The notes under the pieces are model-generated. The model made no database searches. It was given only the letters and a program-made list of their open reading frames with translations, and was not told where the DNA came from. This document shows, one piece after another, positions 1 to 64,000 of a stretch of 64,000 nt of DNA; position 1 is the stretch's first letter, and each line of letters begins with the position of its first letter. Source of the stretch: an uncultured Chloroflexia bacterium (GTDB lineage: Bacteria > Chloroflexota > Anaerolineae > CG2-30-64-16); the NCBI GenBank assembly GCA_963774265.1, contig CAVZDU010000003.1:256001-320000 (forward strand), read 5' to 3'. A program made the translations under genes and the position numbers.

Positions 1-761
1 TGGAACACCCCTGGCATTCGTTCCACGGCCTCGAGCGCGGGGATCAGGCGGTCCACCACCAGGTTCCAGGCCGGTCCGGGCAAGGTGTCACGCTTGAGCG
101 CGGATGGGGTGTCCATGGCCAGGAGTCTGCCTGCGCTCATGATGCCCAGGCGGCCGCAATATTCAGCTTCGTCCATGAAATGCGTGCTCACGAAAACGGT
201 GGCGCCGGCCTGCGCCAGCTCGTCGATCGTATCCCAGAAGACGCGCCGTGCCACCGGATCCACGCCGCTGGTCGGCTCATCCAGGAAGAGCAGCCGCGGC
301 TGGTGGACCAGGGCAATGGCCAATGCCAGGCGCTGGCGCCAGCCGCCGGAAACCTGCCCTGCCCGCTCGTTCTGCCTGCCGTTGAGCCCCACCAGTTCCA
401 GGACTTCCTGCTGGCGCCGGCGCTGATCCGCGGCGGAGAGTCCATAGATGCCGGCATAAAACGCCAGGTTCTCGGCCATGGTCAGCTCGTCGTACAGCGC
501 GAACTTCTGGCTCATGTAGCCTACCAGCGGGCGGATGGCCTCGGTCTGGCGGACGACATCGAACCCCAGCACCTCGGCGCGGCCGGCGGTTGGGCGCAGC
601 AGACCCAATAGCATGCGGATAGTGGTGGTTTTGCCCGAGCCGTTGGGGCCCAGGTAGCCCACCACCTCACCGGCCTGCACCTCGAACGAGACATCCTCGA
701 CCGCAGTGAAGTCGCCGAACCGCTTGGTCAGCCCATCGGCCAGCACGGCCAGGTCAGCCAC
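1..761 (-). CDS. ABC transporter ATP-binding protein (drug-exporter type), partial at window edge, frameshifted
   Basis: Minus-strand read from GTG at 761 (GGAGGTGA upstream) gives MADLAVLADGLTKRFGDFTAVEDVSFEVQAGEVVGYLGPNGSGKTT (Walker A), later GYMSQKFALY and LFLDEPTSGVDP (Walker B); frame breaks near 420 and 355. Confidence 0.85.
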   Translation of the reverse strand, partial: MADLAVLADGLTKRFGDFTAVEDVSFEVQAGEVVGYLGPNGSGKTTTIRMLLGLLRPTAGRAEVLGFDVVRQTEAIRPLVGYMSQKFALYDELTMAENLAFYAGIYGLSAADQRRRQQEVLELVGLNGRQNERAGQVSGGWRQRLALAIALVHQPRLLFLDEPTSGVDPVARRVFWDTIDELAQAGATVFVSTHFMDEAEYCGRLGIMSAGRLLAMDTPSALKRDTLPGPAWNLVVDRLIPALEAVERMPGVF

Positions 762-1750
762 GCGTCACCTCCGGCCCCGCGCCTTGCAATGTGGAGATGA
801 AGACGTCTTCCAGCGATGGCGCGATGGGTCTGCAAGCCATGCACCCGAACGCCCGCATCCTCAAGCGCGCGCAACAGACGCTTGCTAATCTTATCTTCCG
901 GCCAGCCAGCTCGCGCCCCCACGTCCTCCTGCACCCTGATATCGCCCTCCGTGCTCTCTGTCAATCGCAGATGCAGCAACTCGCCAAAGGTGGCGACATC
1001 CTCCACCTCAGGATCGGCCTGGCAGACCTGGCGCGCCAGGCCCTTGGGTTCGGCCTTCAATTCAAAGATGCGGCCGACCAGCGGAGTCACCAGCTCGCGC
1101 GGTGAACCGGTCGTGAGCAGGCGGCCGGCGACCATGAAGCCCAGGCGGCTGCAGCGAACCGCCTCGTCCATGTAGGGCGTGCTCACCACCACCCCCGCGC
1201 CTTCGGCCAACAGGCGGATGATCAACTGCCAGAAGTCCTGCCGCGTGACCGGGTCCACGCCGCCTGTAGGCTCGTCCAACAGGAGAAGCGGCGGGCGATG
1301 AATCAGGGCGCAGGCCAGCCCCAGCTTCTGCTTCATTCCGCCAGAAAGTGCACTGGCCAGCCGGTCCGCAAATCCGGCCAGCCCCACAAAACCCAGAAGC
1401 TCCCGCACGCGGCCGGGCAGGATCTTGCGGTCGATGCCCCGGACTGAACCGAAGAAGGTCAGATTCTCGTGGACCGTCAGATCGCCGTAGAGCGAGAAGC
1501 GCTGGGGCAGGTAACCGATTGCGGACCGGGCTTTTTCAGCGTGCCGGGCCAGGTCGTGCCCAACGATGGTCACATGGCCGCGCTCCAGGCTAAGTGCGCC
1601 GACCATCAGGCGTATGGCCGTGGTTTTGCCCGCGCCGTCGGGCCCGACCAGCCCATAGGCTTCGCCCGGCTCGACAATCAGCGAGATGCCGTCTACTGCG
1701 GTCAGGTTGCCAAAGTGCTTGGTCAGGCCGGTCGCTTCCAGGAGGGCCAT
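728..1750 (-). CDS. ABC transporter ATP-binding protein
   Basis: GPDGAGKTT, LSGGMKQKL and LLLDEPTGGVD motifs; C-terminus probably frameshifted. Confidence 0.9.
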   Translation of the reverse strand: MALLEATGLTKHFGNLTAVDGISLIVEPGEAYGLVGPDGAGKTTAIRLMVGALSLERGHVTIVGHDLARHAEKARSAIGYLPQRFSLYGDLTVHENLTFFGSVRGIDRKILPGRVRELLGFVGLAGFADRLASALSGGMKQKLGLACALIHRPPLLLLDEPTGGVDPVTRQDFWQLIIRLLAEGAGVVVSTPYMDEAVRCSRLGFMVAGRLLTTGSPRELVTPLVGRIFELKAEPKGLARQVCQADPEVEDVATFGELLHLRLTESTEGDIRVQEDVGARAGWPEDKISKRLLRALEDAGVRVHGLQTHRAIAGRRLHLHIARRGAGGDAWLTWPCWPMG

Positions 1751-1756
1751 CGACGC

Positions 1757-3136
1757 CTACTTTCCGAACACGATATCCGCGGGCATGCCCGGCTTGAGCT
1801 CCCCGTCCGGATTCTCGACTGCCACCTTGACCGCAAAGACCACCGCGCGACGCCCCGCAGGGGTCTGGACGTTGCGCGGGGTGTACTCGCCTTTGTCTGC
1901 GATTCGCTGCACCGTTCCGGCGAAGACACGGTCCGGGAACGAATCAACGGTCACCTGGGTTGCCTGGCCGACCTTGATTGTCCCATACCGGTCCTCGGGA
2001 AGGTACACCGTGACGGTCAAATGCTGGAGGTCGCCCAGGACGAGCAGCGCACCGCCCGGCAGCGCCACTTCGCCCGGCTCAACGGACCGGCTGAGGATGA
2101 TCCCGTCGATCGACGCCTTGATCGTCATACGGGCCAACTGCTCGTCACTGACATCCAGGCCTGCTTGGGCGGCGGCCACCTGGCCTCGCGCCGCCTCAGT
2201 TTGCGCCTGGACTGCCGCGACCTGGGCCTCGGCGACCCTGACTTGTTCCGGCCGAGCGCCGGCTCGCAGCAACGCCAGGCGGGCCTCCTCGGCGCGCAGC
2301 CCCGCGCCCGCGCTGGCCAGGGAAGCTTCGGTCTGGCTGACCGCGGCCGAAGCCTGAATGATGCCGGCCTGGGCCTGTTCGACGCCAGCGCGCACCTGGT
2401 CCAACTCCGGCGTCGTCGCGCCCTTCACCAGCGCGTCGTAACTGGCTTGTGCAGCTTGCAGCGCCAGTGTGGCGCGTTCCAGTGCCAGCGCTTGCGGCAT
2501 CGCTCCCGCGTCGACCCGGTCCCTGATCTTGTCGTAGTCGGCCTGGGCCAGGCGAACAGCCGCAGCGGCCTGCTGGACCTGTACGAGCGCCTGCTCGATC
2601 ACTTCCGCGCGAGGGCCGCCCTTGACCTGGGCGTATTTCGCAACTGCCTGGCCGCGCAGGGCTTGCGAGGCTTGTAAGGCGCCGCGGGCCTGCTCCAGTT
2701 GCGCCTGCGCGATGTCGACGCGGGCTAGTGCCGCGGCCACAGCTTCTTCTTCGGCCCGGATCTCCTGAACCCGCGCACCCGCGCGCACCTGGTCCAGCTG
2801 GGCCTGGGCGGCTGCGGTGTTGGCCTCGGCTGCGGCCAACGTGCCCTGGGCCGCGGCAAGCGCCGCCTCAGCCTGTTTGCGCTGTGCCAGAAGTAAGGCT
2901 GTGTCGAACGCCACCAGCTCCTGCCCGGCCCGGACGGCGTCGCCTTCGCCGGCATTGACTGTGATGACGCGGCCCGAGCTTTCGGCGGAGACCGTCACCT
3001 CCGTTGCTTCGATGGTCCCCGAGACGGTGTCGGCCCCGTTGCCGGCTGCGTTGCGCCCCTGCCACCACCAATACCCGGCTCCCGCCAGCGCCACGATGAG
3101 CAGTATTGGTAATATCCGGCGAATGGTGCCATGCAT
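1757..3136 (-). CDS. HlyD-family membrane fusion/periplasmic adaptor protein (YbhG-like)
   Basis: N-terminal TM (MHGTIRRILPILLIVALAGAGYWWW), SGTIEATEV, long coiled coil, EYTPRNVQT and LKPGMPAD motifs. Confidence 0.9.
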   Translation of the reverse strand: MHGTIRRILPILLIVALAGAGYWWWQGRNAAGNGADTVSGTIEATEVTVSAESSGRVITVNAGEGDAVRAGQELVAFDTALLLAQRKQAEAALAAAQGTLAAAEANTAAAQAQLDQVRAGARVQEIRAEEEAVAAALARVDIAQAQLEQARGALQASQALRGQAVAKYAQVKGGPRAEVIEQALVQVQQAAAAVRLAQADYDKIRDRVDAGAMPQALALERATLALQAAQASYDALVKGATTPELDQVRAGVEQAQAGIIQASAAVSQTEASLASAGAGLRAEEARLALLRAGARPEQVRVAEAQVAAVQAQTEAARGQVAAAQAGLDVSDEQLARMTIKASIDGIILSRSVEPGEVALPGGALLVLGDLQHLTVTVYLPEDRYGTIKVGQATQVTVDSFPDRVFAGTVQRIADKGEYTPRNVQTPAGRRAVVFAVKVAVENPDGELKPGMPADIVFGK

Positions 3137-3168
3137 ATCGTTCTCCTTGGTTCGATGATCCGGCGTGC

Positions 3169-4302
3169 TCAGTCCAGCCGCTTGCGGAACCGCAAGGCCG
3201 CGCTGCCCATGATGACGACGGCAAAAATGCCTAACGCGATAACCTGATCCCACAGCACATCGATGGCCACCCCCTTGAGCATGATGCCGCGCGTGATGAT
3301 CAGGAAGTAGCGCAACGGAATGACGTGGCTGAAAGCCTGCAAGTACCAGGGCATTCCCGCGAGCGGGAAGAAGAAGCCGGAAAGAAAGATCGCGGGCAAC
3401 AAGAAGAACATGCTGGTCAGCATGGCTTCTTGCTGCGTGTTGGCCAGGGTCGAGACGAACAGCCCCAGGCCTAGTGTCGATACCAGGAACAGGCCAGACA
3501 GCAAGAGCAGCAGGGGCAGGCTGCCGTTGATGGGCACGCCGAACATCAGCACTCCGGCGCCGATGATCTCGGCCATGTCGATCATGGCGATCAGCACATA
3601 GGGGGTCAGCTTGCCCACCACCAGTTCGACTGACCTCAGCGGCGTGACGATGAGCTGTTCGATTGTGCCGCGTTCGCGCTCGCGTACGATGGACGTGGAA
3701 GTCAGCAGGGTGGTCATCATCATCAGGATCAGGCCGATCAGGGCCGGGATCATGTAATAGGAGGAGAGCAGGTCGGGGTTATACCAGACCTGAGTGCGCA
3801 CCTCTACGGGCATCTGTGTCACCGCAGACTGGCCGCGGCTGGCTGCGCGCTCGACGATCAGGTTCGTGGCCTTGGTCTGGCCGATCATGGTGGCCGCCGA
3901 GAGCGCAGTGTTGGCGATCGCAGGGTCCGAACCGTCGACAATCATGGCTACCTGCGCGGTCTGGCCGCCTGCGATCCGGGTCGAGTAATCGGGCGGGATG
4001 ATCAGTCCCGCGCGGGCCTGGCCGCCGTCGATCAACCGGCGCAGTTCGTCTTCACTGTCGACATCATAATCCAGGTGGAAATAGTCGGCCGCCCGGTAGG
4101 CATCCAGCAGCTGGCGGGAGGCCCAGGAGCGATCCTGATCCCATACGGCCAGCGGCACGTTGCGGACATCGTTGGTCGCCGCGTAGCCGAGCAGGAAGAT
4201 CTGCATCACAGGCATGATGAAGGTGATGCCCAGGGTGCGGGGGTCACGCACGATCTGGATGAATTCCTTGCGGATCAACGAAAGCAGGCGGCGGAAATTC
4301 AT
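3169..4302 (-). CDS. ABC-2 type transporter permease
   Basis: KEFIQIVRDPRT, WYNPDL, RERERGTIEQLIVTP and LSGFFFP motifs; multiple TM segments. Confidence 0.92.
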   Translation of the reverse strand: MNFRRLLSLIRKEFIQIVRDPRTLGITFIMPVMQIFLLGYAATNDVRNVPLAVWDQDRSWASRQLLDAYRAADYFHLDYDVDSEDELRRLIDGGQARAGLIIPPDYSTRIAGGQTAQVAMIVDGSDPAIANTALSAATMIGQTKATNLIVERAASRGQSAVTQMPVEVRTQVWYNPDLLSSYYMIPALIGLILMMMTTLLTSTSIVRERERGTIEQLIVTPLRSVELVVGKLTPYVLIAMIDMAEIIGAGVLMFGVPINGSLPLLLLLSGLFLVSTLGLGLFVSTLANTQQEAMLTSMFFLLPAIFLSGFFFPLAGMPWYLQAFSHVIPLRYFLIITRGIMLKGVAIDVLWDQVIALGIFAVVIMGSAALRFRKRLD

Positions 4303-4952
4303 GTGCCCGCAGCTCCTTCTCTGTTTTCATGCGGCGATCTCAGCACACCGTGCAGAAAGACGTCCACCAGCGCCTCTGACCAGTCGATACCGGAAAATTG
4401 GGGAATTCGATCCGTCTTGACCACCCGCTGAGTCAGCATGAAGCCGGAGAGCAGGCTGACCAGCGTCCGGAGGAACACCAGGAAGGGGATATCTCGCAGC
4501 CGGGCGTGGCCAGCCGCGGCGTCCAGCGCGACCAGCCGCTGATACCACACGTGCGCCTGGGGCAATATCTGGGGCAGAAAAGCGGCCACCGCCGCGCCAT
4601 CGCGTTCCTGGGCGTCGATCAGGGCCAGCTGAAGATAATCCTGATGGTCGGTGATGAATCCCAGCGAAGCTCGAAACATCTGGCGCACCAGATCCTCCGG
4701 CGTATCGGCTTCCATTCTGCTGAACAGGGCGAACAACTGGTCATAGGGCGCGGCATCTAGTAGCAGAGTGGTGAAGAGCTTATCCTTGCTGGGATAATGG
4801 TTGTAGATGGCAGCCGGGGTGATGCCCACCTCTTGGGCGATCTGGCGCATGGGCGTGGCGGTGAAGCCCTGGCTTAGGAACAGCCTCTTGGCCGCGGCCA
4901 GGATGTCCTGGCGGGTCTGCTCTCCCCTCGTGATCTGTGGCTCTTCCACGAC
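4299..4952 (-). CDS. TetR/AcrR family transcriptional regulator
   Basis: TRQDILAAAKRLFLSQGFTATPMRQIAQEVGITPAAIYNHYPSKDKL HTH; likely start is GTG near 4949-4952, not the ORF-track start at 5057. Confidence 0.9.
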   Translation of the reverse strand, partial: VVEEPQITRGEQTRQDILAAAKRLFLSQGFTATPMRQIAQEVGITPAAIYNHYPSKDKLFTTLLLDAAPYDQLFALFSRMEADTPEDLVRQMFRASLGFITDHQDYLQLALIDAQERDGAAVAAFLPQILPQAHVWYQRLVALDAAAGHARLRDIPFLVFLRTLVSLLSGFMLTQRVVKTDRIPQFSGIDWSEALVDVFLHGVLRSPHENREGAAGT

Positions 4953-4960
4953 GCGCTCCC

Positions 4961-5011
4961 ATATAAACGAACGTTCAGTTATATTCTCGCGCAAGGGGTG
5001 AACCTTGTCAA
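4961..5011 (-). promoter_or_regulatory. Sigma70-like promoter with overlapping TetR operator palindrome
   Basis: Minus strand TTGACA (5011-5006), 17 bp, GAGAAT (4988-4983); imperfect 24-bp palindrome ATATAAacGAACGTTCagTTATAT at 4961-4984, just upstream of tetR. Confidence 0.7.
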
Positions 5012-5224
5012 GTAGGCCACGCGACTGCAACGTGGCTTCGCCCGTTGCATTCACCATGAATTTTCTTTTGAGGTTGTTTTATGGTAACATTCGCGCCAGA
5101 CAACACAAAGCCCCGTACGGTCTGAACACCGCCGGGACTGCGACCAGAGGAGACGCGTCTCGGACACCCTGGTAAGGCGGTTCTGCACTCGTATGGAACG
5201 ATTTGGATTTGCTGGAGGTTATCG

Positions 5225-6559
5225 ATGCTCGATGAAAGCCAGCAGAGCAGCCTGGCATCGTGGGTCAACAAGAACAGCAAGCGATTGAATGATAGCGTGG
5301 CACGGGCGCGGTCTCAGGCCGATTTCCGCGCCGTGCTGGCAGAAGCCACGGCATACTTCGATCAACTGCGTTCCGAGCGTGATACCCATGCCGAGGCGCT
5401 TGCCGATATCCTTCAGCGCCTCGAGCAAGGCCCTTCGAGCCAACAACAAGCGGCAACCTGGGCGAGGACCGAAACTGAGCTTCGGCAAGACGCCGAGATA
5501 CAGAAACAGGTCATTGGGGAATTTGACCGACACATCGATGCGTGTGAGGCCTTAATCGCGTGGGTGGAGGGGGAGCTCGCGCCAGTCGCGATGGTCGGCG
5601 CAGCAGCCCCCGCCGTACCATCTGCCACACGCCAACCCTTTTTGGCGTCGAAGACGAGGTGGGCGCTGGCAGTCGCGTTGGGCATCGTCGGCATTCTGGT
5701 GGCTGTCGGACTGCTTCTCCCATCCCTGAAGGAGGCACGATCGGCTTCGGGAGCGCAAGCTGTCGCAACAGCGGTCAAGCCAGTAGTGACCCAGCCCGCG
5801 CAAGCACTGTTACCCAGCGCCAAGACGCCGACCCGTGAACAAGGAGTGCCCGGCAGCGCTGCTGATTCCCTGGCGACTCCAACCTCAGCCGCCGCAACTG
5901 CTGAGCTCGCTAAAGCGGCCGAGCCTTCCCCCAGGGCCTCGGAAACGGCGACAGCGCGCCCGACGTCGACAAGGACGCCATCACCGGCGTCCACTGCGAC
6001 ACCCACGGCGACCCGGATGTTACAGCCCTCGCCGACGCCCACCGCCACCCGAACGTTGCAGCCCTCGCCGACGTCACTTCCCTCAACCACGGGTACGCCG
6101 GGCCGGACGCCCACCTTGCAGGTGGTCAGCCCCACTGTCAGGGTAGCTACATCGGTGCCGTCCAGAGCGTCATCGACGCCGATAAGCCCTAGCGCGGCAA
6201 TCCTGCTCGAACCGCATCCCAATGAGACACTGAGTGGCAACGTGAAATTCGCGTGGCAGCCTGTCGGACCGCTTCCGTCGGGCGCCGCGTACGAAGTTGT
6301 GTGGTGGAACACAGATGAGGACTCCACTAACGCACGTGGGATCGCGGCAACGACTACAGAAACATCCCTGACTGCAAACCTGGATTATCTCTATTCGTCT
6401 GGGCAAGCCCGCAGTAAGGATTTCTACTGGACTGTGATCGTCGTCCAGACAACGCCATATGCCAGACTGACCCAACCCGCACAGAGCGGCCCGCAGCTCC
6501 TCACGTACGCCTCGTCCGCAGGAGGAGCACCATCGCCGCCTACGAATCCCTTGGACTAG
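5225..6559 (+). CDS. Hypothetical membrane-anchored protein (N-terminal helical domain, TM, Ser/Thr/Pro linker, C-terminal beta domain)
   Basis: 444-aa ORF; TM WALAVALGIVGILVAVGLLL; PSPTPTATRT repeats; C-terminal domain with FAWQP/YEVVWW/FYWTV. Confidence 0.7.
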   Translation: MLDESQQSSLASWVNKNSKRLNDSVARARSQADFRAVLAEATAYFDQLRSERDTHAEALADILQRLEQGPSSQQQAATWARTETELRQDAEIQKQVIGEFDRHIDACEALIAWVEGELAPVAMVGAAAPAVPSATRQPFLASKTRWALAVALGIVGILVAVGLLLPSLKEARSASGAQAVATAVKPVVTQPAQALLPSAKTPTREQGVPGSAADSLATPTSAAATAELAKAAEPSPRASETATARPTSTRTPSPASTATPTATRMLQPSPTPTATRTLQPSPTSLPSTTGTPGRTPTLQVVSPTVRVATSVPSRASSTPISPSAAILLEPHPNETLSGNVKFAWQPVGPLPSGAAYEVVWWNTDEDSTNARGIAATTTETSLTANLDYLYSSGQARSKDFYWTVIVVQTTPYARLTQPAQSGPQLLTYASSAGGAPSPPTNPLD

Positions 6560-6654
6560 TAGAGAAGGCTCGGGGCGGATTTGTTCGACGGGTCGGCTGT
6601 GAGGCGAGCAACGGCCTGAGCGACTGCTCAGTTGTATTTGTTTGGAGTGCTGAG

Positions 6655-8708
6655 ATGCAGGAAAAAGCAACGCAGAGGAATCTGCGGCTCATGATTGTGC
6701 GATTGCTGCTAATTGCTAGTTTGATTCAGTGCGGCTCGGCCGGATTTCACTCTTCGTTGGCTGCATCGGCGGAAACCACGGGTTCGATCGAGCGCGCCTG
6801 GGAGCGCGTGGCTCAGACCGGCCAGATGGTCAGATCGTTGGCAGCGTCACTTGCCGATCCTAACCTGTCTTCGCGGCTGTTTACGATCCGGACAGCGGTG
6901 ATCCGGACGGCGGAGGTGTGTATCGCAGCCGTGATGGCGGGCGTTCCTGGGAGACCAGCCCTTTGTTCGGCAACAACGGGCTAGCCTACCTGGGGGTTCA
7001 AACCATCGCGGTGTGCCCATCGGGCCAGGTGTTTGCCGGCACCTGGGGTGGCGGCGTGTATCGCGCTGAAGCTGCTTCATGGAAGCCGGTCAACGGCGGC
7101 AATGATGATCTGTATACCACGGCTCTGAACTGCGACAGCCTGGGCCGGCTTTTTGTGGGCACCGCGAGCACAGGCGTGTTCAGGTCCGTCAACGCTGGCG
7201 ATTCCTGGAGCGCCGTGAACGCCGGGCTGACCAATCAAACTATCCTGACAATCCGCTCCCTGGACACCAAGGTCTTTGTCGGCACTGGAGACGGCGCTTT
7301 CAATTCCACCGACGGCGGGAACAGTTGGAATGCCTCTGCCCTTCAGGGTCAGCGGGTCTTCGATTTCGAGTTTGATCCGACAAATCCGCAGAGAGTGTGG
7401 GCCGCAACGACGACCGCAGGTGTTTTCACCAGCTGGGATGGTGGCGCAACCTGGAGCCCTGTTGGCGCCCCCCTGGAAGCCTATTCGGTTGCCCGCGATG
7501 TCGACGGCAAGCTCTACGCTGGAACCCGGTCAAACGGGGTCTACCGCTTCATCGGTGGGCAGTGGGTGTCTCAGCAGATGGCTGCTGCAAGGGTTTACTA
7601 CTTGCGTTCCTTCGGCAATCTGAGGCCACGGATCGTTGCTGGAACCAACGATGGCATCTGGGCGCCACCCATGCCCCAAGTGCATGTCAGCCTACGCAAC
7701 GATCCCAGGACGATGGTGTCCAACGGCGCACAGCTTACCTACTATTTTGATTACTGGGGTGACGGAGTCGGCATTGTTTCGAATGTCAACGTCACAAACA
7801 TCATTCCCGCGGGCACAGTCCTCATACTGGGCTCGATCACACCGGCCGACAACAGCTCAGTGACGGGTCGCCAGGTCTCGTGGCACTTTGACAGCTTGGA
7901 CCCCGACACCCATCGCGGCACCCTCTCGTACCGTGTACAGACATGTGTGGCGATTAGCGCTCAAGTTACTCCGTCCGGTGCAGGGAGCATCTCTTTGCCG
8001 CCCCCCAACTGCCCTGGCAGCAATCGGTATATACCGGGCGTCGCACTGGAAATCGCGACATCTATCAACAGCGGCCACATCTTTCGGAACTGGACCGCGA
8101 CGCCAGGGAATTTCGGCGACGCAAATCTCACACACACCACGTTCATCCCCGGCAACGCCGACACAATACTGACCGCGCAGTTCGACGCCTGGACTCCAAC
8201 GCCGACCAACACACCGACCGAGACGCCGACCGAGACGCCGACAAGCACGCCGACCGAGACGCCGACTAGCACGCCGACCGAGACGCCGACGTCAACCATC
8301 ACGCCGACGCCAACCGATACGCCGGTAGAGGCGCCGACTAACACGCCGACGCCAACCCGAACCCCAACGCCATCCAGAACGCCGTTTCAGCCGCCATTTA
8401 TAACCCGGACCGCGACACCCACCGAGACGCCGGCACCGACCGCGACACCCACCGAGACGCTGGTACCGCTCGATGCGCGCTCTGGCAGGCTGAGTGCGCC
8501 TGCCGGCATGCCGCCACTGCCGGCGGACCAGACCCAGCGAACACTGGCTCAGGAGGGCATGCTCGGCGCAATGGCCGTAATGTCAGCGAGCCCTGTCATC
8601 AACAACGGGGCGACCGTGACGTGGCAGTATGGCGGGATTCAGTACAATGCTATTTCGAATTCGACCGTCAATGGCCTTTGGATCTTCCTACCGATCATCT
8701 TGAGATGA
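6655..8708 (+). CDS. Secreted BNR/Asp-box beta-propeller protein with DUF11-like domain, PT-rich linker and C-terminal FLPIILR motif (frameshift near 6890)
   Basis: Signal-like N-terminus in ORF 6655; repeated Asp-boxes ([37 protein letters not shown]); [12 protein letters not shown]; TPTETPT repeats. Confidence 0.75.
8193..8460 (+). repeat. Coding Thr-Pro tandem repeats (12/24-bp units)
   Basis: ACGCCGACCGAG-like units encoding [15 protein letters not shown]. Confidence 0.85.
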
Positions 8709-8717
8709 TCCACGCAC

Positions 8718-8905
8718 AAGGCCTCCGAAACCGCACGGTCGAAACCGCACGGTCGAAACCGCACGGTCGAAACCGCACGGTCGAAACCGCACGGTCGAAA
8801 CCGCACGGTCGAAACCGCACGGTCGAAACCGCACGGTCGAAACCGCACGGTCGAAACCGCACGGTCGAAACCGCACGGTCGAAACCGCACGGTCCCGGAG
8901 GCCTT
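8718..8905. terminator. Inverted repeat between convergent genes whose loop holds a tandem array
   Basis: AAGGCCTCCG (8718-8727) pairs with CGGAGGCCTT (8896-8905). Confidence 0.6.
8727..8894. repeat. Perfect 14-bp tandem repeat x12 (GAAACCGCACGGTC)
   Basis: Twelve identical contiguous units with no spacers. Confidence 0.97.
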
Positions 8906-8929
8906 TATCGCTTCGCAAGCGAATCCAGG

Positions 8930-9703
8930 TTACTTAACCCCGTCGAGCCCCAACTGCTGCCGGCGATAGAGCTCATCCGGACGGGTGTGGATGCGCGCCA
9001 CGTCGTGCTCCGACATGAAGCGCGGCCCGCCCGCGGCAAATGTGCCTAACAGGATGCGTGCGGCCTTGACCGCCATTGCCGTGACGTCGAGCACATGCTG
9101 CGGACTCTTGCCCAGCACGATCAGGCCGTGGTTCTGGATCAGGATCACCTTGGGCTGTTCGCCGTACTGATCCATGTAGCGCTGGACGCGTGCCCACACC
9201 TCGACCGCCAACGGCACGCCCGGATCGGTGTAGCGAACCAACACCGGCGCCGGCCCGCACAGCACGATCTCATCCGGGAAGAGCCGGCCTGCGTACGCCT
9301 GCTCGAAGCCCACGGAGCAGGTGAGCATGTTCACCGCGGTGGCGTGCGTGTGGCCGATGAAGTTGATCCCCGGTAACTGTAGACATAACGCGTGCAGCAG
9401 CGTCTCCACGGAAGGATGGCCAGGCGCCGCCCCATCCACCTTGGCGGCAGCCAACCCCGCCTTCACGTCGGCATCTGTAAGGTTTTCACGCTTGACCAGG
9501 CCGAGGGCGCGGTCGAATGACACCTCCACGAACCCAGCGGCTGTGATGGTGCGCAGCTCGGTGCCGCTGGCCTTCACCCAGAAGGTCGCGTCGTCGACCC
9601 GGGCCGAGGTGTTGCCCTCTCCCAGGATCACATAATCCAGCTCCGGCCGCCCGAGGGTGTTCGACAGGGCGACCAGTTGCTCCAAAACGGTTTGCTCGGA
9701 CAT
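8930..9703 (-). CDS. Class II aldolase/adducin family protein (RhaD-N-like)
   Basis: MSEQTVLEQL...GEGNTSARVDD, WVKASG, PSVETLLH, GHTH, IQNHGL motifs. Confidence 0.85.
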   Translation of the reverse strand: MSEQTVLEQLVALSNTLGRPELDYVILGEGNTSARVDDATFWVKASGTELRTITAAGFVEVSFDRALGLVKRENLTDADVKAGLAAAKVDGAAPGHPSVETLLHALCLQLPGINFIGHTHATAVNMLTCSVGFEQAYAGRLFPDEIVLCGPAPVLVRYTDPGVPLAVEVWARVQRYMDQYGEQPKVILIQNHGLIVLGKSPQHVLDVTAMAVKAARILLGTFAAGGPRFMSEHDVARIHTRPDELYRRQQLGLDGVK

Positions 9704-9709
9704 ATTTGC

Positions 9710-11006
9710 TAATCCTCTTCCGCCAGCTTGAATGCTTTCTTGAGATCCGGCGATCTCCGCCTCCCCGATGGGCACGTGGCTGCCGATCAGCGCGGTGTCC
9801 AGCAGCGACCGCGCGCTGAACTCGGCCACTTCCAGGCGGTCGAATGCCTTCAGAATGCTGGATGCCGTCGTCATCACCGCGTCATTTTGGATGAGCAGTA
9901 CCGGCGTGGCCTCAGACAGTGCATCCGCCACGCGCTGCGGCTCGCGGAACTGGGTCCCATAGGGGATCACCGGGATGTCACGCAGCAAGATGAACGATTC
10001 GGGGATGGTGCAGGTGTCGAATCGCTGCTCGCTGATCGCGTACGCGGTGGCGTGGGGTGACTGGGCCGTGATGATGCAGTTGATATCAGGATGGCTCCGG
10101 TAGATCGCGTCGTGCAGTCTCACCGACCGGCTGGGCAGCTTGCCCGCCTCCCGCTTGCCCTCCCGGATCAGCACCAGGTCGTCAATCTCCACACTCCCGC
10201 GATCGCAGCCAGTGGGGGTGATCAGGAAGCTGCGGTCGTCCAGGCGCGCCGACACAACGCCCTCCGTGCTGATCATCAGGTAGCGATCCACCGCCCGATG
10301 CACGATCTCCGCGATTTCCTGGCGCAGCTCACGCTCCCGGCTGGAGAAGACCTCGTGCCGGAACTCGGGCAGCAGGTTGTACTGCACGTCGAACGGCAGG
10401 AGCTGCTCCTCGGTCAAGGTGCTGATCTTGCCCAGGCCCAAAGCCTTCATCTGCGTGCGCGCGCAGAAGTCCAACGTCTCCAGCCGGTGAAACGCAGTCA
10501 ACAGGATCTGGTCCACCGGTGGCGATGCCGTGATTTTCCAGGAGGACGACGTTGTAGCCCTTGGCGAACGTGTCGGCGATGCTCTCGCCCAACGCCTCGC
10601 TGCCTGGCAGGGCGTACGGCGCGTACCCCACCAGGCCGCACACTCGCCGCGCCTGCGGTATGATGTCGGTCTTAGGAGTTTCGCGCACGATGCTGAACGA
10701 GACCAGCGCGGGCGGGTGCGCGTGAACAACGCCGCGCAGGTCAGGCCGTTGGCTGTAAATCGCCCGATGGAACGGAAACTCGGACGACGGGCTGTGTGGG
10801 CCGATGATACTGCCGTCGGGCCTAACGCAGATAATGTCCTGGGGGTTCAACTTGCCCTTGTCGACGCCGGCCGGAGTAATCCAGATGCTATCGTCGTCGT
10901 CCCGGATCGAAAGGTTGCCGCCTGACAGCGTGGTCATCCCGTTGCGGTAGATCCGGTTCATGATAGCGACCAGTTGGTCGCGCGGGTGAAGTAATTGAAA
11001 GCGCAT
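9710..11006 (-). CDS. Tandem two-domain class II aldolase (fuculose/rhamnulose-phosphate aldolase-like), frameshifted
   Basis: Domain 1 has [29 protein letters not shown]. Domain 2 has [24 protein letters not shown]. Frame breaks near 10510 and 9740. Confidence 0.8.
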
Positions 11007-11105
11007 AAGAGTCCTTTTCGTGAACCGGCGATCGAAGTCGCCCTCTGACACGCCAAGGGGGCTGAGACGCACTCGAAGACGCAACCCGAACCCACTTCAG
11101 CGGGA

Positions 11106-11867
11106 TTACCATAGCCCCGGCACCAGCGCCCGTCGCTCAGACGGATAATCCGGGAAGTGCTCCCGGTACCAGCGGTGATTGAAGTACGCCCGGGGTGCAA
11201 GATTGGCAATGGTCCAAACGGCGAAGGCCAGGCCGGCCGGCGACCAGGTTGCCAGCGCCCAACCGCACCATTCGACAATCTCACCCAGGTAGTTGGGGCA
11301 GGAAACGAACCGGTAAAGCCCACCGAATGGGATGCGGTAGGAGGCTTCTCCCTCCTTGCGTAGGCTGCGTAGATTGCGGTCGGCCCAGCGGTTGATTGTG
11401 TATCCGACAGCAACCAACACCATGCCGGCAACGAATCGAACATCGGTTAGCCAACTTGCCGGGTAGCCACCGGAGAGTGTGAACAGATAATAGCCGTTGA
11501 GCCAGGCGTTCATGAGGTTGAAGCCCGCGCCCATCGCGACCACAGCCACCGGCATGCGCTTGCCCGAGGTCCGCAATTCCAGTGGATAGATGAACGCCCG
11601 ATGGACGTAATGAGCTTCCCACACGAGAAGAAAAACCCACGCCGTTGAGGTTCCGCGGTGTGTGCCGAGTACAAAGCACAGCGCGAACATCAATGCTGAA
11701 GGCGCCTCCATCAAGATCCAGCCGACGCGATTCGTCAGGGACGGCCCCCAGCCCCGTCGGCTGTGCCGCCCGTACGGGGCTGCGATGAAAAACAGGCTTA
11801 CGAAAACCCCAACCGCCAGAACAATCCAGGCGATGATGATTGCATTAAAGACGAGGTTGCTGATCAC
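11106..11867 (-). CDS. 3-oxo-5-alpha-steroid 4-dehydrogenase (steroid 5-alpha-reductase) family membrane protein
   Basis: APYGRH, WILMEAP, HYVHRAFIYP, YRIPFGGLYRFVSCPNYLGEIVEW, NLAPRA...HRWY...FPDYP..RRALVP motifs. Confidence 0.9.
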   Translation of the reverse strand: MISNLVFNAIIIAWIVLAVGVFVSLFFIAAPYGRHSRRGWGPSLTNRVGWILMEAPSALMFALCFVLGTHRGTSTAWVFLLVWEAHYVHRAFIYPLELRTSGKRMPVAVVAMGAGFNLMNAWLNGYYLFTLSGGYPASWLTDVRFVAGMVLVAVGYTINRWADRNLRSLRKEGEASYRIPFGGLYRFVSCPNYLGEIVEWCGWALATWSPAGLAFAVWTIANLAPRAYFNHRWYREHFPDYPSERRALVPGLW

Positions 11868-12859
11868 GTCGGATGGTGCTCCTCAAACCAGTGCCAGGTA
11901 TCCGTCATCGTGTCGCGCAATGGTCGCGGTTGATGGCCTAACTCCCGCTCTGCCAGCGCATGGCTGATATGCCGGTTGCCCCGCAGCGGCCGCAATCCCG
12001 AACCGGTCAGCAGGGCGCGCTGACCGGCCAAGGCACACCAGGACGTCACAAGCGGCGCAGCCAGCCGGGCCAGCCACATGGGACATATCCAGCGGGGCAC
12101 CCGGGCGCCGTTGATCTCATGCGCGAGGGCGGCGAGCTCTCGCAGTGACGCCCAGCGGCCTCCCAGTATGTATCGCCGGCCGGCCGGAGAGCGCTCCTCG
12201 GCGCGAATCGCAGACGTGGCTACGTCGCGAACGTCCACCCAGTTGAATCCGCCCTCGACCAGCGCAGGCAAGCGACCGCCGCACAACGCCAACAAGCCCG
12301 CATTGCAGGGGGTCAACCTGTAATCATGCGGCCCGATGACGGCCGTCGGGTTGAGGACAATGGCATCCAGGCCCTCAGCCAGCGCTTGCCGCACGATGGC
12401 TTCGCCAGCGGATTTGGAGCGGGCATAGAGTGTACCAGTACGCGAATCGACCAACGGGCGCTGTTCATCCACCGGCACATCGAGCGGCGTCTCGACAAGC
12501 GCCTCGATGGAGCTGAAATGCACCAGGCGACGGACGCGGTTGGCCCTGCACGCCTCCACTACGTTACGCGTACCTTCCACATTGATCGCATGGAGACGAG
12601 GCCAGTCGCCTGATTCGATGGTGACGTAGCCCGCACAGTGATAGACCACATCGGCGTCCTCGAAAGCATGCCGCAGCGATGCAGCATCCCGAACGTCGCC
12701 CGCACGGGTCTCTACGTCCATCCCGACCAGCCCGCGTCGATCCTCGTGCACCAACGCGGCCACGGTGCGCCCCTGCGCCAGCAGGCCACGCACCAGGTTG
12801 GCGCCCAGGTGACCCGAGGCGCCCGTAACGATGGTGGTTCTCAAACCCGTCGAACTCAC
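11864..12859 (-). CDS. NAD-dependent epimerase/dehydratase (3-beta-HSD/DFR/HpnA-like extended SDR)
   Basis: VTGASGHLG, NVEGT, HFSS, YARSK, NPTAVIGP, WVDVRDVA; start overlaps the rhaA stop and stop overlaps the next start. Confidence 0.85.
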   Translation of the reverse strand: MSSTGLRTTIVTGASGHLGANLVRGLLAQGRTVAALVHEDRRGLVGMDVETRAGDVRDAASLRHAFEDADVVYHCAGYVTIESGDWPRLHAINVEGTRNVVEACRANRVRRLVHFSSIEALVETPLDVPVDEQRPLVDSRTGTLYARSKSAGEAIVRQALAEGLDAIVLNPTAVIGPHDYRLTPCNAGLLALCGGRLPALVEGGFNWVDVRDVATSAIRAEERSPAGRRYILGGRWASLRELAALAHEINGARVPRWICPMWLARLAAPLVTSWCALAGQRALLTGSGLRPLRGNRHISHALAERELGHQPRPLRDTMTDTWHWFEEHHPT

Positions 12860-14143
12860 CTGGCGGCCTGGCGTTTGGACTGCACTTGCGACTCGTATGC
12901 CTTGATCTCGGCCATGAACGCGCTGTCGAGCGGCAGATCGTGCTGTAAGCAGAAATAGTCCCACGCTGCGCCCCAGGGCAACCCCTTCAGCGCTTCAAGT
13001 AAAGCCAGCCGATTCGTGTAGTCGCCATCGCGTTCCAGGCTGACCAGTTGGCCGAACGGCTCAAGCAGCGCCATGAGCAGCGCGCGCTGCATCGTCGCGC
13101 GTTCCGATGACCCACGCGGCCACCCGGTTGATGCTGGCATCGAAATAGTCCAGGCCAATATGCACCCGGTCCAGGAAGTCGCCGCGCACCAACTCCTGGC
13201 CAATTGCCTGGAGATCGTCGCTGAGTGTCACCACGTGGTCGCTGTCCCAGCGGACGCCGCGGCTGACGTGCAGCAACATCTCATCCACGAACGCCAGCAC
13301 CGCGGACAGCTTGTCGGCGATCGTTTCGGTGGGATGGTAATGGCCGCTGTCCAGGGTCACCAGGGTCTTATTCGTGATAGCATAACCCAGGTAGAATTCG
13401 TGCGAGCCGACGACGTAGCTCTCCGAGCCGATGCCGAACAGCTTGCCCTCGACCGCGTCCAGATTGTAGCGCCGGTCCACAGGGTGTGCCAGCACCTTGT
13501 CAAGCGAGTCTTTCAGGAGCTGTCGCGGTGTCTTGCGGTCGGCCGGGGTGTCCTTGATGCCATCCGGGATCCAGATGTTGGTCACGCAGGGCGTGCCGAG
13601 CTCACGGCCGAACGACTCGCCGATGACGCGGCAGGCGATGCAGTGGTCGATCCAAAACGCGCGAATCCCTTCATCGTAGCTGGCCAGGGTGAGCCCGCTG
13701 TCGGCCTTCGGGTGAGAAAAGAGGGTCGGGTTGAAATCCAGCCCATGCCCACGCTCCTTTGCCCAGGCCGTCCAGCCCGCAAAGTGTTCTGGACGCAACG
13801 CATCCCGCTCCACCTTGACCCCGTCCGTTTCCGCGTAGATTGCGTGCAGGGCCAACCGGTGCTTGCCCGGAATCAGGCTGTAAGCCCTGTCCAGGTCTCC
13901 CCGCAACTCCTGCGCGTTGCGCGCCTTGCCGGGATAGTTGCCCGTGGTTGCGATCCCGCCGGTCAGTTCGCCGCCGGGGTTCTCGAAGCCGCCCACGTCA
14001 TCGCCCTGCCAGCAGTGCAGGCTGATGGGGATCGCCGCCAACCTCTTCAGGGCCGCCTCGACATTGACGTCGAGCGCAGCGTAGCGTTCGCGCGCCAGCT
14101 CGTAGGCCTCACAAATCTGCCTCTCGGTCGCGTGGTTACTCAT
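12856..14143 (-). CDS. rhaA: L-rhamnose isomerase (frameshift near 13095)
   Basis: [77 protein letters not shown]. Confidence 0.95.
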
Positions 14144-14231
14144 GCCTCTCTCCCATCGGTGAATCGTGCCCAGGTATGGATCGTTTTGTCCCTATTCGGT
14201 GAAGCTGCGCAGGGTTAGCCGCGTAGGTGCA

Positions 14232-15760
14232 TCATACCACGGGCAACCCAGCCGCCATCATCTCCTTCAAACGCGCGTACGCTTCGTCCCAGCCGCTTCG
14301 CGGCCCCGGCTCGAATGTCAGCACATCGAACGAATCAGCTACGACCTGGCGCGCCTCAGCGTAGGATCCCAGGAGCCCCAGGGCGACCGCCTGCACCAGG
14401 ATGTTGCCCGCAGCCGTGGCTTCGACCGGGCCGGTGACGACCGTGTGGCCGGTGGCGTCGGCCGTGAAGCGCGAGAGCAGCCGGCTTTGCGTGCCGCCGC
14501 CGACAATGTGGATCGGCTCCAGCCGGCGGCCCAGCATCTCCTCCAGCCGCTCCAGGACCAGCCGGTACTTGAGCGCAATCCCTTCGAGGATGCAGCGGAC
14601 CAGCGCCCCTTTCTCATCCGGCACGGGCTGGCCGGTGCGCCGGCAAAATGCCCGAATGCGCTCCGGCATGTCGCCCGGCTTGCAGAAATCGACGTCATCG
14701 ACGTCGATCACGCAGCAAGAACGGACTCGCGCCGGCGGCCATCTCGGTCCATTCGGCATAGGAACGCGCCTCTCCCTGGCCGGCCCACGTGCGCCGGCAC
14801 TCCTGCAGCAGCCACAGCCCGATGATGTTCTTGCAGAAACGGAAGCTGCCGCCTGCGCCTCCTTCGTTGGTGAAGTCGTAGGCCAGGCTCTGTGGGGTGA
14901 TCACCGGTTCAGGGAGCTCGGCGCCCATAACCGACCATGTGCCCGAGCTGATCCAGGCGAAATCCGACCCTCTCGCAGGCACCGCGGCCACGGCCGACCC
15001 GGTGTCGTGGCATGCCGGCGCGATCACGGGTATGGGGCCGGTCGCCTGTCTCCTCTGCCACGGAGGGCTGCAACGGACCGAGCACCGTTCCCGCGGGGAC
15101 GACCAGGGGGAAGATGTCGACGGGGATCTCCATGGCGTCCAGCAGCGGCCTGGCCCAAGCCTCGCGTCGCGGGTCGTAGCATTGCGTCGTGGTGGCGATG
15201 CTGAACTCGCAGACAGGCTGGCCGGTCAGCCAATAGGTGAACAGGTTCGGCATGGGAAGCAGTGTTGCAGCTGCCTCCAGTTCCGGCGCGCGGCTCAGGG
15301 CCATTGCCAATAGCTGGTAGAGCGAGTTGATCTGCAGGAACTGGATGCCGGTCTGCTCGAAGATTTGGGCCCGCGGCAGCCGCCGGAACGCCTCCGCCAG
15401 CATGCCATCGGTGCGGCCGTCCCGGTAGTGGTACGGGTTGCCGATCAGGCGGCCGTCCCGGTTCAGCAAGGCCGAAATCGACTCCCCAGGTGTCCACGCC
15501 GATGCCCGCCAGCGGCCCTTCCTGGCTGGCAGAGGCGATGCCCTGCTTGATCTCACCCCAGAGCCGCAGCACATCCCAGTGCAAGCTGACTGCGACCGTC
15601 CCTGCCCGGCACGGCGGACCGGGCCGTTGGGGAAGCGATGCACTTCCGACAGGCCGAGCCGCCCGTCCGTCGAACCGGCCGAGGATCGCGCGTCCACTCT
15701 CCGCGCCGAGATCAAGGGCCACGATGTTGGCCGTACGTCCCCGTGTCTCGTGTGAGAGCC
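14232..15760 (-). CDS. rhaB: Rhamnulokinase (FGGY family), multiple frameshifts
   Basis: [81 protein letters not shown]; start approximate. Confidence 0.88.
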
Positions 15761-15793
15761 TCTCCGCGTCTCCGCGTCATGCATCGCCGTCAC

Positions 15794-17084
15794 TCACGCC
15801 ATCAGCAAGTGCGGCTTCTCCACCAACTGCACCACTCGCTGCAGGAAGCGCGCGGCCGGGCCGCCGTCCACCAGGCGATGATCGAAGGTCAGGCTGAGCC
15901 AGACGCATCTGCCGCGGCTCGACGTGATCGCCGATCCAGACCGGCTGCGTCTTGATGCGCCCCACGCCCAGGATGGCGCACTCCGGCAGGTTGATGATCG
16001 GCGTGAACGCGTCGATGCCGAACATGCCCAGGTTGGTCAGCGTGAAGGTGCTGCCGGTCAGCTCATCGGGCGTGCATCGGCCGCTTCGGGCGCGCTCGGC
16101 CAGCGCGGCTGTCTCTGCGGCCAGCTGCGCCAGCCCCTTGCGGTCGACCTCTCGCACCACCGGCACCAGCAGCCCGCGTTCGGTGTCCACCGCCAGGCCG
16201 ATGTCGATCTGCGGCCAGATCTTGATCGCGTCATCGTCCAGCGACGCGTTGAGCGTGGGTGCTCGGCCAGCGCCTTGGCCAGGATGGTCAGGAAGAGGTC
16301 GTTGTACGATACGGCGACCCCGTCGGCGGCCAACTGCCGGCGCAGCCCCACCAGCGCGGTCGCGTCGACCTCGGCCGTCAGCGTCACCGGCGCGGTCTCG
16401 GCTGTGGCTCGCGGCCATGCGCTCGGCGATGAGCCCGCGGATACCCGTGAGCGGGATGCTCTAGCAGGCCGGACGCCGGACTGTCGGTCGCTGGCGCCGC
16501 CGAGCCCTCTGGCTCACCGCCCGTTCGACATCTTCCTTCGTAATCTGCCCGCGCGGTCCGCGAACCCGCCAGGGTGCGCCAGTCGAGCCCCGCATCTTCG
16601 GCCATGCGCCGTGCGACCGGTGTAGGGGAAACCCCTTGCGGCCGTCGGTCGCCTTCTGACGCCGGTGGCGGCGTAGGGGCGGTCCCTTGCAGTCGCCTTT
16701 CCCCCGTGTACGCCCCCACATCGCGCTCGACGATCGCGCCCTCTGGCCCGGTGGCCCTCACCTTGTCCAGCGGCACTCCTTCGCTCTCGGCCAGGCGTCG
16801 GGCGCGCGGCGAGACAAAGACGCGCTGGGGAAGGGCAGACGATGCAGGCTCTTCGATGGTCGCGATCGCGGTCAGCACCTTCACCTCGTCGCCCGCGCCA
16901 GCGCGTCACCCCAGCGCAGCACGCCGCTCGCGGGCGCTTCCACGTCCAGCGTCGCCTTGTCGGTCTCGACGGCGAACAGCGGCTCGCCCTGCTGCACTGC
17001 GTCACCTTCGCTCTTGTACCAACTCACCAGTGTGAGCGTATCAACCGTTTGCCCCAAGGGGGGAACCAGCACTTCGGTCGCCAC
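15794..17084 (-). CDS. Dihydrolipoamide acyltransferase (E2), copy 1, frameshifted
   Basis: Lipoyl domain VETDKATLDVEAPASG, two E3/E1-binding motifs (SPRARRLA, TPVARRMA), catalytic FTLTNLGMFG, TFDHRLVDG. Confidence 0.85.
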
Positions 17085-17116
17085 GGGGAGATTTCGCACT
17101 AGTCATGGGGCACCTC

Positions 17117-18132
17117 TCAAAACAACGCCTTGACCGCGGCGACCACCCGCTCGACGCTGGGCACGTAGAACTGCTCCATGACCGGCGCGAAGGGCGGCGG
17201 CACGTCGGGCGCGGAGACGCGCTTGATCGGCGCGTCCAGCCAGAAGAACGCCTCCTCGGCGACGATGGCCGCCAGCTCGCCGGCCCAGCCGCCGGTGAGG
17301 TTGTCCTCCTCGACGATCACCAGCCGGCCGGTCTTGCGCACCGACTCCAGGATCAGCTCCTTGTCGAGCGGCACCAGCGTGCGCGGGTCGATCACCTCGG
17401 CCTCGATGCCCTCCTTGGCCAGCTCCTCGGCCGCGGCCAGGGCCCGGTACATCGTCAGCAGCTTGCCGACGATGGTCACATCCTTGCCCTCCCGCCGGAT
17501 GATGCCCTTGCCGATGGGCACCAGGTAGTCCTCGTCCGGCACCTCGCCCACCGGGCTGAGCGCGCCCTTCTCGGTGCGCGGTCCCTTGCTGCCGTAGAGC
17601 AGCTTGTGCTCGAAGACGAGGACCGGGTTGTCGTCGCGCACGGCGCTCTTGAGCAGCCCCTTGGCGTCGTAGGCGGTGGCCGGCGCGACCACCTTCAAGC
17701 CCGGGGACGTGGCAGAAGAACGCCTCCAGGCTCTGCGCGTGCTGCGCGCCGCGGGCCGTGGCGCCCACCGGCGCGCGCATCACCATCGGCACCTTCGACC
17801 GTGCCGCCCGACATGTAGGTCATCTTGGCGGCCTTGTTGACGAGCTGGTCCATCGCCAGGAACAGGAAGTCGCCGTACTGCACGTCGGCGATGGGCCGCA
17901 GCCCGGCCATCGCCGCGCCGACCGCGACGCCGGCCAGCCCCAGCTCGGAGATCGGGGTGTCGAGGATGCGCTCGTGGCCGAACTCGTCCGAGAGGCCCAG
18001 GGTGACGGTGAACGCGCCGCCGAAGCCGCCGGGGATGCCGATGTCCTCGCCGATGCAGAAGACGCGCGGATCGCGCCGCATCTCTTCGCGGATGCCCTGG
18101 CGCATCGCCTCGGCAATGCTCATCTGGGTCAT
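17117..18132 (-). CDS. TPP-dependent dehydrogenase E1 beta subunit (acetoin/pyruvate dehydrogenase-like), copy 1
   Basis: [45 protein letters not shown]; frameshifted. Confidence 0.9.
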
Positions 18133-19154
18133 CGGACACCTCCGACGGCTGCCGCAGCGATCGGCACTGGGCCCTTCGCCGTAGAACACATCTTCCAGCG
18201 CCTCTTCCGGCGCCGGCGAGGGGCTGCTCTCGGCGAAGGCGACGGCGTCGTCGATGGCCTCGGCGACTTCCTTCTCGATCTGCGCCAGGGACTCATCGGT
18301 CGCGAGGCCGGCGGCCATCAGATGGGCCGCCATGCGCTGGATGCGGATCGCGGCCGGCCCACTCCTGCTTCCTCCTCCTTGGTCCGGTAGGTGCGCGGGT
18401 CGCTGCGCGAGTGGCCGCACAGCCGATAGGTCTTGCACTCGAGCAGGGTCGGCCCGCCGCCCGCGCGCGCCCGGTCGATGGCCCGGCCCGCCGCCTCGTA
18501 GCACGGCCAGCACATCCATGCCGTCCACGATCTCGCCGGGCATGCCGTAGCGCCGCAGCGCGGTCCGCGATATTCCGGATCTTGAACGTCACGCCGACCG
18601 GGGTCGAGGCGGCGTAGAGGTTGTTCTCGCAGACGAACAGCGCGGGCAGGTCCCAGATGGCGGCCATGTTGAGCGCCCTCGTGGAACGCGCCTTCGTTGG
18701 TCGCGCCGTCACCCAAGAAAGCAGACGGCCACGCTGCCCGTCGCCCAGCCGCTTGCACGCCAGCGCCAGCGCCCGTGGCCAGCGGAATGTTGCCGCCGAC
18801 GATCGCGATGGCGGGGATCATGCCGACGCTCATGTCGCCGACGTGCATCGAGCCGCCCTTGCCCTTGCAGCAGCCGGTGCGCTTGGCGAACAGCTCGGCC
18901 ATGATCGAGCGGAGGCTACGCCCTTGGCGATGGCGTGGCCGTGCGGCCGGTGCGTGCTGGTGACGTAGTCGCTGTCGCTCAGGTGCGCGCACACGCCCGA
19001 CCGCGACCGCCTCCTGGCCGATGTAGAGGTGCAGGGTGGAAGGAATCTTGCCCTGCATGAACAGGTAGTTGCAGCGCTCCTCGAACCGCCGGATGGTCAG
19101 CATCTGGCGGTACATGTTCAGTTGGAGGGCGCTTTCAGGCCGAGAATCCTGCAT
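18129..19154 (-). CDS. TPP-dependent dehydrogenase E1 alpha subunit, copy 1
   Basis: HLYIGQEA, STHRPHG, KGKGGSMH, GDGATNEG...CENN, TYRLCGHSRSDP; frameshifted. Confidence 0.9.
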
Positions 19155-19179
19155 GTGATACAGCCTCCCGATGCTATGT

Positions 19180-20081
19180 CTATGCCTTGTCCGGCGCTGC
19201 CGAAAAGGCGCATCATCTCTTCGACCACGACTTGCATTGCCACGCGACCCGCGGCAGCACGTCGGTGGCGAAGCCGGAGCCAATGACATCGTACGGGTTG
19301 TAGGCATCGCCTGCGGCGACCGCGGCGCTGCCGCAGCGCCTCGAAGTACGCTCGCTTGATGACGCTGCCCACGTTGATCTTGCGGATGCCGAGACGGGCA
19401 GCCTCGGCCAGATCGGCGCGATGCACCGATGTCGCACCGTGCAGCACCAGCGGCACCGGCACCGCCGCTTTCAGCGCCGCGAGGCGGGCCAGATCGAGCC
19501 GGACCTGACCGCGGCCGTGCAGGTGCACCTGGCCGATGTTGACGGCTAACGCGTCGATGCCCGTGCGCTCCACGAAGGTCCGCGCCGCGTGCGGGTCGGT
19601 GAGGTGGCGGTCATCCGGCACGGCAGACAGGTCACCACTGATGCCCGGCAGCGAGACCATCTCCGCCTCGACCGCGACCCCAGCGGGATGGGCCCGTGCC
19701 ACCGCCTGGCATACGGCGTCCGTCTGCTCCGCCAGGCTCATCGCTTCGTCGCTGAACATCGTCATGTTGAAACCCAGCTTGATGGACTCGAACACCCAAT
19801 CGAGGTGCGGCGACTCGTTGAACAGGAAGCAGCAGGGCACCGACAGATCGCGACAGACCGCGAGCCCCATCGCCGCATACGGCGCGAGGCGGTCGCGTAC
19901 GATACGTTCGGGGTGCGGGATGTAGATGCCGCTGAAGCCCAGGATCACCGGTGAGCGCGTCGCCTCGGCTGCGTCGGCCACGGCCAGCAGACTTTCCAGG
20001 TTCCAGCTTTCGAAGTAGCCGACGGCATAGCCCTTGCGTTCGGCGTCGGCCATCAGAGTCGTGAAAGGAAACGAGTGACAT
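19180..20081 (-). CDS. Class II fructose/tagatose-bisphosphate aldolase family protein
   Basis: GYAVGYFESWNLESL, GFNMTMF, VAVEAE, LTDP, TGIDALAVNIG, PLVLHG, GIRKINVG; frameshifted at both ends. Confidence 0.8.
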
Positions 20082-20162
20082 GAGTTCCTTTCGCGATGGG
20101 AACGTGATGCGTGAGCGGATGGGTCACGCGACGCATGTGTCGTTTTCGCGGCCTCACGGCAA

Positions 20163-21118
20163 TCAGGTCGGGGCCAACGGGTCGCCGGAGTGTAAACTGA
20201 CGCCCCGACACCATGGGCCGCCGTCTGTGCGTGGCCGTCCGCGGGTCGCACAGAGTTCAGCCGCAAGGCGCCCTGCCCGGTCGCCACGGTGCACGTGCTC
20301 CGGCCGATGGCGAGCACGGTGCCGGGCGCTGTGGTGGGCGCCGCCGCCGCCAGTTCGGCGGCCAGGACGTAGACGCGCTGCCCGACTGTATCGAAGTAGC
20401 ACTGGCCCGGCGACGTGCTGATCCATCGGCGCAGCTGCACGGCCGGACGAGACCAGTCGAGCCGAAAGTCCGCCTCGGTCACGGACGAAAAGTAGGAAAC
20501 ACCTGCGCTCTCCCTGGGGTGTCGGGCGCAGCCGCCCCGCCTCGGCGTCCGCGATCAGCCGGCCAACCAGCGGCACGCTGCGGACCATGACCCGGTCGTA
20601 CAGGCTCGCCACCGAGTCGTCGCGGCGGGTGCGGACGCGCACCTGGTAGAGGATGTCACCGGTGTCCAGGCCGTTGGCTCATCACGTGGACGGTCAGTCC
20701 GGCCCAGGCGTTCGTCGTGGCGAAGCGCCCAGAAGAGCGGATGCTTGCCCCGGTAGGCCGGCAGCAGCGACGCGTGGAAGTTGGCCGCCAGCAGACGCGG
20801 GACCTTCAGACTCTCCTCCTTCAGCAGGTTGAGGTAGCCGACGGCCAGGAATAGGTCGGGTCGGAGGCCAGCCAGCGTTCGGATGAACTCAGGTCGGTTC
20901 GGGTCGAGCAGGCTCGAACGCGGGGATCCCGTGCTCGCGCGCGTATTCGACGAAATGCGGCGCGCCCGCTTGCGTTCGTGTGTTGGTCGAGGTGCGGCGT
21001 GCAGGCGGCACGTCGACCACCGCGACCGTGATCGCAGGCCACCTCCTGCAGCGCCGCGAAGTGCACGGTTGCTGAAGACGCTGTCCGAGCTCCCGAAGAA
21101 GACCGCTCGCACCGTCAT
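20163..21118 (-). CDS. Formyltransferase-family protein (Fmt/ArnA-N-like), frameshifted
   Basis: MTVRAVFFGS, LRPDLFLAVGY, NFHASLLPAYRGKHP, LTVH...LDTGDILYQ and an Fmt C-terminal-like segment (LDWSRPA...PGTV...VATGQG). Confidence 0.75.
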
Positions 21119-21980
21119 CTCACCCGCGACTCCTCCCCTCGGGGAAGTGGCTCGACCTTGAACGCTGCTGCGCGCTCCTGCAGCGGCACCTCGATCGCCA
21201 TCCGCTCGATGCTGGAGCCGAGCTGCACGCCGTGACAGCCGGTGTGGTCGAGCATGTACTGCCCGTCCTCCGGGTTCACCAGCGCGGCGCCGTGGGCCAG
21301 CAGGATCGCGTCGGGCTTGATCTTCAACGCGATGTCGTAGTTGGCCTGCGTGCGCGCGGCCATGTCCTCCAGCGAGCTGCTGGCGGCGTAGCCGGTCGAG
21401 CCACCGCGCGTGATGCCGGCGTGGAAGATGAAGATGTCGGGCGGCAGCCTCTTCATCAGCCGCTCCGTGTCCTCCTCGATTGAACGCGTAGCCGATGGTC
21501 AGCAGGTCCAGCTCGCGGGCGATGTTCAGCATGTCGATTTCGTGCTGGTAGCCCAGGCCGGTGCCTTCCAGCGTCCTGCGGAATTCGCCGTCGAACCAGG
21601 CCACGGTCGGGAAGTTGTGTACGCCCGAGAAGCCGACGTGCCGGATGTCTTCCAGAAACAGCCGCATGTCGCGCAGGACGTCCACGCCGTTCAGGCCGGC
21701 GACCACCGGGCGTCTCCTTGACCTGGGGCAGCACCTCGCGCTTGCCCATCTGGTAGACCATCTCGTTGGCGTCGGCCATCGGCAGCATGCCGGCCAGCGA
21801 CCCGTAGCCCTGCATGCGGAAGTAGCCGGTGTTGTAGACACCCAGGATGTCCACGCCGCCGCGTTCGATGAACTTCGCGGCGATGCCGTTGCCCGCCCCG
21901 GTCATGACGAGGGGCTTGCCACGCTTGATTTCTGCCCACAGCCGGTCGAGGAATTCCTGACGGGTGTATCGCTTTGCCAT
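21115..21980 (-). CDS. Phosphoenolpyruvate hydrolase-like TIM-barrel protein (Tm-1 C-domain family)
   Basis: GAGNGIAAKF, YNTGYFRMQGYGSLAGMLPMADAN, GFSGVHNFPTV, LEGTGLGYQHE, HAGITRGG, GSSIER; frameshifted. Confidence 0.8.
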
Positions 21981-21991
21981 GGCGGCGCTCC

Positions 21992-23218
21992 CTATTCCTT
22001 TGCCTGCGCGTGGATCAGGTCGATCAGCATGTTGGCGGCCTCGATCGCAAACGCCGGATCCTCGATGTGCGTGTCGCGCTCCACGATCCGGATGTTCTTG
22101 GGCAGGCCGGCCTTCAGCTCGGCGACGAACGCCGCGTCGGCCTCGGGATCGTAGAAACCCATGCCCTTCGACGGCATAGGAGTCGTAGCCGGCGGTGGGG
22201 ATCATGAAGACGGCGTCCTGCTCGGTGTACTGCAGACGTCGTGCAACCTCCTTGCCCACCTCGGCCATCTCTTCCCGGTTCAGCCGCACGTCGGTGATCT
22301 TCGGGCTGTGGCGGATCAGGGTGCGGGTGTTGAACGGCGGCGGGACGGTCTCGGGCTCGTTGAAGACCAACACCTCGATCGCACCGGGACAGATCACCTG
22401 GGGCAGGCCCAGCTTCCCGGCCGTCGTCAGCCGCTCCGGGCCGCCGGCGAGCAGCGCGTGGTGCATCTCGTTGGAGACCTCGATGGTCGAGTAGTCCAGC
22501 ACCGCGCCGATGATCCCTTCCTTCATCATCTGCTCCATCGCCCGGCCACCGGGGCCGATGGCGTGGAAGACGATCGTCTCGAAGCCGGCTTCCTCCAGCA
22601 CCCTGATGGCCCTCATCGCGCCCTGGGTGGTGATGCCCACCGTGGTGACCGCCACCAGCGGCTTGTCCTCGCGTTCGAGCCGGACGTCCACCTGGGCCAT
22701 GCCGCAGACCGCGCCGGCCGCGTTGGCCAGGATCTTCCGCGTGACCGGGTTCAGGCCCATGATGTCGGTCACCGAGAACATCATGGTGATGTCCTTGATG
22801 TCGACCCAGGGCGCCACGTTGCCGGAGGCCATGGTGGACACCATCACCTTGGGAAAACCGTAGGGCAGGGCGCGCATGACCGCGGTGCTGAGCGTCGTGC
22901 CCTGCGTGCCGCCCACTGAGACGATGCCATGCACCTTACCCTCGGCTGCCAGCTTGGTCACGATCGCGGCCGCGCCGTCGGCCATCACCGGCGCGGCCAC
23001 CTCGCGGTCCGGGTGCTCCAGGATCTTCGCCAGCGACATGCCCCCGGCCTCGGCGACCTCCTCGCGGGTGATGTCGGCCGGGGTGGTGGCGCGCCGACCA
23101 CGCCGGTGTCTACGAGCAGGGCCGCGTCTCCGAACCTGGCGATCTGCTCGCGCAAATAGGCAGCTTCGACGCCTTTGGTGTCGAGGGTTGCCAGAACGAC
23201 GATGGTCTTGCCACTCAT
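21992..23218 (-). CDS. UPF0261 / Tm-1-like ATP-binding domain protein
   Basis: LATLDTKGVE, GGTQGT, ALPYGFPKVMVSTMASG, SVTDIMGLN, VFHAIGPGGRAME, AGGPERL, HIEDPAFA. Confidence 0.85.
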
Positions 23219-23312
23219 AGTGAACGCCTCCTTCAAGAGGTCAAGCGTCAGCGGTCAGGGATCAGCGTCCCGGTTCCCGGTATCTGCGCTCCTTGCTTTT
23301 CCGTCGACTCGC

Positions 23313-24665
23313 TCAAATCCCCTTGTCCGCAAACTTCGGATGGAACTGCTCGCCGGAGAAGCCCCAGCGCGTCACCGGCCGCTTGCGCAGGCCCCAGGTC
23401 TTCAGCGCGGCCATCAGTTCGGGCTTGTCCTGCGCGGCGACGTCCAGCGGGATGCCGGCCATGGCCGCGTCGATCGCCTGGCGGAACGCCATCGCGCCGG
23501 CGGTGTAGCCCATCGGATGGCCCAGCATGCCGCCGCCCGCCATGAAGATCATGTCCGGGCCGTTCTCTTCCAGCATCGGCGGCACCGCGCCGGGGTAGAT
23601 GCCCGCGCCCGGCATGGGGAAGATCGGCTTGATGTGGTAGAACGGCGCGTGCAGCGTCTGCGAGGTGCGCAGACACTCCTCCGGTGGATGCCACCGGGAT
23701 GCTCGACCAGATGCTCGGCGTGAGCATCATGTCCGCGCCGCACAGGCGGCAGATCTTGGCCAGCACCGGGAAGTTCATCGTCGGCAGCAGCGCCAGCAGG
23801 TGCGACACGTGCAGCAGGATCGGCGCAGTGATCTTCGGGTCCTCGGCCAGCACGCGCAGGATGGACGGCCCGGCCGAGTAGGCCAGCAGCAGGCCGGTCG
23901 CGCCCATCTCGCACGCCTTGCGCGCCTTCTCCTGGATGCGATCCACCTCGTCGGTGATGCTGACCATGTAGAGCGTCTTGTGGCCGGTCTCTCGCTCGGC
24001 CTTCTTGCAGCGCCTTCAGCACCGCCTCCAGCCGCGCCTCGAAGGGGCAGTTGGCCAGCTCGGTGCACATCTCGTCGTCCTTGCACAGGTCGGCGCCGCC
24101 CAGCGCGCTCTGGTAGACCTGGTTGGCGGTCTCCTCGGGCGTCATGCCCATCTTCGGCTTGATGATCTGCAGCGTCAGCGGCCGGTCGGGGACGCCCAGG
24201 ATCTTGCCGCACGCCGGGGATGCCGAACTTCGGCCCCTCGAACTTCTTCGCCAGCTTCTCGGGGATGTAGATGTCCAGCAGCCGCATCTTGGTCGGGAAG
24301 GCGAAGCAGTTGCCGGCGATCGAGAGCAGCAGCATCGGCACGTTGACGTTGACATCCCACGCCGCGGTGGGGAAGCCGAGCTGGATGATCGCCTTCTTGG
24401 TGCCCTTGGGCGCGGGGATCTCGTAGTAGCCGAGCACCTTGCTCATCAGCCGCTCGCGCACCTCCGGCGTCAGCTCCTTGACGTCCATCCAGCTCGAGGT
24501 CGAGCCTTCGGCCGCCAGCCGCTCCACCTGGCCCAGGTGATCGATGAAGTCCTGGTCTTCCAGCGTGTCCTCGATGTAGTAGGTGCCGACGATGAAGTCA
24601 TCGCTGGGGATGCAGCTTTCCCACATGTAGTTGAACATGTGCGGGTCGTAGAGATGTTTGGACAT
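23313..24665 (-). CDS. RuBisCO-like protein (form IV RLP), frameshifted
   Basis: [81 protein letters not shown]; frame breaks near 24210, 24005 and 23680. Confidence 0.92.
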
Positions 24666-24735
24666 TGTGTCTCCTAGGGATTCCGTTGGTATTCGTACCC
24701 ATCTGATTGCAAACGCCGACCTGATACGCTGACTC

Positions 24736-25723
24736 CTACCCCAGCAACGCCTCGCGCAGCATCGCACTCGCGTCCATCGCGTCGCCGCCCGCGATCACCT
24801 GGGCGATGCGGTCGCGGCCGATCTTGTCGAGCAGGCCGTGCAGCCCCTGGATCCAGTTGATGCTTTCGGTGGCGGCGCGGATGCCGTTCTCGCGGTAGGG
24901 GAAGATGTCGAGCGCATACCAGCCGGTGTAGTTCAGCCGGTCCAGCCAGTAGAGCAGCTCCAGCATCTCGATGGTGTGCACCGAGCCGACGGTCATGTCG
25001 TCGTCCCACAGCCGCCAGTTGTCGTTGAAGTGCATGTAGAACAGCTTGTTGCCGAAGTAGTGCAGCAGCGCGGCCGACTCGGCGACGTTCTCGTAGGCCA
25101 TCAGCGCTGTGGCCGATGTCGATCATCGCGCCGACGTTGGGCTGGTTGACCTTCTCGATCAGCAACAAGCGTCTTGCCGACGGTCGCGATGAAGCAGTGG
25201 GTGCGCGGCTCCTTCGGCTTGTACTCCAGCACCAGCTTGACGTCGGGCACGTGCTCGGCGCACTCGATCGTGCCCTCGATGATGCGATCCCAGGCGGCCT
25301 GGTAGTCGGCCTGGAACGGGTAGTCGTAGCCGTCCTGCCCGAACCAGAGATCCACCACCTCGCAGTCGAGCTGCCTGGCCCATTCCATCGATTTCTTGAC
25401 TTCCTGGATCGCCGTCGCGGCGGATCTTGCGGATCGTTGGCTGCGAAGGAGCCCCAGCCCCACTTGCCCGACGCCCAGATGTCGGGCGTGACGCAGGTCA
25501 CCTCGAAGCCGGCGTCCGCCACCTGGCGGCGGATCTGCTCGACGTTGCCGTCGTTGACGTGCCACATGCCGACCACTTCCACGCCGGTGAGACCGGGCAC
25601 CTGGGTCGCGGCCGCGATGAGTTGGTCGGTCGTCAGCCGCTCGCCGTAGCCGGAAAGCACGTAGCGGTCGGCGCAGGCGTTGAAGGTGTTGATGTTGGCG
25701 GAGAAACGGAGTGGTTCGGACAT
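24736..25723 (-). CDS. Xylose-isomerase-like TIM-barrel sugar isomerase (D-apiose isomerase-like family)
   Basis: DRYVLSGYG, WFGQDGYDYPFQ, EYKPKEPR, IDIGH, NDNWRLWDDDM, LDIFPYREN; frameshifted. Confidence 0.82.
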
Positions 25724-25772
25724 GGAGCCTCCTGACGGATTGAAGATTGAAGATTGCAGGTTGCAGACGGTG

Positions 25773-26851
25773 TCAAATTAGCAGCCCATACGGCTCCTCG
25801 ATCAGATCGACCACGCGGTCCAGGAACTGCGCGGCCAGCGCGGCATCAAACACGCGGGGGTCGCATGATAGCGTGAGAAAGGCCGTGTGCCGCACCGTCA
25901 GGCGACCATCCACCGCGGCCGGCCGCTCTGCGATTCGTCCGATCGCGAGGACGGCAGATTGGGACGGGTTGAGGACGGCCTGGAAGCTGTCGATCCGGAA
26001 TGTGCCCAGGTCCACGAGGGCTAAGGTTACAGGTTGCGGACTGCAGGTCGTGAGCGTTTCCTGCCGTGCCTTCTCGACCAGCGCCGCCCGCTCGGACGCG
26101 ATCTGCGACAACGGCTTGCGGTCGGCATCCCGGAGGACCAGCGCGACCGGCCCTGTATCTGTGATGGTCGCGATCCCGATGTCGACCTGCGCACGCAGCC
26201 CGACGCGGCCGTCCTCCCAAAGCGCATTAGCGCGCGGATCTGGGCCAGCGCCGCGCCGCAGATGCGAACCAGCAAGTCCGTGACGGTGAGTTGGACGCCC
26301 GCGCGCTTCTCGACGACCGGCGCCAGTCTTGTGTGCAGCTTCAGTAACGCCTCCGCGACGACCTCGACGCTAACGAAGATTGAAGATTGAAGATTGAAGA
26401 TCGCGCCCCCGAAGCCCGTAGAGGCAACCATTGGGGCTGCCCCTGATTCTTGCGCTGCTGCAGCCAGCACGTCCCGCTCGATCACGCGGCCGCGTGGCCC
26501 GCTGCCCACCAGCGCTCGCCAATCCATCTCAAGCCCCCGCGCGCGCCAGCGCGCCCGTGGGGACGAGAATATCTTCCTTCTTCCTTCTTCCTTCTTCCTT
26601 TCGCCCTCTTCCTCCGCCGCATAGAGCCGCGCCAGAAGCGCACCCACCCGCGCCTTCTCGCCCGCATGCACCTCCAGCGTGCCCAGCACCCCGGATGCCT
26701 GCGCCTCCACTTCGACGGTCACTTTGTCGGTTTCAACCTCAAGGAGGGGTTGTCCTTGTACGACGAGTTCCCCCTCGGCCGCGAGCCAACGGACCACGGT
26801 TCCTTCTTCCATCGTGAGGCCCAGCCTGGGCATTGAGATGTCAGTCGGCAT
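25773..26851 (-). CDS. Dihydrolipoamide acyltransferase (E2), copy 2, degenerate-looking catalytic domain
   Basis: [32 protein letters not shown]; C-terminal [11 protein letters not shown] replaces the canonical DHR. Confidence 0.75.
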
Positions 26852-26861
26852 CGCTGCTCCA

Positions 26862-27849
26862 TCACCGATCCCGGTAAAGCGCAGCTTTGGCCGCCATGAT
26901 GATTTTCTCGACGTTGGGAAGCGCAGCCAACTCCAGGCGCCCGTTGTACGGCAGCGGCACGTCCTCGGCTGCCACCTGCATGATCGGCGCGTCGAGCCAG
27001 TCGAACGCCTCCCGCTGCACCCGGGCCGCCACTTCCGCGGTGAAGCCGCCGGTCAAGGCGCCCTCGTTGACCACCACCAGCCGTCCGGTCTTCTCCACCG
27101 ATCGGACGATGGCAGGCAGGTCCAGCGGCTTGAGCGTGCGCGGGTCGATCACCTCGGCGTCGATCCCCTCTGCCGCCAGCTTCTCGGCCGCTTCGAGCGC
27201 GAAGAGCACCATGCGGGAGGTGGCGACGATCGTCACGTCCTTGCCCGGCCGTTTGACGTCGGCCACGCCGATCGGGATCAGGTACTCGCTCTGCATCCGG
27301 CACCGGCCCGGTCGTGTTGTAGAGCAGCTTGTGCTCGATGAAGATCACCGGATTGTCGCTGCGAATGGCGGACTTGAGCAGCCCCTTGGCATCGTAGGGG
27401 GTGGACGGCTGGATCACGACCAGGCCGGGGATGTGGACGAACCACATCTCCAGGCTCTGTGAGTGCTGCGCGGCGTTGCCGCGGCCGCCGCCGCCCTGCG
27501 TGCGCATCACCAGCGGCACGCTCGCCTTGCCGCCGAACATATAGCGCGCCTTGGCCGCCTGGTTGACGATCTGATCCATCGCCAGCGCGCTGAAGTCGAT
27601 GTACATGATCTCGACCACCGGCCGCAGGCCGGTCATCGCCGCGCCCACCGCGATGCCGGTGAAGCCGGCTTCGGAGATGGGCGTGTCGCGCACCCGCTTC
27701 TGCCCCGAACCGTTCGTAGAGGCCGCGGGTCACCTGCAGCACGCCGCCATAGCGGCCCACATCCTCACCCAGGACGCATACTGCCGGGTCGCGGGCCATT
27801 TCCTCGTGCAGGGCTTCGTTGAGCGCATCACGGTAAGGATTTCACGCAT
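26862..27849 (-). CDS. TPP-dependent dehydrogenase E1 beta subunit, copy 2
   Basis: [56 protein letters not shown]; frameshifted. Confidence 0.9.
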
Positions 27850-27872
27850 GGTGGTTCCTCGCACGCTTAGTG

Positions 27873-28878
27873 CTATAGCATGGCCGATGGATGCAGCTCG
27901 CTATTCGTTGAATCTTCGCATACACATCTTCCCAAGGCCGATCTCCGGCTCGGGACTCGCCTTGCCGAAGGCGATGGCGTCGTCGATGTCGGCGCGGGCC
28001 TGCAGGCGCAGCGCTTCCAGATCCGCCTCGGCGAAGCCGAACTCGCGCGATCAGCCGTCGCCCGAACCGGCTGATCGGGTCGCGCTCGGCTGATTTCCAC
28101 AGCGCGGTCTCTTCCTTCGGCACGGTAGCGAGAGCGGATCGCCGACCGTGTGGCCCTCGATCCGGTACGTCTGCGCGACCAGGAAGGTCGGGACCGCCGC
28201 CGGTGCGGGCCTGTGCGACAGCCTGGCGCGTCGCTTCGTAGACCGCCAGCACGTCGTTGCCGTCCACGGTCACTGCGGGCATGCCGAACGCCTGCGCCTT
28301 CAGCTCCAGCCGCTCGACCGCGATGAACGGCCGGCTCGGGCTGAACTCGGCGTACTGGTTCTCCTCGCACAGGTAGATGATCGGCAGCTTCCAGAGGGCC
28401 GGCCATGTTGCCGGCTTCCATCAGGATCCCCTGGTTGCTGGCGCCGTCGCCGAAGAAGCAGACGCCACCTGGCCGGAGCCGCGCAGGTCGGCCGAGTAGG
28501 CCGCGCCGGTGGCGAGGGCGATCCCGCCGCCGACGATGCCGTTGGCGCCGAGGATCCCCAGGTCGAAGTCGGCGATGTGCATCGAGCCGCCCTTGCCCTT
28601 GCAGTAGCCGGTGGCCCGCCCCAGCAACTCGGCCATCATCCGCCGCGGGTCGCCGCCCTTGGCCAGGCAATGGCCGTGGCCGCGGTGCGTGCTGGTGATG
28701 TAGTCATCCCGGTTGAGCGCCGCGCACGCGCCGACCGCCACCGCTTCCTGCCCGGTGTAGGTGTGCGTGGTGCCGCGCAGCATGTTCGCCATGAACAGCG
28801 CCCGCGCGCCTTCATCAAAGTAGCGGATCAGCCACATGCGGTGGTACATGTCGGAGAGTTGGTCGCGACAAGATCCAT
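27873..28878 (-). CDS. TPP-dependent dehydrogenase E1 alpha subunit, copy 2
   Basis: HTYTGQEA, STHRGHGH, KGKGGSMHIAD, GANGIVGG, FFGDGASNQG, TYRIEGH; frameshifted. Confidence 0.9.
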
Positions 28879-28947
28879 GAGGTCTCCGGAAAGTGGCGGA
28901 GCTGAGTGCGGATGCGTAGTCGGCGGCATGCACCTACGTCCGCAGTA

Positions 28948-29687
28948 CTATCTCAAGTACAAGCCCACCGTTCACGTCCAGCGTCGCGCCGGTGATGAAG
29001 GCTGCGTCGTCGCTGGCCAGGAAGCAGACGGCGGCGGCGATCTCGTCCGGCTCGCCGAAGCGGCCCAGCGGGATCTGCGCCCTGCACCCGGGCCTGCATC
29101 TCGTCCGACCACGCGGCGGTCAGGTCGGTCGAGGTCGTCGCCGGCGACACGCAGTTGACGGTCACCCCGTCCGGCGCCAGCAGCTTTCGCCAGCGTCTTG
29201 GTCAGGCCGATCAGCCCGGCTTTGGACGCGGCGTAGTGCGCGCCCACCAGCAGGCCGCCCATCTGCCCGCCCACTGAGGCGATGTTGACGATCCGCCCGC
29301 GTCGGCCGGCCTGCCGCAGGTGGGGCAGCGCTCGCCTGGCAGCACAGGAACGCGCCCTTGAGGTTCACCGCCAGCACGCGATCCCACTCGGCCTCGCTGA
29401 TCTCGGCGAAGGCTGAGAGCGGGCAGATGCCGGCGTTGTTGACCAGGATGTCGAGCCCGCCGAAGGCCGCGACGGTCGCCTCGACCGCGCGGCGCACCTC
29501 GTCCGGCCGGCTCACATCGGCCCGAAGCGCGATGGAGCTGACAGGTCTATCAATGCCTGCCAGGGTCTGTGACGTCCAGCAGCGCGACTTCTGCCCCACG
29601 CTCGGCCAATGCGATCGCGATCGCCAGCCCGATCCCGCGCGCCGCGCCGGTGACGAGGGCGGTGCGACCGTCCAGATCATTCATCAT
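28948..29687 (-). CDS. Short-chain dehydrogenase/reductase
   Basis: [40 protein letters not shown]; frameshifted. Confidence 0.88.
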
Positions 29688-29699
29688 GTCACCCTCGCG

Positions 29700-30690
29700 T
29701 CCCCGTATCACCGCTGTCACGCTTCGTCAGCACCCGCTTCACCGCTGCGACGATATCCGCACGGCCATGCCGTACATCGGGAACAGCTCGGCCGGGTCAC
29801 CCGAGCGGCAGAACGTGTCGGGGATGCCGACGCGCGCCATGGGCACGAGGGTGTGCTCGACCAGGTACTCGGCCACCGCGCCGCCCAGCCCGCCGATGAT
29901 ACTGTGATCCTCGACGGTGACGATCGCGCCGGTCTCCTCGGCCGCGGCCTGGACCGCGTCGCCGTCCAGCGGCTTGACCGTGTGCATGTCGAGCACGCGC
30001 GTCTGGATGCCGTCGCGCGCCAGCTCGTCCGCCGCGTCCAGCGCCAGCGACACCATCACGCCCATCGCGATGATCGTCACGTCGCCACCTTCACGCACCG
30101 TGAACGCCTGGCCCAGGGTGAACTGCTGGGCCGGGTCGTAGATCACCGGCACCGGGTTGCGGCCCATGCGGAAGTAGGCCGGCCCGTCGAGCGCGACGAT
30201 CTGCCGGAGCAGCGCCGGAACCGCGATCGCGTCCGCGGGAACGACCACCGTCATGTTCGGCATCGCGCGCATGATCGCCACGTCCTCGGTGCCCTGGTGC
30301 GTCGGGACCGTCCCAGCCCACCTCCAGCCCACCGTGCGAGCAGATCACCTTGACGTTCAACCGGCCATAGCAGATGAAGCTGCGAATCTGCTCGCAGCCG
30401 CGCAGGGTCGCAAAGGTCGCATAGGTGCAGGCCAGCGGGATCAACCCCGCCGTCGCCAGCCCGGCCGCGCCGAGCAGCATGTCCTGCTCGGCCACGCCGT
30501 AGTTGATGTGACGGTCGGGGATATGCCTGCCGGAATGCACCGGTCTTCAGCGAGCTCGAGATGTCGGCGTCCAGCACGACCAGGTTGGGGATCTCGTTCG
30601 CCCAGGTCGACCAGCTCGGCGCCGAAAGCGTCGCGCAGCGTCCGTCTCGGGCGCGGCGAGCCGGAAAACTGGCGACCAGGGCGGTGCGAG
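29700..30690 (-). CDS. Transketolase C-terminal (pyrimidine-binding) subunit
   Basis: VVLDAD, YGVAEQDM, GWDGPTHQGTED, PNMTVVVPAD, GPAYFRMGR, VTVEDHSIIGGLG; boundaries approximate. Confidence 0.88.
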
Positions 30691-30699
30691 CAAGTTCAA

Positions 30700-31543
30700 G
30701 CGATTTCTCCCCTGGCTCCTCCCCCAACTCGGCCAGTGCAGCGATGGCCTGCTCGCGGTTCGGCGCCTTGCCGTGCCACTCGTGGCGGTCCAGCATGAAC
30801 GACACACCCTTGCCCTTGGTCGTGTGGCAATGATCGCCGCGGGAGTATCGGTCACACCCCTGGCCCAATCCAGCGCGTCGAGGATCTGGCTGATGTCGTG
30901 GCCGTCGATCTCCAGCACGCTCCACCGACACGCCCGCAGTTTGTCGGGCAGGGGGTCGAGCGAGAGGATGTCGTCCGACTTGCCGTCCACCTGCGAGCGG
31001 TTGTAGTCGACCAGGGCACACAGGTTGCTCAGCTTGTGGTGCCCGGCCAGCAGAAGCGCCTCCCAGGTCGCGCCCTCCTGCAAATCCCCTTCACCGAGCA
31101 TGACATACGTGCGGTAGGCCCGGCCGGTAATGAGCGGCTCCCATCGCCATGCCGGCTCCCGCAGCCAGTCCGCTGCCCAACGGTCCTGCGGTCATGTCCA
31201 CACCGGGGGTTTTGCGCATGTCGGGATGGCCCTGCAGGTGGCTGTGCGCCTGCCGCAGCCCCCACAGGTCGTCCACGGGGAAATAACCGCGCTCGGCCAA
31301 CGCCGCGTACCAGATGGGGCACGCGTGGCCCTTTGACATGATGAAGCGGTCGCGGTCGGGCCAGTCCGGTCGCGCCGGGTCGACCCGCAGCTCGCGGAAG
31401 TAAAGCGCCGCCATCATGTCAGCTGCGGACAGCGAGCCGCCCGGATGTCCCGAGCCGGCGTAGTATGTCATCTTGATGACATGGCGGCGGAGGCGGGCTG
31501 CGATGGCACCTAGTTCTTCGGGGAGCGTCTGGTCGGGAGGCAT
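30700..31543 (-). CDS. Transketolase N-terminal (TPP-binding) subunit
   Basis: SGHPGGSLS, RDRFIMSKGHA, LQGHP, GEGDLQEG...DYN, IDGHD, TKGKGVSFM...WH. Confidence 0.9.
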
Positions 31544-31550
31544 GGCGTCC

Positions 31551-31922
31551 CTATTTCCGCCCCGGATCATAAGCGCCCGGCGTGACCGGCGGCGAGAAGA
31601 GCGTGACCAGCTTCAACGGCGCCGCTGCATCGACGCGAATCTGGTGGGGCAGTCCTGGTGGGATGAACACGGCCACACCCGGCTCGAGGGGAGTTTCCTG
31701 CTCGTCCTCGATGATGCCGCCCGTGCCCTCCAGGATGTAGATGATCTCCTCCTCGGCCGCGTGTACGTGGGCCGCGGCCAGGGTGCCGGCGGGGAACTCC
31801 GCCAGGCCAAAGGCCAGGTTACGGGCTGGGCTGTTCAGCGGGCCTAGCAGATAGTACCAGTCCCGGCCCGGCAGATGGTAGATGGGGCAGCTGTGGGCGT
31901 TAGCAGTCTGAAGGTGCGGCAT
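31551..31922 (-). CDS. Cupin domain protein
   Basis: AHVHAAEEEIIYILEGTG ... IPPGLPHQI cupin motifs. Confidence 0.88.
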   Translation of the reverse strand: MPHLQTANAHSCPIYHLPGRDWYYLLGPLNSPARNLAFGLAEFPAGTLAAAHVHAAEEEIIYILEGTGGIIEDEQETPLEPGVAVFIPPGLPHQIRVDAAAPLKLVTLFSPPVTPGAYDPGRK

Positions 31923-31944
31923 CTTTCTCTCCCGTTCTACGCGA

Positions 31945-32716
31945 TCAACCTATCGGGGTGCTGCCGGAGCAAGGCCGGATCGTGCGGTGGAACCAGGATG
32001 CCGTCGATTTTGGCGATACGCTCCATGGCCTGGTGGCACTGGATCGAGGTTCACCGCCAGTCCGATCGGATGCCGTTTCTTGAGGTTCTCCGTGTAGAAG
32101 ATCGTATCGCCGGGAAAGACCGCGACCCCTCGCTTCGTCTGCACCGTGAACGCCTGGCTGCACAACGTGTGTCCGCCGATGTAGAACGCACCGATTCCGG
32201 GCAGTATCTCGGGCGCTTCATCGTCCGCCAGGATCAGTCGATCGCGCGCCTCGCTCGCGAAATAGGCCAGCACGTCGTGTGGGAAGAGCGGGTGAGGGCA
32301 CAAGCCCTCCACAGGTGGGTCGAGTGTCAGGTGGAAACCGGTCCGAGAGACGATGAATTGTGCATTGGGAAATAGCTTGGCGTTGGACACGTGGTCGTAG
32401 TGCAGGTGAGTGAGCAGCACCGCTGCGACGTCCTCCGGGCTGATGCCCTCTTGCCGCAGGAGCAGCGGGATATTCTGCGTCGCCATGTCCATGCGGAATT
32501 GCCCCGCTCGCCCACGCCTGCCATTACCATCGGCTGAATCTCGTCCACGTCGCGCACGCCGGGGTCCACGAGCATCACTTGGCCGTCGTCTCGGCGCAAT
32601 ACGAAAAAGAGAAAGTCAGCGGTCAGCCATTCGTCCCAGCGTGCCATGTAGAACATCTGCGGACCGGGCACTGATTGCTCGCAGAACTTGATCGCTTTGA
32701 TGGAATAGGTCGCCAT
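31945..32716 (-). CDS. Metallo-beta-lactamase-fold hydrolase (AHL-lactonase-like)
   Basis: LVDPG, LLTHLHYDH, GGHTLCSQ, FPGD motifs; frameshifted. Confidence 0.82.
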
Positions 32717-32755
32717 TGGCTCACGCCCCTTTTCAACCACGCTGCGCTTGTGGTC

Positions 32756-33514
32756 TCACTGCAGGTTGACCGACGTCCCCCCGTCCACCACGAGCGTCGC
32801 GCCCGTGCACCATGCAGAGTCGTCGGTGGCAAAGAAGAGGACAGGGCCGGCGATGTCCTCGGGCTGGCCCAGCCGGCCCAGCGGGGCGCGCTTTGACCAG
32901 TAGTCGCGCATCGCCGGATCGGCCAGTGCATCGCGGTTGATGTCGGTCTCGACGGTGCCGGGCAGCACCGCGTTGACGGTGATGCCGTGCGGTCCCAGCG
33001 AGATCGCCATGGATTTGACCAGCAGGTTGATGCCCGCTTTGGATGCGCAGTAGTGCGCCTGCTGGCTGCCGCCGAACTCGGCCGAGATCGAGCTGATCGC
33101 AATGATGCGGCCCCGAATGCCCCGCTCGACCATGATCCGGCTGACCGCCTGCGAGACCAGAAAGTAGCCCTTGAGATTCGTATCCAGCACCTGGTCCCAC
33201 AGCGCCTCGGGCATCTCCAGGAAGCCGGCGAACGGACAGATGCCCGCATCGTTGACCAGGATGTCGATCGTGCTCCAGTGCTCCAGGACGTCCGCCACCA
33301 TGGCCTGCACCTGGCTGCCGTCGGATACATCGGTTCGTACGAAGATCGCCTGGCCGCCCCCCGCCTCAATCAGGCGGACAGTCTCGCGGGCCTCCGCCTC
33401 GCGCTGATCGACGACGGCCACCCGCGCGCCTTCCTGCCCGAACCGCAGTGCGATGGCTCGTCCGATCCCTCGCGCCGCGCCGGTGACGATGGCGACTTTG
33501 CCGCTGAGCCGCAT
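32756..33514 (-). CDS. SDR, L-rhamnose 1-dehydrogenase (LRA1)-like
   Basis: [53 protein letters not shown] and C-terminal VDGG..VNLQ, recalled as typical of LRA1. Confidence 0.75.
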   Translation of the reverse strand: MRLSGKVAIVTGAARGIGRAIALRFGQEGARVAVVDQREAEARETVRLIEAGGGQAIFVRTDVSDGSQVQAMVADVLEHWSTIDILVNDAGICPFAGFLEMPEALWDQVLDTNLKGYFLVSQAVSRIMVERGIRGRIIAISSISAEFGGSQQAHYCASKAGINLLVKSMAISLGPHGITVNAVLPGTVETDINRDALADPAMRDYWSKRAPLGRLGQPEDIAGPVLFFATDDSAWCTGATLVVDGGTSVNLQ

Positions 33515-33547
33515 CAGCTATCCTCTCGAAGACGATAGTCGGTTACA

Positions 33548-33578
33548 GAGCCGGCTCCCCGTCTCGGGGAGCCGGCTC
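33548..33578. terminator. Perfect 13-bp stem-loop downstream of the binding-protein gene
   Basis: GAGCCGGCTCCCC-gtctc-GGGGAGCCGGCTC; no clear U-tract, so more likely an mRNA-stabilising or partial-termination hairpin. Confidence 0.65.
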
Positions 33579-33597
33579 GGCCAGGTGAAGCTGGCGC

Positions 33598-36500
33598 TTA
33601 CTGGACGTTATCTTTAGTGTACCTGGTGAAGGGGCCCATCAGGACGCGGAGGCCCTTTTCGCGGGTCGGGTCCTTGGTGATGGTGTAGGTGCCCATGCGG
33701 CCGGCTTCGAACTGCACGCCTTCCTTGGCTTCCATCTGGCCGGTGGCGATCAGGTAGGTGGTGTAGTAGGTCAGGTAGCCGAGATCGACGAACGACCAGA
33801 GGGCGAACTCGGGTGCGCAGCCGTTCTTGGTGTAGGCGACCATCTCGGAGGGCAGGCCCAGGCCGGAGATCTTGACCTTGTCGCAGAGCTTCTCATCCTG
33901 GAGCGCCTTGGCCGCGGACGCGATGCCGACGGTGGTGGGTGCGGTGATGAGCTTGAGGTCGGGGTACTTCTGGATCAGGGCCAGGGTTTGGTTGTAGCTC
34001 ATCTCGGACTGGTCGTTGCCATAGACGACGTCGACGAGCTGCAGCTTGGCGTACTTGGGATCCTTGAGCGCGTCCTTCATGGCGGCGATCCAGGCGTTTT
34101 GGTTGGCCGCATCGGGGGAGGCGGAGAGGACCGCGAACTTGCCGCCCTCGGCGCCGAGGATGTCGAGGACCATGTCGGCCAGGACGGTGCCGGTCTCTTT
34201 GAAGTCGACCTGGGCGATGAAGACCTGCTCACCCTGGGCCGAGGGGATCGGAGAGTCCCAGGTGACGACGGTGAGGCCCTTGGTGCGGGCGGCTTCGGCG
34301 GCAGGGCCGATCTGATCGCCCGCGTTGTTGGAGATCATCAGGGCCTTGACGCCCTGGGTGGGTGCGTTGGTGACGATCTCGATCTGGCCGGCCACGCTGT
34401 TATCCGCAGTGGGGCCGACGTAGTTGAGCTTGCCGGGGTTCTGCAGCTCCTTCTGAGCTTCTACGGCGCCGGCGTTGGCCTCGTCGAAGACGGCGTTGCC
34501 CATGAACTTGGGCAGCAGGGTCATATCGACCGATTGGCCGGGCTTCGCCTCGATCACTGCGGCAGGCGCAGGAGCGGGCGCCGCGCCGCCGGACTCGACG
34601 TTATCCTTGGTGTACTTGGTGAAGGGGCCCATCAGGACGCGCAGGCCCTGATCGCGGGTCGGGTCCTTGGTGATGGTGTAGGTGCCCATGCGGCCGGCCT
34701 TGAACTGCACGCCTTCCTTGGCTTCCATCTGGCCGGTGGCGATCAGGTAGGTGGTGTAGTAGGTCAGGTAGCCGAGATCGACGAACGACCAGAGGGCGAA
34801 CTCGGGTGCGCAGCCGTTCTTGGTGTAGGCGACCATCTCGGAGGGCAGGCCCAGGCCGGAGATCTTGACCTTGTCGCAGAGCTTCTCATCCTGGAGCGCC
34901 TTGGCCGCGGACGCGATGCCGACGGTGGTGGGTGCGGTGATGAGCTTGAGGTCGGGGTACTTCTGGATCAGGGCCAGGGTTTGGTTGTAGCTCATCTCGG
35001 ACTGGTCGTTGCCATAGACGACGTCGACGAGCTGCAGCTTGGCGTACTTGGGATCCTTGAGCGCGTCCTTCATGGCGGCGATCCAGGCGTTTTGGTTGGC
35101 CGCATCGGGGGAGGCGGAGAGGACCGCGAACTTGCCGCCCTCGGCGCCGAGGATGTCGAGGACCATGTCGGCCAGGACGGTGCCGGTCTCTTTGAAGTCG
35201 ACCTGGGCGATGAAGACCTGTTCGCCCTGGGCCGAGGGGATCGGAGAGTCCCAGGTGACGACGGTGAGGCCCTTGGTGCGGGCGGCTTCGGCGGCAGGGC
35301 CGATCTGGTCGCCCGCGTTGTTGGAGATCATCAGGGCCTTGACGCCCTGGGTGGGTGCGTTGGTGACGATCTCGATCTGGCCGGCCACGCTGTTATCCGC
35401 AGTGGGGCCGACGTAATTGAGCTTGCCGGGGTTCTGCAGCTCCTTCTGAGCTTCTACGGCGCCGGCGTTGGCCTCGTCGAAGACGGCGTTGCCCATGAAC
35501 TTGGGCAGCAGGGTCATATCGACCGATTGGCCGGGCTTCGCCTCGATCACTGCGGCAGGCGCAGGAGCGGGCGCCGCGCCGCCGGACTCGACGTTATCCT
35601 TGGTGTACTTGGTGAAGGGGCCCATCAGGACGCGCAGGCCCTGATCGCGGGTCGGGTCCTTGGTGATGGTGTAGGTGCCCATGCGGCCGGCCTTGAACTG
35701 CACGCCTTCCTTGGCTTCCATCTGGCCGGTGGCGATCAGGTAGGTGGTGTAGTAGGTCAGGTAGCCGAGATCGACGAACGACCAGAGGGCGAACTCGGGT
35801 GCGCAGCCGTTCTTGGTGTAGGCGACCATCTCGGAGGGCAGGCCCAGGCCGGAGATCTTGACCTTGTCGCAGAGCTTCTCATCCTGGAGCGCCTTGGCCG
35901 CGGACGCGATGCCGACGGTGGTGGGTGCGGTGATGAGCTTGAGGTCGGGGTACTTCTGGATCAGGGCCAGGGTTTGGTTGTAGCTCATCTCGGACTGGTC
36001 GTTGCCATAGACGACGTCGACGAGCTGCAGCTTGGCGTACTTGGGATCCTTGAGCGCGTCCTTCATGGCGGCGATCCAGGCGTTTTGGTTGGCCGCATCG
36101 GGGGAGGCGGAGAGGACCGCGAACTTGCCGCCCTCGGCGCCGAGGATGTCGAGGACCATGTCGGCCAGGACGGTGCCGGTCTCTTTGAAGTCGACCTGGG
36201 CGATGAAGACCTGTTCGCCCTGGGCCGAGGGGATCGGAGAGTCCCAGGTGACGACGGTGAGGCCCTTGGTGCGGGCGGCTTCGGCGGCAGGGCCGATCTG
36301 ATCGCCCGCGTTGTTGGAGATCATCAGGGCCTTGACGCCCTGGGTGGGTGCGTTGGTGACGATCTCGATCTGGCCGGCCACGCTGTTATCCGCAGTGGGG
36401 CCGACGTAATTGAGCTTGCCGGGGTTCTGCAGCTCCTTCTGAGCTTCTACGGCGCCGGCGTTGGCCTCGTCGAAGACGGCGTTGCCCATGAACTTGGGCA

Positions 36501-36729
36501 ACAGGGTCATATCGACCGACTGGCCGGGTTTGGCCTCGATCACACCGGCAGCCGCGGACGCCGGTGCGGCAGTAGGTTGGACAACTGCCGCCGGAGCAGC
36601 GGTCGGCTGCGCCGGAGCGGCGGTCGGTTGCGCTGGGGCTTGTGTTGGTTGCGCGGCGCCGCCACATGCCGAGATCAACATGCTCAAGATCATCAGCGCT
36701 GAGAGAAGTTGAAACATCCGGGTTTTCAT
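33598..36729 (-). CDS. rhaS: Rhamnose-type ABC substrate-binding lipoprotein with three tandem near-identical binding modules
   Basis: Lipobox LISAC; each 331-aa unit has [64 protein letters not shown]. Confidence 0.85.
33605..36545. repeat. 993-bp intragenic tandem triplication
   Basis: Identical features recur at +993 and +1986 (e.g. ORF starts 34046/35039/36032), with only scattered substitutions. Confidence 0.97.
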
Positions 36730-36863
36730 GTGTGTCTCCTCCTGGGTAGACGTAACGTGAATTGGAAAGCGACCTCACTAAGCAAAGGGTCAACGTGCAT
36801 CTGGTGCGTGTAGCGCTCCTTTCTGCGCAAGCGGGATGGCAGGTTTCAACTTGAACGTCATGG

Positions 36864-37871
36864 TCAGCGTTGAAGGTTGGCCTGCAGGCGCCGACGGGTC
36901 ATGGCAGCCCGTGCATCTCTTAACAGATTCGGGCCGAGCACCGACAAGATCAGTAAGACGCCGATCACACCGGTCTGGAAATGACCGGACAGGCTGGCGA
37001 GGCCCATGCCGTTTCGCACGTTCAAAATGATCAGGATCGACAGGAACACGCCGTACAGCGTGCCCGAGCCGCCGAAGATGCTGACGCCGCCAAGCAGCGC
37101 CATGGTGATGATATCGAGCTCGTAACCCTGGGCCAGGTCGCCACGCACCGCGCCGAGGCGAGCGGCCAGGAGCAGCCCGGCCAGAGCCGACACCAGGCCG
37201 GAGGCGATGTACAGCAAGAACTTGACCCTGGGCACCCTAACCCCAGAGTAGCGGGCCATGTCCTTGTTGTTGCCGATCACGTAGACCTGGCGGCCGAATC
37301 CGGCATACTGCAGAATGATCAAGGCCAGTACGAACAGCCCGAGGAAGATGAGCAGTGATAGCGGGAAGGGGCCGATCAGGTTCTTCTGGCCGAGCTGGTT
37401 GAACCAGGCCGGGAACTGGCTGATGGACTTGTCCTCCAGCAGGACGCGGGCCAGACCGCGGTAGCAGATCAGCATGGATAGCGTCACCACCAGGGAATTG
37501 AGGCCTACCCGCGCGATCCAGAAACCGTTGAACAGGCCGCACGCCAGGCCGACGGACAGCGAGATGAGCAGCGCGGCGCCAAAGGGGATGTGATCACGAA
37601 ACAGGAAAGAAGTCACACAGGCCGACAGCCCCATGATCGACGGCGCGGACAGGTCGATCTCGCCGTTAATGATCAGGAGGGTCATGGTCAGGGCGACGAT
37701 GATCTTTTCGATCGAGAGGGTGAATAGGTTGATCTGGTTGTTGATGGTCAGATAGCCGGGCGCGACGAGGCTGTTGATCCCGACGATGACGATCAGCAGC
37801 GCCAACATCAACCCCTCCCAGCTCTTGAGCCGCTGCCAGGCGGTGCGCAGAAAGCTTGGTTTAGCCGACAT
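36864..37871 (-). CDS. rhaQ: Sugar (rhamnose) ABC transporter permease
   Basis: [43 protein letters not shown]. Confidence 0.82.
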
Positions 37872-38934
37872 GGGTCACCCCCTTCGACGGTTCCTTCGAT
37901 TCCTCACCCGGCCTGTCCGCTCCGACTTGCAGCCCGACGCGCGCCCACAAGTTCTTGAGGCGGCCAAAGACGACGAAGTCCAGCGCGACCGCGAGCAGGA
38001 TCAGCATGCCGAGGATGGCGTCGAGCCAGAACTCGCTGATGACCGCCCAACGAAAGAGGCTATTTTGCAGCAGGTCGATCAGCAGCGCGCCGAGGAACGC
38101 GCCGACGACGGTGCCGGAGCCGCCCGCGTTGCTGACGCCGCCCACCACCGCGGCCGCGATGGACTGGAATTCCAGCCCGGTGCCGGCCAGCACGGTGATG
38201 TTGCCGAACCGGACCAGGAACAGGAAGCCCGCCAGGCCCGCCAGCGCGCCGCTCAGGACGAAGGCCACAAACACGATCCGCTTGGCGGGGAACCCCGCGA
38301 TGCGGGCCGCATCCGGGTTCGAGCCGATCGCGTACAGCCGCCGGCCGAACGGTAAGAACGACAGCACCAGCTGAAAGAGGATGATCACCAGGATCATGAC
38401 CACGAACAAGATGCGCACGTCGAACTGCCCGATCGTCAACACGCTCTTGGCCGACAGGTTGACGAGCCATTCCGGCAGGTTGTTGGTGGTGATCGGGATC
38501 GCATGGGAGTACTCGACCAGGAAGCTGCGGTAGATCGCCAGGGTGGCGATGGTGGTGATGATCGAGGGCACGCGGCCGTAGGCGATCAGAATGCCGTTGA
38601 TGGACCCCATTAGCACGCCGATGGCCAGCGCCATCAGCACCGCGGCGAACGGCGGGATGCCCGGATGATGCCAAAGCTGCTGGCCCACGATGTAGGCCGT
38701 GACCCCAACGATGGAGCCGAGCGATAGGTCGAAGTTGCGGGTCAGAAAGACGAGGGTCTGCCCGATCGCCAATACGGCCACGACCACCACGCTGGTGGAT
38801 TCACGGATGATGAACCGCGCGTTGAAGTAGCCCGGAATCTGGATGGAGAAGAAGACCACGACCAGGGCCATCAGCACGAGCAGGAAGAGCAGGCGGAGCT
38901 GTTCAGGGCGGAAGCGGCTGACGAGTGTCTTCAT
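37861..38934 (-). CDS. rhaP: Sugar (rhamnose) ABC transporter permease
   Basis: [45 protein letters not shown]. Confidence 0.82.
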
Positions 38935-38935
38935 G

Positions 38936-40484
38936 TTACGCCCTCCGTTCTGGAGATTGCACGGGTTGACCCATCGCGGCGGCCATGACGCTCTCCTCGG
39001 TGGCCTCGGCGCGCTCCAGGATCGCCATCTGGCGCCCCTCGCGCATCACCAGTACGCGATCGCTCATGGCGAGCACTTCGGGTAGATCGGATGAGATCAT
39101 GATCACCGCCAGCCCCTGGCTGGCCAGGTCGCTGATCATGTGGTGCACCTCGGCCTTGGCCCCCACATCGATACCGCGGGTGGGCTCATCCAGAATCAGC
39201 AGCTTGGGGTCCGCGTTGAGCCACTTGCTGAGCATCACCTTCTGCTGGTTCCCGCCGGAGAGGCGAGCCACCTCCGCGAGGACGGACGGCGTGCGAATGT
39301 TGAGACGCTTGCGAAACTTCTCAGCCGTGGCAATTTCATCGCGCTGGCGCACCAGGCCCAACGGACTCAGATAGCTTGACAGCATCGGCAGCGAGATGTT
39401 GGCCGCCACGGACATCGGCATGGCCAGGCCGAGCTGGCGGCGATCTTCGGTGGCGTACGCGATGCCCAGCCGCAGCGCTTCGCCCGGCGATCGGATGCGG
39501 CGCGCCTGGCCCTCCGACGAGGATCTCACCGGTGTCGGACGGCTCGATGCCGAACAGCGCCAGCCCCACGTCGGTGCGCCGCGAGCCGATCAGGCCGGCG
39601 AAACCGAGCACCTCACCGCGATAGACGTCGAAATTGACCCCCTCGAAGACGCCGTTCTTGCCGAGATTCCGAACCGAGAGCAACCGCTCACCGCGTTCGC
39701 TCTTGCCCTTGGCGAAGAAATCGCTTATATCGCGGCCGACCATGTCTCGGATGACAATGTCGTGGTTCACCTGGCCGCGCGGCCGGGAGGAGATCCATTT
39801 TCCATCGCGCAGCACCGTGATGCGGTCGGCGATCCGAAAGACTTCTTCGAGACGGTGGCCGATGAAGAGAATGGCAACGCCCTGGCTGCACAGCGAGCGC
39901 ACCAGTGTGAAGAGCTGGGACACTTCATGTTGCGAGAGCGAGGCGGTGGGTTCGTCCATGATCAACACGCGGACCCGCAACGAGATGGCTTTGGCGATCT
40001 CGACCGCCTGTTGCGCGGCCAGGGTGAGTCCGCGGGCGGGCACGTGCACGTCCAGCTGCACGCCTAACTTGTCAAGGATCTCCTCGGCATCGGCGTACAT
40101 TTTGCTCCAGCGCACGATCGGGCCGCGGTTTGCGTGGCTGATGAAGATGTTCTCTGCCACGTTTAGGTCCGGATAGACCATCGGCTCCTGATAGATGGCG
40201 GCGATGCCGAGCGTCTGCGCCTCTTGCGAGTTGCGGACCTGCACGGGTTTGCCATCGAGCAGAATGTCGCCGGTGTCGGTTTGGTAGACGCCGGTCATGA
40301 TCTTGATGAGCGTGGATTTGCCGGCGCCGTTCTCGCCGATGACCGCATGGACCTCTCCCGGATAGAGGGTCAGCGAGACATCATCCAGGGCCTGGGTGGC
40401 GTCGAAGCGCTTGGAGATGTGACGCATCTCCATAACCGGCCCCACAGGCATGGCTCCCAATGTTTTGTCGGATGGTGGGATCAT
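38936..40484 (-). CDS. rhaT: Sugar (rhamnose) ABC transporter ATP-binding protein (CUT2, two NBDs), frameshift near 39510
   Basis: [40 protein letters not shown]. Confidence 0.85.
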
Positions 40485-42253
40485 CGCGTGGTGTGCCCCT
40501 TCCGTTGAGGTGCTGTCTCTTGGGCCGAAACGAATGTATGGTCGATGTAGATAGCCGGTGGAACCGGGTCGCCGCGCAAGATCTTCAGGCTAAGATCGAT
40601 CAGCCGGCCGCCGTAGGCCTCCGGCGCATAGCTGGTGGAGCCGACAAACGGGAAGTCCGCGCGTTGCAGCGCGGCGCGACCCAGCCGGTCCGCGTTTTGA
40701 CCGACCGCAGCGACCCTGTCGAGCTGACCTGCCGCCTCGAAAGCGGCGAGCGCGCCCAGGGCTGCGTCGTCGTTGTGGCTGATGATGGCGATGCGGGCGG
40801 GTTGAGGATTGAGGATTGAAGATCGAAGATTGTGAATTGCAGATTGAAGACTTGGCAGTTGCTCGGCTATCATCGCCTGGGCCTCGTGCATCAGGGTCGG
40901 GCAGGGGAGCGTCATAACGCATTCATCCGGGATCCGGCCCAGCACGGCCTCCAGTCCGTCGCGTCCCCCTTGCAGCCGGGCGGCCGGGGTGCTGCCCGCC
41001 CGCGCATCCACCAGGCACAGCAGGAGATCGAAGGCGCCCGCCCAGTGCGCCTGGATCCAGCGGCCCAGCCCTTCGCCGGCCAGGTACCCCGCACGGTAGT
41101 TGTCCGCGCCGAAGAAAATCGCACCCGGCAGGGGGATGTCCACCGCGATGACCGGGATTTTGGCCTGGCGGAAGCGCTCCATGATGATGTTGCCGGCCTC
41201 GAGCGTCGATCTGATACTCGATCACCAGGTCGACCTGACGCTCGATGAACCAGTCCACGTTTTCCAGCGCGCGGCGGCGGTCCAGGTCGTTGTCGCGGAT
41301 GAGCAGCTCGACGTTCTTTTGGGCCACCACAGCTCCTTCGAGGCCCAGGCGCACCTGCACGGCGAAGGGCATCCGTTCGGACAGATTAGCGAAGCCGATT
41401 TTGTAGTAGGGGCGGCCCTCACCCACCTCGTGAGGTGTATCGCACGGGGCGAAGGTCGAAATCGTGCTCTCGTCGCAGACCGTCAGCTGGAACACAGGCG
41501 CTTCGCAACTGCTCGATCCACTCGGGCGACACACTGCTGTCGGTGAAGATGTGGGCGATTTGATCGACGCGGGCGAAAGGCGCCAGGCCGACCTTGCCGA
41601 ACTTGCTGGCATCGATCAGCGCGATGACCGAGCCTGCGGCCGCGACCATCCTGGCTTTGAGTTGCGCGTCCAGGATGTCTGCCTCGGTCAGGCCGGCCTC
41701 CGGTGTAAAAGCCCTGCATGAGACGAACGCCAGTTTGACGTGGCAGGTCTTTGAGGATGGGATCGCTGAGGACGTCGGTTGTGGGCACGCCGTCCCCGCG
41801 CAGCAAGCCGCCCAGGAGCATCACCGTGTTCGTGGGATTCTGCGCCAGCTTCCGGCCCACCTCGATGCCGTTGGTGACGATCGTCAGGTTGCGCCGATCC
41901 ATCAGGAAATCGGCAAGGTGATAGACGGTGCTGCTGGCATCGAGCACGATCGAATCGCCGTCTTCGATCAGGTCCGATGCCCAGCGCGCCATTCGCTCCT
42001 TGGCCGCATGATTGATCGCGCAGCGAGCCAGGAATGGCGGGCTGGATGCGCCGTGCTCGCCGTTGGTCGGCTCGGCCAGCGCAGCGCCTCCGCGGATGCG
42101 CCGCAGGAGTCCTTCTGCGGCTAACGCGTTGAAATCATTGCGGATGGTGTTGGGGCTGACGACAAGGCGTGCCGCGACCTCGTCCACGTCCAGCATGCCG
42201 GACTCGCGCAGCAGTGAGAGGATGATTTGCCGGCGCTTGTGGGTTTCCAACAC
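40481..42253 (-). CDS. DeoR-family regulator fused to a C-terminal periplasmic-binding-protein-like sugar-binding domain (frameshifted)
   Basis: N-terminal RRQIIL...[24 protein letters not shown] and LDASST, DASKFG (DeoR). Continues without an obvious new start into [48 protein letters not shown]. Confidence 0.75.
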
Positions 42254-42311
42254 TGGGCCCGATCCTTGAGTCGCCGAAGGGTTGATGGTTGCCGGTAGTT
42301 ACAGTGTCGCC

Positions 42312-42383
42312 AGCATACCATGTTTGTGAGAGTTTGTCAATACCTGTATTTGATTGTGAAACCAGAAAACAATATTGTGAATT
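42312..42383 (-). promoter_or_regulatory. Sigma70 promoter for the regulator/ABC operon with TTGTGA direct repeats
   Basis: Minus strand TTGACA (42340-42335), 17 bp, TATGCT (42317-42312) with extended-10 TG; TTGTGA at 42324, 42354 and 42375 are candidate DeoR-type sites. Confidence 0.7.
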
Positions 42384-42414
42384 GATGAAGATTTAGCGGA
42401 ATCGGGCGTATGCC

Positions 42415-43897
42415 TCATCCCATGTGTCCGTGTCTTGCGGCTCGAATTCCTCCGTATCGAAGGAGCGGCGGATGATCGCGCGACCTTCGGCCAGCGATGC
42501 TGATGGCGCCGGTGGCGAGCATCTGCATCAGCACATTGCCGGCCGCCGTGGCCTCGATTGGCCCCGCGACCACTGGCCGGCCGGTGGCATCAGCCGCAAA
42601 CTGCGACAGGAGCCGATTTTGCGTCCCGCCGCCCACAATGTGCAGCACGGCATTGCGTCGCCCGATGAGTTGGTCCAGCATCTCCAGCGTGCGACGGTAT
42701 TTCAGCGCCAGGCTCTCGAACACAACGCGCGCGACCGTGCCTCGATCCTGGGGCACGGGTTGTCCGGTGGCCGCGCAATACGCACGGATGCGCGCGGGCA
42801 TGTCGCCCGGCGTCGACAAATTCCCTGGCATCGACGTCGATGAGCGCAGTGAACTCAGGCGCTAGCGCTGCCATGACGACGATCTCGTCCCAGGACAGCG
42901 GCTCCGCTCTCCTGGATCCAGGTCCGCCGGCATTCCTGGATCACCCACAGCCCGGTGATGTTCTTGAGCAGGCGGATGGTGTCGCAGACGCCGCCTTCGT
43001 TGGTGACGTTGAACGCCAGGCTTTGCTCGTTCACCACCGGCTCGGCTGCTTTCGACGCCCATCAGCGACCAGGTGCCCGAGCTGAGATAGGCGTAGTCTT
43101 CGCTCTGCCCGCGTGCCGGCACCGCGGCGACGGCGCAGGCCGTGTCGTGGCAGCCGGGCGCGACGACCGTGAGGCCCGCGGCGCCGGTCTCCGCAGCCGA
43201 CGTGTGGCAGCAGCTCGCCCAGCACCGTGCCTGGCGCGACGATCTCGGGGAAAGATGGCGGTCGGAATGCCCATCCGGTCAATCAGCGGCCTGGCCCAGT
43301 CGCCCGTGAAGGGGTCGAGGCATTGGCTGGTGCTGGCGATGCTCCGTTCGCTCACCTTCCGGCCGGTCGAGCCAGTAGTTGAGCAGATCAGGTATGAAAA
43401 GCAGCGTTTCGGCGGCCTTCAGAGCCGGGTCGATCCCGCACGACCATCGCCAGGAGTTGGTAGAGCGAGTTGATCTGCATGAACTGGATGCCAGTCGCCG
43501 CGAAGATCTGCTCACGGCGGGACCCGCCGGAACGCCTCTTCGAGCATGCCGTCGGTGCGGCTGTCCCGGTAGTGATAGGGATTGCCCAGCAGCACGCCCG
43601 CCGCGGTCCAGCAGCCCGAAGTCCACACCCCACGCATCCAGGCCGACGCTCACCAACCCTGGGCCGGTCGAATGTTCGCAGGCCGCCACCGCCTTAGCCA
43701 GCCCTTCTTTGGCCTCGCTGTACAGTCGCGCGGCGTCCCAATACAGGCTGCTGCCGTACGCGGTCGGCAACGCCACCGGCCCGTTCGGCAAAGCGGTGCA
43801 CTTCCTCCAGGTGCAAACGCTCACCATCGAAGCGCCCGATCATCGCGCGTCCGCCGGATGCACCGAAGTCCAGGGCCAGGTAGTTCTGGGTCATCAT
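42415..43897 (-). CDS. rhaB: Rhamnulokinase (FGGY family), second paralog, frameshifted
   Basis: [76 protein letters not shown]. Confidence 0.85.
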
Positions 43898-44000
43898 GTC
43901 TCCTCCCCCAACTTGACGATGCGCGCTTCCACACGCTGCACCTCAGCGGAAGTGAAGGTTATCATGATGGGACTTGAGCGTCAAAGCGGTGCACCGTCTC

Positions 44001-44445
44001 TCAATGCGGCGCCCTTTGCCCCCTGATATACCCCTCCAGATTGCGGATCTCAGAACGCTGCTCCGAGATGATCCACTTTCCGATGTCGCCGATGCTCACG
44101 ATGCCGCTCAGCCGCCCCTCCGTCAACACGGGCAGGTGGCGAAACTGCCGATCCGTCATCATAGCAAGACACTCGTCGATTCCGAAGTCAGGGTCGATCG
44201 TCACCACCGGCGAGCTCATCAACTCGCGGACCAGCGTCTTGTCCGAGTGCCGACCCATCAGGATACACTTGCCGCGCATAGTCGCGCTCCGAGAAGATGC
44301 CGATCAACTGGTCGCCCTCCGTAACGGGCAGCGCCCCCACGTTCTTTTCGGCCATGACCTCAAGGGCCCTGTACACGGTGTCGTCGGGCCCTATGGTCCA
44401 CACATCGGTCGACTTGTATCGCAGGATGTCCTTGATTTTGTTCAT
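44001..44445 (-). CDS. CBS domain pair protein
   Basis: MAEKNVGALPV..GIFSERDYAR, FRHLPV..GIVSIGD; one frameshift. Confidence 0.88.
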
Positions 44446-44509
44446 CGTTTGAACTCCCCGCCTGATCTGTGGATTATCACCGGCAGCAGTGACCAGATTA
44501 CAGGCACAA

Positions 44510-44650
44510 GTATTATACAATAGAAGTGCAAATGTGACAAGGGCAAACTACACCATTAATTATATTATTATTGGGACTTGTAATTTGGCGAAAAGTGTTT
44601 TACAATTGCATAGATCATTTATTTGGAAGTTCTTCCTAATCACGGAGGGG
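44510..44650. promoter_or_regulatory. AT-rich divergent promoter region
   Basis: Sharp AT-rich patch between the divergent CBS and META genes; GGAGG RBS before 44661; no operator assignable. Confidence 0.45.
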
Positions 44651-44660
44651 GTGTGTCACT

Positions 44661-45731
44661 ATGAAGACGCTGCGTGTTGTAGTTCTTTTGAGCTTGACGG
44701 TCGTCCTGCTGGCAAGCTGTGGCGGATTGCCGCCCGTCTTTCCGGCATGCGCGCCGGCAGCGGTTGCGCCGGCTGAAGAAGCTGCGGCCGGTGCACCTGC
44801 GGAGCCCGCGGCTGTCGCACCGGCCGAGCCCACGGCTGTCGCACCGGCCGAGCCCGCGGCCGTCGCACCGGCCGAGCCCGCGGCCGTCGCACCGGCTGCA
44901 TCAGCCACCGAAGCTGCGGCTGCACCGGCCACCGAAGCTGCGGCTGGGCCGGTCATGGGCGCCGATCCGCTGGTCGGCGTGGTGTGGGAGTGGGCCGTAT
45001 TGCTGAAGGCCGAGCCTGCCTCGCAGGCGGTCGTGCCCAATCCCACCAGCTACACCGCAATCTTTGACGGCGAGGGTAATGTCCTCATCCAGGCCGACTG
45101 CAACCTCGCCCGCGCCACCTACACCCTGGAGAACGAGGCGCTGACCATCGAGATTGGGCCGCTCACCCGCGCGGCATGCACGCCTGGTTCGATCTCCAAC
45201 GACTTCCTGGATCGGCTCGGCCAGGTGGGATCATACATGATCGACGGCGATGACCTCGTCCTGCGGCTGAAGGAGACCGGCGACAGCATGCTCTTCCGCA
45301 ACGGCGGTCCTGCGGCCGAGCCTGTCGCTCCGGTTGAGCCGACTGCCGTCGCGACCGAGGCGCCCGCGGGCGCCGTGGCCGCGCCCCAGTTGATCGGCGG
45401 AACCTGGAACTGGGAGGAGTTCATCGACAACGCGGGAGTGCAGAGCCTTAAGGTAGCGGATCCCGCCAGCTACACCGTCACCTTCAACGAGGACGGGACT
45501 GCCGCGATGAAAGCCGACTGCAACCAGGCAGCGGGATCCTACGTGCTGGACGGAGGCAATTTGACTCTCACGGTGGGCCCGATGACTCTGGCCATGTGCT
45601 CGGCCGAGTCGCTCGGCGAGCAGTTTTTGGTGAACCTGACCAGCGTGGCCACGGTCGGCTCCAAAGATGGCAAGCTGCTGTTGGATCTGATGGCGGACGG
45701 CGGAACGATGATCTTCGCCCCGGCGAAGTAA
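44661..45731 (+). CDS. Lipoprotein with Ala/Glu/Pro linker and two META (HslJ-like) domains
   Basis: Lipobox LLASC; AEPAAVAP 24-bp repeats; two copies of ADCN...Y.L.G..LT..GP.T.A.C...S...FL..L. Confidence 0.85.
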   Translation: MKTLRVVVLLSLTVVLLASCGGLPPVFPACAPAAVAPAEEAAAGAPAEPAAVAPAEPTAVAPAEPAAVAPAEPAAVAPAASATEAAAAPATEAAAGPVMGADPLVGVVWEWAVLLKAEPASQAVVPNPTSYTAIFDGEGNVLIQADCNLARATYTLENEALTIEIGPLTRAACTPGSISNDFLDRLGQVGSYMIDGDDLVLRLKETGDSMLFRNGGPAAEPVAPVEPTAVATEAPAGAVAAPQLIGGTWNWEEFIDNAGVQSLKVADPASYTVTFNEDGTAAMKADCNQAAGSYVLDGGNLTLTVGPMTLAMCSAESLGEQFLVNLTSVATVGSKDGKLLLDLMADGGTMIFAPAK

Positions 45732-45769
45732 GCGACCCTGCCTTAGTCCTGTCACCGCGGGCAAAATAA

Positions 45770-45798
45770 GGCGCCGGAGGGTTTCCACCCCTGGCGCC
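45770..45798. terminator. Hairpin between convergent META and ppk1 genes
   Basis: GGCGCCGGAGGG ... CCCCTGGCGCC imperfect inverted repeat. Confidence 0.5.
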
Positions 45799-45810
45799 CT
45801 ATCTCTTGGC

Positions 45811-47949
45811 TCAATCCCGCACAAACAACTTCCCGTGCCCACCCTGCGGCGGGTGCGCCAGGAGCCAGGCCTGGCTGTCGATTTCCGGCTCGCCGGGCTC
45901 GCGGCCGCGGCACACATAGCTGCCGTCGGGCTGGAGCTCCCGGGCACGCGAGTTGTTCGCCAGCTCAACCGCCAGGACGCCGTCCCGCAGATACGTCCTC
46001 AGCGTCGGGTCCTTGACGGGGAAGATAATCTCCACGCGGCGATCCAGGTTGCGCGGCATCAAATCCGCGCTGCCCATGTACACCTCAGGTTTGCCGCCGT
46101 TCTCGAAATAGTAAATCCGGCTGTGTTCCAGGAAGCGGCCCACGATGCTGATCACGCGAATATTGTCGCTGAGGCCCGGTACACCCGGGCGCAAACAGCA
46201 GATCCCGCGGATGATCATGTCGATCTGCACGCCCGCCTGCGACGCAACATAGAGCCTGCGGATCAGCTGGTCGTCCACCAGTGAGTTCATCTTGAAGATC
46301 AGGCGGCCCCCGTGTCCGGCGAGCGCATGCTCGGTTTCCCGTTCGATCAGGCCTTCAAAGCGCTCACGCATGGAGCCGGGCGCAACGATCAGGGAGCGGT
46401 ATGACTCCTGGGTCGAATAGCCGGTCAGCGTGTTGAACAGTTCGGTCGCGTCCGCGCCCATCTCCGGGTCGCAAGTCAGCAGCCCGCAGTCGGTGTAGAT
46501 GCTCGCAGTGACCGCGTTATAGTTTCCAGTGGCCAGGTGTAGGTAACGCCGCAGCCCGCCGTCTTCCTTGCGCACCACCAGCGTGATCTTGCTATGGGTC
46601 TTTAGTCCCACAAGGCCGTACACGACGTGGACGCCCGCGGCTTCCAGCGCCTTGGCCCAACCGATGTTGCTCTCTTCGTCGAATCGCGCCTTGAGTTCCA
46701 CCAGGACCGCCACCTGCTTGCCGTTGCGCTGCGCCTCCATGAGTGAGCGCACGACCGGCGCGTTGCGTCCCACCCGGTAGAGTGTCACCTTGATCGCGAG
46801 CACCTGGGGATCGGTCGCGGCCGCCTGGATAAAATCGAGCACCGGCCTAAACGAGTCGTAGGGGTGGTGGAGTAGGATGTCACCCTTGCGTATCGCGGCG
46901 AAGATATCGTTGGTAGTCTTCACGTCGCGCAACTGAGGTGGCGCTGCCGGGACAAACGGCGTATCCTTCAATTCCGGGCGACTCAGCCCTGCAATTGTCC
47001 AGAGGCTGCTCATCGCCAGCGGCGGCTGGATCGAATAGACGTCCTCCGCGCTGACTTCCAGGTTTTCCATCAGCAGACGCACCATCGACTCGGGCATGTC
47101 ATGATCGACCGCAAGACGCACCACTGGCCCGAACTGCCGCAGCCGCAACCCTTCCTCGATGGTCTCCAGCAGATCGGGCGCTTCATCCTCCTGGATTTCC
47201 ATATCTGCATCGCGGATGACATGAAAACTGTACGACTCGACGATCTCATAGCCGGGGAAGAGCAGTCCCAGGTTCGCGCCGATGACCTCTTCGAGCCAGA
47301 CGAAACGGTGATCGGGCGTGACAGACACCAGCCGCGGCAGGGATGTGGGCACTTTGATCCGCGCAAACCGCTGGGTGCCCTCGGGGCCTCGCACGTTTAC
47401 GGCCAGATTCAGGCTGAGGTTGGAAATGTGTGGGAAGGGCCGGCCAGGATCGAACGCCAGGGGGGTCACCACAGGCAACACTTCGTCGACGAAGTAGGTG
47501 CGCAGGCGATCCTGTTCCTCCACCGTGAGTTGTCCATAATGGAGGATATCGATGCCTGCCGCCGAAAGCGCAGTCTGGATCTCCTCGTAGAAATAGCGTC
47601 GCTGTTCCTTCAGCATGGGCAGCACGAGGGCGCGCAGCGTGGTCAGCGTCTCTGCCGGGGACTTACCGTCCGACGAACCGCCGGTCACGCCTGCGGCCAA
47701 CTGGTCCTTCAGCCCCGACACACGAATCATGTAGAATTCGTCGAGATTGGTGCTGAAGATGGCCAGGAATTTGACGCGCTCGAGCAGCGGGTGGCGCGGG
47801 TCGTGGGCTTCGTCCAGGACGCGACGATTGAATTCCAACCAGCTCAGCTCGCGATTCAAATAGAGGGGCGCATTGCTGGGCGCGTTCTCTGCCGACGTCA
47901 GGATTCCCTGCGCGATTGTGGGTGTGGACGTGCTTGCCTCGACAGCCAT
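45811..47949 (-). CDS. ppk1: Polyphosphate kinase 1
   Basis: NRELSWLEFN.RVL, NLDEFYMIRV, LLHHPYDSF, VELKARFDEE, KTHSK, TGNYN, GRFLEHSR, SADLMPRNLDRRVE. Confidence 0.97.
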   Translation of the reverse strand: MAVEASTSTPTIAQGILTSAENAPSNAPLYLNRELSWLEFNRRVLDEAHDPRHPLLERVKFLAIFSTNLDEFYMIRVSGLKDQLAAGVTGGSSDGKSPAETLTTLRALVLPMLKEQRRYFYEEIQTALSAAGIDILHYGQLTVEEQDRLRTYFVDEVLPVVTPLAFDPGRPFPHISNLSLNLAVNVRGPEGTQRFARIKVPTSLPRLVSVTPDHRFVWLEEVIGANLGLLFPGYEIVESYSFHVIRDADMEIQEDEAPDLLETIEEGLRLRQFGPVVRLAVDHDMPESMVRLLMENLEVSAEDVYSIQPPLAMSSLWTIAGLSRPELKDTPFVPAAPPQLRDVKTTNDIFAAIRKGDILLHHPYDSFRPVLDFIQAAATDPQVLAIKVTLYRVGRNAPVVRSLMEAQRNGKQVAVLVELKARFDEESNIGWAKALEAAGVHVVYGLVGLKTHSKITLVVRKEDGGLRRYLHLATGNYNAVTASIYTDCGLLTCDPEMGADATELFNTLTGYSTQESYRSLIVAPGSMRERFEGLIERETEHALAGHGGRLIFKMNSLVDDQLIRRLYVASQAGVQIDMIIRGICCLRPGVPGLSDNIRVISIVGRFLEHSRIYYFENGGKPEVYMGSADLMPRNLDRRVEIIFPVKDPTLRTYLRDGVLAVELANNSRARELQPDGSYVCRGREPGEPEIDSQAWLLAHPPQGGHGKLFVRD

Positions 47950-48118
47950 AGGTGCATCCCCGGTGCCAGATGAAATGGTGTAATTGCTGGATTGTTTGAC
48001 GAACAAGATTGTAACGCAAGGGATAGCGGGATGGCAAGCCGGTGCTGACGCTGTCTTGGCTGTGATGGGCACGGCAAGTATAATGCCCCCAGGAACGACA
48101 TTCAACGGGAGGCGTCCG

Positions 48119-49835
48119 ATGATCCGCTCGGTCCCAGAGACCACCAGCGAAGGCATTGAGCTGTACATTCGCACCTACTACTCGCTGCTGCGTAGCTCGG
48201 GTGATGTGCGCATCCGCTCGCTCGAGGAGTCCCACGAGGGCATGAAATCGAGCATGCATCTGGAGGCCGAGTCCGAGGTCTTTGACACATCGGCCTTTAT
48301 CTACGCGGCAATGCGCCTGCCCGACTGCATCTACGAGATCCGTCGGATCGTCATGGGCCAATCGGAAGACGTGTTCATGCGCGGGGGCCTGCGCGACATC
48401 GCCGAATGGCAGCGCGTCGACGCTCTCGCCCGCCGCCGCCGCATGATGTTCAACGGTGTGGACATGCTCGCCGCGTTTGTCTCCAGCGTCTCAGACATCG
48501 ACGACCTGATTCCTTCGCTGACGGCCTACCAGATCGAATGGAACAAGCTTCACCGCCGGTTGGCCGCCACCCAACTCGGCCGCGATCTGGCAACGGGCGC
48601 GGCCCTTGCTTCGGAGTCGGCGAATGGCCTGGGCAACGCGCTTGGCCTATCGAACGAGGACATGGCACGGCTGCAAGGAGCCTGGGGCCAAAAGTGGGAC
48701 GCCGGTTGCGCACGCGGTGGCGAGCCATTTGCTGGATCTCCGGATTAACTCCCTGGCCAGCGGTTTCAACGATTACCGCAAGGCTGTCGAAAAGTGGTGG
48801 GAGGCGCTGCTCGAGGCCGCGGACGGCGCCTCGGTCACGTCCCGGCCGATCTACTTCGTGTCGTCCAACCCCCACAGCGTGACCAATCCGCTTTCAGGCT
48901 TTGCCCTGGCGCATCGCGACGAGTTGGTCGCGCTGGCGCAGGATGGCAATCCGGAAGGCCTGGCCGACGAATGGGAGCGCCTGGTCGGTGAGGACGATGA
49001 CGGCCCGCGCACCAATTTCCTTTATTACATGCAACGCTCCTACTTGCGGGGCGACGAGCAGCGGCAGGTCGCGTGGGCGGAGGCGGAGCAGGCCGTGGGA
49101 ATCACCCGATTCGACGAGCCGCCTGCGTTGAACATCAGCGCGCAGATCATCGAGCTGGCCAAGCTCAAGCCGGAGTGGTTGGACCCGCGACTCCAGCAAA
49201 AGGACATGGACCTGTTGCGGCTGAGCAACGCGATTATCGTCAACGTCGACTACCCGCTCGGGTTTGCGGCTTACCATCTGCTCTCCCAGGTGGCTTCAAG
49301 CTGCGCGGACCTGCTGGGCGTCTACATCATGGGCAAGGCTGCAACACTGAACGGACGTGTCGGCGATGTGATGATCCCGAACGTGGTCTATGACGAGCAC
49401 TCGCGCAACACTTTCCTTTTCAAGAATTGCTTTCTGTCGGAAGACGTCGCTCTGCATTTGCACTACGGCACGGTGTTCGACAACCAGAAATCCGTGACCG
49501 TGCGCGGGACCTTCCTGCAAAACCGCGATTTCATGAGCGTGTTCTATCAAGAGGGGTACACGGACCTGGAGATGGAGGCGGGGCCATATCTGAGCGCGGT
49601 GTATGAGGACATCTATCCGCAGCGCTACCCGATGAACGAGATTGTCAATCTGTTCATCAACGCGCCTTATGACATCGGTCTGTTACACTACGCATCAGAC
49701 ACCCCATACAGCCGCCGGCAGAGCCTGCTCAGCAAGAGCCTGAGCTATTTCGGTGTGGATGCAACCTACGCGTGCTCTATTGCTATCCTGCGCCGTATCC
49801 TCAGCGTGGAGATCGCGCGGCTGAGAGAGGCCTAA
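48119..49835 (+). CDS. Conserved hypothetical protein with C-terminal nucleoside phosphorylase/AMP-nucleosidase-like fold (possibly DUF6909), frameshift near 48710
   Basis: IELYIRTYYSLLRS N-terminus; IMGKAATLNGRVGDVMIP, LEMEAGP and LHYASDTP resemble PNP_UDP_1 motifs. Confidence 0.6.
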
Positions 49836-49838
49836 TTA

Positions 49839-49912
49839 ACCACAAAGTCACCAAGGCTCGAAGACCCATCATAGGCGCCTGGTGGGACTTCGTGACTCGG
49901 TGACTTCGTGGT
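49839..49912. repeat. REP-like inverted repeat between convergent genes
   Basis: ACCACAAAGTCACCAAG at ~49839 pairs imperfectly with CTCGGTGACTTCGTGGT at ~49896-49912. Confidence 0.6.
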
Positions 49913-49918
49913 GAAGAT

Positions 49919-50813
49919 TTAAGCTCGCAACGCGGCGCGCATCGCGCGGATGTGCTCAGGCGTGCTTCCGCAGCACGCGCCGATGATAGTTCACCCCGAG
50001 ACCGCGCATCTTCTGCGCATACTCACCCATGATCTCGGGCGTGCCGTCGTAGTGGATCTCCTTGTTCACGAACTTGGGCAGGCCCGCGTTCGATTGGGCG
50101 ATGACATACACGCCCTCAGGCTTCACACGCCATCATCTCAGAGACGATGCGTTCGATCTCTGCCGGTCCGTTGCCGCAGTTCGCGCCCATGACGACGCAC
50201 GCCCGAAGTCGTGAAGCGCCTTGACCGCCTGTACAGGCCTGATGCCCATCATCGTGCGGAAGTGAGTGTCGAACGTCATGGTCGCCGCGATCGGGCAGAT
50301 CGGAGACGGAACGGATGCCGTCAATCGCAGCCTGCATCTCTTCCAGCGCGCTCATCGTCTCGATCAGGAAGAAGTCGACGCCGCCTTCGGCCAAAGCGGC
50401 CGCCTGTTCGGCGAACGCGGCTTTGGCTTCTTCGGGCTGGGTCGTGCCCAGCGGGAAGAGGATCTCGCCCGAAGGGCCCGATGTCACCTGCCACCAGCAC
50501 CTCATGGCCCGCAGCATCAGCCACCTCGCGCGCCAATCGCGCACCCGCGAGATTGAATTCTCGGACGCGGTCCTGGTAGTTGTGTAACCCCAGTCGCAGG
50601 CGGGTGCCGCCGAACGTGTTCGTTGTGATGATCTGGCTTCCCGCGTCAAGCGTAAGCCTGGTGGATGTCCTTCACGACATCGGGCCGCTCGACATTCCAC
50701 TCCTCAGGCGAGCCGCCACTGGTCAGGCCCGCGGCCTGGAGCATAGTCCCCATCGCCCCATCGCCGATCACGGGCTCCTGATTCCGGTTGAGAAGATCCA
50801 GGAGCTTATTCAT
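49919..50813 (-). CDS. Homocysteine S-methyltransferase (stand-alone MetH Hcy-binding domain), frameshifted
   Basis: IGDGAMGTML, TNTFGG, VAGDIGP, FLIETM, MGANCGNGP, SNAGLP, IIGACCGSTPEHI. Confidence 0.88.
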
Positions 50814-51522
50814 GCACACCCCCTTCGTCCGTTGTACCTCTGCGTTTTTTCATCTCTTGCATCACGACGCGCGCGGCGTGCACCGCCTCGGCCGCGTCCT
50901 TGCAGTAGCGGTCCGCGCCGATGTCTTCGGCGAACGCACTGTTGAGCGGTGCACCGCCCACCAGCACGGTGATTCTGTCCCGCAAGCCGTCGGCCTGCAG
51001 CCGCTCGATGACCTTGGCCATGTACGGCATGGTGGTGGTCAGGAGGGCCGACATGCCCAGGATGTCTGCGTTTGTCTCCCGCAGCTTGTTAATGAACTTG
51101 TCTGCGTCCACGTTGACGCCGATGTTGTGCACCTCGAACCCGGCGCCTTCCCACATCATCGCCACAAGATTCTTTCCGATGTCGTGAATGTCTCCCTTGA
51201 CCGTGCCGATGACCGCAGTGCCGATCTTCGGTACGCCGGTTTCGGTCAGCAGAGGGCGCAGAATCTCCATAGCGGCCTTCATAGCGTTAGCCGCGCGCAG
51301 CACTTCAGGCACGAACAGGATGCCTGCCCCGAAGTCCTGTCCCACGATGTCCATGCCTGCAACCAACCCATGCGCGAGGATGTTGGCGGGCGGCTGCCCC
51401 CATGCCAGCGCCGTCCGAGTGGCGTCCACGACCGCGTCGGTCATGCCGTCGTAGAGGTCGTCCTGCATATTCAAGTAGTGTTCCTGCAGCTCAGCCGCCA
51501 GACTATCGAATCGATCTTCCAT
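50806..51522 (-). CDS. Cobalamin-binding (corrinoid) protein, MetH cap + B12 domain
   Basis: GMDIVG..F...LFVPEVL, GTVKGDIHDIGKNLV, MSALLTTTM, VGGAPL. Confidence 0.95.
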   Translation of the reverse strand: MEDRFDSLAAELQEHYLNMQDDLYDGMTDAVVDATRTALAWGQPPANILAHGLVAGMDIVGQDFGAGILFVPEVLRAANAMKAAMEILRPLLTETGVPKIGTAVIGTVKGDIHDIGKNLVAMMWEGAGFEVHNIGVNVDADKFINKLRETNADILGMSALLTTTMPYMAKVIERLQADGLRDRITVLVGGAPLNSAFAEDIGADRYCKDAAEAVHAARVVMQEMKKRRGTTDEGGVHE

Positions 51523-51523
51523 C

Positions 51524-51994
51524 TCACTCTTTCTTCAGTATGCGAGCGATCTGCGACAGATGTACCTCATCGTGAGCGCTCAGGGCTTCCACCTGGCTGC
51601 GCAATGTAATGTCCCCAAGCTCCTCGTGCACCGCGGTCCGCCCGCGCGCGAGCGGGGTCAGACTTTCGAGGAAACGGATCGTCTCACAGCGCAGCATGGC
51701 GAAGGTTTCGACCAGGATCGCGATCGGCGTCTCCGGGTCGTAGTCGCCTGTGATGCAGCTGATGGCTGCCACTTGCGGGTGCTCCTCCACACTGATGCGC
51801 ACAAGTCGAGCACGATAAGGTGACTCGACTGCGCATAGGTGCCCCACAATCTGGCAGACTGACCAGTCATCCTGGCTCTCCCGCGCGGCCGTACTATCGT
51901 GCGACGCATCTGATGTCAACGTGGCCAGACGTTCTGGCACAGATCGCAGCGCGTTCAGCAACTCGGCCCACGTCATCGAAGCAGGTGCAGTCAT
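51524..51994 (-). CDS. DinB/YfiT-like protein
   Basis: WSVCQIVGHL ... HDEVHLSQI. Confidence 0.75.
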   Translation of the reverse strand: MTAPASMTWAELLNALRSVPERLATLTSDASHDSTAARESQDDWSVCQIVGHLCAVESPYRARLVRISVEEHPQVAAISCITGDYDPETPIAILVETFAMLRCETIRFLESLTPLARGRTAVHEELGDITLRSQVEALSAHDEVHLSQIARILKKE

Positions 51995-51996
51995 CT

Positions 51997-54175
51997 TTAT
52001 CCTTCCTGTGTTCTCGCGACCGCTCTGGCCGCTTCAGGCTCAGCCACGCGCGGCCGTCGGTTGCGCCGCGTAAACACGTCGGACACCCCGCGCGCTCGCC
52101 GGCGGGCGAATGCCGTCGCGGTGATCTCGTTCAAGTGCGGGAATGCATGCGCGCCGTGTGGGATGGGCATCGCCTCCACAAAAGCCTCCTGGAAACGCGG
52201 TTCCATCGCGATGCCGATATAGTTGGTCCAGCGCGCCAACCGCCGCGCATCCTCGCGCTCTCCCTTATTGAGCAGTGCGATGCGTGCGCCGTCGCCGGCC
52301 GAGTTGCCCACGGTGGCCACGCGCGTCAGGTCGCAGTCGGGGATCATGCCGAGCACCATCGCGTGCACCGGGTCGATATAGCTGCCGAATGCACCCGCCA
52401 GCAGGACACGGGTGACCTGCTCCACCCCCATCCGTTCCATCAGAAGCCGGGCGCCGGCGTATAGCGCGGCCTTGCCCAGTTGGATGTTGCGCACATCATC
52501 ACTGGTGATGACGATCGCCCGTCCCGTGCTCGACTCGTGCGGCCAGGCGAGCACGTACTCCGCCTTCGCGCCGGCCCAGCTCAACCTGGCATGCTCGATC
52601 TCAGGCGCAAACCGGCCGTCGGGCGTCAGCACGCCGGCCATGAATAACTCGGCCACCGCCTCGATGATGCCCGACCCGCAGATGCCCGCGGCCAGGATCT
52701 GTGCCTGGCGCGCGCCGCTCCTTCCTGCCGTGGCGCCCATCGTTGTGGTCGTCGCCATCGGAACCCTCGTCCCCCACCTTCCTTCTTCCTTCTTCCTTCT
52801 TCCGTCCGCCTTCATCCGCCCACTGGTCATTCCACTCATCCCGCCCGATCACCTTGAACCGGCACTCCAACGTCTCGCCGTCGATCCGCACCCGCTCGAT
52901 CGCGCCCGGCGCGGCGCGCATTCCGTGCCGGATCTGCGCGCCCTCAAAGGCCGGGCCCGTTGGGCTGGACGCGGAGTAAAGCTCCTTGGAGTTGCCCAAC
53001 AGGATCTCGCCGTTTGTCCCAACGTCGATGATCAACCAAACCTCGTCGGCGGGCGCCTTGTCTGGCTCCTCTGCCAGGATCACGCCCACGTTGTCCGCGC
53101 CCACGTGGCCCGCCTCAAGGGGCAGCACGTGCGCCTGGGCGCCCAACGCGAGCTTCAGCCCCAGGTCGCGCGCCTTGATGTCCACCGCATCGCCGATCGC
53201 GGGGCCAAAAGGCGACTGTCCGAGCTCAACCGGCGGGATGTTCAGCAGGATGTGATGCATCACGCTGTTTCCCACCAGCACGATTTCGGTAATCGCTTCG
53301 CTCGTGATCTCCGCCTCGGCCGCGGCTTCCTTCGCAAGGCTGTTCAGGCTGCCGATGATCGCATCGTGCAGCGTCGCTAACCCTGCCGCACCGTTCAAGT
53401 CGCAGTAGCTGACGCGGCTCATCAGGTCTTCGCCGTAAGCAACCTGCGGGTTCATCTGGCTGGCTGTCGACAATATCTCACCGGTGCGAAGATTGCATAG
53501 GTGCATCGCGACCGTGGTCGTGCCGATGTCGACCGCCAGGCCGTACGCCTCTTCGACGTATCCGGGCTGCACGCGCACCGCTTCACGATCCTGCCAGACC
53601 GTGACCGTAACCTTCCAGTCTCCCTTGCGGATGACCTGTTGCAGCTCGCCGAGCAGCACAGGGTCGAGCCGGACGTCCTTCAATCCGAAACGGACCTCGA
53701 GCTCGCCTGCGATGCGATCCCAGTCGCCGAGTTGGTGCTCCAGGGTTGGCGGCTCGATCTCGACATAATACAGCCTGATCGCCGGGTCGACGACAATGGC
53801 GCGTTCGGTCGCAGCTTTGCGCACCACCTGCTTGCGCGCCTGGCTCTCCTCGGGCACAAAGACCATCAGATCCCCGCGCACCTCGCACGAGCATGCCAGC
53901 CGGCGGCCCGCCAGGGGGGATCCCACCTTATCCCAGTAGTGGGCCTCGCGGCCATCGGGTGGGGTCAGGTGGTCCGGCGACGACGTGATCCCGTGTTTCG
54001 GGAACGTCCCGTCTTCGACGACGACCTGGCACTTGCCGCACGTCTGGCGGCCGTTGCAGATGGATTCGATCTCGACACCCAGCGAACGAGCCGCATCCAA
54101 CAGGTTCGTGCCAGCCGCGACGTCACCCTGACGTCCGGATGGCTGGAAAACCACGCGATAGGTGTGTTCTGGCAT
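51997..54175 (-). CDS. ASKHA-family corrinoid reductive activator (RACo/RamA, DUF4445) with N-terminal 2Fe-2S domain; frameshift near 52750
   Basis: CNGRQTCGKC...RLACSC, AVDIGTTT, NPQVAYGEDLMSR, GHVGAD, IDVGTNGE, TGPAFEG, GICGSG, DVRNIQLGKAA, LAGAFGS, VGNSAG. Confidence 0.92.
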
Positions 54176-54368
54176 GACAACTCGACAAACAGGATGATGC
54201 GACAACCGAACCGGCGAAGCAGTCCAGAGGACGATTGTATGATAAGAGGGGGTGATAGGCAAGCGGCGCAGAAGTCGAAGCAACTTGCCGCAAGCACCGT
54301 CCTGTCCTATAATCTCCGAGGCTGCCGCATGTGTGCAGCCGGCCGTTGTTCTTTTCGATGGAGAAGTC

Positions 54369-55289
54369 ATGCACACGATCCTTCGCTCGGCCGCGGGCGT
54401 TGAGACCATCATCGGACCCGACCAGCCGTTCGTCATTATCGGCGAGCGGATCAACCCGACCGGCCGCAAGGCGCTGGCCGCGGAGATGCTGGTTGGCAAC
54501 TTCGAACGGGTCAAGGCCGACGCCCTTGCCCAGGTCCAGGCCGGCGCCACGGTGCTGGATGTGAACGCGGGATTGGGCGTGGCCAACGCACACGATCTCG
54601 AGCCAGTGGTGATGGCCAGGGCCATCGAGGCCGTACAGTCGGTGGTGGACATACCCCTGTGCATCGATTCTTCGGTGCCCGGTGCGTTAGTGGCTGGGCT
54701 GAAGGCAGCAGGCGGCCGGCCGCTGATTAATTCGGTCACCGGCGAGGAGGAGCGCATGGAAAAGGTGCTTCCGCTGGTCGCAGAGCACAGATGCGCAGTG
54801 ATCGCGATCTCGAACGACGAATCGGGCATAAGCATGGACCCGAAGGTGCGATTTCAGGTGGCTAGGCGCATCGTGGAGCGGGCGGAGCGCTACGGCATCC
54901 CGCGTGAGGACATCTTGATCGACCCGCTGGTCATGCCCGCAGGCGCGGTCCACGCGGCAGGACGTGCGGTGCTCGATATTCTGCGGTGGATCGGCGACGA
55001 ACTGGGATGTAACACCGTGTGCGGCGCGAGCAACGTGTCATTCGGCTTGCCCGATCGGGAGGCGATCAACGCAACGTTCCTGGCGATGCTGGCCGCGGGC
55101 GGCATGACCAGTGCGATCACGAACCCGCTCAAGCCCGAGCTGAAGAAAGCCGTGATGGCCGCAGATATGTTGCTGGGGAATGACCCTGACTGTCTGAGGT
55201 GGCTGAAATATCAGCGCCAGCTCGTCGGCGAAGTCACGAGCGAGCGCGAGGCGCGCCGCGCTGCAAGGCGGGCCGAACGCGACGGATAA
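54369..55289 (+). CDS. Methyltetrahydrofolate:corrinoid methyltransferase (pterin-binding, AcsE/MetH folate domain)
   Basis: IIGERINPTGRK, LDVNAG, PLCIDSS, LINSVTGE, IDPLV, GASNVSFGLP.R. Confidence 0.92.
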   Translation: MHTILRSAAGVETIIGPDQPFVIIGERINPTGRKALAAEMLVGNFERVKADALAQVQAGATVLDVNAGLGVANAHDLEPVVMARAIEAVQSVVDIPLCIDSSVPGALVAGLKAAGGRPLINSVTGEEERMEKVLPLVAEHRCAVIAISNDESGISMDPKVRFQVARRIVERAERYGIPREDILIDPLVMPAGAVHAAGRAVLDILRWIGDELGCNTVCGASNVSFGLPDREAINATFLAMLAAGGMTSAITNPLKPELKKAVMAADMLLGNDPDCLRWLKYQRQLVGEVTSEREARRAARRAERDG

Positions 55290-55355
55290 TCTTCAATCTT
55301 TGATTTTCAATCTGCAATTCATCAAGGGAGTTGCTGATTAGCCGTTGGCTCACCG

Positions 55356-55383
55356 TTGACGGATGAAAATGGGGGCGTAGAAT
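55356..55383 (+). promoter_or_regulatory. Sigma70 promoter inside the IS110 left end
   Basis: TTGACG (55356-55361), 16 bp, TAGAAT (55378-55383). Confidence 0.7.
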
Positions 55384-55389
55384 GGTGGA

Positions 55390-55560
55390 GACGCCCTGGC
55401 ATGAAGTCGGATGAATTACCTGGTGCCACGAGTCCGCAAGGGAGTTTGGCTCGAGTGCCTGCAGGCACCGTAGACTGTGGCCCTCCAATTTGGGGGAGTA
55501 CGCGAAGGAGACTCTTCGCATATCAGGCACTCCGCTGGGGCGATCACGAGCAAGCGGAGG
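55390..55560 (+). ncRNA. Candidate IS110 bridge RNA
   Basis: Structured non-coding segment with matches to the target flanks and to the element end (see findings); stem 55453-55461/55524-55532. Confidence 0.65.
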
Positions 55561-55566
55561 CGCACG

Positions 55567-56808
55567 ATGCAAGTGGTCTATGAGCGGTGCTGCGGGATCG
55601 ATGTGCACAAGCGCACGGTGGTGGCGTGTGCGATCGTGCCTGGGCCGGATGGGCAATCGGTGAAGGAGACCCGCACGTTTGATACCTTGACCGAGAACCT
55701 GGAAGCACTGGCGGAATGGTTGCAGGGCCTTGGGGTCACGCACGTGGCGATGGAGAGCACCGGGGTGTACTGGAAGCCGGTGTACAACCTGCTCGACGGG
55801 CGGTTTGCCATTCTGGTGGTCAATGCAGAGCACATCAAGGCGTTAGCTGGCCGCAAGACGGATGTGCAAGATGCGGAGCGGATTGCGGACCTGCTGCGGC
55901 ACGGGCTGCTCAAAGGGAGCTTCATTCCTTCGGCTGAGCTACGTGCGTTGCGCGATCTGACTCGCTACCGCACCAAGCTGGGCGATGAGCGCGTCAGTGA
56001 GATCAATCGGGTGCAGAAGGTGCTGGAAGACGCCAACATCAAGCTGGCGAGCGTGGCGACCGATGTGATGGGTGTCAGCGGACGAGCGATGCTGGATCAG
56101 ATCGTGCAAGGCCAGGCCGATCCAGCCGTGTTGGCCGAGCTGGCCAAGGGTCGCCTGCGGGACAAGCTGGACCTGCTGCAGAAGGCGCTAAGTGGACGCG
56201 TGCAGGCGCATCATCGCTTCATGTTGGCGCAGCACCTGAGCCACATCGACTTCTTGGACGAGGCCATCGACCGGCTCGACCAGCAGATCGCGGAGCAGAT
56301 GCGCCCTTTTGCGCCGGCGCTGGCGGCCTGGGACTCGCTGCCGGGGATCAACCAGCGGATTGCGGAGATCGTCGTCGCTGAGATTGGGGCCGACCTGCAG
56401 CCGTTCGAGGATGCGGAGCATCTGGCTTCGTGGGCGGGCATGTGTCCCGGCAACAACGAAAGTGCCGGCAAACGCTACAGTGGCAAGACCCGCAAAGGCA
56501 GTCCCTGGCTGCGGCGAGCCTTGGTGGAAGCGGCGCACGGCGCTGCCCGCACCAAGCACAAGTACTTCCAGGCGCTCTATGGGCGCCTGGCGGCCCGGCG
56601 GGGCAAACAACGGGCGCTAATGGCCGTCGGGCACAGCTTGCTGGTCACCGGTTACTACTTGATCACCCGGCAAACCAAGTACGAGGACTTAGGCGGCAAC
56701 TACTTCGACGAGCGCGACTGTGAAGCTGTGAAGCGGCGGGCCGTCAAACGCCTGGAGAAGCTGGGCTATCAGGTCCAACTGGTGCCAGCCGCCGTCCCAA
56801 CCGGGTAA
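55567..56808 (+). CDS. IS110 family transposase/recombinase (DEDD RuvC + Tnp20)
   Basis: CGIDVHK, VAMESTGVYW, GRKTDVQDA, SWAGMCPGNNESAGK, KGSPWLR. Confidence 0.96.
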   Translation: MQVVYERCCGIDVHKRTVVACAIVPGPDGQSVKETRTFDTLTENLEALAEWLQGLGVTHVAMESTGVYWKPVYNLLDGRFAILVVNAEHIKALAGRKTDVQDAERIADLLRHGLLKGSFIPSAELRALRDLTRYRTKLGDERVSEINRVQKVLEDANIKLASVATDVMGVSGRAMLDQIVQGQADPAVLAELAKGRLRDKLDLLQKALSGRVQAHHRFMLAQHLSHIDFLDEAIDRLDQQIAEQMRPFAPALAAWDSLPGINQRIAEIVVAEIGADLQPFEDAEHLASWAGMCPGNNESAGKRYSGKTRKGSPWLRRALVEAAHGAARTKHKYFQALYGRLAARRGKQRALMAVGHSLLVTGYYLITRQTKYEDLGGNYFDERDCEAVKRRAVKRLEKLGYQVQLVPAAVPTG

Positions 56809-56835
56809 TCGAGATCATTTTCGAAGGAGTCATCC

Positions 56836-57879
56836 ATGAATCCAGTTTTGCTGAAACTCGGCCCTTTTCAGGTGCACTGGTATGGCCTGTTGATCGTCCT
56901 CGGCGCAGTGTTAGCGGCCTGGCTGGCAACCAAAGAGGCGCAGCGCCGCGGCGAAGATCCGGAGCACGTGTGGAACTTGCTCACGTGGTGCTTGATTCTC
57001 GGCATCATCGGCGCGCGACTGTATCACGTTTTCTCCACGCCCACCGGTAACTTCGCCGGCTGGGCGTACTATCGCGAGAATCCGCTCGACATTATCAAGT
57101 TCTGGAACGGTGGTTTCCGCGGCCTGGGCATCTATGGCGCAGTCGCGGGCGGTGTCCTGGCGGTCATCATCTACGCGTGGCGCAACAAACTGGTTCTGCT
57201 GCGTTGGTTGGACATTCCCACCCCAGGGCTGCTGGTGGCGCAAGCGATAGGCCGGTTGGGCAATCGCATCAATCAGGAACTGTACGGTCCGCCGACGGAT
57301 CGCCCTTGGGCATTCCACATCGATCCGCGCTTTCCGTGCCAGGAGCCGGCCGGTTCGCCCAATGCATGCGGCCTATCCGACCGTCTGACGCCCGAAGCCG
57401 CCGAGTGGTACAGCGCCAACGGTTTCCACCCGACATTCTTCTACGAGATGCTATGGAATCTGGCCGGCTTCCTGGTCCTCTGGTTCGGCGGTCGCGCGTT
57501 GGTCAAGAAGCTGCGCGACGGCGACATCTTCTTCGCCTACATGATCTGGTACGGGATCGGTCGTTACTGGGTCGAGATGTTCCGGCCTGACGCATGGCGC
57601 ATGGGCGCGCTGGCCACCGCACAGTGGATTGCCCTCGGAATGATCGCAGCGGGCGTCCTTGCCATCATCATTAACCACATGCGCCCTCAGCGCGCAGTCC
57701 CGGAGCCCGTGGCGGTTGAACCTGCAGCGGTTGAACCTGCGGTGGTTGAACCCGTGGCAGATGAACCCGTGGTGGCTGAGCCAGCGGCGCTTGAATCCGT
57801 GCCGGATGAACCTGTAGCGGTTGAACCCGCGGCACATGAACCCGTGGCGGCTGAACCCGAGGACAGCGAAGCGGTATAG
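56836..57879 (+). CDS. lgt: Prolipoprotein diacylglyceryl transferase with acidic repeat tail
   Basis: VHWYGLLI, GARLYHV, AQAIGRLGN..NQELYG, HPTFFYE, Y..GR...E..R; C-terminal VEPAA repeats. Confidence 0.93.
   Translation: MNPVLLKLGPFQVHWYGLLIVLGAVLAAWLATKEAQRRGEDPEHVWNLLTWCLILGIIGARLYHVFSTPTGNFAGWAYYRENPLDIIKFWNGGFRGLGIYGAVAGGVLAVIIYAWRNKLVLLRWLDIPTPGLLVAQAIGRLGNRINQELYGPPTDRPWAFHIDPRFPCQEPAGSPNACGLSDRLTPEAAEWYSANGFHPTFFYEMLWNLAGFLVLWFGGRALVKKLRDGDIFFAYMIWYGIGRYWVEMFRPDAWRMGALATAQWIALGMIAAGVLAIIINHMRPQRAVPEPVAVEPAAVEPAVVEPVADEPVVAEPAALESVPDEPVAVEPAAHEPVAAEPEDSEAV
57706..57859 (+). repeat. Degenerate 15-bp coding repeats (VEPAA) in the lgt tail
   Basis: GCGGTTGAACCTGCA-like units, about 10 copies. 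Confidence 0.75.
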
Positions 57880-57996
57880 TAGCCATAGAATATCGGCCTT
57901 CAAGGTTTGCGCCAATTCGTACTATCCCCAACTGAACTGCGCCCCGGCAGTTTGGGACCAGCGTGCGAAATCTTGAAGGCCCATCTTGCGCCATCA

Positions 57997-58020
57997 ACCC
58001 ACCCCCCCGGGGGAGGGGAT
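57997..58020 (+). promoter_or_regulatory. Putative CsoR operator (C-tract/G-tract pseudo-palindrome)
   Basis: ACCCACCCCCCCGGGGGAGGGGAT upstream of csoR; CsoR/RcnR operators typically contain C/G tracts. Confidence 0.5.
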
Positions 58021-58092
58021 CGCAACCCGCGTTACAGAACCTCCTCATTTTCTGTGCTAGAATGCCCTCTGTATGGAGGAATATCTAGCGAA

Positions 58093-58368
58093 ATGGACGA
58101 CCAGACCAAAGCGGGGGTGATCCGGAGGCTGCAGAGCGTCGAAGGCCACGTCCGCGGCATCCAGCGCATGGTTGAAGACGATAAGTACTGCATCGACGTG
58201 ATCAAGCAGATCAGCGCGGTGCAGGCGGCTCTGAACAAGGCGCAGGAGATTATCCTCGATGAGCACCTGCACTCCTGTGTGACGACCGCGATCCGGGGTG
58301 ACGATGCCGAGCGTCGTGAGGCTGTCATCGACGAAATCTTAGGCGTTTTTTCTATCACCAACAAATAG
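58093..58368 (+). CDS. csoR: Copper-sensing repressor CsoR
   Basis: RLQSVEGHVRGIQRMVEDDKYCIDVIKQISAV ... HLHSCV. Confidence 0.92.
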   Translation: MDDQTKAGVIRRLQSVEGHVRGIQRMVEDDKYCIDVIKQISAVQAALNKAQEIILDEHLHSCVTTAIRGDDAERREAVIDEILGVFSITNK

Positions 58369-58384
58369 CATAGGAGAATGAACC

Positions 58385-58594
58385 ATGTCCGTAAATGTTA
58401 AACTGAACATCCCGAATATTTCCTGCCATCATTGCACCAATACCGTGATGCGCGAGACCAAGGACCTGCCCGGCGTCGAAAGCGTCGAGGCCGATGTGGA
58501 GACCAAGACCGCAACCTTCACCCTGAAAACCGAAGCAGATTTGTCCCTCGTCAGGGAAACTCTGGCGGAGATTGGGTACCCGGCAGCGAACTAA
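58385..58594 (+). CDS. copZ: Copper chaperone (HMA domain)
   Basis: NISCHHC motif, 69 aa, ends IGYP. Confidence 0.88.
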
Positions 58595-58623
58595 GTAGCG
58601 ACGCAACGGATGGCCTGCGGCCA

Positions 58624-58665
58624 AAACGGACACCTGCCGGTGGGTGCAGGTGTCCGTTTCGTTTT
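58624..58665 (+). terminator. Intrinsic terminator-like hairpin between copZ and copA
   Basis: AAACGGACACCTGC / GCAGGTGTCCGTTT 14-bp stem followed by CGTTTT. Confidence 0.6.
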
Positions 58666-58695
58666 CCGTTGCGGCGCAGCCCCCAAGAGAATAGA

Positions 58696-60888
<2,193 letters not shown>

Positions 60889-60913
60889 CCTGAATCATGT
60901 GTGACGTTTGTCG

Positions 60914-60942
60914 TTGACACTCGGGGGCTCCAATGTTATACT
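60914..60942 (+). promoter_or_regulatory. Sigma70 promoter of the ccm operon
   Basis: TTGACA (60914-60919), 17 bp, TG-n-TATACT (60937-60942). Confidence 0.75.
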
Positions 60943-60984
60943 CCGACTTGTCAGCCACACGGCAACACGCGAAACGGAGGATTG

Positions 60985-61464
60985 ATGGCGGAAAACTCCA
61001 CCATTTTGAAGGGCGCTGTATCGACCAGTAAGGCGAATAGCAAGGTTAAGTTCATCGCGGGTGGGCTCGTGATCGTCGGACTCATCGCGTACCTGATCGT
61101 TTCGTCCATCTCCAGCGCTGGCGCGTACTACCGCGAGGTGGGCGAGGTGCTCTCACAGCGCGATGCGCTCGCGGGCAAGAACCTGCGTGTGAGCGGCAAT
61201 GTCGTCACTGAAAGCGTGACCTACGACGCGGCCAAGTTGAATCTGAACTTCATGATCTCAGACCCGACTGACGCGAACAAGCAGCTAGCCGTGTACTTCC
61301 ATGGCGTCCAACCTGACCAAATCTCACGCGAGGGCGCAAGCGCTATTGTTGAGGGTTCCCTGGGTCCCAACGGCGTGGTTGAGGCGAACAACCTGCTTCT
61401 GAAGTGCCCGTCTCGCTACGAGGAATACGAACAAGAAGAGATCAGGGTCGAGGCTATCAAGTAG
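60985..61464 (+). CDS. ccmE: Cytochrome c maturation heme chaperone CcmE (CxxxY variant)
   Basis: N-terminal TM, YY, LRVSGNVV, V.F.G..PD, IVEG, LLLKCPSRY. Confidence 0.88.
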   Translation: MAENSTILKGAVSTSKANSKVKFIAGGLVIVGLIAYLIVSSISSAGAYYREVGEVLSQRDALAGKNLRVSGNVVTESVTYDAAKLNLNFMISDPTDANKQLAVYFHGVQPDQISREGASAIVEGSLGPNGVVEANNLLLKCPSRYEEYEQEEIRVEAIK

Positions 61465-61613
61465 CCTACGCCTTGACGAATCGTTTGAACGGTCGCCTGC
61501 CAGTGGCTCATTGCGTTTGAGCCGGTGGGTGGCCGTTTTTGCGTCACTATGATATAACTCTTGCGCGGTGCTTGCCCGACCGCGCAACACGTCCAGAAAG
61601 GTCCCATCGCTTC

Positions 61614-63392
61614 ATGAGACTCATCCGAACCGTCATTGCCTGCGCACTTATCGCCTCGCTCATCCTGCCCATCTCGACGGCCCTGGCCCAGGAAGCCCCG
61701 ACCACCCCGCCTCAGCCGCTCAGCGGCCAGGCCAGCTTTGCAGAGAACTGTGCACCGTGCCATGGCTCAGCAGGCAAGGGCGATGGAGCCAGTGCCTCCG
61801 GGCTTGGCGTTCCCCCTACGGCACTCGGAGAGTACGACAAGATCGCAGTGCGCTCGTTCCAGGAGCTGTTCGATATCACGAAAAACGGCAACATGCAGCG
61901 CATGATGCCGCCCTGGGGCAGCCGCCTGACCGATCAGAAGATTTGGGACACGGTCGGCTATGCCTGGAGCCTGCACACGAGCCGCGACGAGGCTGACCGG
62001 GGCCAGGCGGTGTACGAGGCCTCTTGCGAGTCGTGTCATGGCCCTGATGGCAAGGGCGTCGCGGCCGGCGCGCCGGACCTGGCCGACTTTACGGTCACCA
62101 GCAAGGCCAGCCAGGCCCAGTGGGCGCAGGCCGTGGCCAACGGCAAGGGGACGATGCCCGCGTTTGCGGGCAAACTGAGCGATGCCGATCAACGCGCGGC
62201 GCTGACCTACGTCCGCAGTTTGTCGCTCGGCGGACCGCTATTCCGCGCAGCCCTGACCGCAGGCACGGGCGTGATCAGCGGCACGGTGACCAACAAGACC
62301 ACCGGCAAGCCGATGCCTGATCTAACCATCCAGTTGGGCATCTTTGACCAGGCCAGCCAGCTCGAACAACGCACCGGCGCCACCGACACTGCGGGCAACT
62401 ATCGCTTCGCAGATTTGCCGACCGACGCCACTTTGGCATATGCCATCCGCGCAGAGTACCCTGCCGATGTGCCGTATAGCTCGGACTTCGTCAGCTTTGA
62501 GGCCGGCAAGACCGAGCTGGATCTGCCCCTCTCCGTATTCGAGACGACGACTGACCCCGCGGGTGTGCGCGCTGAGCGCGTTCACTATATCGTCGAGTTC
62601 AGCGGCGGTTTCGCCGCGATCGCCGAGCTGATCGTGTTCAGCCTGGACGGCGATCGGGCCTATCTCGGGGACGGCAACCATGTGCTGCAGTTCCCGTTGC
62701 CGCCGGGTGCGCAGGATCTGGCGGTCAACGAAGGTGAGCTCGGCAGCCGCTTCGTTCAGATCGGCAATGGCTTTGTCGACCTGTTGCCCCTCCCGCCGGG
62801 GCAGAACGTGCGCCAGGTGCTTTTCCGCTATGCGCTGCCTTACACCGGCTCAGCCCTCGACCTCGTTCGCTCGCTCCCCTATCCGGCAGCGAATGTTAAT
62901 GCGTTGATCGCTGACGTCGGCCAGACGATCAACAGCCCCGATTTGGCCGACCAGGGCAAGCGCGCGTCGGAGGGCGGTTCCTATTACAACCTGGTAGCCA
63001 AAGACGTTCCTGCAAACAAGGAAGTGCGGATCAGCATGACCGGCTTGCCTTCGCCCACAGGGGGTGGAGTCGACATGGGTGCGACATCCGGCACGGCCGC
63101 AACCAGCGCTGCCGGCGGCTTGAATAAGTGGGTGATCATTGGCCTGATTGCTCTGGCGGCAGCTGGTGCAGTGCTCCTCGTTGCGATGCCGATCCTGCGT
63201 GCACAAAACAAGCATGGTCTGCTCGCGAGCAACCAACCCGGTGTGTCGAGGAGTGACGCACTGATAGATGCCCTGGCAGACCTGGACCTGGCTTACGAGG
63301 CAGGCGAAATAGCCGAATCCACCTATCGTGACCAGCGCCTGCGGCTAAAGGCCCAGTTGCGCGATCTTACGCGTAAGGAAGCTCAAGGGTGA
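61614..63392 (+). CDS. Diheme c-type cytochrome with extracytoplasmic beta domains, TM and CcmI-like C-terminal tail
   Basis: Signal peptide; CAPCHG and CESCHG with MPPW/MPAF distal Met motifs; C-terminal LADLDLAYEAGEIAESTY. Confidence 0.8.
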   Translation: MRLIRTVIACALIASLILPISTALAQEAPTTPPQPLSGQASFAENCAPCHGSAGKGDGASASGLGVPPTALGEYDKIAVRSFQELFDITKNGNMQRMMPPWGSRLTDQKIWDTVGYAWSLHTSRDEADRGQAVYEASCESCHGPDGKGVAAGAPDLADFTVTSKASQAQWAQAVANGKGTMPAFAGKLSDADQRAALTYVRSLSLGGPLFRAALTAGTGVISGTVTNKTTGKPMPDLTIQLGIFDQASQLEQRTGATDTAGNYRFADLPTDATLAYAIRAEYPADVPYSSDFVSFEAGKTELDLPLSVFETTTDPAGVRAERVHYIVEFSGGFAAIAELIVFSLDGDRAYLGDGNHVLQFPLPPGAQDLAVNEGELGSRFVQIGNGFVDLLPLPPGQNVRQVLFRYALPYTGSALDLVRSLPYPAANVNALIADVGQTINSPDLADQGKRASEGGSYYNLVAKDVPANKEVRISMTGLPSPTGGGVDMGATSGTAATSAAGGLNKWVIIGLIALAAAGAVLLVAMPILRAQNKHGLLASNQPGVSRSDALIDALADLDLAYEAGEIAESTYRDQRLRLKAQLRDLTRKEAQG

Positions 63393-64000
63393 GTGAATCC
63401 GACACCCCGATGATTGAGGTGAGGAACCTCGTCAAGTCGTTTGGCGCCAAGCATGCGCTGCGCGGTGTCAATCTGCGCGTCATGCCCGGCGAATCTCTCG
63501 TGATTTTCGGACCCAACGGCGCGGGCAAGACGACACTCGTTCGTATCCTTTCCAGCCTGAGCCGGCCCAGTGGGGGAACGGTGCGCATCGGCGGGCTGGA
63601 CCTGGCGACGCATTCGGACGGCATCCGGCGCTACCTGGGCGTGGTTTCCCACGCGCCGCTGCTCTACGACAGCCTGACCGCCGAAGAGAATCTGAGCTTC
63701 TTCGCCGGACTGTACGGCATGAAACAGCCGGAGGAACGCATCAGGGCGATGCTGCAGCGAGTGGGGCTCTATGGCCGCCGAGGCGACCTGGTGCGCACAT
63801 TCTCGCGCGGCATGGTGCAGCGCCTGGCGATCGCGCGGGCACTCCTGCATGATCCCGAGGTGCTCCTGCTGGACGAACCGGACACGGGGCTGGATCCCCA
63901 GGCCGCTGAGATGCTCCACGGTCTGCTTTCCGAACTGAGCGGCCGTGCGACCGCCGGCCCCGGCGAGCCGGATCGAGCCGGCGCGCCTGTGGAGCGACCG
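63389..64000 (+). CDS. ccmA: Heme ABC exporter ATP-binding subunit CcmA, partial at window edge
   Basis: GTG overlapping the previous stop; GPNGAGKTT, VSHAPLLYDSLTAEENL, FSRGMVQRL, LLLDEPDTGLD; follows ccmE. Confidence 0.8.
   Translation, partial: MSESDTPMIEVRNLVKSFGAKHALRGVNLRVMPGESLVIFGPNGAGKTTLVRILSSLSRPSGGTVRIGGLDLATHSDGIRRYLGVVSHAPLLYDSLTAEENLSFFAGLYGMKQPEERIRAMLQRVGLYGRRGDLVRTFSRGMVQRLAIARALLHDPEVLLLDEPDTGLDPQAAEMLHGLLSELSGRATAGPGEPDRAGAPVERP

Follow-up and report, generated by a model that had tools for sequence, protein, structure and literature searches.

Gene content of the locus

The window analyzed here is a stretch of 64,000 nucleotides. Pfam searches of stop-to-stop pieces recovered all 18 of the gene families originally predicted for positions 15794-33514, co-oriented on the minus strand and in the expected order: SDR, MBL, cupin, transketolase (N, pyr, and C domains), SDR, E1 alpha/E1 beta/E2 (set A), xylose-isomerase-like TIM barrel, RuBisCO_large_N plus RuBisCO_large, UPF0261 N and C, PEP_hydrolase, formyl transferase N and C, class II aldolase, and a further E1 alpha/E1 beta/E2 (set B). 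Gaps between the genes are short (35-102 nt). A rhamnose-type ABC importer (RhaS-type binding protein, permeases, and ATPase) flanks the run upstream, and an FGGY kinase and rhaA (NF002203, 587 bits, cut-off 572) flank it downstream. The predicted families, order, orientation, tight packing, and flanks were thus all confirmed. The predicted interval was incomplete, as the FGGY kinase at 14253-15793 lies outside it and belongs to the conserved cassette. On the basis of comparison with related loci, the 17.7-kb run is two or three separate gene cassettes joined together, not one co-conserved module. The features are as follows, in order of transcription.

32759..33514, minus strand: SDR 1, first gene of cassette 1, L-rhamnose 1-dehydrogenase (Lra1)-like, 252 aa, intact (Pfam adh_short_C2, 244 bits)
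31940..32716, minus strand: MBL-fold hydrolase, lactonase-like, two frame changes (Pfam Lactamase_B)
31554..31922, minus strand: Cupin_2 protein, intact (Pfam Cupin_2, 59 bits)
29760..31573, minus strand: transketolase, probably a single gene of full length, two or more frame changes (neighboring pieces with Transketolase_N, Transket_pyr, and Transketolase_C)
28955..29687, minus strand: SDR 2, FabG/butanediol-dehydrogenase-like, at least one frame change (adh_short, three pieces)
25776..28867, minus strand: set A, E1 alpha (27940-28867), E1 beta (26865-27835), and E2 (25776-26851) (Pfam E1_dh, Transket_pyr/Transketolase_C, Biotin_lipoyl, E3_binding, and 2-oxoacid_dh)
24739..25723, minus strand: xylose-isomerase-like TIM-barrel enzyme, first gene of cassette 2 (orthologues with PF01261; four private single-base insertions)
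23316..24665, minus strand: form IV RuBisCO-like protein (RLP) (Pfam RuBisCO_large_N and RuBisCO_large; three private single-base G insertions)
19121..23254, minus strand: accessory insert of four genes (Pfam, NCBIfam), comprising the next four entries
about 21995-23254, minus strand: UPF0261 protein (both UPF0261 domains, Pfam)
21142-21980, minus strand: PEP-hydrolase-like TIM barrel (Pfam/NCBIfam)
about 20066-21140, minus strand: formyltransferase-like protein (Pfam/NCBIfam)
19187-20065, minus strand: class II ketose-bisphosphate aldolase (Pfam/NCBIfam)
15797..19142, minus strand: set B, E1 alpha (18169-19142), E1 beta (17120-18132), and E2 (15797-17102) (Pfam)
14253..15793, minus strand: FGGY kinase, rhamnulokinase-like, last gene of cassette 2, at least three frame changes (FGGY_N and FGGY_C, three pieces)

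Frame changes in the run

Frame changes interrupt about 15 of the 18 genes, sparing only the first SDR, the cupin, and probably the aldolase. Searches by tblastn with intact orthologues located at least 22 frame changes across the 18 genes, and a codon-usage frame HMM called 47 same-strand frame switches between 15794 and 33514, 34 of them frameshift-like. Do these changes reflect the draft assembly or a decaying pseudogene cluster of the lineage? The density of frameshift-like junctions in the module, 1.92/kb versus 0.35/kb genome-wide (5.5 times the mean), would fit real decay: the two 10-kb bins covering the module rank third and fourth of 545, the neighboring 3.1-kb RhaS open reading frame (ORF) is unbroken with no such junctions, and G+C content accounts for the local excess only partly (Spearman 0.36). 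However, in the genes for the RLP, the isomerase, and the set B E1 beta, all nine indels private to the window were single-base insertions (seven G, one T, and one A), none longer, with two of them in E1 beta. Across 24 comparison rows (three alignments with eight relatives each), each row carried 0-4 private indels, and 17 carried none. The bias toward +1 is also the same genome-wide (1,444 +1 and 488 -1 of 1,932 frameshift-like junctions, 75%) as in the module (25 +1 and 9 -1, 74%), and is absent from junctions near a stop, the majority of them genuine gene ends (845 +1 and 1,034 -1). The genes rpoC and rpoB are hit as well, with rpoC split into two abutting reading frames and the last 138 rpoB profile positions found in a different ORF; two lipoamide dehydrogenase genes are also split. 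The RLP pieces are still 93-96% identical to intact orthologues of 448-449 aa, and window-private substitutions in this gene fall once at the first codon position, once at the second, and four times at the third. We therefore consider gene decay unlikely. The frame changes look like draft-assembly errors, given that every verified indel is a single-base insertion, that the bias toward insertions extends across the genome, and that rpoC is broken as well.

A conserved cassette, a rarer cassette, and an optional insert

Conservation was counted in 63 loci selected on an RLP identity of at least 60%, each gene being scored over the loci with enough flank. Most of these related Chloroflexota loci share a GntR regulator (39/45), the xylose-isomerase-like TIM barrel (48/54), the form IV RLP, E1 alpha (47/56), E1 beta (43/51), E2 (26/44), and a rhamnulokinase-like FGGY kinase, which follows E2 in 23/39. 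The conserved part of the run is the isomerase, RLP, E1 alpha, E1 beta, E2, and FGGY kinase (with GntR), and nothing else; we refer to it as cassette 2. The GntR regulator is part of cassette 2 in other genomes. Intact isomerase orthologues are 326-328 aa long, with 3KTC as the closest structure (E 2e-59), and intact kinase orthologues reach 461-462 bits against the rhamnulokinase model TIGR02627 (cut-off 528). The expectation that the run would recur in other genomes therefore holds for this part, but not for the whole 17.7 kb.

Cassette 1 comprises the Lra1-like SDR, lactonase-like MBL protein, cupin, transketolase, SDR, and second E1/E2. It is a distinct unit, less common than cassette 2 and often adjacent to it. 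Its transketolase, MBL, cupin, and Lra1-like SDR are each within 10 kb of the RLP in two of the 63 loci. The two cassettes adjoin in the window, G001, G002 (partly), G291, G221, G196, L032, and L039, with cassette 1 directly following cassette 2 in G291, G221, and G196; in G123, cassette 1 comes with an ABC transporter of its own, and the 18 kb examined contain no RLP. The orthologue of SDR 1 in G002 scores 305 bits on NF053807 RhamDHLra1 (cut-off 400). The MBL gene gave three tblastn pieces (frames -1/-3/-1), its G002 orthologue matching AHL-lactonase families weakly, and the cupin gave a single piece with 85% identity to G002. The closest intact transketolase, also from G002, is a single 643-aa protein matching NF004559 from end to end (598 bits, cut-off 488), although split forms are present in two more distant genomes. 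These data suggest that the "split" transketolase of the original prediction is probably a frameshift artefact in one gene, so the argument for an apiose-like pathway that was drawn from it is not supported.

The UPF0261/PEP-hydrolase-like/formyltransferase/class II aldolase block is a rare, optional accessory. No insert separates the RLP from E1 alpha in the seven closest relatives; L058 and L026 carry the three genes without UPF0261, and L027 and L028 carry the aldolase alone. Within 10 kb of the RLP, the aldolase is found in 4/63 loci, the PEP-hydrolase-like and formyltransferase genes in 2/63 each, and UPF0261 in 0/63 other loci. MarK, a Novosphingobium UPF0261-domain, ATP-dependent kinase of aromatic ketones, is reported to provide the first catalytic activity for this domain (PMC12624787). 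Given that activity, a kinase role is a fair guess for the window UPF0261 protein, which likewise carries both UPF0261 domains; here, among sugar genes, its partner encodes a PEP-hydrolase-like TIM barrel, whereas MarK phosphorylates aromatic ketones.

The RLP differs from MtnW and from the apiose RLP

KPKxG is kept in 58/59 RLPs, KDDE in 59/59, and GGGxLGHP in 55/59; the loop-6 motif GK[LM][ES]G occurs in 0/59 and HRxxH in 1/59. The original prediction had singled out grouping with MtnW or with a characterised apiose RLP in the same context as one outcome that would speak against it. We rejected the window RLP as an equivalog of apiose OiaX (152 bits, cut-off 700) and of MtnW, its best NCBIfam match (PRK09549, 278 bits), since it falls below both MtnW cut-offs (409 and 514).

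Could cassette 2 instead salvage 5-deoxyribose or 5-methylthioribose by-products of SAM enzymes, in an MtnW or Rhodospirillum rubrum-type role, rather than use dietary 6-deoxyhexoses? The MtnW match, together with the closest solved structures, the MtnW enolases 2ZVI (E 1e-63) and 2OEK (E 2e-63), points that way. We nevertheless regard salvage as improbable: beyond the shortfall on the cut-offs, the RLP has Asn at the position matching the catalytic Lys98 of MtnW, the conserved neighbor clusters include no mtnK/A/B/X/D-type family, and the kinase is of the rhamnulokinase-like FGGY type.

The E1/E2 sets

Set B is the one conserved beside the RLP. Its E2 orthologues retain the lipoyl motif ETDK[ASV] (24/25) and DHRxxDG (21/25), and judging by these motifs the set B E2 looks functional. 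The set A E2 keeps the lipoyl motif and lacks the catalytic histidine in both the window and G002 (DPR/DSR for DHR; DPR in the window). We found no E3 gene in the run.

One potential explanation for these sets is that they are ordinary pyruvate or acetoin dehydrogenases that merely lie beside sugar genes, SDR 2 and set A forming a butanediol/acetoin operon. E1 beta exceeds the PDH E1-beta subfamily cut-off (376-424 bits versus 321), E1 alpha has human PDH E1-alpha as its closest match (E 8e-66), and SDR 2 reaches 193 bits for butanediol dehydrogenase against a cut-off of 270. However, E1 alpha is under the PDH equivalog cut-off (379 versus 394 bits), the order RLP, E1 alpha, E1 beta is maintained in 47/56 and 43/51 loci, and the operon without E3 and the set A E2 without its histidine fit poorly with such an enzyme. 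Together these observations leave ordinary dehydrogenases with little probability.

Proposed substrate and pathway

In the window, cassette 2 is bracketed by RhaS and rhaA. Of 71 loci, about 9 have at least one of the following next to cassette 2: rhaA, RhaS, L-fucose isomerase, or a homologue (at least 46% identity) of the ORF at window positions 8933-10846, which belongs to the class II aldolase family. Most RLP loci lack rhamnose and fucose genes out to 10 kb. As rhaA and three domains of the class II aldolase family are also encoded in the window, there is no obvious need for a second rhamnose route.

In the original prediction, the whole run serves a single pathway that degrades a branched-chain or modified deoxy sugar (apiose-like, aceric acid, or streptose-like), the isomerase, FGGY kinase, and split transketolase having the roles known from D-apiose catabolism. 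The isomerase, kinase, transketolase, and RLP are indeed all present, and the cassettes adjoin in the loci named above. Against this, the RLP is far from OiaX, the best family of the kinase is rhamnulokinase, and the transketolase is unsplit in its closest intact form and near the RLP in just 2/63 loci. A branched-chain sugar is not indicated; the sugar genes that recur in the vicinity (rhaA, RhaS, and L-fucose isomerase) are those of unbranched 6-deoxyhexoses. We consider this reading very improbable.

Our preferred reading, to which we give an even chance, is that the run is a composite locus for catabolism of a 6-deoxyhexose of the rhamnose/fucose type in an uncultured, Anaerolineae-like Chloroflexota, with the substrate and every chemical step inferred and the carbonyl-migration and cleavage scheme drawn by analogy. 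The isomerase and kinase would yield a 6-deoxy-ketose 1-phosphate, and the RLP would relocate its carbonyl to another carbon of the chain through enolisation, a reaction like that of the R. rubrum RLP on 5-methylthioribulose 1-phosphate. The TPP/lipoyl E1/E2 would then oxidatively cleave the resulting alpha-hydroxyketone to an acyl-CoA (acetyl- or lactoyl-CoA) and a tetrose or triose phosphate, bypassing lactaldehyde. The core of the run is an apparently undescribed RLP plus pyruvate-dehydrogenase-like operon, with a proposed link to rhamnose/fucose use. The literature searched yielded no description of this sugar-catabolic RLP context, in agreement with the original prediction, which recognised the gene combination in no described pathway.

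Comparison with known systems

The R. rubrum RLP (IV-DeepYkr) is reportedly a 5-methylthio-D-ribulose-1-phosphate isomerase in the MTA-isoprenoid shunt. It is a form IV protein that works after a kinase, its substrate being a ketose 1-phosphate with a deoxy or substituted terminal position, and the proposed carbonyl migration is modelled on it. Its context is MtnK/MtnA/cupin, whereas here it is a rhamnulokinase-like FGGY kinase and E1/E2, and the product in the window locus is proposed to be cleaved to acyl-CoA. MtnW (2,3-diketo-5-methylthiopentyl-1-phosphate enolase) shares KDDE and the phosphate-binding GGGxxGHP with the window RLP; MtnW has Lys and K-G-V where the window RLP has the RuBisCO-type Asn and KPK, and methionine-salvage families are absent from the conserved neighbor clusters.

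D-apiose pathways (Carter et al. 2018) reportedly use RLPs (OiaX/OiaT) or an isomerase, kinase, and split transketolase. They resemble the window in deploying an RLP, or an isomerase with an FGGY kinase and transketolase, on an unusual sugar, but differ in their OiaX-type RLP; the window kinase is rhamnulokinase-like, and its transketolase is probably unsplit and seldom near the RLP. Acetoin/pyruvate dehydrogenases have the same E1 alpha-beta and E2 domains, with the lipoyl lysine and catalytic DHRxxDG retained in set B, and serve as the template for how a methyl alpha-hydroxyketone might be cleaved oxidatively. The sets of the run differ in being fixed beside an RLP, isomerase, and sugar kinase, in the lack of E3 in the operon, and in the DPR/DSR of the set A E2. 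Canonical and RhaEW-type L-rhamnose operons share the RhaS-type ABC importer, rhaA, FGGY kinase, and class II aldolase-family genes that flank the window run, whereas the RLP, E1/E2, transketolase, and UPF0261 are not known from such operons; a search of the text of Rodionova et al. (2013; PMC3870299) on L-rhamnose operons gave no occurrence of the term "RuBisCO-like."

Gene content and rhamnose setting of the run

The original prediction described a run of co-oriented sugar catabolic genes nested in a rhamnose locus. Pfam searches of open reading frames (ORFs) and stop-to-stop pieces recovered every named family in the stated order, all on the minus strand. NCBIfam models identified a RhaS-type binding protein, two permeases and an ATPase on the upstream flank and an FGGY kinase, rhaA and class II aldolase-family genes on the downstream flank; rhaA scored above equivalog level (587 bits on NF002203; cut-off, 572). 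Both the gene list and the rhamnose setting hold, because the Pfam families occur in order and the NCBIfam models match the flanks. No Rfam model matched at gathering thresholds across the whole window, and there is therefore no TPP riboswitch.

Features of the run, in transcription order
15794-33514 (-): whole run
32759-33514 (-): Lra1-like SDR 1, first gene of cassette 1
then (-): MBL hydrolase; cupin; transketolase N, pyr and C domains; SDR 2; E1 alpha, E1 beta and E2 of set A (all cassette 1)
25776-26369 (-): E2 of set A
then (-): xylose-isomerase-like TIM barrel (isomerase) and RuBisCO large-subunit N and C domains (RuBisCO-like protein, RLP), both of cassette 2
19130-23310 (-): accessory insert, with UPF0261 N and C domains, PEP_hydrolase-like TIM barrel, formyl transferase N and C domains, and class II aldolase
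then (-): second E1 alpha, E1 beta and E2 (set B, cassette 2)
14253-15793: FGGY kinase ("rhaB")

The RhaS-type binding protein (33601-36729, minus strand) is a single 1,043-aa lipoprotein ORF with three in-frame tandem copies of the whole binding domain, repeated with a period of 993 nt and 96.6 to 98.7% identical in DNA between units. This ORF may encode a genuine triple receptor, or the assembly may have expanded a tandem repeat too far; two RhaS-like matches also lie side by side in the related genome G001 and at locus L082. Three tandem class II aldolase-family domains occupy 8933-11096 (minus strand), with best matches to 3-oxo-tetronate-4-phosphate decarboxylase, ribulose-5-phosphate 4-epimerase and the N-terminal part of bifunctional aldolase/SDR models; their partial fusion into one ORF probably stems from a frame change near 10517. 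Farther away, an AcsV-like corrinoid activation gene (51997-54835, minus strand) is apparently split across two overlapping ORFs, and an IS110-family transposase gene lies at 55477-56808 (plus strand; 276 bits; cut-off, 140).

The run is a composite of units with separate distributions

Do these genes travel together? In six of seven close relatives, DNA and protein comparison revealed that the insert is missing and that the RLP lies directly beside E1 alpha, E1 beta and E2 of set B. The order in G001 is isomerase, RLP, E1 and E2 of set B, followed by MBL, cupin, transketolase, SDR and E1 of set A. In a second relative, G002, the isomerase adjoins rhaA and the set A E2, and the RLP is on a separate contig.

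A search with an intact RLP (one genome per species) returned 71 loci, by title nearly all from Chloroflexota/Anaerolineae metagenome-assembled genomes, with a few from Spirochaetota, Rhodospirillales, Victivallales, Gemmatimonadota and Deltaproteobacteria. The search reached fairly close relatives only, genes in the loci were called heuristically, and flanks extended to at most 10 kb. We defined the conserved unit by unbiased clustering of neighbors and tblastn tallies over the 63 loci with an RLP at least 60% identical, each gene being counted in those with enough flank; these loci are kin, so the counts are not independent samples.

Genes accompanying the RLP (loci with the gene/loci counted)
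GntR/UTRA regulator: 39/45
Isomerase: 48/54
E1 alpha: 47/56
E1 beta: 43/51
E2: 26/44
FGGY kinase: 23/39
Within 10 kb of the RLP:
Transketolase, MBL, cupin, Lra1-like SDR: 2/63 each
Aldolase: 4/63
PEP-hydrolase-like protein, formyltransferase: 2/63 each
UPF0261: 0/63

The commonest order was GntR, isomerase, RLP, E1 alpha, E1 beta, E2, kinase. Because this order closes with the kinase, the "rhaB" of the window is the final gene of cassette 2. In about 9 of the 71 loci, the cassette adjoins rhaA, RhaS, L-fucose isomerase or a gene at least 46% identical to the class II aldolase-family ORF at 8933-10846.

The 10-kb flank underestimates how often cassettes 1 and 2 are adjacent. Searching 301 genomes of the class for the transketolase yielded 12 with matches at E 1e-100 or better, and neighborhoods were taken for five orthologues with identity of at least 59%. 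In three of these (G291, G221 and G196), the Lra1-like SDR, transketolase and SDR 2 come directly after E1 beta, E2 and kinase of cassette 2. The fourth, G123, has a complete cassette 1 alongside an ABC transporter of its own, and the 18 kb examined there contain no RLP; the fifth, G225, has a split transketolase only. The run is thus a composite and not one unit, and its two cassettes tend to neighbor each other. The tallies and the transketolase neighborhoods argue against co-conservation of the whole run, which the original prediction had named as an outcome that would count against it, yet the core around the RLP is kept.

Other genes also accompany the RLP cassette. A DUF6259 protein of ~750 aa lies beside it in five loci (L016, L018, L025, L044 and L080), and a DeoC-type aldolase and an SDR are inserted at it in five further loci.

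The insert encodes a UPF0261 protein with PF06792 and PF23189 domains that scored 373 bits on NF002674 (cut-off, 335), together with a TIM barrel, a formyltransferase-like protein and a ketose-bisphosphate aldolase. The single reported UPF0261 activity is that of the kinase MarK (PMC12624787), and by analogy the protein of the insert is a putative kinase.

Broken reading frames are most likely an assembly artefact

The first SDR and the cupin, and probably the aldolase, are the only genes of the run with an unbroken frame; tblastn with intact orthologues revealed at least 22 frame changes in the 18 genes. We also applied a seven-state hidden Markov model (HMM) of codon usage, for which 594 long ORFs of the genome served as the training set, and called a junction frameshift-like when the upstream frame stayed open for more than 30 nt beyond the switch. 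Within 15794-33514, this frame HMM counted 47 switches between frames of the same strand, 34 of them frameshift-like. Across the genome (5.5 Mb in 10 contigs, with marker-gene completeness of only 84%), it found 1,932 frameshift-like junctions, or 0.35 per kb, at a density that rose with G+C content (Spearman 0.36). The +1 class prevailed both genome-wide (1,444 versus 488 of the -1 class) and in the module (25 versus 9); junctions near a stop, mostly true gene ends, lacked this bias (845 versus 1,034).

We aligned the RLP, isomerase and set B E1 beta genes each with its eight closest relatives. All nine indels private to the window were single-base insertions (seven G, one T and one A), and the 24 relative rows had 0 to 4 private indels each, with none in 17. 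The RLP pieces are 93 to 96% identical to intact orthologues of 448 to 449 aa, with only six window-private substitutions (one each at codon positions 1 and 2, four at position 3). Genes elsewhere in the genome are broken as well: rpoC (contig C7, 4204-8551) is read across two adjoining frames, rpoB (C7, 822-4053) has its final 138 profile positions in another ORF, and two lipoamide dehydrogenase genes (C1, 693896-695294; C3, 80362-81652) are frame-split. The broken genes are most likely an assembly artefact, because the private indels are insertions only, the +1 bias is genome-wide, rpoC and rpoB are split and the RLP pieces stay close to intact orthologues. Among the sequencing runs listed for the window, none contained more than 0.11 of the sampled words, and no RNA run was listed as containing them.

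The module shows a local excess beyond this account, with 1.92 frameshift-like junctions per kb; among 545 bins, the two 10-kb bins that it occupies come third and fourth. The adjoining 3.1-kb RhaS ORF has none. Longest-ORF coverage per bin did not set the module apart from the remaining genome and was uninformative as a break detector, because frameshifted genes make chimeric long ORFs; the frame HMM was used instead. CAAGA follows the inserted G at 3 of the 9 insertion sites. We rejected it as an insertion-site motif: GCAAGA lay within 25 nt of 63 of the 1,932 junctions versus 338 of 11,433 random places genome-wide, and was no denser in the module than elsewhere.

The terminal branches of the window RLP, isomerase and set B E1 beta (23316-25723 and 17120-18132) were very short, at 0.015 to 0.028 versus medians of 0.084 to 0.098 in trees of 46 to 61 orthologues each. 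The sequences nearest to them are only 89 to 92% identical. These genes look oddly consensus-like; a consensus that blends reads from related populations may be one cause. Separately, frame switches are also dense at 42300-45000, where another FGGY-kinase-like region adjoins a DeoR regulator: seven in 2.7 kb, six of them frameshift-like.

The window locus is a poor experimental template, and intact orthologues in related assemblies, such as those at loci L016, L058 and L015, are preferable. Arguments from "split" genes or other gene content in this assembly must allow for insertion errors.

The RLP retains an enolization core and lacks carboxylase features

The RLP pieces of the window match PF02788 and PF00016, and intact orthologues align over 380 to 413 residues with RuBisCO and RLP structures. 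The closest solved structures are the MtnW enolases 2ZVI (E 1e-63) and 2OEK. Orthologues fell below every curated cut-off.

Scores of RLP orthologues on curated models
MtnW NF007095: 278 bits (cut-off, 409)
MtnW TIGR03332: 234 bits (cut-off, 514)
Type III RuBisCO: 238 bits (cut-off, 497)
Apiose OiaX NF042437: 152 bits (cut-off, 700)

We counted active-site motifs in 59 full-length orthologues aligned to MtnW and to RuBisCO 8DHT. The GNxF Asn, which we take to be RuBisCO-type, is kept in 48, KPKxG in 58, KDDE (presumably the metal/carbamate motif) in all 59, and GGGxLGHP, which we take to be phosphate-binding, in 55. Loop-6 GK[LM][ES]G (GKLEG) occurs in none and HRxxH in one, and alignment to 8DHT shows a deletion of the loop-6 stretch; we assume the loop-6 Lys and the His-Arg of the second phosphate site to be carboxylase-specific. 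At the position aligned with Lys98 (G. kaustophilus numbering), presumably the catalytic lysine of MtnW, the RLP has Asn (AGN versus FGK). No mtn-type family was found among annotated neighbor clusters 1 to 21.

Judged by these motifs and scores, the protein is a form IV RLP that differs from both MtnW and the apiose RLPs and has an intact enolization core and a single phosphate site. Because it is distinct from both, grouping with MtnW or a known apiose RLP, the outcome named as counting against the original prediction, is not seen.

To our knowledge, most form IV RLPs have no known reaction so far. PMC7325909 describes the range of RLP functions as still unknown. Full-text searches of an open-access collection and bioRxiv found no paper tying an RLP to an E1/E2 complex, rhamnulose or fuculose. 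This genome also carries another, distant RLP-like gene (C7, 383870-384859), which shares 34% identity with the cassette RLP across residues 64 to 397.

Partners of the RLP

Orthologues of the kinase scored just under the cut-off of the rhamnulokinase model TIGR02627 (461 to 462 bits; cut-off, 528) and 115 to 137 bits on fuculokinase. The isomerase is similar over its full length to a structural-genomics "xylose isomerase" (3KTC; E 2e-59) and more distantly to class I xylose isomerases and L-rhamnose isomerase. E1 alpha is closest to pyruvate dehydrogenase (PDH) E1 alpha (E 8e-66), and E1 beta scored above the PDH E1-beta subfamily cut-off.

The E2 proteins of the two sets differ. Set B orthologues keep the lipoyl motif in 24 of 25 cases and DHRxxDG in 21 of 25. 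Where the catalytic DHRxxDG is expected, the set A E2 (25776-26369 in the window and L015 3464-4558, both minus strand) reads DPRVFDA (window) or DSRVFDA (G002), with the lipoyl motif ETDKV intact; the homologue in G123 keeps DHR. By its motifs, the set A E2 resembles a lipoyl-bearing, acyltransferase-dead subunit. No E3 gene was found within the run, and frameshifted E3 candidates lie elsewhere in the genome.

A possible route for 6-deoxy sugars

In the steps that we infer, the isomerase and the rhamnulokinase-like kinase would yield a 6-deoxy-ketose 1-phosphate. The R. rubrum RLP shifts a carbonyl by enolization, and by analogy the cassette RLP would do likewise. The E1/E2 would then cut the alpha-hydroxyketone in the manner of acetoin dehydrogenase, giving acyl-CoA and a sugar phosphate: acetyl-CoA and tetrose 4-phosphate if the carbonyl is at C5, or lactoyl-CoA and triose phosphate if it is at C4. 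Cassette 1 may be a parallel oxidative branch or may handle the products of cassette 2. In a bolder reading, which we consider rather doubtful, the RLP cassette performs a new oxidative, thioester-conserving split of 6-deoxyhexoses: the RLP would move the carbonyl toward the methyl end, and a dedicated PDH-like E1/E2 would cut the chain. Cassette 1 would in this reading be a parallel or subsequent branch that again takes an acetyl unit off a methyl hydroxyketone. The second E2, without catalytic activity, would carry lipoyl groups, and the transketolase would send the remainder back into the pentose phosphate pathway.

Rhamnose and fucose are major deoxy sugars of plants and algae in wetlands and sediments, and the RLP cassette suggests a new fate for them. 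If the route is real, toxic lactaldehyde would be avoided and fermenting Anaerolineae would gain ATP by substrate-level phosphorylation. An RLP held together with its own thiamine/lipoyl dehydrogenase, isomerase and kinase in dozens of uncultured Chloroflexota is a testable candidate for a new reaction.

Comparison with known sugar pathways

The D-apiose transketolase pathway pairs a split transketolase with an apulose kinase and an apiose isomerase. The best family of the cassette kinase is rhamnulokinase. Among intact transketolases, the closest is a single protein of 643 aa; split forms occur in G225 and G123. Compared with the non-phosphorylative L-rhamnose pathway (LRA1-LRA4: Lra1 dehydrogenase, lactonase, L-rhamnonate dehydratase and KDR aldolase), SDR 1 stays below the cut-off of the Lra1 model (305 bits; cut-off, 400), the lactonase candidate is an MBL-fold protein, and Pfam searches found no dehydratase family in the run. 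For the phosphorylated L-rhamnose pathway (RhaA, RhaB and RhaD), rhaA scores above its cut-off and orthologues of the kinase score just under theirs.
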